From the NCBI GenBank assembly GCA_963713975.1, contig OY970218.1, forward strand, positions 1,696,001 through 1,760,000: a DNA stretch of 64,000 nucleotides, read 5' to 3'. Below the pieces are notes generated by a model. It did no database searches. It was not told the origin of the DNA and was given only the letters and a program-made list of their open reading frames with translations. Positions 1-64,000 of the stretch are shown in pieces. Positions within the stretch are counted from its first letter, which is position 1. The number at the start of each line of letters is the position of its first letter. The position numbers and the translations under genes were made by a program. Origin of the DNA: an uncultured Chloroflexia bacterium. GTDB taxonomy: Bacteria; Chloroflexota; Limnocylindria; Limnocylindrales; CSP1-4.

Positions 1-878
1 TCCAAGGTCACGGCATCGCACAGGGGTCCGCACAGTCGATCCAGGATCGAGGTGCGGAGCAGGAACTCGCCGATGGCCGGCGGCTGGCGCGCAAGGACCT
101 CCTCGACCAGGTAGTCGAGCACGAAGCGGTGGCTCCCCGAGAACGACCGGATGAACTCGGCGGGATCCTCGTGTCCCTGGAGAGAGATGGCGGCGAGCTG
201 GAGGCCGGCGATCCAGCCCTCCGTGGTCGTGTCGAGCGCGTGGACGTCCGCCGTCGAAAGACCGAGGTCCATCACCTGGTTCAGGAACGCGGCGCTCTCC
301 TCGGGAGTGAAACGCAGGTCCGCGGCGCGAACCTCGTTCAGCTCGGCCCTGGCGCGCATTCGCGCGAGCGGCAGGGCGGGATCCTCACGAGTGGCGATGA
401 CCACGTGCATCCGCGACGGAAGGTGTTCGACGAGGAAGGCCACGGCTTGATCGACCGGCTTCGCCTCCAGGCAGTGGTAGTCGTCAAGCACCAGCACGAT
501 ATCCGCGGAGGCGGTGGCGAGCTCATTCAGGAGCGGCGTCAGCGTCTCCTCGACCGGCGGCGACTGACGCGAGCCGAGGGTGGCGAGCACACTCTCACCG
601 ATGCCCGGCACGACGTTCCGCAGCGCTGCCACGAGGTGCGCAAGGAACCGGTCTGGATCGCTGTCCCCTTCGTCCAGGGAAAGCCACGCGACCGGCAGGT
701 CGCACGCGCCGACCCACTCTGCGACCAGGGTGCTCTTGCCGAAGCCCGCCGGCGCCGCGACGAGCGTCAGCCTGCGCCGGAGGCCCTCATCGAGCCGCTG
801 CTCGAGACGCGGTCGCAGGACCATCCGGGACCGGCGCGGCGGCACGTAGAGCTTGGTCGCCAGGATCGCCGTCGACAC
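1..878 (-). CDS. MalT/LAL-family ATP-dependent LuxR regulator, N-terminal part (runs off window)
   Basis: Manual translation from GTG 878 gives STAILATKLYVPP, Walker A APAGFGKST and [13 protein letters not shown]. Paralog of 2899-5598. Not in the ORF track. Confidence 0.9.
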   Translation of the reverse strand, partial: MSTAILATKLYVPPRRSRMVLRPRLEQRLDEGLRRRLTLVAAPAGFGKSTLVAEWVGACDLPVAWLSLDEGDSDPDRFLAHLVAALRNVVPGIGESVLATLGSRQSPPVEETLTPLLNELATASADIVLVLDDYHCLEAKPVDQAVAFLVEHLPSRMHVVIATREDPALPLARMRARAELNEVRAADLRFTPEESAAFLNQVMDLGLSTADVHALDTTTEGWIAGLQLAAISLQGHEDPAEFIRSFSGSHRFVLDYLVEEVLARQPPAIGEFLLRTSILDRLCGPLCDAVTL

Positions 879-956
879 GACCGGATCATAGGCGTCGGGA
901 CGGTGCGTAGTCGGGGTTCGACGCGCCTACCCGGGCCCCGTGAATACCTCTCCGAT

Positions 957-1000
957 TACCTCTCGGGAGGTATGACACCCGGACGCTGCCAACCGATGCT
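957..1000 (+). promoter_or_regulatory. Palindromic operator overlapping a sigma70-like promoter
   Basis: TACCTCTCGGGAGGTA (957-972), then ATGACA (972-977), 17 bp, GATGCT (995-1000). Same layout at 5686-5730. Confidence 0.7.
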
Positions 1001-1054
1001 GGCCCTGCCCAGCCGATGGGCACCGCCACCAGAGGCATCGAGGCCAGGAACGCA

Positions 1055-1372
1055 ATGTCCGATGACATCGAGCCCCGTCCGGAGACGAGTCAAACGGCGG
1101 CATATGAGATCCGGGTCGGGGGCCACCTCGGATCTGCGTGGTCCGACTGGTTCACGGGTCTCCGCGTCACGCCCGAGGACAACGGCGACACCCTCCTTGC
1201 GGGCCCCCTCGACCAGGCGGCGCTGCACGGCGTCCTGCGACGGGTTCGCGATCTCGGCATGCCGCTGATCGCCGTGACTCGGATCGAGTCGGGACGACGC
1301 GTGCCTCAAGCCTCGCTCTCGTCAACGTCAACCACGGAAGGGAGACAGGACAGTGAACACGAACCGAACTAA
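1055..1372 (+). CDS. Small conserved hypothetical protein ('DQAALHG' family), copy 1
   Basis: YEIRVGGHL..WSDWF..DQAALHGVLRRVRDLGMPLIAV; two paralogs in the window; ATG 1055 follows AGGA. Confidence 0.85.
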   Translation: MSDDIEPRPETSQTAAYEIRVGGHLGSAWSDWFTGLRVTPEDNGDTLLAGPLDQAALHGVLRRVRDLGMPLIAVTRIESGRRVPQASLSSTSTTEGRQDSEHEPN

Positions 1373-2102
1373 CGCCGCAGCTGCGGGGAAGCCCGGCATG
1401 AGCGCGGATCGGAAGGCCGCCGTCTGGATCGGCGTGCTGTACATCATCGGGACGGTGGGCCTCGTGCTCAGCGCGGTCGTAACAGGACCGATCTTCGAGG
1501 GCCCGGACGTCCTGGCCCAGGTCGCCGCGCAGCCCAGCCAGGTGGCGATCGGAGCGCTGCTCGTCCTGGTGGCGGGCTTCTCGCTCGCGATGGTCCCGGT
1601 CGTGTTCTGGTCGATCGGCAAGCGGTACAACGAGACGCTGGCGATGGGGTATGTGGTGTTTCGTGGCGGGCAGGAGATGGTCATGTACCTCGCCACCGCC
1701 CTGGGGTGGCTGATCCTGATCGCGCTCAGCACGGAGCCGGATGTTGCGCCGCTCGCCGGCTTCCTGCGCACCGCCGAAGCCGTGGCCTGGGACCAGCTGC
1801 TCGCCATCCCGTTCGCTCTCGGCGCGCTCATGTTCTATGTCGTGCTGTATCAATCTCGGCTCGTGCCCAGGTGGTTGTCCGTCTGGGGGCTCGCGGGGGC
1901 CGTGCTCTACATCGGCGCGCCGCTAGGGAGCATGTTCGGGCTCTCGCTCGGCGTCCTCATGGTCCCACTTGCCTTGCAGGAGATGACCATGGCGGTGTGG
2001 CTGATCGCCAGGGGCTTCAACGCTCCTGCCGCCGCCGCCGAGTCTGCCATCGCTGCAGCACCTGCGATCGAGACCTCGCTGGCCGGCTCGGGTGCCCTGT
2101 GA
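1353..2102 (+). CDS. DUF4386-like membrane protein
   Basis: Multi-TM; C-terminal LYQSRLVPRWLSVWG..E...AVWLIARGF signature. Confidence 0.8.
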   Translation: MNTNRTNAAAAGKPGMSADRKAAVWIGVLYIIGTVGLVLSAVVTGPIFEGPDVLAQVAAQPSQVAIGALLVLVAGFSLAMVPVVFWSIGKRYNETLAMGYVVFRGGQEMVMYLATALGWLILIALSTEPDVAPLAGFLRTAEAVAWDQLLAIPFALGALMFYVVLYQSRLVPRWLSVWGLAGAVLYIGAPLGSMFGLSLGVLMVPLALQEMTMAVWLIARGFNAPAAAAESAIAAAPAIETSLAGSGAL

Positions 2103-2249
2103 CGCCCCGGTGATGATCCCGGAGACACGGCCCCTTGCCCAGTCTCAAGGAACCCGTTCCGTGCGCTCCGTCGTCTCTGCCACGCCACGACAACAGATCG
2201 ACCAAGGTATCGCCCTAGCCGCTGGTCAACCACGGGAGAAACCGGAACC

Positions 2250-2708
2250 ATGACTCGCATCACCACGACGAAAGCGCTTCTAGCACTGCTCGGACTGCTC
2301 GTCATCGGGCTGGTTGCCGTCGGCGTTGTCGGCACGTGGCCCACTGCCAGGGCCGCCGTGACGATGAGCGCCAGCTGCGACCAGTTCGACGCCCAGAAGG
2401 GCATCACCCAGACGGCCGAGGTGTTCGTCGGCGACGAGGTCACGGTGACGCTCTGCTCGAACCCGACGACCGGCTTTGCCTGGCAGGAGCCGGAGATCTC
2501 GGACGTTGGGACGGTGAGCCTCGCAGACAAGACCTTCGGCGCACCGGTCGCCGGCGAGTCGACGGCCGTCGGCGCGGCGGGCACCGACTACGTCACCCTC
2601 AAGGCGACCGCCAAGGGCACGAGCACGATCGTCCTGCACTACAGCCAGCCGTGGGCCGGCGACACGTCCAATGCGTGGACCTACACACTGACGGTGACGG
2701 TCCGGTAG
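2250..2708 (+). CDS. Secreted chagasin-like cysteine protease inhibitor (I42 family)
   Basis: Signal/TM segment; [13 protein letters not shown] and YSQPW motifs. Confidence 0.85.
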
Positions 2709-2898
2709 CCCCGGCGGCCGCAGCCCGGCGGCTGCCCCGTTGCGAGCGCCCGCCAGGCGGGCGCTCGTGACGATTCAGTTCAGCACGTGGGGCGACGTGC
2801 CTCCGATGACCCAGGACACGCCATCGCGTCCGCGGTGGCCGTCGCATGTCTGCACGGGAGACGATCATCCCCGGGACCAGCGTCTCTATAGTTGCTCG

Positions 2899-5598
2899 GT
2901 GCCCGCGCCGATCCTGGCCACCAAGCTGCACATCCCACCTTCGCGGCGAAGGATGGTCCTCCGTCCGCGACTGATCGAGCGGCTGGACGAGGGCCTCGCT
3001 GCCGGCCACAGGCTGACCCTCGTCTCCGCTCCCGCCGGCTTCGGGAAGACCACCCTGGTGAGCGAATGGGTCGCGGGCTGCGGACGACCGGCGGCGTGGG
3101 TGTCGCTCGACGCCGGTGACAGCGACCCCAGCCGCCTTCTGACCTACCTGATCGCGGCCCTGCAGACGGTTGCACCAGGGATTGGAGACGGCGTGCTGGC
3201 CGGGCTCCAATCGCCGCAGCCCTCGCCATCCGAGTTGATCCTGACGACCCTGCTCAACGAGCTCACCGCGATCCCGAGCACCGTCGTGCTGGTTCTCGAC
3301 GACTGCCATGTCCTCGATGCCCGGCCGGTGGACGATGCGCTGGCCTTCCTGGTCGCACATCTCCCGCCAAATGTGCACCTGGTCATCGCGACCCGGGAGG
3401 ATCCCGCCCTGCCCATGGCCCGGCTGCGCGCCCGGGGGCAGATGACCGAGCTGCGCGCCGCCGATCTCCGCTTCACCCCGTCCGAAGCCGCCGAGTTTCT
3501 CAACCAGGTGATGGGTCTGGATCTCGCCGCCGACGACATCGCCGCCCTGGAATCTCGCACCGAAGGCTGGATTGCAGGCCTGCAGCTGGCCGCGATCTCA
3601 CTGCAGGGCCGTGACGATGCCGCGGGCTTCATCGCCTCGTTCGCCGGCAGCCACCACTTCGTGCTCGACTACCTGGTCGAAGAGGTCCTCCATCGGCAGC
3701 CCGAACCCATCCAGACCTTCCTGCTCTGCACGTCCATCCTCGATCGGCTCTGCGGCCCCCTGTGCGACGCCGTCCTGCATGGGGATGGCGACCCGCAACC
3801 CATCCGCTCCGCATCCGGACAGGAGATCCTGGGATATCTCGAACACGCAAACCTGTTCGTCGTCCCCCTTGACAACGAGCGGCGCTGGTACCGCTATCAC
3901 CATCTGTTCGCCGATCTGCTGCGGCAGCGGTTGCACGAGGGTGCCGAGCCGTTCGAGGGAGATGGTGGATTGGGCGTGGCCCAGCTGCACAGCCGCGCCA
4001 GCCAATGGTATGAAGATCAGGGCCTGGATGTTGAAGCCTTTCACCACGCGGCAGCCGCCAACGATGTCGATCGCGCCGAGCACCTGATCGATATCAAGGG
4101 GCTGCATCTGCATTTGCGTGGAGTGACCGCCACACGAGACTGGCTGGCGTCGCTGCCGAACTCGGTACTGGATGCCAGGCCCTCGCTGCGGGTGAGGTCA
4201 GCCATGCTCTCGCTCGTTGCCGGACGGTCGACCGGTGTGGAGGAGAATCTGCAGGCCGCTGAAACAGCCCTTGCAGGTGCGGAGCTGGACGACAGGACCC
4301 GGGACCTTGTCGGACAGATTGCCGCCGCCAGGGCTACCTTGGCGGGCGTCCGCCACGAGCCGGAAGTCGCGATCACCCAGGCGCGCCGTGCGCTGGAGTA
4401 CCTGCATCCCGACAACCGGTCTTCCCGTTGCAGGGCGAACTGGACCGCGGGGATGGCCTTCATGGCCCGGGGAGAACGCGATGCGGCCGATCAGGCCTTC
4501 GCGGAAGCCCTGGCGATCGCCCAGGTGTCCAGGAGTCCTGTCGACATCACGCTGGCCGCAACCTGCCTGGGAGAGATACAGGAACTGGGAAACCAGCTGT
4601 ATCCGGCGGCCGAGACCTATCGGCAGGTTCTGCAATTGCTCGGTGATCAGCTGCGGCCGGTTGACTACCGCACCCACCTTGGCCTGGCCCGCGTCCTCTA
4701 CGAGTGGAACGACCTTGAGGCCGCCGAACAGCACGCGCTGCAGGCCTTCGAATTGGCGCGGCAGTATGACCGCGCGATTGACAGGTTCATTCTGAGCGAG
4801 CTGTTCCTGGCCCGCCTGAAGCTGGCCCGGGGAGATGTGGCCGGCGCGGCCGCCATGTTGGCGGAGACCGAGCAGTGTGTACGCCAGAACAGCTTCGTAC
4901 ATCGGATGCCTGAGGTTGCCGCTGCCCGCGTGCTGGCGTTGCTGCAGCAGGGCGATCTGGCGGGCGCCGCGCACCTGGCCCACGCGCATGACCTCCCCCT
5001 CAGTCAGGCTCGGGTACACCTCGCTCAGGGAGATCCCGCCGCAGCGCTGGCGGTGCTGGAGCCGTATCGCCGGCGGGTGGAGGAACGGGCCTGGGCGGAT
5101 GAGCAGCTCAAGACCATGATCCTGCGGGCCATCGCCTTCCAGGCCCTTGGCGAGCGGACCAGGGCCGTGGAGCTCCTGGACGAAGCGCTGGCAGTGGCCG
5201 AGCCGGGGGGCTTCATCCGCATCTTCGTCGATGAAGGTCCACCGATGACTCGCCTGCTCTGCGAGGCGCTGTCCCAGGGGGTTCAGCCGGGCTACGTTCG
5301 GAGGTTGCTGGCGGCGTTTCCCGTCGATGAACCCGATGCAGGCGCCCCACCGATGACGCCGGGCGCTGGAGCCCGCCTGGCCGAACCGCTGAGCAAGCGC
5401 GAGCTCGAAGTGCTCCCTCTCCTTGCCGAAGGGCTGTCCAACCAGGAGATCGCCGCCAGGTTGTACCTGTCCCTGCACACGGTGAAGGCGCATGCCCGCA
5501 GCATCTACGCCAAGCTCGGTGTGAACAGCCGCACGCAGGCAGCCGCCAGGGCGCGAGCCCTGGGATACCTGTCCCATGGCGGCCGACCGGACGCGTGA
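2899..5598 (+). CDS. MalT/LAL-family ATP-dependent LuxR regulator
   Basis: [35 protein letters not shown]-like region and C-terminal LuxR HTH. GTG 2899 chosen by paralog alignment and TATAGT 6 nt upstream. Confidence 0.95.
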
Positions 5599-5685
5599 GC
5601 TGAGGGTCTCCGCGAGCGAGACCCGGGCGGGCCGGGGGCCGATCGCCGTGTCCGCATTCCCGCACGCCCGGGATTAGTCCCCCGA

Positions 5686-5730
5686 ATACCTCCCGGGAGG
5701 TATGACACGCATCCCGCGCCGGGACATGCT
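5686..5730 (+). promoter_or_regulatory. Perfect 18-bp palindromic operator plus sigma70-like promoter
   Basis: ATACCTCCCGGGAGGTAT (5686-5703); ATGACA (5702-5707), 17 bp, CATGCT (5725-5730). Confidence 0.75.
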
Positions 5731-5788
5731 GCCCGTGCAGTCCACCGATGGGTGGCTGGCACTGATCAGCCGCAACAGGCACGGAGCG

Positions 5789-6052
5789 ATGTCCCAGGCA
5801 CTCGACCCACAATCCGACCCACGCCAGCCGATGGCCTACCAGATCCGCATCACGGGCCAGCTCGGTCGTGGGTGGGCGGACTGGTTCGAGGGCCTGACGA
5901 TCATGCTCGAAGGCGGCGACACGCTGATCACCGGCCTCGTGGCGGACCAGGCCGCGCTGCACGGGTTGCTCAAGAGCGTGCGTGACCTGGGAATGCCCCT
6001 GGTGTCGGTCACACCTATCGATCCCGAACCAAGAGACGGAGATGGAGCATGA
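5789..6052 (+). CDS. Small conserved hypothetical protein ('DQAALHG' family), copy 2
   Basis: YQIRITGQL..WADWF..DQAALHGLLKSVRDLGMPLVSV; GGAG RBS. Confidence 0.85.
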   Translation: MSQALDPQSDPRQPMAYQIRITGQLGRGWADWFEGLTIMLEGGDTLITGLVADQAALHGLLKSVRDLGMPLVSVTPIDPEPRDGDGA

Positions 6053-6777
6053 ACACGGAAACCGTTCACCTCGCACCGGCCCGGATGGCCAGGATCACGG
6101 GTGGCTTCTACCTCGCCTACATCGTGGCGTCCGTCCTTGCCACGATGCTCGGGCAGATCGGGCTTGGTACGGCGCCGCAGGTGTACCAGGCGATGGTGAC
6201 GAACGAGGCGTCGTTCCGCCTCGGCCTTGTGATCGCATTGACATCGGGGTTCCTCTTCCTGATGGTCGCCTGGGGTCTGTACGTCCTGCTGCGACCGGTC
6301 AACAGGAATCTGGCACTGCTGTTCCTGCTGCTCAACGCCGTGGGTGTCGCCATCACGGGCGCGAGCCTGTTGTCGCTGATCTCCGCGATGCTGCAGGGCG
6401 ACGGGGCGAGCCACATGCAGGCCTTCTCGGCGGCACAGCTCGAGGGGCTGGCGTACCTGTCGATCAACGTCTACAAGCTGGGCTTCGTCACGGCGCAGCT
6501 GTTCTTCGCCACGTGGCTGTTCCCGCTCGGCTACCTCGTCTACCGGTCCGGGATCCTTCCCCGGTTCCTGGGCGTCCTCCTGGTGCTCGACGGAGTCGCC
6601 GTCCTGGTCTGGTTCCTCCAGGCCCTGCTACTGCCGGACTACCCCGCGATCCACACCCCTGGGCTCGCGCTGAGCTTCGTCGCCGAGGTCGGGCTGGCGT
6701 TGTGGCTCCTCGTCATGGGCGTCAAGGTCGCTGGGCAGGAAGGCGCGTTCGGCCCGGCTCAGGCGCACCTCGCATGA
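6049..6777 (+). CDS. DUF4386-like membrane protein
   Basis: ARITG.FYL start, YRSGILPRFLG, E..LALWLL; ATGA overlap with the upstream gene. Confidence 0.8.
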   Translation: MNTETVHLAPARMARITGGFYLAYIVASVLATMLGQIGLGTAPQVYQAMVTNEASFRLGLVIALTSGFLFLMVAWGLYVLLRPVNRNLALLFLLLNAVGVAITGASLLSLISAMLQGDGASHMQAFSAAQLEGLAYLSINVYKLGFVTAQLFFATWLFPLGYLVYRSGILPRFLGVLLVLDGVAVLVWFLQALLLPDYPAIHTPGLALSFVAEVGLALWLLVMGVKVAGQEGAFGPAQAHLA

Positions 6778-7940
6778 GACTGTTACGCAACCTCGCCCGA
6801 CGGCGGCTTCGGACCGCCCTGACCGTCAGCGGGATCACGATCGGCATCTGGGCCCTCGTGGTGTTCGGCTCGATGGCCGACAAGATCAGCTCGATCGTCG
6901 CCATGGGCAGCGACTACTACGCGGGCAAGATCGTCGTCACCGACAAGTCCGGTGGCACGTTCGCCGACGGCCCGATGGAGATCGCCCTGGTCGACGCCAT
7001 CGCCGCGATCGACGGGGTGGCCGCGGCCGTTCCGGGCGTCAGCACCCTCCTCGATCCCGAGTCGGCCGGCGGGCCGAGCATTCCGGACATGATCGTCGGC
7101 GTCCTGCCCGGTGCCGACCAGGGTCACCGGTCGTTCGATTTCCACTACGCGCAGGGTCGGGCGCTCAGCGCCGCAGACGCCGGCTCCCTCGTGGCCGTTC
7201 TCGGCTCCGACCTCGCCCGCAAGACGGGCAAGGGTGTCGGCGACACGCTCGAGATCCGGGGCATGGCGTTCGACATCGTCGGGATCCTCGAGCCGACCCT
7301 GACCGCCCCGGATACCACCGTCCTGGTGCCGCTCGCGGCCGCCCAGGAGATCTTCCTCGGGGACCTGCCGCCGGTCCTCCGCCAGGACCTTGCGGCGGAC
7401 CGGCTCGCGACCGATATCACGGTCTACCCCGACGAGGGGGCCGACGTCGATGCCCTTGCCTCGCGGATCGAGGCTGACATCCCGAACGCGTCGGCGATGA
7501 CTGCCACGGAGTTCGACGACGTCGTGGGTTCATCCGTCGCGATCTTCAACGCGATCATCGTCGGCGTGGCCCTCATCAGCCTGATCGTCGGCGGCCTGTC
7601 GGTGATCAACACCATGGCCATGTCGGTCGCCGAGCGGACCCGGGAGATCGGGATCAAGCGCGCGATCGGCGGTTCGCGGGCGCGTGTCATCCGCGAGCTC
7701 GTGAGCGAGGCCGGCCTGATCGGCCTGCTCGGGGGCCTGCTGGGGCTGGCCCTCGGCTCGGTGGTCGTCGTCCTCGCCAACGAGGCCGGACGGGGCTCGG
7801 GAACGATCCTCTTCCTGCTCACCCCGAAGACGGCGATCTTCGCGGTCGGCTTCTCGACCATCCTCGGCGTCGTCGCCGGGATCGTCCCCGCCTGGAACGC
7901 GGCGCGCCTCGATCCGGTCGCGGCCCTCCGCTACGAATAG
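6774..7940 (+). CDS. MacB/FtsX-type ABC transporter permease
   Basis: NTMAMSVAERTREIGIKRAIG, C-terminal DPVAALRYE; ATG 6774 overlaps the previous stop. Confidence 0.9.
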   Translation: MRLLRNLARRRLRTALTVSGITIGIWALVVFGSMADKISSIVAMGSDYYAGKIVVTDKSGGTFADGPMEIALVDAIAAIDGVAAAVPGVSTLLDPESAGGPSIPDMIVGVLPGADQGHRSFDFHYAQGRALSAADAGSLVAVLGSDLARKTGKGVGDTLEIRGMAFDIVGILEPTLTAPDTTVLVPLAAAQEIFLGDLPPVLRQDLAADRLATDITVYPDEGADVDALASRIEADIPNASAMTATEFDDVVGSSVAIFNAIIVGVALISLIVGGLSVINTMAMSVAERTREIGIKRAIGGSRARVIRELVSEAGLIGLLGGLLGLALGSVVVVLANEAGRGSGTILFLLTPKTAIFAVGFSTILGVVAGIVPAWNAARLDPVAALRYE

Positions 7941-7950
7941 GAGTCACAAC

Positions 7951-8691
7951 ATGGCGCTTCTCGAAGGGCGCGACCTGCGCAAGACGTACAAGCTCAGCCG
8001 CCGCAACGAGGTCCAGGCGCTGCGCGGCGTCGATGTCTCGATCGAGGCCGGCGAGCTGGTCGCGATCATGGGCCCGTCCGGATCCGGCAAGAGCACCCTG
8101 ATGCACCTGCTCGGGCTGCTCCACAGCCCGGACCAGGACCACAGCCCGGCGCCGGAGCTGTCGTTCGACGGTCGCGACGCGACACGCATGACGGACGCCG
8201 AGCGGACCCGGATCCGGGCCCGCGAGATGGGCTTCGTGTTCCAGCAGTTCAACCTGGTTCCGACGCTGACCGCAGTCGAGAACGTCATGCTCGCCGGCGA
8301 ATACGCCGGTCTCGGCCGGCGCGAGGCACGCGAGCGGGCGATGGCGCGCCTGGACATGGTCGGCCTGGCCGAGCGTGCGACTCACCACCCGTCCGAGCTG
8401 TCGGGCGGCGAGCAGCAGCGCGTGGCGATCGCCAGGGCGCTCGTCAACGACCCGGCGCTCGTTCTCGCCGACGAGCCGACCGGCAACCTCGACTCGCACC
8501 GGTCCGCGGAGCTCCTGGGCCTGATCCGGAGGCTCAACCGCGAGCACGGCCAGACGTTCGTGCTCGTCACCCATGACGCGGAGGTCGGAGCTGCGTGCGA
8601 CCGGATCATCCGGATGCGTGACGGCCTCGTCCAGGCCGTTGAGCTGGTCACCGAACCCACACCGGGCGACGCCTGGGATGCCGCCGCATGA
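7951..8691 (+). CDS. ABC transporter ATP-binding protein (LolD/MacB-like)
   Basis: [26 protein letters not shown]. Confidence 0.95.
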
Positions 8692-8711
8692 CGACTCGAA
8701 GGGAGCACACG

Positions 8712-9230
8712 ATGTCAGAACCGTCGAAGCAGTCCACGTCCCTGCCGCCGCGCTGGTTCATCCGCTCGTTCTGGGCGGGCCAGCGGGCCGTCTATTCCGT
8801 CACGGGCGGCCGGCTCGGCCTCCGCCGGGCGACCGCCACGCAGTGGGGCATGCTGCGCCTGCGGACGGTCGGGCGCCGCAGCGGCGAGGAGCGGGTGGCC
8901 ATCCTCGGCTACTTCGAAGACGGGACCGACCTGGTCACGATGGCCATGAACGGCTGGGCCGATGCCGAGCCCGCCTGGTGGCTCAACCTGCAGGCGCAAC
9001 CCGACGTCTTCGTCGACCTGCCCGGTGGGTCGCGCGCCGTCCACGGACGTGCCGCGAACCCGGACGAGCGGCCGCGCCTGTGGGCCATTCAGGCCACCTA
9101 CGACAAGGGCCTCGACGCCTATGCCGCGCGGCGATCGCGGGAGACCGCGGTCGTCATCCTGTCGCCCCGACCCGATCGCGGCCCCGCGAGCGGAGGGCGA
9201 TCCTCGGGCGAACGCCGTCCGACGCCGTGA
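8712..9230 (+). CDS. Ddn-like (deazaflavin-dependent) nitroreductase/quinone reductase
   Basis: [31 protein letters not shown]. Confidence 0.8.
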
Positions 9231-9324
9231 GTCGCGATGGGCAGTTGGGACAGGAGCATCGCAGCTCCAATCATCATGCTCCAGCTCAACCCCGACCTGG
9301 CGGCCGGGCACCAGGGCCGCTGAC

Positions 9325-10086
9325 ATGATCGAGCCGCGCAAGCGCCGACGGCTTGCGATCGTTGTCGGGGTGCTGTTCCTGGTCGCGGTCGTCGCGGGCC
9401 AGGCCACCGCCTTCCTGTCCCAGTCCCTGCGCGACAGCTCCGATCGCATCGACCTGCTCCCGGGCCACGCGACGGAGTTGGCCTGGGCCGCGCTCTTCAT
9501 CTGCGTGATGGGTGCCGCTGGCGTCGGAACCTCCGTCGCGTTCTATCCCATCCTCCGCCAGCGGAACGCGAACCTGGCCATCGGGTCCATCGCGTTCAGG
9601 GCGGCCGAAGCGGTCATGTGTATCGCCTGCGCCGCGACCCTGTTGTTGATCGGCGACCTAAGCCAAGTGCCCGTGGGCGCCGCCGCCCCCGACTGGGACG
9701 GCAACGGGGCAGGGCCGCTCATCGACCTCTTCAACCAGCTCTACCTCTTCGGCCTGCTGGCCTTCGGCATCGGCGCCGTGTGCTACTCCTGCGCCCTCTT
9801 CCGGTCGCGGATCCTTCCCCGCTGGCTGTCCGGCCAGGGACTCTTCGCATCGGTTCTGTGGACCGGCGGCATCTCGTGGGCCATCGTTGCCCACGGCCAG
9901 GAGGTCACCTTGTCCCAGATGCCGCTCCTCCTGAACGAGCTGGTCCTGGCGGCCTGGCTCATCTCCCGGGGCTTCGGCTCGCCCCGGCCGGCATTGGCCT
10001 CGTCACCGGCCCTTGCGGTCCCTTCGCCGGCCCACGCGGCTGGACGCCTGGAGCCGGGACCATCGCCCGTGGGGGACATGGCATGA
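9325..10086 (+). CDS. DUF4386-like membrane protein
   Basis: LFRSRILPRWLS..NELVLAAWLISRGF; paralog of 1353-2102. Confidence 0.75.
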   Translation: MIEPRKRRRLAIVVGVLFLVAVVAGQATAFLSQSLRDSSDRIDLLPGHATELAWAALFICVMGAAGVGTSVAFYPILRQRNANLAIGSIAFRAAEAVMCIACAATLLLIGDLSQVPVGAAAPDWDGNGAGPLIDLFNQLYLFGLLAFGIGAVCYSCALFRSRILPRWLSGQGLFASVLWTGGISWAIVAHGQEVTLSQMPLLLNELVLAAWLISRGFGSPRPALASSPALAVPSPAHAAGRLEPGPSPVGDMA

Positions 10087-10988
10087 CGGCCGTGATCGAA
10101 GTCGACCGGCTCGTGAAGCGCTACGGTGATTTCACGGCCGTCCGTGACGTCTCGTTCAGGGTCGAGGATGGGGAGATCTTCGGCATCCTCGGGTCGAACG
10201 GATCGGGAAAGACCACCACGGTCGAGAGCCTGCAGGGTCTGCGGAGCATCGAGGGCGGCTCGGTGTCCGTGCTGGGGTTGGACCCTTCGACCCACGCCCA
10301 GGAGATCCGGCGGCGGGTCGGCTCCCAGCTGCAGCAGTCCGCGCTCCCCGACCGCATCAAGGTCTGGGAGGCCCTCGAGCTCTTCAGCTCGATATCGAGT
10401 CGAGGGCCCTCATGGCGCTCGGTTCTGGCTGACTGGGGACTGGACGAGAAGAGGAATGCCAGGTTCGGCAGCCTCTCGGGAGGCCAGCAGCAGCGGCTGT
10501 TCATCGCCCTGGCCCTGGTGAATGACCCGCAGGTCGTGTTCCTCGATGAGATGACCACCGGGCTCGACCCGGCGTCGCGTCGCGTGGCCTGGGACCTCAT
10601 CCGCAGGGTGAGGGATCGCGGCACGACGGTCGTGCTCGTGACCCATTTCATGGACGAGGCCGAGGTCCTGTGCGACCGGCTCGTGGTCATCAACCAGGGC
10701 GTCGTCGTGGCCGGCGGGACACCGGGGGAGCTGATCGACCGGCTTGGCGGCGGGGTTCGCGTCAAGTTCACCCTGGACGGTGAGGAGCCGAGATGGCTCG
10801 CCCAGGTGCCCCATGTGCGTGGCTGGACAAGGGATCGGAACCGCTACGAGGTCATCGGCAGCGGGCCGGTCCTTGCCCATGTCGCGGCTGCCCTGGTCGC
10901 GCATGGTGATCCTCCCGCCGATCTCCGCCAGGAGCGGGCAACGCTCGAGGACGTCTTCCTGCAGCTCGCCCAGGGAGCCGTGTCGTGA
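10083..10988 (+). CDS. ABC transporter ATP-binding protein (drug-exporter type)
   Basis: GSNGSGKTT, LSGGQQQR, LDEMTTGLD. Confidence 0.95.
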   Translation: MTAVIEVDRLVKRYGDFTAVRDVSFRVEDGEIFGILGSNGSGKTTTVESLQGLRSIEGGSVSVLGLDPSTHAQEIRRRVGSQLQQSALPDRIKVWEALELFSSISSRGPSWRSVLADWGLDEKRNARFGSLSGGQQQRLFIALALVNDPQVVFLDEMTTGLDPASRRVAWDLIRRVRDRGTTVVLVTHFMDEAEVLCDRLVVINQGVVVAGGTPGELIDRLGGGVRVKFTLDGEEPRWLAQVPHVRGWTRDRNRYEVIGSGPVLAHVAAALVAHGDPPADLRQERATLEDVFLQLAQGAVS

Positions 10989-11722
10989 AGCTGCTGCTGC
11001 GACTGACCTGGCTCGAGCTCAAGCTGTTCCTGCGCGAGCCGCTGACCGTGCTCTTTGCCCTGGTGCTCCCGCTCATGATCCTGTTCGTGATGGGCGGGGT
11101 GTTTGGCAACCAGGCGAACCCGGGCCTCTACCGGGGGGTCGGCGCAATGAACTACTACGTGCCCGCCTACATCGCGCTGGTGACCGCATCCGTGGGGTTG
11201 ATCAGCCTCCCGACGCAGCTCGCCGGCTACCGTGAGCGCGGCGTGCTCAAGCGGTATCGCGCCTCCTCGATGCCGGCAGGCGTGATCCTCGGCGCCCAGG
11301 TGGCCGTGACGCTCGTGATCTCGATCCTGAGCGCGGTGACCCTCGTCCTGGCGGCGCTGCCCGCCTACGACGCCGTGACCCCTCGGTCGGTCCCCGTGGT
11401 GCTCGCGGGCTTCGTGCTGGTCGCCTTGTGCTTCTCGGGGATCGGCGTGGTGCTCGCCGCGCTGGTTCCCTCGTCCCGGGCAGCGCAGGCGCTCGGGGTG
11501 ATGGTGTGGTTTGTGCTGCTCATGGTCGGAGGTGCCGGTCCTCCGCCGGAGGTGCTGAGCGGTGCGATGGGGACGGTCGGCGACCTGACGCCGCTCCGGC
11601 ATGCGGTGTGGGTGATGCAGGACGGCTGGTTGGGTCTGGATCCGGGCTACTCATGGGCAGTCCTCGCGCTCCTGACCCTGGTCTGCGCCGTGGTCGCGGT
11701 CAGGTACTTCCGCTGGGAGTAG
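10985..11722 (+). CDS. ABC-2 type permease
   Basis: About 6 TM, YRERGVLKR, ends FRWE. Confidence 0.9.
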   Translation: MKLLLRLTWLELKLFLREPLTVLFALVLPLMILFVMGGVFGNQANPGLYRGVGAMNYYVPAYIALVTASVGLISLPTQLAGYRERGVLKRYRASSMPAGVILGAQVAVTLVISILSAVTLVLAALPAYDAVTPRSVPVVLAGFVLVALCFSGIGVVLAALVPSSRAAQALGVMVWFVLLMVGGAGPPPEVLSGAMGTVGDLTPLRHAVWVMQDGWLGLDPGYSWAVLALLTLVCAVVAVRYFRWE

Positions 11723-11806
11723 TCAGGGCGCGTGTAGGCCAGACGGGCGCTGGCCGGCGGGAACGAGCTGACCTCGGGCGAACGCGCCCTTGATCGCGTG
11801 GTCGTC

Positions 11807-12196
11807 CTAGCTCGTGGTGGCGACGGTCGGGCCCGGCTCGCGCCGGGGGAAGAAGGCGAACAGGTTCACGGCCGCGATCGCGACGACCAATCCGACCTGG
11901 ACAGCCGCCGGCCAGTCCGTGCCCAGGATCCAGAGTCCGGCCATGAGCGGCAGGAACAGCAGCCATGCCAGCAGCTGGACCGGAAGCGGGAGGGCCGTGA
12001 TGGTGGTCCACGTGGCGTCCAGCACGCCTGGATCGGCGACCAGGGCCACGAAGAAGCCGAGCCACAGGATGGCGAAGGCCAGCCACAGGAGCCCGGTCTC
12101 CACGAGCACGGGAATGATCCCCGTGACCGGGACGATCACGAAGTTGACGAAGTGGTCGATGCTGCCGACCACGACCTTGTCGAAGATGCCTGCCAT
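11807..12196 (-). CDS. Hypothetical membrane protein
   Basis: Hydrophobic ORF with AGGAG RBS, divergent from TetR. Confidence 0.7.
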   Translation of the reverse strand: MAGIFDKVVVGSIDHFVNFVIVPVTGIIPVLVETGLLWLAFAILWLGFFVALVADPGVLDATWTTITALPLPVQLLAWLLFLPLMAGLWILGTDWPAAVQVGLVVAIAAVNLFAFFPRREPGPTVATTS

Positions 12197-12272
12197 GTCT
12201 CCTGATCCTTCGACCCTGCCCGAGGACGCGATGGCCGGGTGCTCCACGGACCGCGGTTGCGGTCACTGCATG

Positions 12273-12303
12273 TACGCTGTAGTATAGACATACATCGTAT
12301 ATG
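12273..12303. promoter_or_regulatory. Putative TetR operators in divergent promoter region
   Basis: Two TAC-N3-GTA palindromes (TACGCTGTA, ATACATCGTAT) in an AT-rich intergenic patch. Confidence 0.5.
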
Positions 12304-12324
12304 GTTGTAAAGAGGGATCGCCAT

Positions 12325-13065
12325 ATGACCTCGGATCGACGTCACGCGCCGGGTCCCGCTCCCGACCCGGGACTACCGGTGCCGCCGTGGGGGACACCGG
12401 TCCGTCGCCGGCCGAGACGTGGTCCGCGCCAGCCGCTCGACCGGGAGCGCATCGTCACGCGGGCGCTCGAGATCATCGACGCGGACGGGATCGGTGCCCT
12501 CTCGCTGCGCCGGCTCGCCGACGACCTGGGCGTGACCCCGATGTCCCTCTACTGGCACGTGGCTGACAAGGCGGAGCTGCTCGAGCTTGTGGGTCACGCC
12601 GTCCTGGCCGAGATCGTGATCCCGGAGCGGATCGGCGGGTGGAAGGACCAGCTGCGCGACGTCCACCGGGCGATGTTCGCGACCTTCCTCAAGCACCGGA
12701 ACACCGTGGACATCCTCGTGGGTCGCGCCCGCTTCGGCGCGGGCGGCCTGGCGGCGTTCGAGCGGATCCTCGCCATCCTGCTCGACGCGGGCTTTACGCC
12801 GGATGCCGCCTTCGACGCCTACCAGTCCCTGTACATGTTCACGCTGGGCTACATGACCATGGCGAACCGGACGCCCGAGTTCATCGAGGGCCAGCGCCAG
12901 GGCGCCCTGTACATGGCGACCCTGCCGGTCGCGGTCTATCCCTCGATCCGTGCCGTGGGGCCGGTGATCGGTCGGCGACCCTCCGCGGAGGGGCTCGAGA
13001 TCGGCCTCGATGTGGTCATCGAGGGCATCGCCGCCCGCCTCGCCCCATCGAGCCGCGACGCCTGA
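12325..13065 (+). CDS. TetR/AcrR family regulator with TetR_C domain
   Basis: HTH LSLRRLADDLGVTPMSLYWHVADKAELL. Confidence 0.92.
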   Translation: MTSDRRHAPGPAPDPGLPVPPWGTPVRRRPRRGPRQPLDRERIVTRALEIIDADGIGALSLRRLADDLGVTPMSLYWHVADKAELLELVGHAVLAEIVIPERIGGWKDQLRDVHRAMFATFLKHRNTVDILVGRARFGAGGLAAFERILAILLDAGFTPDAAFDAYQSLYMFTLGYMTMANRTPEFIEGQRQGALYMATLPVAVYPSIRAVGPVIGRRPSAEGLEIGLDVVIEGIAARLAPSSRDA

Positions 13066-13084
13066 TCCATCCCGCAGGCCCGGG

Positions 13085-14104
13085 TCAGGGGACGATCACC
13101 GCCTTGTGGCAGCGCTCATCGCGCTGGACCGCGTCCAGCGCATCCCCGAACCGGTCGAGCGGGAACCGGTGGGTGATGATCCCCTCGGTCCGGACGCGCC
13201 CGCTCCGCAGCATCGCGATGGCCTGCGGGAACGAGCTCACCTGGGCAAACGAGCCCTTGATCGAGAGCTCGCGGCGGTAGATCTCGTAGGGGCTGACGGA
13301 GATCCGGTCGTCCTGGTTCGTGACCCCGTACACAAGGACCGTTCCGCGATCCCTGGCCAGCCCGATGCACTGCTGCGTGACGGCAGCCGCGCCGGTCGCA
13401 TCGACGACGACGTCGAAGCCATCCGGCGCCAGGCGCCGGACCGCCTCGGCGCCGGCCGACGGGTCCTCGCGGTCGACGAGGACCGTGTTGTCCACGCCGA
13501 ACGATCGCGCCAGCTCGAGCTTGTAGGCGGTCGGGGCCGCCACGGTGAGCCGGCTCGCACCGCCATGGAGCATGAGCTGGGCGAGGATCAGCCCGGTCGG
13601 CCCGGCACCGAACAGCAGCACGTCGGATCCGGGACGGAGCTCGAGCTGGTCCATGCCGTGCATGGCACACGCGGTCGGCTCGGTCATGACCGCGACCTCG
13701 ACCGGCAGGTCATCGACGGGAAACACGTTCGCCGCGGGTGCCAGCATGAGCTCGGCGAAGCCACCCGGCGCGTTGACCCCCAGGCAGTGGAGGTTCCGGC
13801 ACAGCAGCGGGTAACCTCGCCGGCAGGAGTCGCAGGTTCCGCAGCCCCAGTTGCCGTTGACGGCGACCCGCGTGCCGACCTCGATCCCCTCGACGTCCGG
13901 CCCGATCGCATCGACGACGCCCGTGGGCTCGTGACCGGGCGTCAGCGGGTAGGACGAGAAGAACCGCCCGTAGTGGATGTGGACGTCGGTCCCGCAGACG
14001 CCGGTCATCTCCAACCGGACCCGCACCTCGCCTGGTCCGGGCTCCGGTGTCGGGACGTCAGCGACCTCGAACTCCGCCGGGCGGCGGTAGACCACGGCCT
14101 TCAC
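13085..14104 (-). CDS. Zinc-dependent alcohol/polyol dehydrogenase
   Basis: GVCGTD, GHE, CGTCDSC..C, GAGPTG. Confidence 0.92.
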   Translation of the reverse strand: MKAVVYRRPAEFEVADVPTPEPGPGEVRVRLEMTGVCGTDVHIHYGRFFSSYPLTPGHEPTGVVDAIGPDVEGIEVGTRVAVNGNWGCGTCDSCRRGYPLLCRNLHCLGVNAPGGFAELMLAPAANVFPVDDLPVEVAVMTEPTACAMHGMDQLELRPGSDVLLFGAGPTGLILAQLMLHGGASRLTVAAPTAYKLELARSFGVDNTVLVDREDPSAGAEAVRRLAPDGFDVVVDATGAAAVTQQCIGLARDRGTVLVYGVTNQDDRISVSPYEIYRRELSIKGSFAQVSSFPQAIAMLRSGRVRTEGIITHRFPLDRFGDALDAVQRDERCHKAVIVP

Positions 14105-15540
14105 CGGCGGCCTCCGAGGATGGTCGGGTCGATACGGCGTGGGAGCCACTGGCCGAGCGCCGGGCTCCCGACGAGCCGGCCGTCCTCCACCACGACCTGG
14201 CCGCGGAGGATCGTCATCGTGGGCCACCCGCGCACATGCCAACCCTCCCAGATGCTGTAGTCGCCGTCGTGGTGGAGATCGTCGAGGCGGATGTCCCGCT
14301 CCACGTCCGGATCCCAGATCGCCAGGTCGGCATCGCTGCCGGGTGCGATCACGCCCTTCCGCGGGTAGAGGCCCAGGAGCCGGGCCGGATTGGTCGCGAA
14401 GACATCGACGAAGCGGCGCAGGGACAGCCGGTTCGCGGCGACGCCCTCCGAGTACGCGATCATCCCCCGGGTCTCGATGCCGGCATGGCCGCCACACGCG
14501 GTCTCGACCGTCCGGCCCGCGGTCTTCACCGCGTAGCTCGTGGTGTACTCATCCGTGGCCACCACGTCGATCGGGCCTGCCGCCAGGCCGTCCCATAGCG
14601 CCTGGCGGTCGTCGGCGGTCTTGAGCGCGGGGTAGGTCTGCACCTTGCCCCCGTCGGGACTGCGATAGTCGTCCGCCGTGAAGCACAGGTAGTTGTGGAG
14701 CACCTCCCCGTAGGCGGGCACGCCGGCGATCCTGGCATCCTCGATGGCCCGCACCCCCGCCCGACCGGTCACGTGCACGAAGTAGACGGCGGCGCCGGCC
14801 TCCTGCGCGAGCCGCGTGACCCGCCGGAACGCGAGCTCCTCGGACAGGCTGCTGTGGACGAGATGGAGGTTGAACCACTCGTCGCGCCGTTCGGCGCGGA
14901 GCCGGGCCTCCATGTAGGTCACGAGCTCGTCCTCCTCCGCATGGACGAGGAGCATCCCCCCACGCTCCGCCAGGGCGGTGAAGACCTCGAGCATCGGCCC
15001 TGCGTCCATCTTGACGCCGGCCTGGGCGCTCGTGACACACGTGGTGAACGCCTTGAACGTGGGGATGCCCTGCTCGATCGCCTCGCCCAGGGCGCCGATC
15101 ACGTTCGCGCCGACATTGCCCACCAATGCCGGGTGGAACGTGAAATCGACATACGAGTGCCCGCTGAACACGTTCGTCCGGTCCTCGACCGCGAGGACCG
15201 GGTGGAACTCCTCGCGCGCATGGACCCCCATGAAGGCAAACGATGCGACAGTGGTCGTGCCACCGAACGCGGCCGCACGCGTGGCCGCATCCGGGGACTG
15301 CAGCCAGACCTCCTCGCCGCGTGTCCAGCCGCGGTGCGCGGGCTCCGCGATGTGCGCGTGCGCCTCCACTCCCCCGGGCAGCACCAGCTTCCCGGTCGCA
15401 TCGATGGTGCGGCGGGCCTCGACGGCCACGGCACCTGGCTCCGCCAGGAAGGCGATCCGGCCGCGGTCGATCCCGACGTCGAGACTCGCCACATGGTCCG
15501 CCGCCACGACGAGCCCGCCACGAACCAGCAGGTCGATCAC
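14101..15540 (-). CDS. Dihydropyrimidinase/hydantoinase-like cyclic amidohydrolase
   Basis: LPGGVEAHAH, AAFGGTTT, VHAE, NPARLLGLYPRKG, GSDADL. Confidence 0.88.
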   Translation of the reverse strand: MIDLLVRGGLVVAADHVASLDVGIDRGRIAFLAEPGAVAVEARRTIDATGKLVLPGGVEAHAHIAEPAHRGWTRGEEVWLQSPDAATRAAAFGGTTTVASFAFMGVHAREEFHPVLAVEDRTNVFSGHSYVDFTFHPALVGNVGANVIGALGEAIEQGIPTFKAFTTCVTSAQAGVKMDAGPMLEVFTALAERGGMLLVHAEEDELVTYMEARLRAERRDEWFNLHLVHSSLSEELAFRRVTRLAQEAGAAVYFVHVTGRAGVRAIEDARIAGVPAYGEVLHNYLCFTADDYRSPDGGKVQTYPALKTADDRQALWDGLAAGPIDVVATDEYTTSYAVKTAGRTVETACGGHAGIETRGMIAYSEGVAANRLSLRRFVDVFATNPARLLGLYPRKGVIAPGSDADLAIWDPDVERDIRLDDLHHDGDYSIWEGWHVRGWPTMTILRGQVVVEDGRLVGSPALGQWLPRRIDPTILGGRR

Positions 15541-15580
15541 GTTCCGCCTCCCCGCTTGGCACGAACATGCCGTCCGGCCG

Positions 15581-16612
15581 TCATCCTTCGAACCTCCGCA
15601 GGACGAGGTTCGCCCACGTGGTGATGCGCTCCTGGTGTTCGGGCAGGTCGGCGTCGATCGCCCCGTCGAACCGGCTGGCGCCGGCCGCCATCGCGAGGCG
15701 GATCTGCGCCTCCACCTCCTCGGCTGTCCCGGCGAACACGAACCGGCGCTGCACGTACTCGGCAACCCCCAGTCGCTGGGCGAGGGCCGCGTACTCGTCC
15801 TTCTGGCGATCGGGCACGGCGCCGTGACTGACGTAGTCGTACCGGCGGCCAAGCTCCATGATCCCCTCCTGGAGCTCGGGAGGGATGAACTTGCCTTCCA
15901 CGCCGGTCCGTGCGACGTGCGCCGCGAACGACGTCGCCGCCCATGCCCCCTGCCGCCGGGCCACGCCCGGGTCCGGGTCGACGAACCAGAAGCACGTGAA
16001 CCACACGTCGAGGTCCTCGACCCGCCGACCTGCCTCTCGTGCGCCGGCGTCGATCAACTCGAGTGAGCCCTCGACGACCTCGGGCGTCACGCCAAGACCG
16101 ACGATCACGCCGTCGCCGATGCGTCCGGCCAGCCGCAGCGCCCTTGGTCCATGTGCGGACACGATGATGGGGACGTGCCGCCGCGCCCACGGCAGGATGA
16201 CCCTGGCGCCCGCGTACTCCGCTTCGCCATCCTCGAGCAGCCGGCGGACGGTCAGCACGTATGACTCGAGCTCCTCGAGCAGGCTTGCGCCATGGCCCGC
16301 GTGCATCACGCCGGTGCCGCCGGACCCGATCCCGATGTAGGTGCGATCGGGCGCCAGGTCGGCGACGCTCGCAGCGGCGCTGGCCGTCACCAGCGGGTGC
16401 CTCGTCCGCGGGTTGGTGACCCACGTGCCGATACGCGCGCTGTGCGTGTCACGCGCCACGGCGCCCAGCACCACCCAGGGTTCACGGAACAGGGCGGGGG
16501 AGTCCCAGATCCCGATCCGGCGATACCCGAGGCCCTCGGCGAGGGCCGCCTCCCGGGCAACGCCATCGGCCGGGCCTGGTGTCACGCTGAAGCCGAACTC
16601 GGGCCTGAGCAT
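15581..16612 (-). CDS. LLM-class flavin/F420-dependent oxidoreductase
   Basis: VTNPRTRHP, AHGPRALRLAGRIGDG. Confidence 0.88.
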   Translation of the reverse strand: MLRPEFGFSVTPGPADGVAREAALAEGLGYRRIGIWDSPALFREPWVVLGAVARDTHSARIGTWVTNPRTRHPLVTASAAASVADLAPDRTYIGIGSGGTGVMHAGHGASLLEELESYVLTVRRLLEDGEAEYAGARVILPWARRHVPIIVSAHGPRALRLAGRIGDGVIVGLGVTPEVVEGSLELIDAGAREAGRRVEDLDVWFTCFWFVDPDPGVARRQGAWAATSFAAHVARTGVEGKFIPPELQEGIMELGRRYDYVSHGAVPDRQKDEYAALAQRLGVAEYVQRRFVFAGTAEEVEAQIRLAMAAGASRFDGAIDADLPEHQERITTWANLVLRRFEG

Positions 16613-16760
16613 CCGGCGCCCCGCTAGCGATGAATCATTTCAACGGATCGTCGCGCCATCGTAGACCAAGCCCTGGGCACGTTTGACGTCGCGTTCTGAT
16701 CGGGGCCGCCTTGAGGTGCACAGATCAGGGCAGACGCCGCCAACGGTTCCGCTGCCGTCC

Positions 16761-17246
<486 letters not shown>

Positions 17247-17413
17247 GGCCCAGTACCTCTCGTCTGGGACACCGGCACTGTGACGCTGGTTGGCCCGCAG
17301 TTGTGACCGCCGGACGAACCCCTGTGGTGTGGGTCGGGCAGCGTCGAGGAGGCATCCGGGCAGGGACACATCCTGGGCTCCCAGAGGTTCGGGTCGATCG
17401 CTACGCTTGGACG

Positions 17414-18526
17414 ATGCCGTCGGGAGAGATCGCGGATCGCGAGGCGTCCTCGTCCTCGGTCCCCACCGCGCCCGCCGGCGACACGATCGCGGTCCCTCAC
17501 CCGGCGCGTCGCGCCGACCTCGAGCTGTTGCGCGTGATCGCGATGGTGATGGTCGTGACGATCCATGCGACATCGGGGTCGATCCTGATCGGCGAACGGA
17601 CCGGCGCCGGGGTCACCTACTGGATCGCCCTGGCTGCGAACGAGGCATCTCGGTGTGCGGTGCCGGTGTTCTTCGCGGTCTCCGGGTGGGCGCTGCTCCG
17701 TCGCGATGGCCCGTGGGACGATGCGTGGCTATGGCGAAGGGTCACCCGGCTCGGCGTCCCACTGCTGGTCTGGTCTGGCGTGTACCTGCTCGAGGAGGCG
17801 GTTCGAGGCATCGTGGTTGGGGCGACTCCATGGGCGGCTGCGGGGAGCCCGGGCGCCTGGTTGACGGCCAGGTTCGTCCAGTTCGTCGACGGCCACGGTG
17901 ATCGCGCTCACCTCTGGTACCTGTATGCCGCCATTGCGATCGCCGTTGTGGTCTGGCTGATCGGCGCCGCCAGAGGCAGGCAGGGCCGCGCGGCCCCGTA
18001 CTTGATTGCCTGCCTTGCCCTGATCGTGCCCGTTGGCCTTGCCGAGGCACTTGGGAGCACCGCGCGCTGGGCCGATGTCGCGTGGAGCCTCGGCTATACA
18101 GCGCTCGGCTTCTGGCTGATCGAGCAACGCCCACGGCGCTGGGTAGGCGCTGCCCTCTACCTGGTCGGCGTCATCGTGATGATCGGCCTCACCGCGCTGT
18201 TCGGCTACGACACGTGGCCGACAGCCTATGCGTCGCCTTTCGTCGTCACGGCCACCGTAGGGTTGATCTGGCTGGTGCAGGGCGTCACCGTCCCCGAGCG
18301 GTGGGTGGCGATGGTCATCTCGCTCGGGTCCTTGAGCCTCGGTGTCTACCTCGTCCACCCGTTGATGCTCGACGTGGTGAGGACGCTGATGCTCACGGGC
18401 TGGCCCCTTGCCGTGCTCTCGCCGCTGCCTCGGTTGGCCTTGCTCTGGGGCTTCGGCGTGGCGTCCTCCGTGGCCGTGACATTCCTTTGGCATCGGTCCC
18501 AGCGCCTGACCCGTCTGCTCGGTTGA
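17414..18526 (+). CDS. Acyltransferase-3 family membrane O-acyltransferase
   Basis: LELLRVIAM..VV.IH, AVPVFFAVSG, HLWYLY, SLGVYLVHP. Confidence 0.9.
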   Translation: MPSGEIADREASSSSVPTAPAGDTIAVPHPARRADLELLRVIAMVMVVTIHATSGSILIGERTGAGVTYWIALAANEASRCAVPVFFAVSGWALLRRDGPWDDAWLWRRVTRLGVPLLVWSGVYLLEEAVRGIVVGATPWAAAGSPGAWLTARFVQFVDGHGDRAHLWYLYAAIAIAVVVWLIGAARGRQGRAAPYLIACLALIVPVGLAEALGSTARWADVAWSLGYTALGFWLIEQRPRRWVGAALYLVGVIVMIGLTALFGYDTWPTAYASPFVVTATVGLIWLVQGVTVPERWVAMVISLGSLSLGVYLVHPLMLDVVRTLMLTGWPLAVLSPLPRLALLWGFGVASSVAVTFLWHRSQRLTRLLG

Positions 18527-18700
18527 CGCGACGAGCACGCGGAGAGTCAGAGGTCCTGGCCCGTTCGGGTCGGTGACGTGGCGCACCGCGGCACGTACGC
18601 TCGTGCCAGATGCAGGAGCACGTCCTGCTGGCCGGCGTCCCAAAGCCCGCACGGCACCCCAGCCAGGATGGGCCGCACATCGAAGGGATGCCCAGAAACC

Positions 18701-19684
18701 ATGCCTGCCACCCTCGCACGACGGAGCACACTGAAGCGATCGGCGAGCATCGGGATCACCTCGGCCCTGCTCCTGCTCACCGTGGGCATGGTGCCCGCGG
18801 CCTCCGCGGCCACACTGGACCGGTTCCCGTCCTCGTACACTGAGGTCACGGGAACGATGACGGATGCGGGCAACGCCTACGCCGACGACGGGGTGTACGC
18901 GACCGCGGTGACGTCCAACGATTCGATCTACCGGTTCGGCAACTTTGGGCTCGACGCGGTTCCAGAAGGCGTCACGATCAGCTCGACCACCATCGAGGTC
19001 AAGTTCCACTACAGCGATGGCGAACGCGGCGACAGCGTAAGCGCCCACGCGTACGTCGACGGCGACTCCTACGGACCATGGATCACCAGCGAACCGGGAC
19101 CGACCGTCGACACGGTCATCCGCACGGCGGACGTCGGGATCACCGACCGTGACCAGCTGCGGGACGGCACCTTCGAAGTCGACGTCGAGTCCAATCGAGG
19201 CGGAACCACCGACCCCGAGCCGGTCATCACCCTGTTCCTCGACTACGTCAAGGTCACGGTCGAGTGGGACACTACCGGACCGGACGTTGTCGTCCCGGAC
19301 GACATGACCGTCCCGGCGACGGAAGCTGCCGGCGCCCAGGTGGACTACTTTGCCTACGCCAACGACGTGCTTGAAGGTGGCAAGGACCTGACCTGCACCC
19401 CACCCTCGGGGAGCATGTTCGAGGTCGGCACCACGACCGTTACCTGCGAGGCGGCCGACAACGCCGGCAACGTGACCAGGGAGCGTTTCACCATCACGGT
19501 CCTCGCGTTCGCTGGGGAAGGGACGGACCCGCCGCCGCCGCCCGCCACCGCACCGTCCCCCCTTCCGGAGACTTCGACCGAGGGCTCGACCGGCTCGGCA
19601 GCATGGCTCGCGGGGCTGGCGGGCATCCTGACGTTCATCCTGGTCCTTGTGATCCCGCGTGGGCGCCGGCTTCCCGTGAGGTAG
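18701..19684 (+). CDS. Secreted/surface HYR-domain protein with C-terminal anchor
   Basis: Signal peptide; CTPPSGSMFEVGTTTVTCEAADNAGN; LPETST, TM and basic tail. Confidence 0.8.
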   Translation: MPATLARRSTLKRSASIGITSALLLLTVGMVPAASAATLDRFPSSYTEVTGTMTDAGNAYADDGVYATAVTSNDSIYRFGNFGLDAVPEGVTISSTTIEVKFHYSDGERGDSVSAHAYVDGDSYGPWITSEPGPTVDTVIRTADVGITDRDQLRDGTFEVDVESNRGGTTDPEPVITLFLDYVKVTVEWDTTGPDVVVPDDMTVPATEAAGAQVDYFAYANDVLEGGKDLTCTPPSGSMFEVGTTTVTCEAADNAGNVTRERFTITVLAFAGEGTDPPPPPATAPSPLPETSTEGSTGSAAWLAGLAGILTFILVLVIPRGRRLPVR

Positions 19685-19797
19685 GCTCGCGGCCGAGCGA
19701 CGGCACCGGGGACCCCAACTGCGGCATCTATGCAGACTGCGTCGGGTCAGCCGGCAAAGGGACGCCCGCGACACCCGTCGCAGAACAAGCGGCGCGG

Positions 19798-20955
19798 CTA
19801 CTCCTCCGGCTGACCCCGAACGCGGCGGTAGACCTGCCGGACCGCGAGGTATCGCTCGCGATCGATCGCCTCAGGAATGGCGCCTCCGTCCATGAACACG
19901 AAGCGGCCCCGCCGACCGGCGATCTCGACGGACTGCCGCAGCCCGGCCTCGATCTCATCGAGCGGCCGCTCGGCCAGGACCTTGTCGATCCCGCCGCCGG
20001 CGATCGTGAGCCGTGGGTACCGCTCCCGGATCGCGCCCAGGTCCATGCCATCGGTCGGGTCAACCGGGTTCAGCATGTCGATCCCCGTCCCGACGATATC
20101 GTCCAGGATCGCGTTGATGTTGCCGTGACAGTGCATGTGGACCACGCCGCCGGCTGCGTGGACCTCCTCGGTGAGTGCCCGGTGCCAGGGCAGGAAGTAC
20201 CGGCGATAGAGCGCCGGGCTGAGGAGCAGCCCTGCGCTGGCCCCGAGGTCGTCGCAGAACCCGATGCAGTCGACACCCGCTGCCAGCATGCGGCGGGCTG
20301 CCCGCAGGTTCCAGTCGCCGAGCAGCGCGAGCAGTCGCTGGACGAGCTCCGGTTCGAGCAGCAGGTCCGCGAGCCAGTCCTGGTAGTCGCAGAAGAAGTA
20401 GTGGCCCCCGGAGAAGAACCCGTTGACCCAGCCGACCGTGTATTCGCCCGCGGACTTGAGGTAGGCGACGTCCCGGGCGAAGCCGTCCCAGCGCGCTGGA
20501 TCGTCTGGGTCGGGCAGCACCAGCCGGTCCAGGTCGTCCATGGTCTCCACCGGGCGGACGAGCTGGTGCTTGTACTGGGGTGAGACGTTGTGGCGGTCGC
20601 GAGCCCCCGTCTCGTACTCGACCACGTAGCCGCCCTCGGACCGCTCGACGACGCGGCTGTTGAACTCGCCCGGTCCCGCGTGACCGAAGCAGAAGTTCGC
20701 GCCCCAGCCCACGCCGGTGGCGACCTGGTCGGTGAACCGGTTGTAGCCGATCGCCGTATCCAGCTCGGCGCGCTCGTGAGCCGCGAAGCCGTATGCGCCA
20801 TCCGTGGGGACGTAGTACAGGTCCGGCGGCACCAGCTCGGGCGGAACCAGGCGACGGGCGTCTGCCTCGGTGTTGAAGCCCATGTTCCAGAACGGGACGT
20901 AGTCGGGGCGTTCCCCGGCGAGGGTCGCTTCCATCCGCTCGCGATTGCTCGCCAT
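19798..20955 (-). CDS. Uroporphyrinogen decarboxylase-family (MtaA/CmuA-like) protein
   Basis: GERPDYVP, CDDLG, HMHCHGN. Confidence 0.85.
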   Translation of the reverse strand: MASNRERMEATLAGERPDYVPFWNMGFNTEADARRLVPPELVPPDLYYVPTDGAYGFAAHERAELDTAIGYNRFTDQVATGVGWGANFCFGHAGPGEFNSRVVERSEGGYVVEYETGARDRHNVSPQYKHQLVRPVETMDDLDRLVLPDPDDPARWDGFARDVAYLKSAGEYTVGWVNGFFSGGHYFFCDYQDWLADLLLEPELVQRLLALLGDWNLRAARRMLAAGVDCIGFCDDLGASAGLLLSPALYRRYFLPWHRALTEEVHAAGGVVHMHCHGNINAILDDIVGTGIDMLNPVDPTDGMDLGAIRERYPRLTIAGGGIDKVLAERPLDEIEAGLRQSVEIAGRRGRFVFMDGGAIPEAIDRERYLAVRQVYRRVRGQPEE

Positions 20956-21168
20956 CGCCTTGTCTCCCTTGGTCGAGGTTCGGAACGGTCGGCAGCGCGG
21001 CTGGGGGCGCCTCGAGAGTCTATGCGGGTCCAGGTGGGCCAGGGGTATCGGCCGGGGCGTGGTTGCGTGCCGGCCCTCGGTCGGACTGAGTGCGACCGCG
21101 GCCAATGGACTATCGTCCGGGCCACCAGGCCCTGTCCTCGCGGCAGGGTGACCCGGGGAGGAGCGGAC

Positions 21169-21738
21169 ATGCGCGTCTCGACCATCGCCCCCATCGTGCT
21201 GATCGGACTGGTTCTCTCGATCGGCGGATGCGGCGGATCAGGCGGGGGAGGTGGATCCGCCGGCGAAGGCTCGGCGACGCCGGCCGGCGGGGCGGCGACC
21301 GACGCGCCGCCTTCCGGGCCAGTCGACGGCGGGGATGGTGGCTCGACCACCGGCGCTTCGGATCTCGACGTGTGCTCGTTGCTCAGCGCCTCCGACGTCG
21401 AGGCGATCCTGGGCGAGCCCGCCGAAGTCGGCATCGACGACAGCAGCGTCGATCTCCGGGCCTGCCACTGGACTGGCGCGGTGAGCCCCACCGAGACCGT
21501 GGCCGTCTCGATCTACGTCCACCCGGATGCGGCCACGGCCCGCGAGCAGTACCTGTATCGGAACGACGGACTCGACGGCGTCGAGATCCTGGGTCTTGCC
21601 GATGAGGCCCTGTACGTGGAGGGGTACGGGTTGCAGGTCCTGTCGGGTCGCTACGACCTCGGGATCGACAACACCGGGGACGACCGAAAGGGGTCGAGCC
21701 TCAAGCTCGCCCAGCAGATCCTGCCGCAGCTGCCCTGA
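21169..21738 (+). CDS. Putative lipoprotein
   Basis: Hydrophobic signal with GGC; DVCSLLS..V and GLADEA. Confidence 0.7.
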   Translation: MRVSTIAPIVLIGLVLSIGGCGGSGGGGGSAGEGSATPAGGAATDAPPSGPVDGGDGGSTTGASDLDVCSLLSASDVEAILGEPAEVGIDDSSVDLRACHWTGAVSPTETVAVSIYVHPDAATAREQYLYRNDGLDGVEILGLADEALYVEGYGLQVLSGRYDLGIDNTGDDRKGSSLKLAQQILPQLP

Positions 21739-21820
21739 ACCGGGCGGACGGGCTCGCTCGGCGGATGTCGCACCTCGGCTGGCCCGATGGGGGCTTGGAC
21801 GGCGCGATCTGCGGCCGCGG

Positions 21821-21975
21821 CCGGACTCCGGGCCCCGAAAACCATGCGTGGAACAGGCGCAACCGGACTCCGGGTCCGGAAATGACGTTGTTTCCGGGCT
21901 CCGAACGGTTGCAAACAGGACTGCGGGGCGCGCGGCGGCGTGCCGGGGCAGGGTTTTCGAGACCCGGAGTCCAGG
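21821..21975. repeat. Intergenic inverted/direct repeat cluster (REP/MITE-like)
   Basis: GGACTCCGGGCCCCGAAAACC (21823-21843) inverted at 21952-21972 (19/21); direct copy at 21865-21882. Confidence 0.6.
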
Positions 21976-22185
21976 TGCTCCTGCCGAACGCGTGCTCCCG
22001 GACAGCCGCTCCGCCCGTTCGACGTCGCCGACCTTCTGGTTGCGTGTCCCTGGATGACGCGTCACGCGCCGGGCCTCAGGTGATGGGTCTGCCGAGTGCG
22101 GGCAGGGTCAGGCGGTCACGACGGTCAGGCCGAGAGCGCGAGCAGCCTGCGCCTGGCGCAGATCGAAGGTCACGGAGGGTTGCGC

Positions 22186-23019
22186 ATGGACAGGACTGAA
22201 CCGGGGACGCCGCTGCTGCGCGAGACGCGCTGGCTGGCCATCCTGATCATCCCATTCCTCGCCATCGCGTTCCTGATCCTGTACGGCTTCCCGACCGAGA
22301 CCGCGCGCCTGTTCGCGTGGAAGATCCAGCTGCCGATCACCGCGATGATGCTCGGCGCGGCGTACGCGGGCGGCGTCTGGTTCTTTGCCCGGGCCGCCCG
22401 TGCCCCTCGCTGGGATCGGGTCGCGGTCGGCTTCCCGGCCGTCGGCGCCTTCGCCACCATCCTCGGTGTCGCGACGTTCCTGCATTGGGACAAGTTCATC
22501 CACGACAGCCTGGCGTTCATCCTCTGGACGATCCTCTATGTCGTAACGCCGTTCCTCGTGTTCGGAAGCTGGTGGCGTCAGGTGCGTCGCGAGGCGGGCC
22601 ACCCCCGCACCACCTCGGTTGAGCTGCCGCGCATCGTCCGATCGCTGTTCGTCGGCATCGGCGTCGCGATGGTCATCGTGAGCGCGGGATTGTTCCTGGC
22701 GCCAGAGACTGTCGGCGAAGCGTGGCCCTGGGCGCTGACGCCGCTCACGACCCGGGTCATGAGCGCGATGTTCGTCCTGCCCGGGATCGTCGGCATCGGG
22801 CTGGGCCTCGACGGCAGGTGGTCGTCCGGGCGGATCGTCATCGAGGCGCAGCTCCTGTCGATCGGCCTGATCGTCGTCGCCCCGGTCCTGCATGCCGACG
22901 GCATCACGTTCGACCAGCCACTCGCCTGGGTCTTCTTCGGCGGGCTCATCGCGTTCGAGGCCCTGCTGGTCGCGCTGTTCGTGCTGATGGAGCGCGCCAC
23001 GAGGTCCGCGAGAGGCTAG
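22186..23019 (+). CDS. Hypothetical multi-pass membrane protein
   Basis: About 8 TM with an internal duplication (FAWKIQ.. / WPWALTP..); GGAGG RBS. Confidence 0.75.
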   Translation: MDRTEPGTPLLRETRWLAILIIPFLAIAFLILYGFPTETARLFAWKIQLPITAMMLGAAYAGGVWFFARAARAPRWDRVAVGFPAVGAFATILGVATFLHWDKFIHDSLAFILWTILYVVTPFLVFGSWWRQVRREAGHPRTTSVELPRIVRSLFVGIGVAMVIVSAGLFLAPETVGEAWPWALTPLTTRVMSAMFVLPGIVGIGLGLDGRWSSGRIVIEAQLLSIGLIVVAPVLHADGITFDQPLAWVFFGGLIAFEALLVALFVLMERATRSARG

Positions 23020-23877
23020 GGTCCCGTGCCGCCAGCACCACGATCGTCTTCGCTCGATGCGCCGGGCAGCACAAGCCGACGCGTTTCGTTCCACCGGTCG
23101 CGCCAGGCCAGCCACGCGGAGCCCGCATCGACGTTCCAGTCGGGACCGTTGAACCCGAGTGTGAACTGGGTGAAGCCCATCTCCACCAGTCGGTCCGCAT
23201 CCACGCGCAGGAAGCGATCCAGGTCATCCGGCTCGACGCCGAGGCCCCATTCGATCTCGGCCGGGTCTCGACCGACCGTGGCGCACCATCGCCTCAGGGC
23301 CGCAACCTTCGGCTCGAGCTCCTCGGGGTGCTCCGGGAAGGCTGCGTGCCACGAGTCCGCGTGCTCGGCCACGAGGCGGAGCGTGCGCTGCTCGCCCGTG
23401 CCGGCGATCAGGAGCGGCATCCGCCGCACGGGCGGCGGATTGAGTGCCGAGAGCCGCCCGCGGATGACCGGCAGGTCGCGCCCGAGATCGACCAGGCGAC
23501 TGCCGCGGGTGCCGAACGGATAGCCGTACTCGACGAAGTCCTTCTCGAACCAGCCCGACCCGATCCCGAGGATCACCCGGCCGCCGCTGACGTGGTCCAC
23601 GGTCCGGGCCATGTCCGCCAGCAGGTTCGGATTGCGGTAGGCGTTGCAGGCGACCAGCGGCCCGAGCTCGATGTGATCCGTCGCTTCGGCCCATGCGGCG
23701 AGGAGTGTCCAGCACTCGAGATGACTGCCGCCCCGATCGCCATACAGGGGAAAGAAGTGGTCCCAGGTGTAGGCGATGTCGTAGCCAAGCTCTTCCGCGC
23801 GCACCACGGCACGCCGGAGGCCCGCGTTAGTCGCCGTGCTGGGGATGGAGCTGGACGGCGATCCGGATGTGGTGCAT
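23016..23877 (-). pseudogene. F420-dependent LLM oxidoreductase with a +1 frameshift near the 5' end
   Basis: AGGAGG-ATG gives MHHIRIAVQLHPQHGD then TAA. Removing one base at 23827-23828 fuses it to YAGLRR..WDHFFPL. Confidence 0.75.
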
Positions 23878-24049
23878 CGGTCCTCCTGCTGACATCGTGT
23901 AACGGCCATCCTGGACCTTCACCGCGTGTGAGTGTCAGGACAACGGTGCCCACATGATCCACGAACTCCTGCGGATCGGCACGCGCCAGGCCCGCGAAAC
24001 AAGGCGTTGATAGGGCGACCCGCGGGTCGGCTTCGGGACCATCACCCGA

Positions 24050-24252
24050 TGGACGGTGACTGGTGGATGCACGGCGGCGGGATCCCTGGAATCGTCTCGG
24101 TCTACTTCCGTGACCCGGCGACGGACGCGACCGTCATCGTCCTGGGCAGCTGCTTCCGGTGCCTGGATCCCGATGGCGCGGAGTTCGATGCCACCGCATT
24201 CGGGACGCGGCTCATGGAGCTCGCCCTGGCCGAGCTGGGCGACGCGCCCTGA
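24050..24252 (+). pseudogene. C-terminal fragment of a beta-lactamase-like serine hydrolase
   Basis: WWMHGGGIPG..S....P....TVIVL; no SxxK part present. Confidence 0.55.
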
Positions 24253-24301
24253 GCCCTTGGCGTGTTCGCCCCGGCCAGGACTAGCCGCCGCTCAAAGCCT
24301 C

Positions 24302-25849
24302 CTAGTCCCGGTCCGCGGCGCGGGCCCCGTAGGTCGCCGGGAGGACTTCCTCGGCGAGCAAGCGGCGCAAGGCGTCGACCTGCTCGAAGGCGACGGCGTG
24401 CCCGGCGTCCGCATAGGTCACGAGCTGCTTGGACGGCGCCTCGAGCCCGTCCAGCCACTCGTGGGCCAGCTCGCGCCGGCCGCGCAGCTCGTGCTCGCCA
24501 TCGAGCAGGTACACCGGGACGTCGAGGCTCGGGACGTCGGTCCGGAAGTCGATGTCCTGGAGCTGGGGATACATCAGCGTGAACATGTCGACCAGCCCGC
24601 GGAGCAGGTTCGCGTTCTCCAGGAAGCCGTACTCGCGGCCCCCCAGCCCGAACATCCCAACGCCGCTGGCCCCGCCGCGCACGAGGTAGCTCGCGGGCGG
24701 CGTGTAGGGCGTCTCGAGCAGCTCGTACCAGGCCAGCGCCCGGCTGTTGGACCACGGCAGGTCCGCGTACGGCGGCTCGCCCATGGTGATGAGCTCGTCG
24801 AAGAGAGCCCCGTCGCCCCGCGCTCGGGCATGGGCGAGCAGGTCGCGCCAGATGATCTGGTCGGTCACGCGCTGGCTGACCATCTGGCCAGAGCCGATGT
24901 ACGCATGGAACAGGTCTGGGCGCGCCTGGACGGCGAGCACCCCGAGGGTCGCCCCCCACGATTCGCCCAGCAGGTACACCTTGTCCTCGTCGAACCGCGA
25001 CCGCAGGTGCTCGACGAGCGCGACGGTATCGTCGACGGCCGAGTCGAGCGTGAAGGTGGACACGGGCTCCAGGGCGGGGTACGACTTGCCGCTGCCGCGC
25101 TGGTCCCACACGACGAGGACGAAGTCCTGGGCCAGGGGGTCCAGGAGCGCCCGCGCGAACGCGATGTCACTCTGCCCCGGACCGCCGGAGAGGTACAGGA
25201 GCACCGGCCTGTCGGGGTTCGCGGCACGGACCGAGATGGCCTGCTCGCGCCCGTTGAGGGTGACCGCGGAGAGCTCGGCGATGCTGCCCGGGATCACGGT
25301 GCCGTCGGGCGCCAGGACGGGCGGGGTGGAGCCGGGGATGGCGACGACGAAGGCCAGCGCGACCGTGGCGGCGCCGAGGAGCCCGCCCGGGACGAGCCCG
25401 CGGGCACGGTGCGGACCGGCGAGCCAGCGCCCGACGAGGACGCCCGCCACCATCGGGAGCAGCGCGACGAGGCCGTGCACACCGCGACCGGCGACGAAGG
25501 CCACGATCCCGTACGTGACGTCGAGACGGATCGGGCCGAAGGCCGCGCCGCCAAGGCCGCCCAGCCGTGCGAGCTCGTACCCCAGCATGTAGCCGGCGGG
25601 TAGCAGGACGAGCGTCCAGCGGGTGCGAAGCAGCCGGCCGGCCACCAGCCCGAGCATGACGGACGTCGCGATCACGACGAGTCCCTGCCCGGCGGCGACC
25701 GGCCCACGGGGCATTGGCACGCTGGAGAGGAGCGCCGCAGCCGCACCGAGCGCGAGCGCGATGGTGCCGCCGGCGAGGCGGCTGGCACGGACGCCGGCCA
25801 CGAGGTGCGCGACGCGCGCCCCGAAGGGCGCCTGGGCGAAAGCGGTCAT
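24302..25849 (-). CDS. Membrane-anchored alpha/beta hydrolase (proline iminopeptidase-like)
   Basis: N-terminal TMs, GGPG, WDQRGSGKS, GESWG, AGH. Confidence 0.88.
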   Translation of the reverse strand: MTAFAQAPFGARVAHLVAGVRASRLAGGTIALALGAAAALLSSVPMPRGPVAAGQGLVVIATSVMLGLVAGRLLRTRWTLVLLPAGYMLGYELARLGGLGGAAFGPIRLDVTYGIVAFVAGRGVHGLVALLPMVAGVLVGRWLAGPHRARGLVPGGLLGAATVALAFVVAIPGSTPPVLAPDGTVIPGSIAELSAVTLNGREQAISVRAANPDRPVLLYLSGGPGQSDIAFARALLDPLAQDFVLVVWDQRGSGKSYPALEPVSTFTLDSAVDDTVALVEHLRSRFDEDKVYLLGESWGATLGVLAVQARPDLFHAYIGSGQMVSQRVTDQIIWRDLLAHARARGDGALFDELITMGEPPYADLPWSNSRALAWYELLETPYTPPASYLVRGGASGVGMFGLGGREYGFLENANLLRGLVDMFTLMYPQLQDIDFRTDVPSLDVPVYLLDGEHELRGRRELAHEWLDGLEAPSKQLVTYADAGHAVAFEQVDALRRLLAEEVLPATYGARAADRD

Positions 25850-25925
25850 GACGGTCGATCTCCTGGAGTGAGGTCCTCCACGGGAGCCTCTACGCCGTCG
25901 AGTGAAGCCCGGCCAGGGTAGGCGC

Positions 25926-25950
25926 GTCGCCTACCCGCGGGTAGGTTCGG
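25926..25950. promoter_or_regulatory. Palindromic operator (cognate to third LAL regulator?)
   Basis: Perfect CCTACCCGCGGGTAGG at 25930-25945; near-identical site at 28958-28983. Confidence 0.7.
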
Positions 25951-26026
25951 TCCGATCGGCACTCACCACGCCGCCCCGCTTCGGGCGACAGTCGATGTCC
26001 GCCGGCGGCCCCGAGGTTTCACGCAC

Positions 26027-28648
26027 GTGCCCACCACCACCCTCCTCGCCACGAAGTACGCGATGCCACAGCCCATGCCGGGGCTCGTCGCGCGTGCGCA
26101 TCTCACCCAGGCCCTCGACGCCACGCGTGGCGTGGTGCTCGTCTCGGCACCGCCCGGATACGGCAAGACGACCCTCGTGGCGGGGTGGCTCGAGCAGGCG
26201 GGCCTGCCCACCGCCTGGGTGACGCTCGACGAGACCGACAACGATCCGGCGGTCTTCGCCGCGTACCTCGCGGCTGCGGTCCGGCAGGCGGTGCCGACGA
26301 TCCCGGAGGCCGTGGAGCGGGCCGTGATTGGCGAGGTGTCGACCGCCGCCCTGGCGCCGCTGATCAACGCGCTCGCGGCCATCGGGGAACCGGTCGCCAT
26401 CGTCCTCGACGACTGCCACACCGTCACCAGCGACCGCGGCCACGCGCTCCTCGCGAACCTCGTGCGGCACCTTCCCGGGAACGTGCGCCTCGTCATCGTC
26501 ACGAGGCAGGACCCGCCGATCGCCCTGGCGAGGCTGCGCGTCCGCGGGCTGCTCACCGAGGTCCGCGCCGCCGACCTCCGGTTCAGCAGCGAGGATGCGG
26601 CACGCTTCCTGGGCAACACGCTCGGCCTCGCCCTGTCGCCCGAGACGGTCGGCCGGCTGGCAGATCGCACGGAAGGCTGGGTCGCGGGCCTCCAGCTGGC
26701 CGGCGTGTCCCTGCGCAGCCGTCCGGATGCCGACTCGTTCGTCGAGGCCGTCGGATCGACCGACCGCTACATCTTCGACTTCCTGACCGATGAGGCGCTC
26801 GCCCACCAGCCCCCGGCCATCCGGTCCTTCCTCGAGGCCACCTGCATCCTCGGCCGCCTCTCGGCACCGCTGTGCGATGCCGTCACCGGGAACGCGGACG
26901 GTGCCGCGATGCTCGCGGCGATCGGGGACGCGAACCTGTTCCTGACACCGATGGACGACCGTCGCGCGTGGTTCCGCTACCACCGCCTGTTCGCGGACCT
27001 CATCTCGTCGGGCCTGACGGCCGGGCGCCGGACCGACCTGCATCGCCGTGCAGGCGCCTGGTTCGCGGCCAACGGCCTCCGGGTCGAGGCCATCCGCCAC
27101 TCGCTCGCCGCCGGCGATGCCGAGGACGCGGCAGGCCTGATGGAGGCCGCGGCCGACCGGACGCTGGCGAGGGGCGAGACGCGCACCGTCGTCGCCTGGA
27201 GCCGGGCGCTTCCGCCCGGGGTCCTCGCGGCCCACCCGGCGCTCGGGGTGATGCAGGCGTGGGCGACCTTCATCCTGGGCGACATCCCCGCCGCGGAGAC
27301 GCTCCTCGGCGGCCTCGACGACACCCGCCTGACCGACCCGGCGGCCGGCGGCCGCCGCGACTGCCTCGCCGCCTGGTTCGCCAACCGTCGCGACGACCCG
27401 GATGCCGAGGACCTCGCCAGACGGGCGATCGACGGGATCCCCGAGACCGACCCGGTCTTCCGCAGCCTCGCGTTCACCACCCTGGGCGAGGCGACAGTGT
27501 CGCGGGACGTGGGGGTCGCGGTCGAGGCCTTCACCGAGGCATACCGTCTCGCCCGGCCCACGGGACGCGGCGTGCTGTACGGCGGCGCGGTCTACTCGCT
27601 CGCGAACACCGGGGTGATCCAAGGCCGGCGCCGGGAGGCCGAGGCACTGTGCCGTCGGACCATCGAGGAGGCCACCCGGGACGAGAGCGCCCAGCCCTGG
27701 CTCGGAATGGTGTACCTCCCGCTCGGGACGTCGCTGTTCGAGGCGAACGAGCTGGACCAGGCCCACCAGCACATCACCACGGGGCAGGAGCTGTGCGATC
27801 GGGCCGGGCTGCGGATCACGATGCTGGGCGCGTCGGAGTGGTACGAGGTCCTCGGGCTGCACGTGCGGGGCCAGGCCGACCAGGCATGGCGACGCGTTGA
27901 GGCCATCGCGCGCGAGGCACGGGCCGCCGGCATCGAGCGGGTCGCCAAGGCCATGACGCTCGTCGGCTGCGAGCTGCTGCTGCTGGAAGGCGACGTCGCC
28001 GGCGCCAGGAGGCGCATGGACCTGCTGCCGACGACCGACGACCACGTGCTGGGGACGATGCGGGACCGCAGCCGCCAGACGCCCGCCCGGCTCCTGGTCG
28101 TGGAGCGCAGGGAGCGCGAGGCGATCGCGATCCTCGAGTCGCTCGCGCGCGAGCAGCGGGCGCGTGGCCGGCTCGGGAGGCTCGTGCTCACGCTCACAAC
28201 GCTCGCGGTCGCGCACGAGCGGGTCCGCGAGCGCGGCGCGGCGCTCGAGGCGCTGCGGGAGGCCGTCGCGCTGGCCGCGCCGGAGGGCTACCGGCGCGCC
28301 TTCGTCGATCCGGTGCTGCCGCTCGGCGAGCTGCTGTCCCTCGTACGTCCCGAGTCGCCCACGTTCATCGATGCCGTGTCCAACCGGGAGGCGCCCGCGC
28401 CGCGGTCCCCGTCCGGGGTCGCAGAGGCGGCGGGCACCGGCGGCGACGTCCTCCTCGAACCGCTGAGCGTTCGCGAGCTCGAGGTGTTGCGCCTCGTGGC
28501 CGCCGGCCTCTCGAACGAGGAGATCGGGCGCGCACTGTTCGTGTCGCAGGGCACCGCCAAGTGGCACGTCCACAACGTCATCGGGAAGCTCGGGGCGCGG
28601 AACCGCGTGACGCTCGTCGCGAGGGCTCGCCGGCTCCAGCTCGTCTGA
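26027..28648 (+). CDS. MalT/LAL-family ATP-dependent LuxR regulator
   Basis: APPGYGKTT, TEGWVAGLQLA, RYHRLF, C-terminal LuxR HTH. Confidence 0.95.
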   Translation: MPTTTLLATKYAMPQPMPGLVARAHLTQALDATRGVVLVSAPPGYGKTTLVAGWLEQAGLPTAWVTLDETDNDPAVFAAYLAAAVRQAVPTIPEAVERAVIGEVSTAALAPLINALAAIGEPVAIVLDDCHTVTSDRGHALLANLVRHLPGNVRLVIVTRQDPPIALARLRVRGLLTEVRAADLRFSSEDAARFLGNTLGLALSPETVGRLADRTEGWVAGLQLAGVSLRSRPDADSFVEAVGSTDRYIFDFLTDEALAHQPPAIRSFLEATCILGRLSAPLCDAVTGNADGAAMLAAIGDANLFLTPMDDRRAWFRYHRLFADLISSGLTAGRRTDLHRRAGAWFAANGLRVEAIRHSLAAGDAEDAAGLMEAAADRTLARGETRTVVAWSRALPPGVLAAHPALGVMQAWATFILGDIPAAETLLGGLDDTRLTDPAAGGRRDCLAAWFANRRDDPDAEDLARRAIDGIPETDPVFRSLAFTTLGEATVSRDVGVAVEAFTEAYRLARPTGRGVLYGGAVYSLANTGVIQGRRREAEALCRRTIEEATRDESAQPWLGMVYLPLGTSLFEANELDQAHQHITTGQELCDRAGLRITMLGASEWYEVLGLHVRGQADQAWRRVEAIAREARAAGIERVAKAMTLVGCELLLLEGDVAGARRRMDLLPTTDDHVLGTMRDRSRQTPARLLVVERREREAIAILESLAREQRARGRLGRLVLTLTTLAVAHERVRERGAALEALREAVALAAPEGYRRAFVDPVLPLGELLSLVRPESPTFIDAVSNREAPAPRSPSGVAEAAGTGGDVLLEPLSVRELEVLRLVAAGLSNEEIGRALFVSQGTAKWHVHNVIGKLGARNRVTLVARARRLQLV

Positions 28649-28653
28649 CCGCG

Positions 28654-28905
28654 TTACGGAGCGCGGGAGCCGGGCGGGTGCGACTCGACCAGGGTGACGG
28701 CGACGAGCGGGATCCCGAGGTCGCGAATCCTCGCCAGCACGCCGTGGAGCGCGGCCTGGTCCGCGATGTCGCCCCGGAGCAGCATCCCGTCACCCGGGAT
28801 CTCCACCAGCTCGAAGCCCTCGAACCCGGATGCCGAGCGGGCACCCAGCCGCTTTCCCAGGATGATCTCGACCCGGCCTCCTCCCTGCGTTCGCCCGCTG
28901 CCCAC
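28654..28905 (-). CDS. Small conserved hypothetical protein ('DQAALHG' family), copy 3
   Basis: DQAALHGVLARIRDLGIPLVAV; GAGGAG RBS. Confidence 0.82.
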   Translation of the reverse strand: MGSGRTQGGGRVEIILGKRLGARSASGFEGFELVEIPGDGMLLRGDIADQAALHGVLARIRDLGIPLVAVTLVESHPPGSRAP

Positions 28906-28957
28906 CGTGGTCTCCTCGCCTGCTGGTGGACCCAGTAGATCTCCCGCCGGAACCCCT

Positions 28958-28983
28958 GTCGCCTACCCGCGGATAGGTTCCGG
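28958..28983. promoter_or_regulatory. Palindromic operator upstream of the small gene
   Basis: CCTACCCGCGGATAGG (28962-28977); on - strand followed by GCGACA, 17 bp, TCTACT. Confidence 0.65.
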
Positions 28984-29166
28984 GGCCGCATTGTCCGCGC
29001 CCGCCTCCGTCAGCCAGCGGTTGCCGCAGAAGCTGCAGAACGCCTTGCCGGGCGCCTGTGGCAGGCCGCAGTGGGCACAGGCGAGCCAGCCCTCGGGCGA
29101 CCCGGGCAGGCAGCTGCAGGCCTGTCCGACCGGCGCCTCTGGAGTCTGTCCTGGTTCGAGTGTCAT
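28963..29166 (-). CDS. Small Cys-rich zinc-ribbon protein
   Basis: CSC..CAHC..FCSFCG; TATGCT upstream. Confidence 0.5.
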   Translation of the reverse strand: MTLEPGQTPEAPVGQACSCLPGSPEGWLACAHCGLPQAPGKAFCSFCGNRWLTEAGADNAAPEPIRG

Positions 29167-29675
29167 GATCTCGCCAGCATAGCGACCGAGGCGGGGCGCT
29201 CCGCCGCGGACCGGCGATCAGTTGCCCATGAGTGCGGGGCCAGGCTCGCCGAGCGCGGCGTCGAGCACCGGGTCGCGGCCCTCGTCCACAACTCGCCTCT
29301 CGCGCCCCGGATCGTCCGGTCCTACGGCATAGATGCAGCCGCGGTTCGAAGCTTTCGACCTTCGCGATCGCCGTGGTTTCTCGGGTCCCGGTGGCCGTGG
29401 TTCGCGCGATGCGGGGTGGCGGCGATCCCGTGCCACCAGCCGATCCCCGTCAATGCCCGGCGGCCCCGAAAGCATCCCAACGTCTGTGCTGGCCCGACCG
29501 GGATGAGGTGAGCCCCATCGGTCAAGCTGTTGGTTCTGACAACACCAGCAGTGACGAGGGGCTCGAGCCCCGGACCGCGCACACCATGGGCGTCCGTGAG
29601 CGGGGTCTGTGGCTGGTGACGGAGATGAGCTATGCCAAGGCCGCCGATGGTCCGCTGGCGTTTCACACCAGCCAC

Positions 29676-32600
29676 CTAGAGGCGCATCGACGTCGTTCCT
29701 GCCGCTTCCTCCTCCGCCTCTGCCATCCCGAGCGACTGCCAGAACTCGGGGTTGCTGGACATTGCCGTGCGCGTCGTGACCGGGAATACCGCCTTTCCGG
29801 CCTCGCGGATCGCGGCGATCGTCTGGCGCATCAGCCTGACCCGCTCCTCGAGGACCTGGGCGAGAGAGGTGAGCGCAGCCACGCGCGCGGCCCGCTGGTC
29901 CGCTGCCGTCCATGCTTCGCGGAGCTCCGCGATCCTGGGGTCGAGCGCCGCCTGGCTCTTGTCGGCGGCCGTCGCCTGCCTGATCCAGCTCTTCGCCAGG
30001 GCGATCTGGACCTGGGCCACCTGCGAGTCCACGCCGACCTTGAGTGCGGTCGAGCCCTTGCTGCCGATTGCGTCACCGAGCCCCCGTGAGGACGCGCGGA
30101 TCTCCGCTCGCAACGCCCCGGTCGAGACCTCCGCCGCGTGGATCCGACCCTGGAGCTTCGCTGACTCGCGATCCGCCTTCTGCGACGCCACGGCGCCGTT
30201 CGCGCCGGTCCCGCCGGTGGCGCCCTCGGGCTGGCTTCGCATGGCGATCGCCTGGGCGTTTCGCCGGACGCCCTGGAACTCCTCGACGTGCCGGTCGATC
30301 AGCGCCAGCTGCTGGTTCCGCAGCCCGTCGGGGAGGTCCGTGTAGCGCTCCCGGTCGGCAACCGCGGCCCGCCGCTGCTGCAGCCGGCCGAGTGCCTCGC
30401 CGGTCTCGCGGATGACGTCATCGGCCCGGGGAGGCCTCGCGGTCAGGGCCTCGCCCAAGGCCTTGCGCCGGTCTCGGAGCCTCTGGCGACCCGACGGGCC
30501 CGGAAAGTTCTCGTCCCCCTTGAGCTCGAGATCCCAGGCCTTGCCCGAGATCCCGACCTGACCGCCGAGCATCTGGGCGCCGTTCTGCTTCACGAGCTCG
30601 GCGTAGACCGTCATCTTCTCGTCCAGTGTCCTGGCGGCGCGGAGCGGAGGGCTCACCGCCTCGAGCTCGCGGATCGCAGCCATCGGCACCGGCGCACTGA
30701 GCGTCCATTGGCCGGACGCCCTGGCGTCGCCGCCCCCTGAGTCCTGGAAGATCTTGCGGAACTCGTCGCGGTTGAACGATCCGGATTCGCCGGAGATCGA
30801 GAACACCGCCCGAGCGGCGGCCTCCTTGTCATTCTTCTGGCTTCGGACGATCTGGGCGTTCGAGTGCAGCTCCTTGTCGCCGAGGAACTTCCATAGCCTC
30901 CCCGGGTCCTGGTCGCGCGACTGCTTGCCGCCATACTGCTCGTGCGTCCCTCCGTCGTCTTCAACCCGGTCCTGCCAGGTCGTGCCTGTCCAATCGGACG
31001 AGCCGCCAAGCGTCGAGTACCTGTCGTGGTCCTCCTGCGTGTTCAGCGTGCGGATACTGACCCGCCGTGATCCCGTCGCGGGTGGCAGCGGGAACGCCAC
31101 GAACTGCTGGAAGGCGTTGGCCCCCTCCTTCGACGCCAGGTCGAAGGAGTAGGTGACCGCGAGCAGTGAGCCCTCGGAGGAGCCCTTCTGGTTCGTCAGT
31201 CCGCCGCTGATGCCCCAGTCGCTGCCCTCGGACGCGGTGATCGTGTAGGTGACGTGGACGGTGCTGGTGGCGGCACGGAAGACCGACAGCTCGTGCGCGG
31301 ACGTGGTCTGGCCGCTCTTGGAGATGGTGGCGCCGAACGTGCCCGAGACGCTGCCTGACTTCGTGCGAGACGACCCGATCCCGCGCGACTCGCCGATCGG
31401 GATTGCCAGGGCGCCGGGTATCGTCGTCACGGGGAAGAAGCCCAGGCTGCCGTCCTTGGCGATCTGCTGCGCGGCGTGCTCCTTGAACGCCTTCGCCTCC
31501 GCCTCGCTCGCGAACCGTCGCGACCCGGTCCGGTTGTCGGCGTCCGTCACGCTTCCGCTGGCACCGAACCCGACCCCACCCGCCTGCCCGCTGACGCCGC
31601 CGCCGACCGAGCTGGTGTCGGCCACGACGAAGCGGACCTCCCAGACGCCCGGCGCCACCTCCTCGGGGTCCTCGGCGGTGACGCTGTGACCGCCGCCCAC
31701 GGTGACCGACGCGCCGTAGCCGCCCTTGGTCTTCACGCCGCCCGTCAGCGACGCCGACGAGTTGCCCTTGTCGTCAGCGGAGAAGGCGGCGCTCCCTGTG
31801 ACCTCGCGACCGCTGCGCGTCGTGTAGCTCTTGCCGACCTCGCCGCCGATGCTGTGGGCGTCGACGGTCAGCGAGCCGGTCGTCGAGGACGACGTCTTGA
31901 TCGGGGTCCCGTCCGGCCTCGTGCCGTGCAGGACCTCACGCTTCCGCTCGCCTCCTACCTGGAGCTTGCCCTCCCCGGTGATGCCGCCCGTGACGTTCCT
32001 TGAATCGGTCACCCCGAGCGTGTCACCGATCGCGGTCGCCTCGGAGCGGCCGTACTGCGCGCCGACGACGTTCCCGCCGACCCCGAACCCGGCCCCGGCC
32101 ACACGCTCGCGCCGGTGGGTGAGCTCGCCGTCGGTTGTCTCCTCGCCGGTCGTGACCATGCCGAGCTCGCGCTTGCGATCGCGCGTCATCGTCTGGTCGC
32201 CCTTCTGGGTCACGGTCGAGGCGTAGCTGCGGCCGGCGGACGACTCGCCGTACCCGGTGCCGGGCAGCCCGACGGCCTTCGCCGGCGAGCCGTCCGCAGC
32301 CCCCTGACCGGCTCCCGGCGCGCGGCCCGCGTTGCCATCCGCCGAGTAGTTCGGGAGGTCCGTGGCCGGGCCCGCGTAGTCGGGCGAAACGGCGATCTGG
32401 TTGCCGACCCGGAAGGCCTTCGGGTACGTATCGCCCGTGCCCTCGTCGAGGTCGTACATCTCCTCGTGCCATTCGTGGCTCGGGCTCCGGATCACCGAGC
32501 CGGGACCGGCACGAAACGCTGCCTCGACCTCGGTGTCGGTGACGGGTGTCGCGGTGTCCCAGCGCTCGGGCCGGCCCACGCGCGGGCCACCTCGTCCGCC

Positions 32601-33449
32601 GCCACCGCGAGCCGACGGCGCCACGGAGCCGACCGTCACCGAGCCGGGCTGCTGGTCCTTGGGCACGATCTGCGGTGGCGGCACGGTGGCCTGCCCGCCC
32701 GTTCCCCCCAGGCCGACGTCGCCATTGGCGGCGTACTGGGGGAGCGTCGTGGCGGCCCCAGGGTAGTCGGGGTGAACGGCGATCTGATCTCCGACGCGGT
32801 ACGCCTGCGGGATGCCGCCCGTGCCCTTGTCGAGGACGTAGATCTCGTTGTGCCAGGTCGCGGTCGGGCTGCGGATCACGCTGCCCGGATTGCTCTCGAA
32901 CGCTGCCGCCACGTCGGTGTCGGTCACCGGAACGGCCTTGCCCCGTAGGGGGGCGTTCCGGGCGAGCGGTGGAGGCGGGCTCCCCGTTCCCGGGACCGTG
33001 GATGCAAGGGCATCGGGCGTGGCGACGGTGGGCGCGGGACCCGAAGTGGCCGGCGCCTGCCCTGCAAGCGTGTCGCCAAAGGCCGCCGCCGACCGGTCCT
33101 TCGGGCGCTCGTCTGGGGCCCGCTGCACGGCTCCCGAGATCGGCGCGGACGCTCGGGGCCGCGGCGCCATGCCGGGATGACCCGATCCCGGTCGCCGCGT
33201 GCCGTTTCGCGTCAACACTGGCATTGGCCAGTCGATCGAGCGACCCGGCTCATCGCCGGCAGCCAGGATGAGGCTCGCCACCGCCCGATTCCCGGCTGTG
33301 CGCTGGAGATCCAGGGCTGCCTGGAGCTCAGGAGAGCCTGAACTGTCGGCGGCCGCTGCGGTGTGGGTCGCGCGCAACCCGACCCCGCCCTGGGCCGTGT
33401 CCGGTTTCGAGCCCTGCGATCGCGCAGGGGGGGACGCTCGGTCGCGCAC
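29676..33449 (-). CDS. Large hypothetical protein with eCIS-cargo-like N-terminus and internal repeat
   Basis: 1257-aa ORF; LDLQRTAGNRAV and VQR motifs; duplicated ~70-aa unit; G/S/T-rich middle; helical C-terminus. Confidence 0.7.
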   Translation of the reverse strand: MRDRASPPARSQGSKPDTAQGGVGLRATHTAAAADSSGSPELQAALDLQRTAGNRAVASLILAAGDEPGRSIDWPMPVLTRNGTRRPGSGHPGMAPRPRASAPISGAVQRAPDERPKDRSAAAFGDTLAGQAPATSGPAPTVATPDALASTVPGTGSPPPPLARNAPLRGKAVPVTDTDVAAAFESNPGSVIRSPTATWHNEIYVLDKGTGGIPQAYRVGDQIAVHPDYPGAATTLPQYAANGDVGLGGTGGQATVPPPQIVPKDQQPGSVTVGSVAPSARGGGGRGGPRVGRPERWDTATPVTDTEVEAAFRAGPGSVIRSPSHEWHEEMYDLDEGTGDTYPKAFRVGNQIAVSPDYAGPATDLPNYSADGNAGRAPGAGQGAADGSPAKAVGLPGTGYGESSAGRSYASTVTQKGDQTMTRDRKRELGMVTTGEETTDGELTHRRERVAGAGFGVGGNVVGAQYGRSEATAIGDTLGVTDSRNVTGGITGEGKLQVGGERKREVLHGTRPDGTPIKTSSSTTGSLTVDAHSIGGEVGKSYTTRSGREVTGSAAFSADDKGNSSASLTGGVKTKGGYGASVTVGGGHSVTAEDPEEVAPGVWEVRFVVADTSSVGGGVSGQAGGVGFGASGSVTDADNRTGSRRFASEAEAKAFKEHAAQQIAKDGSLGFFPVTTIPGALAIPIGESRGIGSSRTKSGSVSGTFGATISKSGQTTSAHELSVFRAATSTVHVTYTITASEGSDWGISGGLTNQKGSSEGSLLAVTYSFDLASKEGANAFQQFVAFPLPPATGSRRVSIRTLNTQEDHDRYSTLGGSSDWTGTTWQDRVEDDGGTHEQYGGKQSRDQDPGRLWKFLGDKELHSNAQIVRSQKNDKEAAARAVFSISGESGSFNRDEFRKIFQDSGGGDARASGQWTLSAPVPMAAIRELEAVSPPLRAARTLDEKMTVYAELVKQNGAQMLGGQVGISGKAWDLELKGDENFPGPSGRQRLRDRRKALGEALTARPPRADDVIRETGEALGRLQQRRAAVADRERYTDLPDGLRNQQLALIDRHVEEFQGVRRNAQAIAMRSQPEGATGGTGANGAVASQKADRESAKLQGRIHAAEVSTGALRAEIRASSRGLGDAIGSKGSTALKVGVDSQVAQVQIALAKSWIRQATAADKSQAALDPRIAELREAWTAADQRAARVAALTSLAQVLEERVRLMRQTIAAIREAGKAVFPVTTRTAMSSNPEFWQSLGMAEAEEEAAGTTSMRL

Positions 33450-33610
33450 GATGGGACCGTCACACGGCGGCCGCCCATCGCGCAGCGCCTATGGGACAGA
33501 CGCAGGTGCAGCAGCGATTGCCCGAACGGGATCACGCGATTGCCCGATCGGGCAGCCGACCGCTGGAGACCGGCGCCGGGCCGCGCTGAGGGCTCCGCAT
33601 GCGCTCGCAT

Positions 33611-33735
33611 GACAAGGGCTACTGGCGCAACACGCGACGAGACCCCGTCCGATGGCCGGGGTCCCAAGCGACCGGCTGATCAGATGTGTCGCCTATGTCG
33701 CGACTCATGTGTCGCCTATGTCGCGACTCAGGACG
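33611..33735 (+). mobile_element. Right-end remnant of IS481/IS1202-like element
   Basis: Encodes DKGYWRNTRRDP.RWPGSQATG* plus two 23-bp end repeats, matching the right end of the intact IS (ending 60928). Confidence 0.9.
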
Positions 33736-33736
33736 A

Positions 33737-33775
33737 TGGCGCGCCCGGAGGGATTCGGACGCGCGAGAACAACAC
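33737..33775 (-). repeat. att junction: tRNA-Arg 3' fragment plus attP-like arm
   Basis: TGGCGCGCCCGGAGGGATTCG is identical to tRNA 60930-60950, followed by GACGCGCGAGAACAACAC. Confidence 0.9.
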
Positions 33776-33815
33776 GGTCCAGGTGCCTGGTAACCAGCAG
33801 TCCCGAGGGTCGAGG

Positions 33816-34691
33816 TCAGGCGTCCGACGGCGCGCAAGCGCGGATGAGACCGGCGGCCGCGTCGGGCTGGTAGTAGACGAGGTGACCGACGCCGTCGACG
33901 GCGATTGCACTGGCGCCTCGAACGGCGGCGAGGTGGCTCGCAATCCGGCGGAACACCGGCATCGATTCGGTGCCATGCAGGAACCGGATGTCGGCCGCCG
34001 CTCGCGCCAGCTGACCCTCATCGACCACCTCGTGCGTGAGGATGAGGAGGTCGTCACGCACGAGCGCCTCGGCGTTCATCTCCTCTCTGGCGGCGTACCA
34101 GTCCTTGCCCGCCGGAGGGACGACGACCTGATCGCCTCCCGGTACCGACGCCACGGCGCGCCTGAAGCCGGCAAGGGCTGCCAGCCAGTCGCCCGGGCGT
34201 AGCGCGAGCTGCTCGTCGATGGCCCGGCGGACCGGCTCCTGGATCGCCGCGCCGTCCGGGACATGTCCGAAGAGCCCGGGCTCGAACACGAGCGCCCTCC
34301 GGACGAGTCCTGGGTGGCGGAGCGCGAACTGCAGCGCGACGATGCCGGCCGAGCTGGCGCCGAAGACGACGACGTCGTTGAGCGCGAGGGCGTAGAGCAG
34401 GGCCGCCGCGTCATCGGCATGCTGTGCCGCGCCGTCGCCCGGCCAGCCGTCGCGGCCGCTCCGCAGGGTTCCGCGCCGATCGTAGGTCACGACCGTGAAG
34501 TCAGGCAGGCGCTCGGCGATCGGCCGCCACACCTCGGCATCCTCGCCGCCACCGTGGATCAGGAGCACTGCGGGCCCGGCCCCGCGGACCTCGACATGCA
34601 GCGTCGTGCCGTGCACGCGGCGCACGCTGATGCGAGGGGGGAGGGCGCCCGACAGGGCATCGGGGTTCCCGTTCAGTCGAGGCTGGGACAT
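33816..34691 (-). CDS. Alpha/beta hydrolase
   Basis: LLIHGG, YDRRG, GASSAG, GVGH. Confidence 0.88.
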   Translation of the reverse strand: MSQPRLNGNPDALSGALPPRISVRRVHGTTLHVEVRGAGPAVLLIHGGGEDAEVWRPIAERLPDFTVVTYDRRGTLRSGRDGWPGDGAAQHADDAAALLYALALNDVVVFGASSAGIVALQFALRHPGLVRRALVFEPGLFGHVPDGAAIQEPVRRAIDEQLALRPGDWLAALAGFRRAVASVPGGDQVVVPPAGKDWYAAREEMNAEALVRDDLLILTHEVVDEGQLARAAADIRFLHGTESMPVFRRIASHLAAVRGASAIAVDGVGHLVYYQPDAAAGLIRACAPSDA

Positions 34692-34910
34692 CGTGGCTTG
34701 CACCCCGCAAGGACGCGCGTCCGGATTGGGCCTAGCGCTCGGACTCGATGAGCTCCGTGATTCGGCGGATGCTGTTCTCGAGCGGCATCGGGTCCAGCGG
34801 GCTGGGCGCGCCGGGGATGTCCACGCTGATGGGGAGCCTGCTGCTGCCATCGCCCGCCGGCTCGATCGACTGCCGTCCGCGCATCCATTTCTGCGGTTCG
34901 CTTGACCGTG

Positions 34911-34957
34911 TTGTTGTTCTGGCGCGCCCGGAGGGATTCGGACGCGCGCCAACAGCC
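34911..34957 (-). repeat. att junction with attP-like arms on both sides
   Basis: TTGTTGTTCTGGCGCGCCCG-GAG-GG-ATT-CGGACGCGCGCCAACAGCC. Confidence 0.88.
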
Positions 34958-34986
34958 TTTCGAGTGCCGATCGAGGGCCGCGATGA

Positions 34987-35253
34987 GTGGCTGGCCGCGG
35001 CGCGGCGGCTGGCGTGAGAGCACGCCGACCCTCGGGACGCGCGACAGACCGTGAGGTCGGCGTGGTCGCCGCGGTCCTGGTGGCCGGGTCGGAGAAGGCC
35101 GCCGCCCATCCCCTCGGCCTGTCGCACTCGACGGTGAAGCACCACCTGGCGAACGCGCGATCGAAGGTCGGCGCGGCGACGACAGCGCAGCTCGTGTGGA
35201 TCTTGGCTCCGCGCCTGTCGGGGCCGGACGGCATACCCCGAACGGACGAATAG
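34987..35253 (+). CDS. Small stand-alone LuxR-type HTH protein
   Basis: TDRE..SEKAAAHPLGLSHSTVKHHLANARSKVG..TTAQL; start uncertain. Confidence 0.65.
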   Translation: MAGRGAAAGVRARRPSGRATDREVGVVAAVLVAGSEKAAAHPLGLSHSTVKHHLANARSKVGAATTAQLVWILAPRLSGPDGIPRTDE

Positions 35254-35298
35254 CGGTCGGCCGTGCGCCTCTCGCCCCGACCATCCGGACGGACAGCC

Positions 35299-35937
35299 TC
35301 ATCTGGACCGCGCCTTGAGCAACCCTCGCTCGTAGGCCACGGCGACCGCTGCGGCGCGGTCGCTGACGTCGAGCTTCGCATAGATGTGGAGCAGATGCGT
35401 CTTGACCGTCGCCTCCGAGATGAAGAGGCGGGCCGCCGCGCCGCGATTGGTTTCGCCCTGTGCGACCTGGGTCAGGACCTCGAGCTCCCGTTCGCTCAAC
35501 GTGTCCTGGGCGGGCGCTCGGAGCTGGGTGACGAGTCGCGTCGCCACCGATGGCGCGAGGACGGCCTCGCCGCGGGCCGCCGCATGGATCGCCCGGACGA
35601 GCTCCTCGCGCGGCGTGTCCTTGAGTAGGTAACCCGTCGCGCCGGCCTCGAGCGCTGGCACCACGTCGATGTCCGTGTCGTAGGTTGTGAGGACGAGCAC
35701 CCTCGCCTGAACGTTCCGCTCCGCCAGTGCCCGGATGGCCGCCGCACCGCCGAGGCCGGGCATGCGGAGGTCCATGAGGATCACATCGGGCTGGTTTGAC
35801 TCCGCCATCGCCAGAGCTTCCACGCCGTCCGACGCCTCACCCACGACCTCGAGATCCGGATCGTTGGCGAGCATCCCACGGAGGCCGTCCCGTACGACCG
35901 GATGGTCATCGACAATGAGCAGCCGGATCGAGCTCAC
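35299..35937 (-). CDS. NarL/FixJ-family response regulator
   Basis: IVDDH, DLRMP, GYLLKD, LuxR HTH. Confidence 0.95.
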   Translation of the reverse strand: MSSIRLLIVDDHPVVRDGLRGMLANDPDLEVVGEASDGVEALAMAESNQPDVILMDLRMPGLGGAAAIRALAERNVQARVLVLTTYDTDIDVVPALEAGATGYLLKDTPREELVRAIHAAARGEAVLAPSVATRLVTQLRAPAQDTLSERELEVLTQVAQGETNRGAAARLFISEATVKTHLLHIYAKLDVSDRAAAVAVAYERGLLKARSR

Positions 35938-37175
35938 GTCGCGCTGGCCGATGAGCCCGCGGCGATCGCGGGGACGCGCGCGGAGACCGCCGTCCCGGCG
36001 CCAGGCTCCGATTCGATGGCTAGCGAGCCGGCGACTCTGGCAGCCCGCTGACGCATCCCGCTGAGGCCGAACCTTGATCCGTCCGCGGCCGCACGTTCGG
36101 GGATGGTGAACCCGACACCGTCGTCGCGGACGTCGAGGGTGACGACATCCCCCATGAACGACACCGTCAGCCAGGCCCGGGTGGCACCAGCGTGCTTCGC
36201 GACGTTGGCCAGGGCCTCCTGGGCGATCCGCAGGAGGGTAACCTCGATGTCCGGATGGAGGGCGATGACCTCGCCGGTCACCGTCACGTCGACCGGGATG
36301 GCGTTGATCTCGGACCACTCGCGCGCGACATTGGTCAGCGCCTCGGGCAATGTCCCGGATTCCAGCGCCTCGGGCACGGATGCCTCGAGCGAGCGGCGGG
36401 CCTCGGTCAGGCTCTCGCGGGCCAGCCGCTGGGCAGTCTCGAGGTGGCGATCCCGATCGGCCAGTCGGTCACGCGACTGATCGGCCGCCTGGAGCTGGGT
36501 GATGATCCCGGTCAGGCCCTGGGCGATGGTGTCGTGGATCTCACGGGCCATCCGCTGCCGCTCGTCGAGCACGCCGGCCTCGCGCGCCTGAGTCAGCAGC
36601 TGGGCATGCAGACCGGCGTTCTCCACCATCGCCGCCTCGAGCCGAGCGAGCGCCTGTCGGCGCTCCTCGGTCTGCTCGGCCACCCTCTCGCTGACGATGA
36701 CGCCGCCACCGAGCACGATCGTCTGGATGACGATGATCGCGAGGTAGAACGTCCACCCCTCGGGCGTGATCGGGAGGCCGAAGATGAGGGTGTTCACGAG
36801 GATCGATGTCGCGCCGACACCGACGACCGCGAGCGGGATCGGCCGCAGGATCGAGGCGTAGAAGAAGCCGCTGATCATGAAGATGAAGAACACCGGCTGC
36901 CGGAGCATCAGGATCGACGCGAAGACGAGCACCCCGACGAAGAACAGGTCGATCCGGAGCCGCGGATCCCGCCGGGGCGGCGGCAGCCGGCTGTACAGGA
37001 CGTAGATCCAGCCGGCAGCCGCGGCCGCGATCGCTAGGGTCGTCACTCTCCAGGCCGGATCCGGGTCGCTGCCGATCAGGGCGAGGACGGTCGCAAGCGC
37101 GAGGAACGCGTAGCCGCATCGGGCCACCAGGGCGTCTTCCAAGCGCTCCCAGGCCGGCTTCGTGGATTTGTTCAT
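35934..37175 (-). CDS. HisKA_3 sensor histidine kinase
   Basis: ERQRMAREIHDT, QEALANVAKH, DDGVGF. Confidence 0.95.
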   Translation of the reverse strand: MNKSTKPAWERLEDALVARCGYAFLALATVLALIGSDPDPAWRVTTLAIAAAAAGWIYVLYSRLPPPRRDPRLRIDLFFVGVLVFASILMLRQPVFFIFMISGFFYASILRPIPLAVVGVGATSILVNTLIFGLPITPEGWTFYLAIIVIQTIVLGGGVIVSERVAEQTEERRQALARLEAAMVENAGLHAQLLTQAREAGVLDERQRMAREIHDTIAQGLTGIITQLQAADQSRDRLADRDRHLETAQRLARESLTEARRSLEASVPEALESGTLPEALTNVAREWSEINAIPVDVTVTGEVIALHPDIEVTLLRIAQEALANVAKHAGATRAWLTVSFMGDVVTLDVRDDGVGFTIPERAAADGSRFGLSGMRQRAARVAGSLAIESEPGAGTAVSARVPAIAAGSSASAT

Positions 37176-37224
37176 CCCGGAACGCTACCCCAGACCATCG
37201 GCGGCCGGATCGGCGGCGTGGCCG

Positions 37225-37959
37225 TCACTCCCATCGAAAGACGCGGACGGCGAGCGCGCCGAGCACGACGCTGATGATCGCCATGCCGACGAGCGGCCCC
37301 AGTTGTGGCGCCGTTCCCAGCCATGCGTCCTGGAGACCCTGCACGCCTGGAGGCGTGAACTCGCCGATCCGGACCAGGATGTCGGGCAGGAATACTCGTG
37401 GCAGGTAGACACCACCCAGGAACATCACGACGAAGAACAGCGGGATGGTCAGCGCCGTCGCCGTGCGGTTCGACGGCACGACCGCCGCGATGAGGAGCCC
37501 GATCGCGAACAGCGACGTCGTCCCGAGCAGGAACGCGGCGATGTAGCCGATGGGGTGCCCCGGCAGCGGGACGTCGAAGCCGACGCGGGCGACGACGACG
37601 AGCAGCAGCAGGGAGATGACCGCGGTGACCAGATAGATGACGAGCTGCGCCCCCAGCAGCCGGAGCGGGTGGGCTGGCGTTGTCGAGAGCCTGCGCAGGA
37701 CCCCCTTCTCGCGATACGTTGCCAGGCGGATCGGCAAGGTCTGGATGCCGAGCGTCCCCACGGAGATGACGACCAGCGACGGCACGAACACGTCGATGAA
37801 GCGCAGGCCACCGAGTGCGGGATCGGGCTCGGCCGGCCCGAAGATGGAACCGAAGATCAGCAGGATGACCGTCGGCAGAGCGATCGCCGCGAGCCACGAG
37901 ATGGGATCGCGGAACAGCAGCTTCGCCTCGGTCACGAAGAGCGACCGGAACTCGTTCAT
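37225..37959 (-). CDS. ABC-2 type permease
   Basis: YREKGVLRRL, ends FRWE. Confidence 0.9.
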   Translation of the reverse strand: MNEFRSLFVTEAKLLFRDPISWLAAIALPTVILLIFGSIFGPAEPDPALGGLRFIDVFVPSLVVISVGTLGIQTLPIRLATYREKGVLRRLSTTPAHPLRLLGAQLVIYLVTAVISLLLLVVVARVGFDVPLPGHPIGYIAAFLLGTTSLFAIGLLIAAVVPSNRTATALTIPLFFVVMFLGGVYLPRVFLPDILVRIGEFTPPGVQGLQDAWLGTAPQLGPLVGMAIISVVLGALAVRVFRWE

Positions 37960-38882
37960 GACACCTCCTTCGCGGTGCGCGCTGACAGGCGGCCCGCGAG
38001 GGCGAGGAACGCGTCGTCGAGATTCGGCTGTTCGATCCTGAGGTCGTTGGCCACGATCCGGTGCCGGGCCAGGACCGATGTGACGGCCCCGATGAGGTTG
38101 CCGGTGCCGGTCACGACGACGACCGGGCCCGTCCGCTCGACGCTCCGAACCTCCGAAAGGTCAGTGAGCAATCGGTCGGCGATCGGCGCCGACGGTCGGA
38201 ACCGCAGCCGCTGCTCCGGGCTGACCATGGAGACGATGCCAGCCGGCGTATTGAGCGCGATCAGCCGGCCATCGCCGAAGACCGCGACGCGATCTGCAAG
38301 GCGCTCCGCTTCTTCCATCAGGTGGGTCACGAGGAGGACGGTGACGCCGCGGTCGCGGATCGACTCGATGAGCTGCCAGGTCTCGCGGCGAGCCTGCGGA
38401 TCCAGCCCGGTCGACAGCTCGTCCAGGATGGCGATCCTCGGCCGGCCGACGAGGGCGAGGGCGATCGACAGGCGCTGCTTCTGGCCGCCGGACAGATCCC
38501 GATAGGCCGAATCGCGCTTGTCGCCGAGACCGAGTCGGTCGATCAGCTCGCGCCGATCGGCCGGCTCCGCGTAGAACGACGCAAAGAGGTCGAGGGCCTC
38601 GCTGACGGTCATGCGATCGGGCAGCTCGCTTTCCTGGAGCTGGACGCCGACGAGGGTCCGGAGCCGCTCGCGATCTCGCCAGGGATCGAGCCCGAGGACC
38701 GTGATCGTGCCGCTATCGGCCGTTCTGAGACCCGCGATCAACTCGATCGTGGTCGTCTTGCCGGCGCCGTTCGGTCCGAGGATGCCGAAGATCTCGCCCT
38801 CCGCGATGGAGAACGACACGTTGTCGACGGCCGCGCGGTCGCCGTAGTGCTTCCGGAGGTTGGAGACCTCGATGACATTCAT
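37956..38882 (-). CDS. ABC transporter ATP-binding protein
   Basis: GPNGAGKTT, LSGGQKQR; ATG 38882. Confidence 0.95.
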   Translation of the reverse strand: MNVIEVSNLRKHYGDRAAVDNVSFSIAEGEIFGILGPNGAGKTTTIELIAGLRTADSGTITVLGLDPWRDRERLRTLVGVQLQESELPDRMTVSEALDLFASFYAEPADRRELIDRLGLGDKRDSAYRDLSGGQKQRLSIALALVGRPRIAILDELSTGLDPQARRETWQLIESIRDRGVTVLLVTHLMEEAERLADRVAVFGDGRLIALNTPAGIVSMVSPEQRLRFRPSAPIADRLLTDLSEVRSVERTGPVVVVTGTGNLIGAVTSVLARHRIVANDLRIEQPNLDDAFLALAGRLSARTAKEVS

Positions 38883-38942
38883 GAGACAAGGCTCGCCGAC
38901 TGGACCCAGCGAGCGCATCGGCCGCTTGGCCACAACCGCGTT

Positions 38943-38979
38943 GTCGAACCGGTGGACGGGGAGTCCACCATTCGGTGGA
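38943..38979. promoter_or_regulatory. Putative NarL-type response regulator boxes
   Basis: TCCACC-N4-GGTGGA (38964-38979) plus a second GGTGGA half-site upstream of the ABC/TCS operon. Confidence 0.5.
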
Positions 38980-39175
38980 TGCGCGACCTCGAACGCGTTG
39001 CCGACCTCGTACGTCGTTGCGATGCGCTGGACGGCGCATTGCACGGGTCAAGCGCTGCCGCTTCAGCGAGCGGTGGGCAAGGCAGCGCAACCTCGGCCAC
39101 GACGCCCATGGCCGCGACGGGCGTGATCCAGGAGCGGACCGCGGGAGCACGGACGACGGTCTCGGTGGGTGGGGC

Positions 39176-39520
39176 CTACCTTGGCCCGAGGGTCTCTACA
39201 TAGGTCCAGCTCCGTACGAACCAGGGTCGGAACTCGTCCGGACGCTGCAGCAGGCTGACGGGCACGACCACGAACTCCTTCATCTGCCGGCCGTACTGCA
39301 TCGAGAGGCGGGACTCGTATCGCTCGATGAAACGCTCCCGATCGGCGGCATCGAGTCGGATAGCGACGTCGCCTTCCTTGTCGATGAAGCTCGTCATGTG
39401 TCCGTTCCGTGAGGTGTACGGGTTCCCGGCGCCTTTGCGCTCGACGCCGGGCACGGAGGCGACGATTGCCTCGTACAGGACGAGGCGATCGGCGGGTCCC
39501 TGGTACGTGGCTCTGGCCAC
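39176..39520 (-). CDS. TfoX-N-like hypothetical protein
   Basis: PYTSRNGHM.SF, YGRQMKEFVVVP, W...SW.YV. Confidence 0.6.
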   Translation of the reverse strand: MARATYQGPADRLVLYEAIVASVPGVERKGAGNPYTSRNGHMTSFIDKEGDVAIRLDAADRERFIERYESRLSMQYGRQMKEFVVVPVSLLQRPDEFRPWFVRSWTYVETLGPR

Positions 39521-39617
39521 TGTCCTCTCCCCGTCCTCCTCGATCCCAAGCATGGCTTGATAATCGTAACGTGACCGTCGGATCGCCAACTACCGACGAC
39601 CGGGGGACCGCGGATGA

Positions 39618-39655
39618 ATGTCGCGACCCTGTCGCCGATGTCGTGACTCAAGACA
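39618..39655 (+). mobile_element. Isolated terminal remnant of a related IS
   Basis: ATGTCGCGAC..TGTCGCCGATGTCGTGACTCAAGACA resembles the IS end ATGTCGCGACTCATGACA; abuts a tRNA fragment. Confidence 0.75.
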
Positions 39656-39656
39656 T

Positions 39657-39684
39657 TGGCGCGCCCGGAGGGAAGTGAGCGCGC
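39657..39684 (-). repeat. att junction: tRNA-Arg 3' fragment plus degenerate arm
   Basis: TGGCGCGCCCGGAGGGA then AGTGAGCGCGC. Confidence 0.82.
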
Positions 39685-39820
39685 TTTGCCAACCTTCGTG
39701 GTTGAGGGCGTCGAGCGCCTCGTCTCAGCCTTGCGAGCGGCGTGACTTCAGCAGCTGCTTCGCGATGACAACCCGGAGGTTGACGCACTGCCAGGCCCGC
39801 AGCGGGTCGCAATCGGTCCA

Positions 39821-39848
39821 TTGACAATGCATTGTAAATTGATATAGT
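39821..39848 (+). promoter_or_regulatory. sigma70 promoter with internal palindrome (PadR operator?)
   Basis: TTGACA, 16 bp, TGn-TATAGT; ACAATGCATTGT palindrome at 39824-39835; ATG 7 nt downstream. Confidence 0.75.
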
Positions 39849-39855
39849 GACGCGG

Positions 39856-40209
39856 ATGACGACGACCTCCCAGCCTCCGGCGCTTCCCCCGCTCTCCCGG
39901 GCCGCGATGCACGTCCTGCTCGCCATCGGGCCTGAGGAACGCCACGGCTACGCGATCATGGGGGAGGTCAGCCGAATCACCGGTGGCTCGATCCGCCTCG
40001 GACCCGGCGCGATCTACACGACGATCCGGCGCCTGCTCGATGACGGCCTGATCGAGGAGTCCGACGAGCGGCCCGAACCCGAGATGGATGACCAACGGCG
40101 GCGCTACTACCGGCTGACCGCGGTCGGGCGGTCGGTGGCGACGGCCGAGGTCCGTCGCCTCGACGCCCTCGTGCGGGCGGCCAGCCCGTGGGCCCTCGAG
40201 TCGGGCTGA
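39856..40209 (+). CDS. PadR-family transcriptional regulator
   Basis: HGYAIM, GPGAIYTTIRRL, RRRYYRLT..G. Confidence 0.92.
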   Translation: MTTTSQPPALPPLSRAAMHVLLAIGPEERHGYAIMGEVSRITGGSIRLGPGAIYTTIRRLLDDGLIEESDERPEPEMDDQRRRYYRLTAVGRSVATAEVRRLDALVRAASPWALESG

Positions 40210-41033
40210 TGGACCCGCTCGGCGCGTCCCACGAGCGCCTCTACCGCCGGCTCCTCCGCTGCTACCCGGCCACGTTCCGGGCGCGCTTCGGCGAGGAGAT
40301 GGTCCAGCTGTTTGGCGACCAGCTGCGGGATGCGCGAATGGCCCGGCATGGGACGGGCGCGACCGAGGTCTGGCTGCGGGCCATCGGCGACATCGTCGTC
40401 AGCGCAGCGTTCGAGCATGCACGCGGGGATCGGACGATCGGGCACTCGCTCTCGGTCGCGCCGTCCAGGTGGACCCGGCTCCTCGGGTTGGTGGGGATCG
40501 TGGGTGGGGCCTGGATCGTCGCGTGGCTCCTCCCGTTCATCCCGTGGGGTCCCGAGGGCGTGAACCTCAGGCTGATGGCGTTCAATCTCGGTGCGATCGC
40601 GATTGTCATCGCCCTCGCGCGGCGGCTGCCGTCGTCGGCACGTCTCGCCGCGGCGATCGCCTCCCTCGCGGTGCTCGCGAACGCCGCGTACCTGCTCATG
40701 GCCGTCCTGTCGCTCGGCAGACCCGTGCCACCGCAGCCGGATCCCGCCTTCCGGCTCACCTGGTTCTGGGTCGGCGTCGCAATGTGGTGGGCGGACGCGG
40801 CGTTCGGGTTCGTCGCGTTGCGGTTCGGCGGGATCGCCCGGCTGGGTGCCGCCGCGCTCGCCGTTGGGTCTGTCCTCGCATTCCTGGGCATGGACCGACT
40901 GGAGCTCGTCATCGGCCCGTACAAGGACCTCATCGTGCCGCTCGCGCTGCTCGGGATCACGCTCAACGGCGTCGGCTGGATCCTGCTCGGGCTCGACGTG
41001 GCCACCCGTCGGCGCCCGGTCCCGGCTTCGTAG
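40209..41033 (+). CDS. PadR-associated membrane protein
   Basis: LYRRLLRCYP..FR.RFGEEM N-terminus plus about 6 TM. Confidence 0.8.
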   Translation: MDPLGASHERLYRRLLRCYPATFRARFGEEMVQLFGDQLRDARMARHGTGATEVWLRAIGDIVVSAAFEHARGDRTIGHSLSVAPSRWTRLLGLVGIVGGAWIVAWLLPFIPWGPEGVNLRLMAFNLGAIAIVIALARRLPSSARLAAAIASLAVLANAAYLLMAVLSLGRPVPPQPDPAFRLTWFWVGVAMWWADAAFGFVALRFGGIARLGAAALAVGSVLAFLGMDRLELVIGPYKDLIVPLALLGITLNGVGWILLGLDVATRRRPVPAS

Positions 41034-41053
41034 ATGCCGCCGACGCGCAGTTT

Positions 41054-41507
41054 CGGTTCGAGGCCGCCGTCCCCAACGAGATATGGCAGTCCGACCTCAC
41101 CTACTGGCACCTCGCCGACGGCACCGGGGTTGAGATCATCAGCTGGCTCGACGACCACTCCCGCTACCTGCTCGCGGGCGCCGGGCGCGGCGCACCCGGC
41201 CACTTCCGCCTCCGCTACGACAGCGCTGACAAGAAGGGGGCGATCACCCTGCGCCGCGCCGGTCGCCTGCACCACCTCAAGATCGGGGCAGCCCACGCTC
41301 GCCGGCGCGTCCTCGCCATCGTCGACGAGCAGGAGGTCACGGTCGTCGCGCTCGACACGGGCGAGATCCTCTCGACCCACCGGATCGATCCCGCCAAGGG
41401 CTACTGGCGCAACCTACGACGAGACCCCGGCCGATGGCCGGGGTCTCCAGCGACTGACTGACTCACATGTCCCGACTCATGTGACTCATATGTCGCGACT
41501 CATGACA
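41054..41507 (+). pseudogene. Truncated, internally deleted IS481/IS1202-like transposase with right end
   Basis: RFEA..PN..WQSD..WLDDHSR joined directly to GHFRLRYD; ends CATGACA at 41507. Confidence 0.9.
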
Positions 41508-41509
41508 AA

Positions 41510-41548
41510 TGGCGCGCCCGGAGGGCGTCGGGCGCGCAGGAACAACAC
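41510..41548 (-). repeat. Distal att junction of the 18-kb element
   Basis: TGGCGCGCCCGGAGGG then CGT-CGGGCGCGCAGGAACAACAC; the arm is inverted relative to 59589-59608. Confidence 0.9.
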
Positions 41549-41681
41549 GAGTCAGCGGCTCATCACGCGATCGAGCCCAGCGATCGAGACGCCGCGTCGA
41601 TTCGGTGGAGCGTACGCTGAGGTTGCTGCCGCGGCCGCACAGCGGATGTTCGGCTGCCGGCTGGTGCTGAGGAGGGCCTGG

Positions 41682-42095
41682 ATGGACCGCACACCGATCC
41701 TGTTCGTCCGGCTGGCACCCTGGACGGACGACGAAGACAACGACCTGCCCCGTCGGGGCTACGGGTTCCGCGCAGGCATGACCGAGCAGGCACTGCGGGA
41801 CAGCACCCGGGCGTGGTGGGTCCTGAGCGCGGAGCGCGCGGCGAAGATGCACTACATCGCCGCGGTCGCCGAGGGCTACGTGGTGGGGATCTGGCGGATC
41901 GTGGATGGATCCTGGCGCACGATCGACGGGCGTCGGCTGGGCAAGAGCCCGCGCCGCTGGGCTTGCCAGGTCGCCGACGCCCCGGACGACATGTGGGGCC
42001 GCATTGTCGGCCAGCGCACACCCGATCGCCCAGACGGCGGTCCGCTCTTCGGCTCGGGCTCCGTGGTCGCGTACTGGCCGGAGCCGCCGCAATGA
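41682..42095 (+). CDS. Hypothetical protein
   Basis: GGAGG RBS; TRAWWVL..YIAAV..G.VVGIW; overlaps next gene (ATGA). Confidence 0.7.
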   Translation: MDRTPILFVRLAPWTDDEDNDLPRRGYGFRAGMTEQALRDSTRAWWVLSAERAAKMHYIAAVAEGYVVGIWRIVDGSWRTIDGRRLGKSPRRWACQVADAPDDMWGRIVGQRTPDRPDGGPLFGSGSVVAYWPEPPQ

Positions 42096-42520
42096 GCGCC
42101 GCATCGCATGGCCCGCTGTGGGACCGGATGGACGCGCAGCCGCGGTTCCGGTCGGCGGACCTCACCCGTGCCGACTTGCCGGCCGATCCCGGCGTGTACG
42201 CCTGGTACCGGCGCGGGCGAGCGGTCTACGTCGGCAAGGCGGACAGCCTGCGCGACCGGGCGTGGAAGAACCACATGGGCCAGAGCGCCACGATGGGCAC
42301 CTCCGCCTTCCGGCGCAACGTCGCCGAGTCCCTCGGGTGTGGCTCGTCCGCCGACATCAAGGCGAAGCGGGTGCTCCTCACGCCTGACGAGCTCGCCGCG
42401 GTCCGGGCCTGGATCATTGGCTGCAGCGTGACCTGGATCGTCTGCCCCTCGACCACGGCAGCGCTGACCCTCGAGAGCCGGATGAAGGGGGAGTGGATGC
42501 CGCCGCTGACCAAGCAGTGA
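42092..42520 (+). CDS. GIY-YIG nuclease family protein
   Basis: PGVYAWY..VYVGKADSLRDR, ALTLE, P.L.K. Confidence 0.85.
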   Translation: MSAASHGPLWDRMDAQPRFRSADLTRADLPADPGVYAWYRRGRAVYVGKADSLRDRAWKNHMGQSATMGTSAFRRNVAESLGCGSSADIKAKRVLLTPDELAAVRAWIIGCSVTWIVCPSTTAALTLESRMKGEWMPPLTKQ

Positions 42521-42996
42521 CCAGCCTCACCGTCTCCTTCAATTGGCAGCCGGCCGGACGCGTGACCGTCGATGTGGCGGGCGGTCTGGTGTTTCCCCTG
42601 CTCCCGGCGGCGCCGGGCCTGTACCGCTTCTGGATCGAGTCGTCCGACCCTAGGCCCGGGGTATACGTGGGCGAGGCCTCCATCCTCCACCGGCGGATGC
42701 AGCACTACCGCACGCCTGGCCCGAGCCAGTCCACGAACATCAGGCTCAACGCCATGCTCAGGGATGCCCTCCGTGGCGGTGCGACAGTGACCGTCTCGAC
42801 TGTCACGGCGGCGTCCCTGCGGCTCGACGATGGCCCTGTCGCCTCGCTCGACCTCGCGCGCCGAACGGGCCGACTCATCGTCGAGCAGGCGGCTATCACG
42901 GCCGCATCGGCCAGCAACCTCGCCGGTCCCGGGCAGCCGCCGCTGTACCCGCGCATCCTCGACAGGCCGGGCGTCGGCGAGACCGAGTACGAGTAA
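42517..42996 (+). CDS. GIY-YIG-like protein
   Basis: PGLYRF..VYVGEA..L.RR..HY..PG.SQ.TN; GTGA overlap. Confidence 0.7.
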   Translation: MTSLTVSFNWQPAGRVTVDVAGGLVFPLLPAAPGLYRFWIESSDPRPGVYVGEASILHRRMQHYRTPGPSQSTNIRLNAMLRDALRGGATVTVSTVTAASLRLDDGPVASLDLARRTGRLIVEQAAITAASASNLAGPGQPPLYPRILDRPGVGETEYE

Positions 42997-43207
42997 TGTG
43001 GGGTCGCAGCCCCGTGCCTGATGCTGGCCGCGGCATGGCGCGCCCGGACGGTGTCGCCCGGTCGTCTTCGGGCTCGCACGAACAGGGCCACCCGATTTGG
43101 TGCCCGGCTCCCGCACCGTGCGGCATAAGAGCCGCAGCCCGGTGCTCGAGGACGCTGGCAATCGGTTCGCGTACGTCAGTTGCGGCGGGGCCCGGCCGGC
43201 CCTTGCA

Positions 43208-44287
43208 CTAGACGGCGAGGCGCTCGATCGGGTGAAGCAGACCCTCATAGGGTGAGAGCCCGTCATAGCCGAGCGAGAGGTCCGCCGAGAGATCCTCGAG
43301 CGAGAATGCTCGTTTCGACTCGAGAAGGCCCATCGCGCGGCCGAGCAATTCCGGCTGCTCCGGCTCTCCGAGGTTCACTGGCTCCTCGCGTCGCCATCCG
43401 CGGCGGCCCATCTCCATCATCGCCCGCCGATACGCCGTGTCGGACACGACGCCGAGGTCGCGCGCACGGAGGAGCAGCATCGACATCGAGACGCCCCAGC
43501 GGAGTTTGAGGGCCGCGTATGCATGCCAGTCGACGCGTCGGGGGAGCTCGTGCAGGATTGTCGACGCTGGGACGAGCAGCTCCGCTGCGAAACGGTGCGC
43601 CTCTCTCTCGACCGCCCGATCTCCCGGTTTCGCATCAGGATGCAGCAACAGGTGGCCGAGCTCATGGGCCGCGTCAAAGCGTGACCTGTCGGTGGCGCCC
43701 TTGTTGGACACGAGGACCACGTACGGCCGAGCCCCCACCCAGCAGGAGAACGCATCGACCTCGTCGGAGGCCGCGGGTAGGCGTGCGACGATCACGCCCT
43801 TGCGTTCCAAGGCGCCGACCACGTTCGCGATCGGGCCGTCGCCCAGGCCCCAGGCACGGCGGATGATGCCCGCCGCTTCCTCGGGCGCGATCCCGGGAGG
43901 GATGTCCGGCAGGGACACTTCCGGAAAGCGGACGCGCCTCTCGATAGCGGCTACAACCTCCGCGAGCCGCTCTGCCTGCGCAAGCGCCTGGCTGCGGTCG
44001 CGCTTCGAGGCCGATCGCAAGCTGCGGAAATGGGCGTCGCCCTCGCGGACCTCGAAGAGGGGCCGGCCGCGTGTGAAGAACCCTACGGGCACACCCAGCG
44101 CCAGGGCGAGCTTCGACAACGTCGCGCTGCTCGGGCGCGCGACCTCCGACTCGAATTGACCGATAGCTGCCGGTGTCACGCCGATCTCGCTCGCCAGCTC
44201 GCCCTTGAGTGCGCCTCGGAACTGGCGGGCCTGCGTGAGCCGACGACCATCAAAGAGGAGACGTGCCGCCTCCAGGTCCGGGTTCAC
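43208..44287 (-). CDS. XRE-HTH plus ImmA/IrrE-type Zn metallopeptidase
   Basis: N-terminal HTH; RFDAAHELGHLLLH; E.EA..FAAELL.P. Confidence 0.92.
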   Translation of the reverse strand: MNPDLEAARLLFDGRRLTQARQFRGALKGELASEIGVTPAAIGQFESEVARPSSATLSKLALALGVPVGFFTRGRPLFEVREGDAHFRSLRSASKRDRSQALAQAERLAEVVAAIERRVRFPEVSLPDIPPGIAPEEAAGIIRRAWGLGDGPIANVVGALERKGVIVARLPAASDEVDAFSCWVGARPYVVLVSNKGATDRSRFDAAHELGHLLLHPDAKPGDRAVEREAHRFAAELLVPASTILHELPRRVDWHAYAALKLRWGVSMSMLLLRARDLGVVSDTAYRRAMMEMGRRGWRREEPVNLGEPEQPELLGRAMGLLESKRAFSLEDLSADLSLGYDGLSPYEGLLHPIERLAV

Positions 44288-44289
44288 CG

Positions 44290-44931
44290 TCAGGCCTCAG
44301 CGGCCGGGGCGCCCTCGTCGCGAAGTGCGATCTCGAAATCGCCCAACTCGATCGGCTCGGGCAGACCCGGGCGCGGCGCCGCCGGGAACTCCACCTCTGG
44401 ATCGGCGACGCTCCAGACGGGGATGATCTCCCGCCAGCCTGTCACGCGGTCGCCGTTGGTTTCGATGGGTGAGGCGAGGTAGACGGCAACGAGGTGATCA
44501 CGAGGGTTGCCCAGGTGGGCAATGATCCAGTTCGTCGCGAAGCCATCGTGCTCGAATTCCGCCTCGTCGAATAGCTGGAGCTGGTTCTCGCGTGCCATGA
44601 ATGCAGCGGCGCGGGAGCTGCGCGGGAACGATCCCCGGATGGACTCCCCGTCGTTGCCCCGGCCAACCTTGTTCCACCGAAGGCGATAAGGGCCGAGCAC
44701 GAGCTCCGGCCCCCTGCCGCGAGACTCGAATCGCGCGCCGGGGAATCCCTCGAACTCGTTTCGCATGTTGAATGACGCGACGTGGTACACCGCGAGGCCA
44801 TGAAGGTGATCACCGCGACCGCGGTCGGGCGCGTAGACCTCCTCGGCCTCGTCGTACGCCGCCCGGATTGCCCGGACGATCCCGGCTCGCACGGGCCCTC
44901 GGAACTCCTCGGGGCAACGGGTGTATTCCAT
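44290..44931 (-). CDS. Hypothetical protein, putative toxin partner of the peptidase
   Basis: 213 aa, 2 bp upstream of the ImmA-like gene; TTGACC..TGcTAACGT promoter. Confidence 0.7.
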   Translation of the reverse strand: MEYTRCPEEFRGPVRAGIVRAIRAAYDEAEEVYAPDRGRGDHLHGLAVYHVASFNMRNEFEGFPGARFESRGRGPELVLGPYRLRWNKVGRGNDGESIRGSFPRSSRAAAFMARENQLQLFDEAEFEHDGFATNWIIAHLGNPRDHLVAVYLASPIETNGDRVTGWREIIPVWSVADPEVEFPAAPRPGLPEPIELGDFEIALRDEGAPAAEA

Positions 44932-45063
44932 GTTCAGACGTTAGCAGAATGGCGCACAAATGGTCAACAGGTAAAGTGAACTCGTCGAATCGGTCTAGCT
45001 GCTGATAGTTGTCCTGCCGGGCGGCGGGGACATTGGGCAGCCGCGTCCGGGGGCACCTCTGTA

Positions 45064-46521
45064 CTACGCCTCGGCGCCGAGGATCCAGCCGGGAGTGAGC
45101 CCGGCGCCGCGGAGGATCTCCTTGGCGCGCTGGGCGTTGTCGTACTTGAGGTCACCGAGCCCGGGATCGGCGTCGACCCAGACCTTGTGGGCCAGGAGCC
45201 GGGAGAACAGATTCTCGATCATCTGCCAGTCCCTGTCGTCGAGCGCCCGGTAGAACACGCGACGGCGCTCTTCATCAGTGTAGAGCCGCAAGGACGGCGC
45301 GATCGCGTCCCGAAGGGTTGGCACCCAACCTCGAAGCGAGCCCGCCGAGAACAACCGGACGGCCTTCTGGTGCTCGCCGTCATTCCGTTCGGGCGCCCAC
45401 TTGTCCGCGAGGACGTGGTCCACGACCAGGTTCAGCAGGCGGACGACGTGCTCGCGCTCCTCGTCCCGATGGTAGGACTCGGACTCGAACTCGTCGTTGA
45501 GGGGTGGAGACGCGATGAACTCCGCGAAGAAGGTCTTCTCGAGGCGCCCGATCGTGATCGGGTTCTTCCGGCCGCGATTCTCCTCTTCAATGAAATCGCG
45601 GAACCGATTGCTCGGGTGCTCGATGATGTCGCGGTAGATCAGAGACCGAACACGACGGCCAGCCTCAGCGCCCGTCAAGTTCGCGCGCGCCCGCATGAAG
45701 TCAATGAACGCTGCCTCCGTCTTCGGGCCGGAGCCGAGCAGGAAGGCCTCCCAGTCCTCGTGCGCCATGTCGGCGTATTTCTCGAGCAGCGTCGACGTGT
45801 AGAAGGGCATCTGGCGCAGTCGGTCGTGCGCGGACAGATTCGTTTCCTTGAGCCGACGGACCTCGGGCGTGATGTAGACCTTGCAGTCGAGCGTGTTGCG
45901 CCCTGCCCAGATCTGCGCCGCCGCCTTGTGCTGACCGTCAAATAGCAGAACGTGACCGTCGACTAGGCGACACACCGCCGGGGCCAGCTGGGTGTGGCTT
46001 CGGAGGTGCTTGTACAGCTCCCATACGCGGTCGGGCTCGAGCGCTCGCGGCTGCAGCTCCACATCGTTGTGCAGGTGCTTGACGGGGAGGGTGGCGAAGA
46101 AGTACCCCTCGCCGGTTGCCGGGCACCGGGCGAGCGGTGCGCGGACCGTGCCGCCGTCGAGGTACAACAGGACCTCGCCGTCAGTAACCTCGGTCTGCAG
46201 CGTCAAGCCGTACGCCTTGGGGCCAAGCCGGGACGCGAGCAGATCGTCAAGCCGTCGCTTCTTCACGCCCTCGAAGAATTGCCGCAGGGCAAGACGATCG
46301 CGGTACTCGCTCAGCGAGAGGGTGCTCTTCTCTCGGTTGTGCTTCCGGCACACGGCGCCGATGTTGGCGATCTCCGAAGAACCGCCCTCGGCAAACGGAT
46401 TGACGTGGTCGAACTCCACATCAGCGTCATCTCCCAGCGGGGCGTTGTCGATGAAGCAGCGGTTCCCCTGTCGCTTGAGGACCTCCTGCTTCTCAGCTTC
46501 ACTGATCTGTCGCTTCGCCAT
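45064..46521 (-). CDS. HNH endonuclease fused to ParB/Srx-like (DGQH) domain
   Basis: EFDHVNPFAEGG...NI..VC..HN..K; LLFDGQHK. Confidence 0.82.
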   Translation of the reverse strand: MAKRQISEAEKQEVLKRQGNRCFIDNAPLGDDADVEFDHVNPFAEGGSSEIANIGAVCRKHNREKSTLSLSEYRDRLALRQFFEGVKKRRLDDLLASRLGPKAYGLTLQTEVTDGEVLLYLDGGTVRAPLARCPATGEGYFFATLPVKHLHNDVELQPRALEPDRVWELYKHLRSHTQLAPAVCRLVDGHVLLFDGQHKAAAQIWAGRNTLDCKVYITPEVRRLKETNLSAHDRLRQMPFYTSTLLEKYADMAHEDWEAFLLGSGPKTEAAFIDFMRARANLTGAEAGRRVRSLIYRDIIEHPSNRFRDFIEEENRGRKNPITIGRLEKTFFAEFIASPPLNDEFESESYHRDEEREHVVRLLNLVVDHVLADKWAPERNDGEHQKAVRLFSAGSLRGWVPTLRDAIAPSLRLYTDEERRRVFYRALDDRDWQMIENLFSRLLAHKVWVDADPGLGDLKYDNAQRAKEILRGAGLTPGWILGAEA

Positions 46522-46599
46522 CGTGATCCTTCCAGTGGCGGACGAGGACTTGCAGTTGTCTGCGCCTGCTCCGCGATCCCTGCTCGCCGCGGGCCGGGA

Positions 46600-46950
46600 T
46601 CACATCCCGTCGGAGGGCTCGTACCCGTGCTCCCGCAGCCTCTCGCGCGCCCTCGCGAGCTCATTGGAGGCGAACAACGGCCCGAACACAGGCTTCAGGA
46701 TCAGCGCCTCCATCGAGAGGTCGAGCCTGCCCTCTGCCTTCAGACGTTCGAAGCCCGCCGACACGCCGTTCTTCCACAGAAGCTGACGAGCGACGACAAG
46801 GCCGCCGTTCTTGCGGACGCTTCGAAGGAAGTAGCTGGCCCAATACCCCGTCGCCTTCCCGGCGAGCCAGTAGATCTCCTGCATCGCGGCATCGAACTGC
46901 AGCTCGAGCTTCTCGTCTTCGATGGGGGCGTCGGCGCCGGGATCGTTCAT
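46600..46950 (-). CDS. Conserved hypothetical protein
   Basis: GYWASYF..S.GF..L...GRLDLSME..F...E...A.ERL..GY; TAACCT 6 nt upstream. Confidence 0.75.
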   Translation of the reverse strand: MNDPGADAPIEDEKLELQFDAAMQEIYWLAGKATGYWASYFLRSVRKNGGLVVARQLLWKNGVSAGFERLKAEGRLDLSMEALILKPVFGPLFASNELARARERLREHGYEPSDGM

Positions 46951-46988
46951 GTGCGCAGGTTAGCGCTTGCCGCGCCCGCGATGCCGGG

Positions 46989-47894
46989 TCACGGGTGTCC
47001 CGTGCGGCGCCGTTCGACGTAGTCCGCCTGCGCTCGCCGATGGGATCGTCCCTGTTGCCGGCACGGGTCGCACCATGGTCGCCGTCCCGTGGACGGCCGA
47101 CGTGACGGCACGAAAGGACGTCCGCAGCCCGTGCACCTCACGAAGCCAGCGCCGGCCACGGCTGCTGCAAGTTCCAGCCCGATCGCACCGAGCAGCCCGT
47201 TCGCGTTGTCCACGAGGCTGGGCTCGCCGAGGTCCCATTGAAGCTGAGGGCTAACGCGTGTGAGCGCGAGCCACGCGCTCACCGCCCCGGCGATCCATTG
47301 CCGACCCTGCAGGACCACACCCTCTGGGCTCAGTCGCCGTCTCCACTCGAGCGCGTCGGTTGCCTGACACTCGCGGCGCGCTCGCCAGGCAGCCCAGGCT
47401 GGGCGCTCGGTCCACGGCTCACTCTCGAGCAGGAGGACCGCCCAGTCATCGTCAGCCCCCGGCAGGTCGAGGCGCAGATCGGCCGCCAGCCGGCCGATCG
47501 CGACCGAGCGCCGAGCCCAGTACCTCCACGTCGCGAACGGTTCGCGCTCCTCGAGGTACCGGCCACACGCGGCTGACGGGAGGTGCTCAGGTATGGCCCG
47601 TGGATCGTGCGTCGCGGGCAAACCGTGGATGCAGAGCCCCAGCCGACCCCAACGCGACGCGTAGTTAAGGATCGCCGGCCCGTCCGCTCCGGCGACCTTG
47701 TAGAAGCCGGTGAGCAGTCCCGGCCCTGGCGCTACCACCGTGGCCGGTGGATCTGGGCGCATGTCATCCAATCGCCACACGAGGGCATCGTCGGCGAGCT
47801 CGGGGTACCCGACGACGATCCAGGCGGCGGGTCCGACTGGTTGTTCGTGTCGGCCTTCTGCGTCGGTGAGGAGGTCGGCGGGTTCGCGTGACAT
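46989..47894 (-). CDS. Hypothetical protein with C-terminal CGNR-like zinc finger
   Basis: CTGCGRPF..WCDPC; TAAAAT 7 nt before ATG 47894; divergent from primase. Confidence 0.7.
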   Translation of the reverse strand: MSREPADLLTDAEGRHEQPVGPAAWIVVGYPELADDALVWRLDDMRPDPPATVVAPGPGLLTGFYKVAGADGPAILNYASRWGRLGLCIHGLPATHDPRAIPEHLPSAACGRYLEEREPFATWRYWARRSVAIGRLAADLRLDLPGADDDWAVLLLESEPWTERPAWAAWRARRECQATDALEWRRRLSPEGVVLQGRQWIAGAVSAWLALTRVSPQLQWDLGEPSLVDNANGLLGAIGLELAAAVAGAGFVRCTGCGRPFVPSRRPSTGRRPWCDPCRQQGRSHRRAQADYVERRRTGHP

Positions 47895-48090
47895 TGAAAT
47901 GATTTTAGAGCGCAAGACGTGGCTCCACACGCTGACGTCATGTCCGACCTCGAGGTTCTCCTCCGCCGCCTGAGCGCGTGGCTTGTCGACGTCGCGCTCT
48001 CGGGCCCCGAGGACCACACGCCGGACTCGTCGGTGCCGCCGCCGCAGAGCGCCCCCGACGCGAACGCCTGCGGGACCGAGGAGGCCAAAG

Positions 48091-50253
48091 ATGGCGACCC
48101 CGATTGCTTCCGTGCTCTCGAAGCTGGAGGCCGTCCGCCGCGAGGGCCACGGCTGGAGCGCGCGCTGCCCGGCGCACGAGGACGACGACCCCAGCCTGTC
48201 CGTGTCGGAGGGCGAGGAGGGGCGCGTCCTGATGTACTGCCACGCCGGCTGCCGGACCGACGACGTCGTGGCGGAGCTCGGCCTTGAGCTCCGCGACCTG
48301 TTCCCGGAGGGAGGGGAGGGAGGACAGGCCCCGAGCTCCGGCGCCACTGCACCACTGGGTGGCTGCTCGCTCGCCGACTACGCGGACGCCAAGGGGCTGC
48401 CGATCGAGTTCCTCCGTGAGCTCGGGCTGACAGACCTGTTCATCAGCAGCGCTCCGGCCGTGAACATCCCGTACCGCGACGAGTCCGGCCAGGAGATCGC
48501 GGTGCGGTTCCGCACAAGCCTCGATGGCGGCGACCGCTTCCGGTGGCGCAAGGGCTCCAAGGCGCTGCCCTACGGCCTCTGGCGGCTCGACGAGGCGCGG
48601 TCGGCCGGCGCGATCACGATCGTTGAGGGCGAATCCGACGCGCAGACCCTGTGGCTGCACGACATCCCTGCGCTCGGCGTCCCGGGAGCGTCGACCTGGC
48701 GGTCTGAGTGGGCAGCCTGCCTCGACGGGATCCAGCGGATCGACGTCGTGATCGAGCCCGATGCCGGCGGCGCAGCGGTGCTCGACTGGCTCGGGCGGAG
48801 CTCGTTCCGCGACCGGGTGCGGCTCATTCGGCTCGAGGGCGTCAAGGACCCGAGCGAGCTGTACCTGGGGGCGGTGTCCGACTTCACGGAGCGCTGGGCG
48901 AGGGCCGTGGCAGCCGCACAGCCCTGGACCGACGAGGCTGCCGCCGCGGCGGCGCGGACTGGCGCCGAGGCGCTCGTCCAGGCGGCTGGCCTCGAGGTGA
49001 CGAGCGACATCCTCTCAGCGTTCGCCGCCGACATCCGGGCATCGCGCCTGGTTGCGGGCGAGGAGCGGGCGCTCAAGCTCGTCTACCTGGCCGTCACGAG
49101 CCGCCTGCTCGATCACCCGGTTTCGCTTGCGCTCAAGGGCCCGTCAGCGGGCGGCAAGTCGTACATCGTCGAGCGGGTGCTCGACTACTTCCCGGATCGG
49201 GCCTACTACGCCATGACCGGCATGTCCGAGCGCGCGCTCGCATACGACGACGAGCCGCTGGAGCATCGGGTGCTCGTGATCTACGAGGCCGCCGGGTTGT
49301 CGGGCGAGATGGCCTCGTACCTCGTCCGCTCGCTGCTGTCCGAGGGTCACCTCCGGTACGTGACCGTCGAGAAGACCGCCGACGGGCTCCGCCCGCGGAC
49401 GATCGACCGCCCAGGCCCGACGGGCCTGATCGTCACGACCACCGCGATCGCGCTCCACCCCGAGAACGAGACGCGGCTCCTCTCGCTCCCGGTCACGGAC
49501 ACCCCGGCCCAGACCAAGTCGGTCATGCTGTCGCTCGCCGAAGGCGCCCAGGAGGGCCGCGACCTCACTCGCTGGCAGGCCCTCCAGACGTGGCTCAGCA
49601 CCGCGGAACCGCGCGTCGTGCTCCCGTTCGCCACCGCGCTCGCCCACCTCGTGCCGCCGGTCAGCGTTCGGATGCGCCGGGACTTCCGTGCGGTGCTCGA
49701 GCTGGTCCGCGCCCACACGCTGCTTCACCAGGCAACGCGGACGCGGAACGAGGCCGGTGCGGTGATCGGAACGATCGAGGACTACGGCGCGGTCCGGGAG
49801 CTCGTCGTCGACCTCATCGCGGAGGCGGCCGACGCCGCGGTCCCCGAGGCCGTCCGCGAAGCCGTGGCTGCCGTCGAGCGCCTCGGCGGGCACCGGCCGG
49901 CGGGCGACCGGGCCGACGACGCCGGGGTGACGGCCGTCGCGCTCGGCCGCGAGCTGGGCCTCGACAAGTCGGCCGCGCGGCGCCGGGCACTGGGCGCCAT
50001 CGAGCGCGGGTTCCTCACCAACCTCGAGGCGCGCCGCGGCCGGCCGATGCGGCTCGTCGTCGGCGAGCCGCTCCCCGACGAGGTCGAGATCCTCCCCGCG
50101 GCGGCCGAGCTCACGGCAGCCGTCGGTGGCACGGTGGCAGGGGAGCAGCCGGAGCCTGACCTCTCCCTCCCCCCGGACACTGGGTCTGACGACATCGTTG
50201 CGATCGCCCGCGAGATCTTCGGCGACGACCTCGTCGAGCCGGATCTGGCGTGA
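48091..50253 (+). CDS. DNA primase (Zn-binding + TOPRIM) fused to P-loop NTPase/helicase
   Basis: CPAHEDDDPSL..CHAGC, IVEGESD, GVPGA, KDP, GPSAGGKS; GAGGAGG RBS. Confidence 0.88.
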   Translation: MATPIASVLSKLEAVRREGHGWSARCPAHEDDDPSLSVSEGEEGRVLMYCHAGCRTDDVVAELGLELRDLFPEGGEGGQAPSSGATAPLGGCSLADYADAKGLPIEFLRELGLTDLFISSAPAVNIPYRDESGQEIAVRFRTSLDGGDRFRWRKGSKALPYGLWRLDEARSAGAITIVEGESDAQTLWLHDIPALGVPGASTWRSEWAACLDGIQRIDVVIEPDAGGAAVLDWLGRSSFRDRVRLIRLEGVKDPSELYLGAVSDFTERWARAVAAAQPWTDEAAAAAARTGAEALVQAAGLEVTSDILSAFAADIRASRLVAGEERALKLVYLAVTSRLLDHPVSLALKGPSAGGKSYIVERVLDYFPDRAYYAMTGMSERALAYDDEPLEHRVLVIYEAAGLSGEMASYLVRSLLSEGHLRYVTVEKTADGLRPRTIDRPGPTGLIVTTTAIALHPENETRLLSLPVTDTPAQTKSVMLSLAEGAQEGRDLTRWQALQTWLSTAEPRVVLPFATALAHLVPPVSVRMRRDFRAVLELVRAHTLLHQATRTRNEAGAVIGTIEDYGAVRELVVDLIAEAADAAVPEAVREAVAAVERLGGHRPAGDRADDAGVTAVALGRELGLDKSAARRRALGAIERGFLTNLEARRGRPMRLVVGEPLPDEVEILPAAAELTAAVGGTVAGEQPEPDLSLPPDTGSDDIVAIAREIFGDDLVEPDLA

Positions 50254-50408
50254 CGCGACCCGATTTCGCCGGACATATCACGCGCGAGTTGATGAGAGCC
50301 ATGACGCGCTCGGCGCGCGCGTCCCTCGTTGTTGTTTCGTGCGTGCCGCGCGCCCGAAGCACCTCAGACCCCCGATGGGATTGCCGTGAGGGAATTCCCA
50401 GAGGGGTA

Positions 50409-50436
50409 TTGACAGTGTTTTCCTTCTCTTGATGAT
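50409..50436 (+). promoter_or_regulatory. Putative sigma70 promoter upstream of recombinase
   Basis: TTGACA, 16 bp, GATGAT in an AT-rich patch. Confidence 0.45.
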
Positions 50437-50622
50437 CGCGCCGCGGTGCTCCTTCTCGCGCACCGGCCCGACCCCAGGGCCGAGCCACGCCGCTGTTCCC
50501 GTCGCCCTCCGGTGCCCCTTCCTTAACCGCGAGGCTGCGGATCGGCCGGCGTGCCCGCCGGAGCCAAGAACGGCCGTCCTCGTGGCTCCGTTGAGCTCCC
50601 GGAGCCACACGGGCTCGTGTCC

Positions 50623-52146
50623 ATGACCTCCAGGCTGCACGTCGTCTACATCCGCCGCTCGATGAAGCGCGAAGGCGACGCCGACGTGTCCGACGAGACG
50701 CAGGAGGCCGTGGCCCGGTCCCGGCTGCCCGCCGATGCCATGGCCGAGGTCATCCGCGATTCGGGTGGCCACTGCTCCGGGTACACCGACCAGCGGCCCG
50801 GGTACCAGCGCCTGCTGGAGCTGGTGCGGTCGGGGGCTGTCGCCGGGATAGCCGCTTACGACGACAGCCGGCTCAACCGCAACGCCGAGAACGCCCTCGG
50901 CCTCCACCGCGAGTGCCTGCTCCGCGGCGTGAGCCTGTACACCAGCTCCACCCCTGCCGGAGCGCTCTTCGAGTCGGGCGGCAAGCTCAACTACAGCATC
51001 CAAGCGGTGGTCGCCGAGTTCTACCGCAACCAGCAGAGCGAGCGGATGAAGGCGATGTTCGCCCAGACGTTCGCCGTCGGCGGGCATCGCGGTCAGGATC
51101 CCTTCGGGTACGCGACGGCCCGTGACCACCTCCGTCGCGTGGTCCACCCGCGCCGCCTCGAGATCGTGCCCGAGGAGGCTGACGTCGTCCGCCAGGTCTT
51201 CGCGGAGCTCGCCGAGATGCCGTTCTCGGAGATCAGCGATCGTTTCAACGCCGGGGGCGTCCTCCGGCCAAGGAGCGGCCCGTGGACCGCGGACGCGGTC
51301 AAGGCGATCTGGGACCGACGATGGGTGTACCTCGGCTTCGTTGTTCGTGGCCGTGGTCACGACGATCGTCACGCCGGGCAGCACGAGCCGATCATCACTG
51401 AAGAGGAGTTCCGGGCCGCACTCGCGGCCGTCGAGGCGCGCAAGCGTGGTCGAGGCAAGGCGCCGCGCTCGAGCCGGCGGGTCTACCTGCTTCGTGGTCT
51501 CGCGTTCTGTTCCTGCGGCAGCCGGATGCGCGGCGACGCCCGTGTCCGGAACGGACGGGAGTACCGCTACTACGCCTGCCCGGTCTCCGACGGCCGCGGT
51601 AGATGGCTCGGGCCGACCGGGGAGGAGCTCAGCTGCCAGGAGCGCCGCATCCGAGCTGAGGTCGCAGAGGCCGACGTCCTGTACGCAGTGCGCGCGCTGG
51701 TCCTTCCGGCGGCCGTCATCGACCTCGCCCGCGAGGAGCTGGCCAGGCGCCTCGCTCTCGCGCCGCCGGATCTCACCGAAAGCCAGCGCCGCACGCTCAA
51801 GGTCCGGCTCGAGAACCTGCGAAAGCAGCACGAGTGGGGCGACATCGACGACCCCGAGTACCGGGCGGCCCGCGAAGCGCTCGAACGACAGCTGATGCTC
51901 CTGCCCGACCCCGACAAGGTCGTCGGCCTCGATCAGCGCCGCAAGGTCCTGGTTTCGATGGCCGAGAACCTCGAGCGCGCGACCCCGTTGCAGCGGCGTG
52001 CGATCGTCGAGCTGCTGGTCGAGCGGGTCACGATCGCCGACCGCTCGGTCCGCGCCACCCTTTGGGCTGAGGCGGCGCGCGCGTTCCTCCCGGGTGCGCC
52101 AGCGCACCAGGAGTCGCCGGCGGATCACCGGCCGAGCGCGGGATAG
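50623..52146 (+). CDS. Large serine recombinase (integrase)
   Basis: YIRRS catalytic motif, SG..RPG, SRLNRN, PFGY, H.PII, LLRGL..CSCG..YYAC zinc ribbon, coiled coil. Confidence 0.95.
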   Translation: MTSRLHVVYIRRSMKREGDADVSDETQEAVARSRLPADAMAEVIRDSGGHCSGYTDQRPGYQRLLELVRSGAVAGIAAYDDSRLNRNAENALGLHRECLLRGVSLYTSSTPAGALFESGGKLNYSIQAVVAEFYRNQQSERMKAMFAQTFAVGGHRGQDPFGYATARDHLRRVVHPRRLEIVPEEADVVRQVFAELAEMPFSEISDRFNAGGVLRPRSGPWTADAVKAIWDRRWVYLGFVVRGRGHDDRHAGQHEPIITEEEFRAALAAVEARKRGRGKAPRSSRRVYLLRGLAFCSCGSRMRGDARVRNGREYRYYACPVSDGRGRWLGPTGEELSCQERRIRAEVAEADVLYAVRALVLPAAVIDLAREELARRLALAPPDLTESQRRTLKVRLENLRKQHEWGDIDDPEYRAAREALERQLMLLPDPDKVVGLDQRRKVLVSMAENLERATPLQRRAIVELLVERVTIADRSVRATLWAEAARAFLPGAPAHQESPADHRPSAG

Positions 52147-52235
52147 CCCATCGAGACCTCCGGGGTGCCTGGGCGCGTCGTCCGGCGCGGCCCCGCGCCG
52201 CGCCGGCGGTCGCGGACGCGCCTCGCGCCATGGGG

Positions 52236-55200
52236 TCAGGCGGCGACAGCCGTCGCGCGGACTCTCTTGAGCGTCGCGATGAGCTGGTCGACATCCGCCC
52301 CGGCGAAGAGCCCGTCCGGCCCGAACGGGGCGATGTCCGTGAAGGGCGACTCGTAGAGCAGCTCGGCCCTCATGAAGCCGTGCTCGGTCAGGTGGTCGAC
52401 GATCAGGTTGACGAACTCGATCTGGTTCGCGGTCAGGGTCCGCCCGGCCAGGAAGTCGCCGAACGCCTCCTTCGCCGCGGCTCGGTCGAGCCCGACGAGG
52501 GTCCTGACGAACAGCCCGAGCCCCTCGGACTCCGCCTTGGCGCGCTCGAGCGCGCCCTTGTCGCCGACGCCGCTCTCGAGGAGCATCCGTTCGAGCTCGG
52601 CCAGATCGGTCGGCGTCAGTGGTCGGTTCATGCGCAGCTTGCGTATGGCCGCGTGGTCCTGGTGCTCTCGCAGGAACGCTTGGGCCTTGGCGCGGAACTT
52701 CTCGAAGTCGATCCCGGCCACAAGGCCCGGCAGGCCGATCTCGACCTCGGCGCCCATCAGGTCCTCGAAGTCGACGTAAAGGACACGACGCCGCGCCTTC
52801 TCGATGAACGGGACTAGGTCGCGCAGGTGCCGCCGCGCGCGCTCCAACATCGGGAGCGTGACGTGGATCCACCAGTCGTCGGTCTGGACCTCCTCGATGA
52901 GCGCAAGCTGGGCTCTGACCATCGGGATGGCGGCCTTCTCCTCGAGGATCGACGCGATCGCCTTCACCTGGTCGCGCAGCCCCTCGAACGCGGGAAGCGA
53001 CCGGAGGAAGGCGAGCTCGAGGTTGAGCACGAGCAGGTCGAACCGCCTGGTCTCCTCGGCCTCGGCGTCGAGTCTCGGCCGGCAGCCCGGCGACGTGGGT
53101 CGCCAACTCCGCCCGGTCCTCGGCCGACAGCGGCCCCCACGCCTCCGGCTGCCGGAACCGCTCGACGAGGCGCCGCTGCGGGCGGACCAGGAAGTTGTCC
53201 AGGTTCATCGCCGCGACCTCGCCGTGCAGCGACGCCGCAAAGGCTCGCCGGACCTCCTCGTCGGTGCTCGGGTCGCCGTAGACGGGGGCCGCCGGCGCCG
53301 CTGCCCTCGTCGCATCGCCGCCTGGGCGTTGGTCAAGCGCCGCGACGAGCTCCATGCGCCGGATGAAGAGCTTCTTGCTGAGCGGCTCGGCGACCGAGCC
53401 CTCGGTCATCGGCGCGTCCTGGCTGAAGTACTCGAGGTTCCCGCAGTAGTCGAAGAGCCGGAACTTGCTCTTGTCGTCCCCGGGACCGAAGAGGTCGGGG
53501 CACAAGCGCGTCCCCCGGCCCAGCATCTGCCAGAACTTGGTCTTCGAGCGGACGAGCTTGAAGAGGACGAGGTTCACGACCTCGGGGATATCGATCCCGG
53601 TGTCGAGCATGTCGACCGAGATCGCGATGTGCGGGGCCTTGTCCTTGGCGGAGAACCAGTCGATGAGGCTTTGCGCGTACTCGGTCTTGAAGGTGATGGT
53701 GCGCGCGAATTCGCCGCGGTAGTGCGGGTAGTTGGCGTTGAACCGCTCGGCGATAAAGTCCGCGTGCGCCTGGTTCTTGGCGAAGACGATCGTCTTGCCA
53801 AGCCGGTCGCCGCCCGCGACCTTAATGCCGCGCTCCATAAGGTGCGCGAGCACCTTGTCGACTGTGTCGACGTTGAACAGCCAGCGGTTGACAGCCTCGG
53901 CAGTGACGGTGTCCGGCGGGTCGTCTCTCCCACTCGAGCGCGTCGTACGCGTCCTTCTCGTCCTCGGAAAGCTCGTCGTACTTGATGCCCTCACGCTGGA
54001 ACTTCAGCGGGACCGACACCGCCTCGGGCGGGACCAGGAAGCCGTCACGGACGGCCTCCTCGAGCGAGTAGGCGTCCGTCGGGACGCCGGTCTCGAGGTC
54101 GAACAGGCCGTAGGTGTTGCGGTCGACCTCGTCCTTAGGTGTCGCCGTCAGCCCGACCAGGAGAGAATCGAAGTAGTCGAAGATCGCACGATACTTTGCG
54201 AAGACCGAGCGATGGGCTTCGTCGATAACCACGAGGTCGAAGTGTCCGGCTCCGAACCGGCGCTGCCCGTCGGTCGCCTCATCGATCAGGCCCATCATGG
54301 TCGGGTAGGTCGAGACGAAGACGCGGCCCTCACCCGCCGGGTCGTCGAGGAGGTTCACGGGCGATGCCTCGGGGAGGAACGCCTTGAAGGCGTTCGTCGC
54401 CTGCCGAACGAGCGCGACCCGGTCCGCCAGGAAGAGGATGCGCTTGGCCCAGTTGGCGCGCATCAGCAGGTCGGCGAGCGCGATGATGGTGCGGGTCTTG
54501 CCCGCACCAGTTGCCATGACCAGGAGCGCCTTGCGCTGGCGGTCGCTCTCGAAAGACTCGGCTATCCGGCGGATGGCGCGGGTCTGGTAGTAGCGCTCGA
54601 CGATCGTCGGACTGATCGACGCTGTCGCCAAGGGCCTTGCGGCTCGTGCGGCGCTGGACCAGCAGCTCAAGCTCAGCCCTCTTGTAGAAGCCCGATACCC
54701 GGCGCGGCGGGTAATGCGCGTCGTCCCAGAGCCAGTGCTCGTAGCCGTTCGAGTAGAAGATGACCGGGCGTCGGCCGAACCGCGCCTCCAGGCAGTCGGC
54801 GTACAGGCTCGCCTGCTGCTGGCCGGCCCGCGGGTCGCGGCGGGTCCGCTTGGCCTCGACCAGGCCGAGCGGGAGTCCGTCGTCTCCCCAGAGGACGTAG
54901 TCGACGAAGCCGCGGCCGTCGCCGTTCGGCATGCCGGCGACCTCGAACTCGCGGTCGCGAACCTCGGCGAGTGGCCAGCCGGCCTCCTTGAGCAGGAGGT
55001 CGATGAAGTAGTCGCGTGTATCGGCCTCGGAGTAGTCGTGGAGGTCAGGCTGCGTCGCGGCGGCCTTCCTGGCGGCCGCGACCTCGGCACGCAGCCGCCT
55101 CAGTTCCTCGTCGAGCACGCCTTTGTCCGAGAGTAGTGCCGCGAGCTTCTCGTCCCGTTCGCGCAGACTCGCCTCCAGACGCCGCAACTGATCCGCAGTC

Positions 55201-55646
55201 TGCGGCTCGGCCGTCCCTGACTTGGGAAGCGCCCCGGCATCGAACGTTAAGCCGGGCGCCGGTCTTCCCATGCGCCCGTAAGTGCGGGCGAACCAGTAGG
55301 TGACGTGGAAGAGCTCGCGCACAGCGGCCAGGGCATCGACGGCCGGCACGGCGCCGTGGCTGTGCACCGCCCGGTTCCCGAGAGTGTTGATCACGCGGGC
55401 CTTGCTGAACACGGCTTCGCCGGCAGACTGCTTGAAGCTCGGCTCATGGATCAGCGCAGATAGGTTGTCCTGATACGGCAGCCTGAGCCCGACATCGTGT
55501 TTGTAGGCCCAGCTCACCGCCAGCTCCAGCGCGCGACGAGCATAGAAGCATGCCGCGCGCGGGTCGCTGTGCACGGCGGCTTCCGCCTTCGAGGCAGCCT
55601 CGAAGACCGACGCCCATTCAGGCTGGAGGAAAGCGAACTGGCTCAC
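52236..55646 (-). pseudogene. hsdR: Type I restriction subunit (EcoEI/type IB-like), three frameshifts
   Basis: VEAK, MATGAGKT, DEAHRS, TATP, QMLGRGTRL spread over four frame segments; indels at ~54635, ~53928, ~53073. Confidence 0.9.
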
Positions 55647-56602
55647 CTCGTGCGCCTCCAGAATGCGAGGCGGCCCAGCAGGCTCCCTGACTTGTTCTCC
55701 TCGGCGGGCGATGCGACGAGGGCTGCCAGGGCCGCGGCAGCGGGAATCGCCTGACGGCCGCTGGCCCCGAAGATCGCATCGGCGCTGAGGCGATCCTCAA
55801 GGTATGGGGTGAATCCGGTGAGAAGGATGGACATTGCCACCATGTCTCGCATGTCCATCGGGCGCAGCGCGTTAGCGGGAGTACCGCCATGACGAATGCC
55901 CGGGTAGTCGGAAGCGAACCCATAGAGGTCCTTCATCGCCGCCTTGAGCTTCTCGTGCGGCCAGGTGCCGACCTGATCGCATATCGCCCCCAAGGTCTTG
56001 CCCGTGACGCCCGGATACCCGCGCCCGATCGCCTCCACCAGGTTCACCTGCTTCTGGATGCAGGTCTTGATGCGCCCGTCGGAGCTGTCGTGCCCGAGAT
56101 CCCGCACTGCGTTCTCGAATTCCTTTGTCAGGGCGTCGAGATGGGGGTCCTGACTCGTCAATGCCCGCAGGTCGCGCACGAGGCTCGCGAACAGGCCAGG
56201 AAGCGTCGGACAGAAGATGCACGGTCGTCGTAGGTCGTAGCGGAGGTTGAACTTGTCGATGAAGGCCGCAAGCACGTTGAAATAGCGGTTGGACAGCTCG
56301 TCGCCGCCCAGGTCATCGAGCGCCGGGTGCGCGGCCTCCAAGAAGGTGAGCACTGCTCGCTCGCCTGCGAGGTCTGTCGCCCTCGTCCCCTCGAAGGCAG
56401 CCCGGCTCTGAACCGGGTTGTCGATTATGTCGGCGAGGGCTTCGATCGAGGGCTGTTCCTTGAGCGCCTTGGCAAGCTCTCGATATAGCTCACAGAAGAT
56501 GTCCTCCGGAACGTCCTCGTTCTCACCTAGCGGTTCGTCAATCAGTCGGAGCCAGATCTCCTGCCACGTCTCCGCCCAGACACTGATGAACTCGCCATGC
56601 AT
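55643..56602 (-). CDS. Hypothetical protein inserted in hsd operon, possible HEPN/AbiJ-like C-terminus
   Basis: LYGFASDYPGIRHG motif; tightly coupled to hsdS and hsdR. Confidence 0.7.
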   Translation of the reverse strand: MHGEFISVWAETWQEIWLRLIDEPLGENEDVPEDIFCELYRELAKALKEQPSIEALADIIDNPVQSRAAFEGTRATDLAGERAVLTFLEAAHPALDDLGGDELSNRYFNVLAAFIDKFNLRYDLRRPCIFCPTLPGLFASLVRDLRALTSQDPHLDALTKEFENAVRDLGHDSSDGRIKTCIQKQVNLVEAIGRGYPGVTGKTLGAICDQVGTWPHEKLKAAMKDLYGFASDYPGIRHGGTPANALRPMDMRDMVAMSILLTGFTPYLEDRLSADAIFGASGRQAIPAAAALAALVASPAEENKSGSLLGRLAFWRRTR

Positions 56603-56604
56603 TG

Positions 56605-57798
56605 CTACAGCCCTGCGCTGAAGGCGTGCTGCTGAAGTGAGGCGAAGAGGGATTCCAGCTCTGCCAGACCCGCGAGCTGCTGGTTCCTAATCGCGTCGCT
56701 GACCGACAACCGCCTGGCAAATTCGAGCTGAAGAGCGAGCGGCGGGCTCAGGAGGGGGAATGCTCGAAGCTGCGTCATGTTGATCGACGCAATGCCAGTC
56801 GTCTGTTTCGCCGATCGGAGGAAATATCTCTTTCCGCGCTGGCTCCCCACTAGCCAGTTCAAGAACAAGGGCGTCACCTCCTCGGATCGGAGGCGTACAC
56901 GAAACACGTGATTCTGGTGAATGCACTCAGGCAGCTCCTTGCTCCACAGGGTGCCGCGACCCAGCTTGTCCGGATCACCTCCCTCTGTCAGCAGCAAGTC
57001 ATTCTGCTCCAGGCGGTAGCGCTGAATCTCCTGCTCTGTCGCCTCGGTGGTCTTCGTCAGCGTGAGATCGAGGCGCCGGTCTTGTACGTTCACGACTGCC
57101 AGATAGGGAACCGTTCGCGTAGCCTTACCAGCGAGATTCCGCCCGATCGTTACCCCGGAGACAATTTCGGCCACGTCGCAGAGCTGAGTGGAGTCCGGCC
57201 ATCCCTTCGGGTTCGTGGCGGGGTCGCCGAACATATCGAGGAAGATGGCTAGGTTGAGAGCATCGAGCTGCATAAGGGACGAGCGGCGCTTGGCGCGCAG
57301 CGTGTCTGCCTTCTCCAGGACAGCCGCAATCCGTTCTCGATCGGCTGGCGATCTGGGCGCTCGGATTCTCATGCTCTCGATATCGCCAAGCCTTATCGAA
57401 GGATACGCAGCATCTTTGATTAGGACGGTCGGCGAGAATCGCCGAAGAGCCTGGGCAAGAAAGGCACTGTCGCTCGTCTCGTGTGGCACCAAAGCCGCTA
57501 GGTGATTCACAACGTATGCCGGTTTCCTGAGGCGATAGACAAGCCCTTTGGTCGCCGACATTCCACTCTTGGCAAACAACACGGTGCCCGCCGGGTAGAG
57601 CCTGAGGCCGTACTGCTTCGCGACTGCTGGCTCGATCCGCTCAAGGCTGTCTTCCCCTGCGCCGTCCAGGAGCTTGGACAGACTGCCAGCGCGGATGAAC
57701 GGGGAGCCGGCCCTCGAGAAGGCCGCCGAGTCCTGAGGTGCACCCCCTCCCGCGTGGACTGTCGCCAGCTCGGATAGCGGCATGGACGCGAGGGTCAT
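56605..57798 (-). CDS. hsdS: Type I R-M specificity subunit
   Basis: Two TRDs with helical spacers; FLDMFGDP..NPKGW, PPL.LQ..F. Confidence 0.92.
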   Translation of the reverse strand: MTLASMPLSELATVHAGGGAPQDSAAFSRAGSPFIRAGSLSKLLDGAGEDSLERIEPAVAKQYGLRLYPAGTVLFAKSGMSATKGLVYRLRKPAYVVNHLAALVPHETSDSAFLAQALRRFSPTVLIKDAAYPSIRLGDIESMRIRAPRSPADRERIAAVLEKADTLRAKRRSSLMQLDALNLAIFLDMFGDPATNPKGWPDSTQLCDVAEIVSGVTIGRNLAGKATRTVPYLAVVNVQDRRLDLTLTKTTEATEQEIQRYRLEQNDLLLTEGGDPDKLGRGTLWSKELPECIHQNHVFRVRLRSEEVTPLFLNWLVGSQRGKRYFLRSAKQTTGIASINMTQLRAFPLLSPPLALQLEFARRLSVSDAIRNQQLAGLAELESLFASLQQHAFSAGL

Positions 57799-59333
57799 CC
57801 CAACATCCCCTCCAGCTGTGTCATCTCCCGCTGGATCTCCTCCTCTAGCGTCGCCAGGTCCGCGAGGATTTCCTTCGGCGGTCGGTGCTCCATCTCCTCG
57901 TGCACGATTTCCTGGTAGCGGTTGAGAGAGAGGTCGTAGCCATGCGCGGCGATGTCGGCCTTCGGTACGCAGAAGCTTTGCGCGGTGCGAGGTTGCTGGC
58001 GCTCGGCACCATTCCGCTCCGTCCAGCGCGCGAGCACATCGGGTAGGTTGTTCCTCTGGTGCTCGCCAGCAGCCAGCGCTGTCCGCGGTACGGCGCCAAG
58101 CTTGTCCTCGCTCAGCAGGGGCGTCCGCCTGTCGTCGAGGCTCCGGCCATCGGCCGCGACATCGTAGAACCAGACCTGGTCTGTGCCCCCTGAGTTGGTC
58201 TTCGTGAAGAACAGGATGGCCGTCGAGACGCCCGCATACGGCCGAAAGGCGCCGCTCGGGAGCGACACGACGGCATCCAACTTCTGCTCTTCAACCAGCA
58301 TCTGCCGGAGGGCCTTGTGTGCCTTGCTCGAGCCGAAGAGGACACCGTCGGGGACGATGACGGCGGCCCGGCCGCCCGGCTTGAGGAGTCGCAGGAAGAG
58401 CGCGAGGAAGAGCAGCTCGGTCTTCCTGGTCTTGACAATCGCGAGCAGGTCCTTCGCCGTGCCCTCGTCGTCGAGGCTGCCGGCGAACGGAGGATTGGCG
58501 AGAACGAGCGTGTAAGCCTCCGCATCCGCTGCATGGTCCTGGGCGAGCGAGTCGCGATACCGGATGTCCGGGTTTTCGATGCCGTGGAGCAACATGTTCA
58601 TGCTTCCGATCCGGAGCATGGTGTTGTCGAAGTCAAAGCCGTGGAACATCCCCTCATGGAAGTGCTTCCGCAACTTCGCGTCGTGCAGTAGGTTCGGATA
58701 CTGGCGCCGGAGGTACTCGCCCGCGGCGACCAGGAAGCCGGCGGTGCCGCAGGCCGGGTCGCAAATCGTGTCCGTCGGCTGCGGGGCCGTCATCTCGACC
58801 ATGAGGGCGATGATGTCCCGTGGCGTTCGGAACTGTCCGTTCTGGCCCGCGGTGGCGATCTTGCCGAGCATGTACTCGTAGAGGTCGCCCTTGGTATCGC
58901 GGTCCGCCATCGGCACTTCGTCGATTAGGTCGACGACCTTCGCTAGCAGTGCCGGTGTCGGGATCGTGAACCGAGCGTCCTTCATGTGGTGCGCATACGT
59001 GGAGTCGTCCGCGCCCAGCGTCCGCAGGAAGGGAAAGACGCTGTCGCGGACTATCGCGAACATCTCGGCCGGGGCTTCGTTCTTGAAGCGAGACCACCGG
59101 AGCTGCTCGTACCGGCGCCCGAGCGCATCCTGCCCGTCGGGGTAGAACCGCCGCGTCATCGGTTCGCCGAGACGAGCGGCCTTGTTCTCCTCAAGCGTCT
59201 CGAGGTCATCGAGCCGGCGGAGGAAGAGCAGGTAGGTGATCTGCTCGATTACCTCGAGGGGGTTGGAAATGCCGCCGGACCAGAAGGCGTCCCAGATCCG
59301 GTCGATTTGGGACCGCAGTTGGCCGGTCAGCAT
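57795..59333 (-). CDS. hsdM: Type I R-M N6-adenine methyltransferase
   Basis: GQFRTP, DPACGTAGFL, ANPPF, VPDGVLF. Confidence 0.95.
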   Translation of the reverse strand: MLTGQLRSQIDRIWDAFWSGGISNPLEVIEQITYLLFLRRLDDLETLEENKAARLGEPMTRRFYPDGQDALGRRYEQLRWSRFKNEAPAEMFAIVRDSVFPFLRTLGADDSTYAHHMKDARFTIPTPALLAKVVDLIDEVPMADRDTKGDLYEYMLGKIATAGQNGQFRTPRDIIALMVEMTAPQPTDTICDPACGTAGFLVAAGEYLRRQYPNLLHDAKLRKHFHEGMFHGFDFDNTMLRIGSMNMLLHGIENPDIRYRDSLAQDHAADAEAYTLVLANPPFAGSLDDEGTAKDLLAIVKTRKTELLFLALFLRLLKPGGRAAVIVPDGVLFGSSKAHKALRQMLVEEQKLDAVVSLPSGAFRPYAGVSTAILFFTKTNSGGTDQVWFYDVAADGRSLDDRRTPLLSEDKLGAVPRTALAAGEHQRNNLPDVLARWTERNGAERQQPRTAQSFCVPKADIAAHGYDLSLNRYQEIVHEEMEHRPPKEILADLATLEEEIQREMTQLEGMLG

Positions 59334-59588
59334 GAGGAGACCCCCGATATGCGATGGCGCATGATGGCTGCGCTCTACTGTAGCGATCGACTCACTGGAT
59401 CGGTGCTCGCTGAGCTCAGCAACGGTGGAAGTGGCATCCAGGACTGACGCGTCCGATGGCCGCGCGCTCGCCGCCCGAGGGAATGCCGCGACAACAGTCT
59501 GGACGGGAACGCGAAGGGGATTGCCTTCACACACACCCGCAGTTGCACGTCGGCCGCGTGGCGCCGGGGGGCGGCGGGTCATCGACGT

Positions 59589-59612
59589 GTGTTGTTCTGG
59601 CGCGCCCGGAGG
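59589..59612 (-). repeat. Proximal att arm of the 18-kb element, including the left copy of the IS target duplication
   Basis: GTGTTGTTCTGGCGCGCCCGGAGG; 59597-59612 is identical to 60929-60944. Confidence 0.9.
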
Positions 59613-60928
59613 TGTCTGAGTTCACGACATAGGTGACACCTGATAGGGCACACATGAGTCGGGACATGCGTGACAGTCCGCCGCATGTCGAAGCACCGCG
59701 TGTCCGTCCTCAAGGTCGTCTCTGGGCAGCTGTCCGTCACCGCCGCCGCAGCGGAGTGCCACCTCTCCCGGGGCCATCTACAGCGGCTCCTCGCCAGGTA
59801 CCGGGAGGCCGGCCTCGACGGCCTGGAGCCCCGGTCCCGTCGGCCGCGGACGAGCCCCCATGCGGTGCCCGACGGCGTCCGTGCCCGGATCACCGCGCTG
59901 CGGACGGAGCTTGCCGGGCGGGGTCTCGACGCCGGTCCTGCCACCATCGCCTGGCACCTGGAGCGCGAGGGCCTGACGGTGCCCTCGACCTCCACGATCC
60001 GCCGGGTCCTCCACGCCGCGGGCCTCGTCGTGCCCGAGCCGCACAAGCGGCCCCGGAGCTCCTGGATCCGCTTCGAGGCGGCCGCGCCCAACGGGGTCTG
60101 GCAGGCGGACTTCACCCACTGGCGGCTCGCCGACGGGAGCGGGGTCGAGATCGCGAGCTGGCTCGACGACCACTCCCGCTTCCTGCTCGGGTGCACGGTG
60201 TTCCGCCGGGTCAGCGGCGACGACGTGGTCGCGACCTTCACCGCCGCCGGCGACGAGCACGGCTGGCCCGCCGCCACGCTCACCGACAACGGGACCGTGT
60301 ACACCGCCCGGCTGGTCGGAGGTCGCAACGGCCTCGAGCACCTGCTCGCGTACCTCGGCATCCGCCAGAAGAACGGGGCTCCTGGCCACCCCCAGACCCA
60401 GGGGAAGGTCGAGCGCTTCCACCAGACCCTCAAGCGCTGGCTGGCACGGCAGCCACGCGCGCGGACCCTCGCGGCGCTCCAGGCCCAGCTCGACGCCTTC
60501 CGCGACGTCTACAACGAGCAGCGGCCCCACCGGGCGATCGGCCGGCGGACACCCGGCGAGGCGTACCGGGCGATCCCGAAGGACCGGCCATCGGCCCCCG
60601 CCGGCCGCGGCCACTTCCGCCTGCGCTACGACACCACCGATGCCAAGGGTGCCATGACCCTGCGCCGGGCAGGGCGCCTTCACCACCTCAAGGTCGGCCA
60701 GGCCCACGCCCGCACCAAGGTGCTCGCGATCGTGGACGAGCAGGCGGTCACGGTCGTCGCCCTCCACACGGGCGAGATCCTGTCGGCCCATCGCATCGAG
60801 CCCGACAAGGGCTACTGGCGCAACACGCGGAGAGACCCCGGCCGATGGCCGGGGTCTCAGGCGACCGGGTGACTCCATGTGTCGCATATGTCGCGACTCA
60901 TGTGTCGCACATGTCGCGACTCATGACA
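59613..60928 (+). mobile_element. Intact IS481/IS1202-like insertion sequence, 1316 bp, 16-bp DR
   Basis: TGT..ACA ends (TGTCTGAGTTCACGACAT / ATGTCGCGACTCATGACA); flanking CTGGCGCGCCCGGAGG on both sides; 23-bp tandem end repeats at 60876-60921. Confidence 0.93.
59685..60872 (+). CDS. DDE transposase (IS481/IS1202-like)
   Basis: HTH, WQADF, DDHSR, TDNG, GKVERFHQT, YN..RPH; C-terminal beta-rich domain. Confidence 0.95.
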   Translation: MSKHRVSVLKVVSGQLSVTAAAAECHLSRGHLQRLLARYREAGLDGLEPRSRRPRTSPHAVPDGVRARITALRTELAGRGLDAGPATIAWHLEREGLTVPSTSTIRRVLHAAGLVVPEPHKRPRSSWIRFEAAAPNGVWQADFTHWRLADGSGVEIASWLDDHSRFLLGCTVFRRVSGDDVVATFTAAGDEHGWPAATLTDNGTVYTARLVGGRNGLEHLLAYLGIRQKNGAPGHPQTQGKVERFHQTLKRWLARQPRARTLAALQAQLDAFRDVYNEQRPHRAIGRRTPGEAYRAIPKDRPSAPAGRGHFRLRYDTTDAKGAMTLRRAGRLHHLKVGQAHARTKVLAIVDEQAVTVVALHTGEILSAHRIEPDKGYWRNTRRDPGRWPGSQATG

Positions 60929-60929
60929 C

Positions 60930-61006
<77 letters not shown>

Positions 61007-61085
61007 GCGGCTGCCGAATGATACCGCCGGAGGTCCATCGCACCAACGGGCCCCCGGATGCCCCGGCCTGAGGCACAATCCGCCG

Positions 61086-62081
61086 GTGGCCAGCAACCAG
61101 CGTTTCCCCCATGCGCGTCGGCGCCGGCGCCCGACCCTCCGCCTGGCCCTGGTCGGCGCGGCTGCGGCCCTGGCCGCGCTGGTGATCGTCCCCGCGGTGA
61201 TCTCGGGCAGCGGCGCGGCGGTCCCCGACTCTGGTGCGACGAACGCGGACCAGGCGCCCACACCGACTGGCCAGGCGGTTGCAGGCGTCACGGCGACCCC
61301 CGCCCCCGCGACCGCACCGCCCCCCGCCCAGGTCGCCCAGTCGCCGTCGCCGGCCGCCGGGGCCGCCATCGCGCTGCGTCCCCAGGCGCTGGGTGCCGGC
61401 ATCCCGCCGACTCGGCTCGCACCCGAGATCACCGGGACCACCGCCCCGGCGCTGGGCCTGTTGACCGGCTACCGGTGGCCGCTGGCCCACCCCCGGCTCA
61501 CGTTGCCGTTCGGTCCCACGGTCTGGGGCTCGCGCCTGGTCGACGGTGAGCGGTTTCACGACGGGGTGGATCTCGCGACGTTCTGTGGCGACCGCGTGAT
61601 GGCCACTCACGCCGGAACGGTCCTCGCGGCGGGCCGCAGGTACGACGCGGTGATGGGTTGGGTCGGGGACCTGGCCCCCTACCTCCGGCGGCTCGAGAAG
61701 AAGAACCTCTGGACGACTCTGCCGATCGTGGTCGTGGTCGATGACGGCAACGGGTACCGGAGCATGTACGCCCACTTCGGCAGGATCGTGGTGAAGAAGG
61801 GACAGCAGGTACGTGCCGGGCAGCTCCTGGGCTACGAGGGCATGACCGGCCGAGCGTCGGGCTGTCACCTGCACTACGGGCTGTTCTCGCCGTGGGAGAC
61901 GTCGACCTTCCGTATCCGCCCGGACGTGGTGGCCCGCATGAAGCTTCCCAAGGCCGAGATCGCGCGCGTGGATCCGCTGCAGGTGCTGCCGCCCAAGCCC
62001 GGCATCAATGCGCCGGCCAAGCCGGATGCGTCGCCCGGGTCGCCGGACGCGTCGCCCGGGTCGCCGGACGCGAGCCCCTGA
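61086..62081 (+). CDS. M23 family metallopeptidase
   Basis: N-terminal TM; HDGVD, YAH, HLH; C-terminal PDASPGS repeats. Confidence 0.9.
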   Translation: MASNQRFPHARRRRRPTLRLALVGAAAALAALVIVPAVISGSGAAVPDSGATNADQAPTPTGQAVAGVTATPAPATAPPPAQVAQSPSPAAGAAIALRPQALGAGIPPTRLAPEITGTTAPALGLLTGYRWPLAHPRLTLPFGPTVWGSRLVDGERFHDGVDLATFCGDRVMATHAGTVLAAGRRYDAVMGWVGDLAPYLRRLEKKNLWTTLPIVVVVDDGNGYRSMYAHFGRIVVKKGQQVRAGQLLGYEGMTGRASGCHLHYGLFSPWETSTFRIRPDVVARMKLPKAEIARVDPLQVLPPKPGINAPAKPDASPGSPDASPGSPDASP

Positions 62082-62100
62082 CCCGCGTCCCGATTCCGGC

Positions 62101-63537
62101 TCAGCCTGCCCGCCGGTAGCGACGGCCCACCAGCGACCACGCCGGCAGGCGCGCCAGTGCCGTGTCCAGGTCTGGTCCGGGCCCGCCGTCGCGACGCTCG
62201 ATCGCCAGCGATGGAGCCCGGCCCGCACCGGGTCGCGCGTCCACGCCCACCAGGTCCACCACGACGCGTCCCGGCTCCGGCTCGCCCAGCTCCGCGAGCA
62301 GCGCGGCCGGCCAGTCGGGCGTGTCCGACTCGGTGCCGACTTCGCGCTCCGTCCGCCAGCGCGGACGGCGCAGGAGGATCGCCCGCCAGCCATCGGCCAC
62401 TTCGGGGGTCACCGTCCCGTCGCCGGGGACCGGAGCGGTGGAGATGTGCTCGCCGCGGGCCCACAGGGCGGCCTGGTGGAGGAGCGCGTACTCGTCCAGG
62501 TCGGCGAAGGCGCCAAGGCGCTCGGCCGGTGACCCAGCGCCGAACACGGCCCGGATGGCCGGGGCGAAGACCTCTGCGAGATCGAGGTCGATGGCCCGCA
62601 CGGTCCGGTGCAGGTAGACGTGCCGGTACATGAACAGCCGGGCGGTGAGGAACATCTCCAGGGCGCCAAGACCGGACTCGTAGAGGGTGAGACCACGCTC
62701 GGAGATGAAGCAGTAGCGGCGCAGGCGCTCGGCGTCCACGGGGCCCATCGAGACCCCGGTGAGGTAGGCGTCCCGCCGGACGTAATCCAGGTTGTCGACG
62801 GTGAACACGCCGGACAGCAGCGGCTGGAGAACCCGGACCCAGGCCGGCATCGACGGGTCCGCGATTGGTGGCTTGGAGATCAGGAGCGATACCCAGCGGG
62901 GGTCGATGGCCTCGCCGTCGGCGAAGCGGTCCCGCTCCGCCACGGAACCGGGGGCGCGCCGCAGGCCGGCGATGAGCGGCCCCAGCTCGCGCTCGATGAT
63001 GAGCTGGGAGAGGTCCTCGTGGCTCAGGGTCTTCGCACCCGGCCGGCGGGGGTCCGGAGGTGCCGGGAACGAGGCCAGGAACCGCTCGTCGAAGAAGTGC
63101 GCGAAGGGCCCGTGTCCCACGTCGTGGAGCAGGCCGGCAATCCGCAGCGTCTCGACGACGAGACCCTCGGAGGGGATGGGCTGGCCCGGCGCGATGGCGG
63201 GGAGCGCGGCGCGCAGCGACGGATACAGGGATCGCGCCCACAGCCCGGCTTCGTGCATGACGCCAAGGCCGTGGGTGAAGCGGGAGTGCTCGGCCGTGGG
63301 GAAGACCCAGCGGGCGCTCTGGAGCTGGCTGATCCGGCGGAGGCGCTGGACCCAGGCGGTGTCCAGCAGGTCGTCCTCGGCGACATCCTCGCGGGGGAGA
63401 CCGGCATCGCGGGCCTGGTCGGGCGCGAGCCGCTTGGTGAGCTCCACGTAGCCGTGGATCGGGTCGCTGATCAGGTTGACTGCCGCGAACAGGAGTCGCC
63501 GTCCGCCACGCCCGCCCGGCCCGTCCTCGAGCGTCAT
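62101..63537 (-). CDS. HD-domain phosphohydrolase (dNTPase-like)
   Basis: DPIHG, QRLRRI.QL, HSRFTH, LLHDVGHGPFAH, DNLDYVRRD. Confidence 0.92.
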   Translation of the reverse strand: MTLEDGPGGRGGRRLLFAAVNLISDPIHGYVELTKRLAPDQARDAGLPREDVAEDDLLDTAWVQRLRRISQLQSARWVFPTAEHSRFTHGLGVMHEAGLWARSLYPSLRAALPAIAPGQPIPSEGLVVETLRIAGLLHDVGHGPFAHFFDERFLASFPAPPDPRRPGAKTLSHEDLSQLIIERELGPLIAGLRRAPGSVAERDRFADGEAIDPRWVSLLISKPPIADPSMPAWVRVLQPLLSGVFTVDNLDYVRRDAYLTGVSMGPVDAERLRRYCFISERGLTLYESGLGALEMFLTARLFMYRHVYLHRTVRAIDLDLAEVFAPAIRAVFGAGSPAERLGAFADLDEYALLHQAALWARGEHISTAPVPGDGTVTPEVADGWRAILLRRPRWRTEREVGTESDTPDWPAALLAELGEPEPGRVVVDLVGVDARPGAGRAPSLAIERRDGGPGPDLDTALARLPAWSLVGRRYRRAG

Positions 63538-64000
63538 GCGCCTTCCCCGTAGCGGGCGGCGGCCTGGCGCAGCGTGGCGGCCACATCATCACGCAGGGCG
63601 GGGGGCGCCACGACCTCCACGTCGCTGCCCCACGAGAGGATCCACAGGCGGATCTCGATGGTCCCGGACACGGTCCCGCGCCATTCGAGCGACCCGTCGG
63701 CAAGCTCGGTGACCCGCTGGCTGGGGTGCCACGACGCCTCCATGACCCGCCCGGCCACCTCGGGTTGGAACCGCAGGACCACGTCGACGGCCGGCTGGTC
63801 AGCGATGATGTCCCACGCCAGCCGGAGTTGGGCGACGACGTCGGCTTCCGGAGCCTCGAAGGTCCGGGGCAGCACGGCAAGCTCCCGGATCCGCTCCACC
63901 TTGAAGGTGCGCATGGCTCCCCGGTCCTCGTCCCAGCCGATCAGGTACAGGGCGTGGGTCTGGAGCGACGGTTCCAGCAGGTAGGGGCGGACGGTGGCCT
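63534..64000 (-). CDS. WYL-domain transcriptional regulator, C-terminal part (runs off window)
   Basis: VRPYLL..LYLIGWD...MRTFKVERI, WILSWG..VEV..P..LR. Confidence 0.88.
   Translation of the reverse strand, partial: ATVRPYLLEPSLQTHALYLIGWDEDRGAMRTFKVERIRELAVLPRTFEAPEADVVAQLRLAWDIIADQPAVDVVLRFQPEVAGRVMEASWHPSQRVTELADGSLEWRGTVSGTIEIRLWILSWGSDVEVVAPPALRDDVAATLRQAAARYGEGA

Follow-up and report, generated by a model that had tools for sequence, protein, structure and literature searches.

A probable composite serine recombinase island at a tRNA-Arg(TCG) gene, the recombinase-bearing member of a cassette array

One class of genomic islands that target tRNA genes, reportedly described by Williams in 2002, carries tyrosine integrases. 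Islands of this kind enter a tRNA gene in its 3′ portion, restore the tRNA and accumulate in tandem at one tRNA. The locus analysed here, which lies in a window of 64,000 nucleotides (the whole stretch of DNA that was analysed), raised the question of whether a large serine recombinase (LSR) could have served in this role for an 18.1-kb segment near a tRNA-Arg(TCG) gene. The features of the locus are collected in Table 1.

Table 1. Coordinates of the features at the tRNA-Arg(TCG) locus, in positions of the window
Feature	Position	Strand	Remarks
IS right-end remnants	33611-33736 and about 39600-39656		Abutting 15-mers
1.2-kb unit	33737..34934	+	One alpha/beta-hydrolase gene, no recombinase
Unit	34920-39671	+	Exact 15-mer bounds; histidine kinase, ABC transporter, TfoX-like
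Unit	39657-41524	+	Exact 15-mer bounds; PadR and an ORF of no assigned function
Decayed related IS481-family remnant	41054..41509	+	80-83% identity to the complete IS; weak rve match
Segment left end, attR-type junction	41510..41548	+	16-nt identity block and P arm CGTCGGGCGCGCAGGAACAACAC
Left-end identity block	41510-41525	+	Central GG at 41524-41525
P arm CGTCGGGCGCGCAGGAACAACAC	41526-41548	+	
Degenerate internal junction	43036..43090	+	15-mer with one mismatch, then P arm, decayed and carrying about 12 inserted nt
HTH and ImmA/IrrE-type metalloprotease regulator	43208..44287	-	Pfam Peptidase_M78, HTH_3; phrog_2439 3e-95
HNH-endonuclease-domain protein	45064..46521	-	PHROGs HNH endonuclease 3e-9; weak Pfam match
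DNA primase-like gene (CHC2 zinc finger)	47983..50253	+	Upstream of LSR; Zn_ribbon_DnaG below cut-off; PHROG DNA primase 5e-21
LSR gene	50623..52146	+	Open frame from 50551; likely start 50623
Type I restriction-modification operon	52236..59582	-	Between LSR 3′ end and right arm
hsdR	52236-55646	-	Spread across three or more frames; HSDR_N, ResIII, EcoEI_R_C; helicase part in another frame
ORF of no assigned function in the operon	55643-56602	-	
hsdS	56605-57798	-	Pfam Methylase_S
hsdM	57795-59582	-	Pfam N6_Mtase, HsdM_N
Segment right end	59589..59612	+	Outer arm GTGTTGTTC (P′ outer) and 15-mer copy of the tRNA 3′ end
Complete IS481-family insertion sequence	59613..60929	+	Transposase 59670-60872; Pfam rve, rve_3, HTH_32, LZ_Tnp_IS481; inverted ends
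tRNA-Arg(TCG), attB-bearing gene	60930..61006	-	ARAGORN

The limits 41510 and 59612 that the first-pass annotation had given to the segment proved exact, and both are formed by a 15-mer, TGGCGCGCCCGGAGG, which is the reverse complement of the tRNA-Arg(TCG) 3′ end (copies at 41510-41524 and 59598-59612). The left copy is followed on its right by GCGTCGGGCGCGCAGGAACAACAC (41525-41548), and the right copy is preceded by GTGTTGTTC (59589-59597). Joining the two ends on the minus strand reproduced the 48-mer described earlier, with arms matching at 18 of 20 positions. The joined ends form a near-palindrome of 48 bp in which 18 of 22 positions are symmetric about a central CC, the best result among all centres tried, and none of 5,000 shuffles of one arm equalled this symmetry. 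They have the layout of a short att site, namely an imperfect inverted repeat around a non-palindromic dinucleotide common to attP and attB, with the CC also present in the tRNA. At the tRNA gene, the identity block comprises the last 16 nt (60930-60945 of the plus strand), and the crossover is proposed, from the sequence, to fall at the CC, which would be tRNA nt 61-62 by inferred numbering and GG at 60944-60945 of the plus strand. As for attB, the 3′-end sequence reads as the first-pass annotation wrote it, whereas the gene itself lies 1.3 kb to the right of the segment, on the far side of an IS481-family element. The 15-mer occurs nine times in the window when up to two mismatches are allowed (in shuffles, 1.96 times on average and 6 at most); six of these copies are exact, as are eight in the genome. 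Four further exact copies, absent from the earlier description, were observed at 33737, 34920, 39657 and 60930.

The LSR gene encodes, in order, the domains Resolvase (PF00239, 6.8e-16), Recombinase (PF07508, 9.5e-10) and Zn_ribbon_recom (PF13408, 1.5e-8), and its product matches the integrase PHROG 95 (1.4e-67). The 531-aa frame has its catalytic serine at residue 37, and R-R-S aligns with D-R-Q-S of phiC31 integrase (4bqq) in an alignment that covers the N-terminal part. The protein thus has the make-up of the LSR class, a resolvase-type catalytic domain with a serine nucleophile followed by a recombinase domain and a zinc ribbon, and it is less than 28% identical to all phage and plasmid LSRs in the collections searched. 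Members of this class also have a coiled-coil motif within the zinc ribbon; they recombine attP with attB and depend on a directionality factor for excision, of which none was identified. Searches with Pfam and PHROG detected no other site-specific recombinase in the segment. Tyrosine recombinases of PF00589 were absent within 500 kb, the matches in the genome being confined to three places, all more than 500 kb away.

An integrase gene adjoining attP or an element end is usual for the LSR family, though not defining. The LSR gene of the window lies 9.0 kb from one end of the segment and 7.4 kb from the other, in line with the 7-9 kb noted before, whereas its homologues do adjoin their sites. 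At 23 of 29 homologous loci in the family, a convergent tRNA gene adjoins the LSR 3′ end (Glu(TTC) at 19, Arg(CCT) at three and Arg(TCG) at one), and five of the six remaining loci lie at contig edges. A convergent tRNA is likewise found at the LSR 3′ end of two paralogues in the genome of the window and G432, and each of the three LSRs of this genome is located at or close to a different tRNA-Arg gene. The closest homologue, with 59% identity, comes from a metagenome locus (L160), where the LSR also adjoins the site, stopping 33 nt ahead of GTTGTTC, the 15-mer and tRNA-Arg(TCG), with an open frame that reads through the site; the right-end outer arm GTGTTGTTC is thus shared with this locus. 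In another genus, an LSR of 48% identity (G184) adjoins tRNA-Arg(TCG), and its own element of 8.7 kb yields a 48-bp palindrome with the same centre and different outer arms (16 of 22 positions symmetric, 0/5000 shuffles). Four tRNA-Arg(CCT) elements are bounded by repeats of 16, 17, 16 and 14 nt, which all begin from the same CC (tRNA nt 61-62); the symmetry about these nucleotides in the Arg(CCT) paralogue element is 12/22, reached in 82 of 5,000 shuffles. Within the stretches inspected, repeats were found neither for the Glu(TTC) elements nor for the Arg(CCG) paralogue. The att sites of homologues, to which the first-pass annotation had pointed, are therefore in keeping with it in that the repeats begin at CC, the palindrome has a shared centre and L160 possesses the GTTGTTC arm. 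The pairing of the att sites with the LSR at 50623-52146, offered earlier as an inference, is supported by these comparisons.

The whole segment gives the appearance of an accretion of two or three modules. The degenerate junction at 43036, placed between convergent ORFs, is probably, judging by its sequence, a decayed junction with a small cassette (41510-43035) on one side and the LSR module on the other. With such accretion, the end arms may belong to neighbouring cassettes of like type and not to the LSR module itself. A rather unlikely alternative goes further and takes the LSR of the window for a dead remnant whose own arms have decayed and whose present end arms come from neighbours (the restriction-modification unit on the right and the small cassette on the left), so that the type of att would be right and the gene pairing wrong. 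Apart from the degenerate junction, this could explain why the restriction-modification operon occupies the usual place of the LSR-side arm in homologues, why the C-terminal tail of the LSR diverges exactly where homologues run into the site, and why hsdR is fragmented, which is a sign of decay. Given the divergent tail and the distance of 7.4 kb to the nearer end, the copy in the window may indeed be stranded or inactive. Nevertheless, the LSR frame is open and retains all domains and the catalytic serine, and the closest homologue has the same GTTGTTC arm, so that the arm type fits the LSR lineage, whichever module donated it.

To the left of the segment, the 1.2-kb unit gives a like palindrome when its ends are joined (18/22; 0/5000 shuffles), and in the units within 34920..41524 the 15-mer is followed by an arm of a different type (…CCAAC…). 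The segment is one unit in a row of otherwise LSR-less cassettes with a common half-site. The 39-nt motif of the left junction is kept in 62 non-redundant junctions, with conservation stopping +23/+24 nt from the centre, and the outer arm corresponds to positions 15-23. For A118-type integrase, the relevant passages of PMC3783163 give zinc-ribbon contacts at attP positions 16-24 and a half-site of 25 bp. Most cassettes of the arrays are 1-3 kb long and consist of one ordinary gene, in mixed orientation, and the same cassettes recur in differing order in different genomes. An improbable explanation is that another recombinase, host-encoded or acting on a hairpin of the 15-mer and arm, moves both cassettes and island, with the LSR being one of several users of a hot spot or carried along there as a passenger. 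It would account for the half-site motif being present in 56 of 401 family genomes versus a matching LSR of Arg(TCG) target type in two (G000 and G184), and for the conservation of a single arm across junctions, the arm on the tRNA 3′ side recurring in no more than 8 of the 64 array junctions; read by eye, the conserved 39 nt could also form a 9-bp stem ending in CA. The ORFs of nine arrays scanned included no recombinase, and tblastn detected no LSR in 12 arrays fetched from other genomes; such an absence speaks for an enzyme elsewhere, but it also leaves the arrays without any candidate for it. Against it stand the full two-armed palindromes with the same centre in both LSR-bearing units, the location of the entire LSR clade at tRNA 3′ ends with repeats from the same nucleotide, and the length of conservation, which fits an LSR half-site.

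The IS481-family element sits between island and tRNA, 1 nt past the tRNA CCA end, and shows the family traits of one DDE transposase (rve core, IS481 leucine zipper) and terminal inverted repeats starting with TGT. Its flanks at tRNA-Arg look like a 16-bp duplication. A second copy, 100% identical, lies beside tRNA-Val(TAC), where its left flank is still the Arg 15-mer instead of Val sequence and just 1 nt is repeated. Most simply, the right-hand 15-mer of the segment is a copy carried by the IS, in which case the true tRNA-side junction is the tRNA itself. The right-end 15-mer is without the 16th base, the first C of the central dinucleotide, because the left end of the IS comes directly after it. 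On the other side, the right end of the decayed remnant abuts the left junction. It is highly improbable that the repeats are by-products of IS481-family elements, with 18 kb trapped between two insertions and a palindrome owed to the accident of a self-complementary acceptor stem, for although the copy at tRNA-Val keeps the 15-mer, IS right ends or remnants abut four of the six exact 15-mers in the window and relatives have tandem 15-mers with a TG spacer, the IS carries the 15-mer alone, without the 24-nt arm kept in the 62 junctions, the outer 9-nt arms are mutually complementary though they are not tRNA sequence, the order of the halves around the 18 kb fits a recombined circle and not insertion into a palindrome, and IS ends are lacking at 46 of the 64 junctions.

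On balance, 41510-59612 is probably an LSR-type integrative island at tRNA-Arg(TCG), composite in structure and the recombinase-bearing member of an accretion array. From the observed sequences, symmetry, conservation and gene neighbourhoods, we infer how catalysis proceeds, where the crossover falls, in which order the events occurred and that cassettes are mobilised in trans. An LSR dimer would bind the attP of about 48 bp, an imperfect palindrome, on a circular element. Half 1 of attP would consist of the last 14 nt of the tRNA and the outer arm GAACAACAC, and half 2 would mimic the reverse complement of half 1. Strand exchange would take place at the non-palindromic CC, where the 3′ strand of the T stem begins (tRNA nt 61-62), so that the element would replace and restore the last 14 nt of the tRNA, and integration would leave a 16-nt repeat at each end. 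The IS481-family element would have inserted after integration, splitting the tRNA-side junction and bringing its own 15-mer. The array at the tRNA also includes LSR-less cassettes that retain the conserved P half-site.

Several known systems resemble parts of this arrangement. In SCC elements with Ccr and in enterococcal cassette chromosomes, an LSR inserts elements at the 3′ end of a housekeeping gene, which is left intact, and SCC forms tandem arrays that include recombinase-less cassettes and are bounded by repeats of the target end. In the array described here, too, units bounded by repeats follow one another in tandem at a single gene's 3′ end, and many of them are without a recombinase. 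It differs in its tRNA target (versus rlmH), in one recombinase gene versus the ccrAB pair, in cassettes of 1-3 kb that mostly hold a single gene, and in its high-GC host family. By analogy, the array may be called SCC-like in behaviour rather than a member of SCC. Integron arrays and CALINs consist of one- or two-gene cassettes with imperfect palindromic sites, often without a recombinase; rows of cassettes with such sites, order shuffled across genomes and recombinase-less arrays are common to both, whereas mixed gene orientation and a site that mimics the tRNA end at a tRNA gene set the present array apart. Integrons have an IntI tyrosine recombinase with attI beside the array, whereas here PF00589 matches were confined to the three distant places in the genome, and the arrays scanned contained none. 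With tyrosine-integrase islands, the locus shares tRNA 3′ integration with restoration and tandem build-up; it differs in an identity block of only 14-19 nt and in a short palindromic attP in which arm-type sites are not apparent, and the Pfam search found no PF00589 gene within the island.

Among serine integrases, the enzyme resembles those of phiC31, Bxb1 and A118/LI in the order of Resolvase, Recombinase and zinc ribbon and in the catalytic serine. The attP inferred here, with about 48 bp, an imperfect inverted repeat and a non-palindromic dinucleotide, is likewise similar to those of phage LSRs, its outer motifs at positions 15-23 being comparable to 16-24 of A118 in the part of PMC3783163 that concerns them. 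It differs in the tRNA target, of which 14 nt would be rebuilt, and in that half of attP is tRNA sequence. Surveys from the Hatfull laboratory, in the passages concerned, place serine-integrase sites within ORFs, with cores of 5-8 bp (PMC8092301). Use of tRNA genes, termed rare, was predicted by Ghinet et al. (2011; PMC3218068), in the passages on these elements, for serine recombinases of Mycobacterium AICEs (actinobacterial integrative elements) in tRNA-Leu and for phiRSM1 in tRNA-Ser. The AICEs are alike in the predicted use of a tRNA gene by their serine recombinase; by their description, they and phiRSM1 differ in the tRNAs (Leu and Ser versus Arg and Glu here), and the phiRSM1 enzyme is given there as small and resolvase-like, unlike the present LSR. 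A crossover position, a palindromic attP and cassette arrays do not feature in the same passages. A tRNA is thus an unusual target for the LSR class; serine recombinases rarely use one, but published work has already predicted such use.

Beyond the island itself, a wider reading, which we put forward tentatively and as a whole, is that tRNA-Arg(TCG) in this family may be a cassette-capture platform of serine integrases across at least 13 genera. LSR elements would dock at nt 61-62 with an attP that imitates the acceptor/T minihelix of the tRNA, and would bring in and leave cassettes of one or two genes. Each cassette would retain just the 24-nt P half-site and the 15-nt tRNA end, sufficient for it to act as the attR-type partner when it is later excised together with a resident LSR element, and sites already occupied would be reset by an IS481-family element that homes to tRNA CCA ends. 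If true, this platform would represent a serine-recombinase counterpart of integrons or SCC.

The two ends of the 18.1-kb segment carry the same 15-mer (5′-TGGCGCGCCCGGAGG-3′) at positions 41510-41524 and 59598-59612; tRNA-Arg(TCG), the sole tRNA in the window, ends in its 15-nt reverse complement. At the left end the 15-mer is followed by GCGTCGGGCGCGCAGGAACAACAC, and at the right end it is directly preceded by GTGTTGTTC. Joining both ends on the common 15-mer, read on the minus strand, afforded a 48-mer in which 18 of 20 arm positions match; the first-pass annotation had proposed exactly these limits and this palindrome, and had rightly recognized one arm as the tRNA acceptor end. By our own count, 18 of 22 positions around the central dinucleotide are symmetric, and this centre had the top score among all centres tried, a score reached by none of 5,000 one-arm shuffles. 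The central CC is non-palindromic, as polarity demands, and the outer arm GAACAACAC occupies positions 15-23 from the centre. The identity block in the window spans 16 nt (tRNA nt 61-76), and by our parse CC corresponds to tRNA nt 61-62, where the 3′ strand of the T-stem begins. In our reading, the inner arm of the P half would be the 5′ acceptor strand of the tRNA, so that the palindrome would reproduce the acceptor stem with a short loop closing it. Allowing up to two mismatches, nine copies of the 15-mer lie in the window, where shuffles gave 1.96 on average (maximum 6); six of the nine are exact (33737, 34920, 39657, 41510, 59598, and 60930).

Features of the segment, its tRNA-side flank, and related loci (coordinates without a locus name are those of the window)
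Feature	Location	Strand	Remarks
HTH + ImmA/IrrE regulator	43208-44287	-	
HNH-domain protein	45064-46521	-	
DNA primase-like gene	47983-50253	+	
Large serine recombinase (LSR)	50623-52146	+	Resolvase, Recombinase, Zn_ribbon_recom; PHROG 95 integrase, 1.4e-67
hsdR	52236-55646	-	split across at least three reading frames
ORF	55643-56602	-	no family assigned
hsdS	56605-57798	-	
hsdM	57795-59582	-	type I restriction-modification
IS481-family insertion sequence	59613-60929		complete; between segment and tRNA; Pfam rve, rve_3, LZ_Tnp_IS481
tRNA-Arg(TCG)	60930-61006	-	ARAGORN, 77 nt
Further arm families	34935-34957, 39672-39694; L137, L144, L145, L148, L154, and others		
GAAGAACGG or read-through LSR frame	L160 588-2045; junction regions of L044-L046, L052-L055		
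Tandem 15-mers	L007 (G009) 7-91; L087 8732-8763; L094 5566-5597; L010 165-194		

Unnoticed in the first-pass annotation, the tRNA gene itself stands away from the end of the segment, beyond an intervening IS481-family element. Right-end remnants of related IS copies also adjoin the 15-mers at 33737, 39657, and 41510. The genome (3.62 Mb in one contig, 70.8% G+C) harbors a second copy of the element with 100% identity (C1:3178496-3179827, a span including the 15-mer). On the right this copy comes to within 1 nt of the CCA end of tRNA-Val(TAC), yet the Arg 15-mer still stands before its left end, indicating that the IS carries the 15-mer along. Most simply, the right-hand repeat of the segment is an IS-borne copy, and prior to the IS insertion GTGTTGTTC would have stood immediately next to tRNA-Arg(TCG); such an origin leaves the joined site unchanged.

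Several further observations concern the tRNA and the IS. The position of the D-arm suggests that the tRNA proper starts 2 nt later and measures 75 nt; the two extra 5′ bases of the ARAGORN call lengthen the acceptor pairing and are also present in the P arm, the conserved 24-nt stretch after the left-end 15-mer. The IS481-family element inserts 0-2 nt past the CCA terminus of a tRNA gene or of a tRNA-like sequence, has the last 15 nt of tRNA-Arg copied at its left (59598-60929), and repeats only 1 nt per site (C..C and T..T). A like arrangement was seen at tRNA-Arg in four genomes (G013, G001, G008, and G018) and at four metagenome junctions. Tandem 15-mers, spaced by TG, GA, TGTG, or nothing, stand directly before the tRNA or a junction at some loci, and resemble footprints left by an IS that repeatedly inserted and was lost. 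At C1:1206221-1206420, a 118-nt IS right-end remnant adjoins what resembles a degenerate tRNA, which shares the acceptor end (TGGCGCGCCCG...) and is not called by ARAGORN. A full-text literature search for IS homing to tRNA 3′ ends returned nothing relevant, which is not proof of absence.

The ORFs of the segment were annotated with Pfam and PHROG profiles, and several matched no family. In alignment, the R-R-S motif of the window LSR falls on the region of phiC31 integrase that contains the catalytic serine. The frames of hsdM and hsdS are open, unlike that of hsdR, which is either a pseudogene or split by assembly indel errors. A 15-mer with one mismatch, followed by a decayed arm, lies at 43036 between convergent ORFs; we read it as a probable old junction, in which case the segment would consist of a small cassette plus an LSR module. 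Directly left of the first 15-mer of the window, a 1257-aa ORF (29676-33449, minus strand) shows coding-like codon bias and has no Pfam family.

To find relatives of the window LSR, 401 family genomes were searched (E ≤ 1e-30), and homologues with 42-53% identity were found in 43 of them. A tRNA gene, always convergent, lies about 10-100 nt from the LSR 3′ end in 23 of the 29 loci listed from other genomes: tRNA-Glu(TTC) in 19, tRNA-Arg(CCT) in three, and tRNA-Arg(TCG) in one. In five of the six tRNA-less loci the contig runs out close to the LSR 3′ end, leaving one true exception (L018). The source genome itself has two more LSR genes. One, at C1:2958611-2967434, is 50% identical to the window LSR; it belongs to an 8.75-kb element with a 16-nt repeat, and 43 nt separate it from tRNA-Arg(CCT). 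By tblastx, the LSR is the only gene content this element shares with the segment. The other (C1:1303477-1304954) adjoins tRNA-Arg(CCG). The direct repeats of the Arg(CCT) elements measure 16 nt in the source genome and 17, 16, and 14 nt elsewhere, and have a common start at CC and a variable 3′ limit. A fixed 5′ and a free 3′ limit are what a 2-bp crossover at CC would give, since sequence beyond CC would be retained only for rebuilding the tRNA. No repeat of at least 12 nt was found in the spans examined at the tRNA-Arg(CCG) paralogue (within 80 kb) or at the tRNA-Glu elements; several contigs end inside the element.

The same tRNA target recurs beyond the source genome. In G184, a genome of another genus, an LSR with 48% identity abuts tRNA-Arg(TCG); the element proper measures 8.7 kb (L043 11163-19842), and its joined ends form a 48-bp palindrome (16 of 22 positions symmetric, reached by none of 5,000 shuffles) with the same centre and other outer arms. 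The 22-mer GTTGTTC + 15-mer was found in 119 metagenome stretches, and 83 junctions were examined. The closest LSR seen, 59% identical, is encoded on the metagenome locus L160 (588-2045); it stops 33 nt short of GTTGTTC + tRNA-Arg(TCG), with an open frame that continues through the site into the antisense strand of the tRNA. At many LSR-tRNA loci, a conserved GAAGAACGG (P-F-F on the LSR strand) lies 14-23 nt past the tRNA end. Together with the read-through frame, it implies that integration alters the C-terminus of the recombinase. The window LSR keeps the conserved A-A-R-x-F near its C-terminus and is divergent thereafter, so that the restriction-modification operon sits where the homologues have the arm; this tail and hsdR suggest decay.

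The assignment of the att pair to the window LSR, put forward in the first-pass annotation, is thus supported by comparison with the tRNA-linked relatives, their repeats starting at CC, the G184 palindrome on the same centre, and L160, from which the segment ends probably belong to this enzyme. A genus-wide search gave LSR homologues in 3 of 70 genomes, and a scan of species-genome contigs gave 32 loci, none close (31 at 21-31% identity, and one at 52% over about 107 residues). Phage and plasmid collections held no LSR match above 28% identity, the half-site pattern was not found in viral contigs, and no free circular form with an unsplit attP was found in the phage, plasmid, and viral collections. 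No sequencing run containing the stretch was found, the best share of words being 0.11, probably from the IS part.

The dimensions of the predicted site agree with those of A118-type integrases, as described in PMC3783163, where each subunit contacts 25 bp in an attP half-site and the zinc-ribbon domain covers attP positions 16-24 (in attB, the motif is shifted 5 bp inward), compared with positions 15-23 for the outer arm here. Among 62 non-redundant junctions of 14 arrays, conservation reaches 23-24 nt out from the centre, beyond which it is at background level. In the literature, serine-recombinase integration into tRNA genes is called rare, with tRNA-Leu use predicted for eight Mycobacterium elements and phiRSM1 cited in tRNA-Ser (Ghinet et al., 2011, PMC3218068), and mycobacterial prophage surveys place serine-integrase sites in ORFs with 5-8-bp cores (PMC8092301, PMC10654092). 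The literature searched gave no account of this LSR clade, of strand exchange at tRNA nt 61-62, of a palindromic attP that mimics a tRNA, or of tRNA-Arg cassette rows, although the supplements of these papers may list more cases.

The array motif (15-mer + P arm, 30 nt, at most three mismatches) was detected in 56 of the 401 family genomes, covering 13 of 49 genera, and its reversed control in none. It often occurs in 2-7 copies, 1-8 kb apart, downstream of tRNA-Arg(TCG). Each unit holds one or two ordinary genes, among them monooxygenases, hydrolases, TetR/MerR/ECF-sigma regulators, transporters, a TIR protein, and STAND NTPases. The same cassettes (86-93% identity) stand at different positions in different genera, with homology beginning exactly at a 15-mer, and one genome carries two copies of a 1.02-kb cassette. 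The 1.2-kb unit of the window (33737-34934) contains one alpha/beta-hydrolase gene, and its ends join to a like palindrome (18 of 22); the array of the source genome apparently begins at genome position 1668029, 28 kb to the left of the window. The other side of 64 junctions was a GTGTTGTTC-like arm in eight, an IS end in ten, and something else in 46; junctions with the P arm alone would be attR-type sites. The 15-mer is also followed by other conserved arms, of at least two families, ...CCAACC(T/A)TCGTGA and ...GTTAGCAACCTAC...; these may belong with further recombinase subtypes that use that tRNA position. A tRNA-sited LSR element could excise with any number of neighbouring cassettes, and could later depart leaving them behind. 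The closest parallel is the SCC/Ccr system, in which recombinase-less cassettes occur.

That another, unseen recombinase moves the cassettes is unlikely. Several points weigh against our reading: the window LSR is far from both segment ends, its tail and hsdR hint at decay, the tRNA-side junction is interrupted by the IS, the Glu elements and the Arg(CCG) paralogue gave no repeats, and in the family genomes LSRs of the tRNA-Arg(TCG) target type are far rarer than the arrays, none being found by tblastn in the twelve arrays fetched. Among 138 ORFs of nine arrays and the G184 locus, Pfam identified the G184 LSR as the only recombinase, and 20 ORFs of the other three arrays (L086, L088, and L095) included none. 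Plain target duplication by the IS was rejected as the source of the repeats, for the IS brings only the 15-mer and not the 24-nt arm seen at the 62 junctions. A tyrosine integrase was rejected as the mover, with none in the segment and no PF00589 hits in the genome other than three, each over 500 kb distant, as were Xer/dif-type modules, since the site seems unlike a dif site.

Serine integrases are favoured tools for large DNA insertion, and each needs a known pair of short sites. For the LSR clade described here, an attP, an attB, and a crossover point are predicted from sequence comparison, with a conserved tRNA gene as the natural target and sister lineages on tRNA-Arg(CCT), tRNA-Arg(CCG), and tRNA-Glu(TTC). 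A tRNA gene may thereby be exploited by a dimeric enzyme that requires a symmetric site: because the two strands of the acceptor stem are complementary, the second half-site can arise from a copy of the 5′ strand. What is of most interest lies beyond the coordinates of the segment itself. The cargo of the cassettes seen is of an ordinary accessory kind (regulators, hydrolases, transporters, and defence genes). Integrons are not known from high-GC actinobacteria. If these enzymes do build the cassette rows, high-GC actinobacteria would own a gene-capture system comparable to SCC or integrons.
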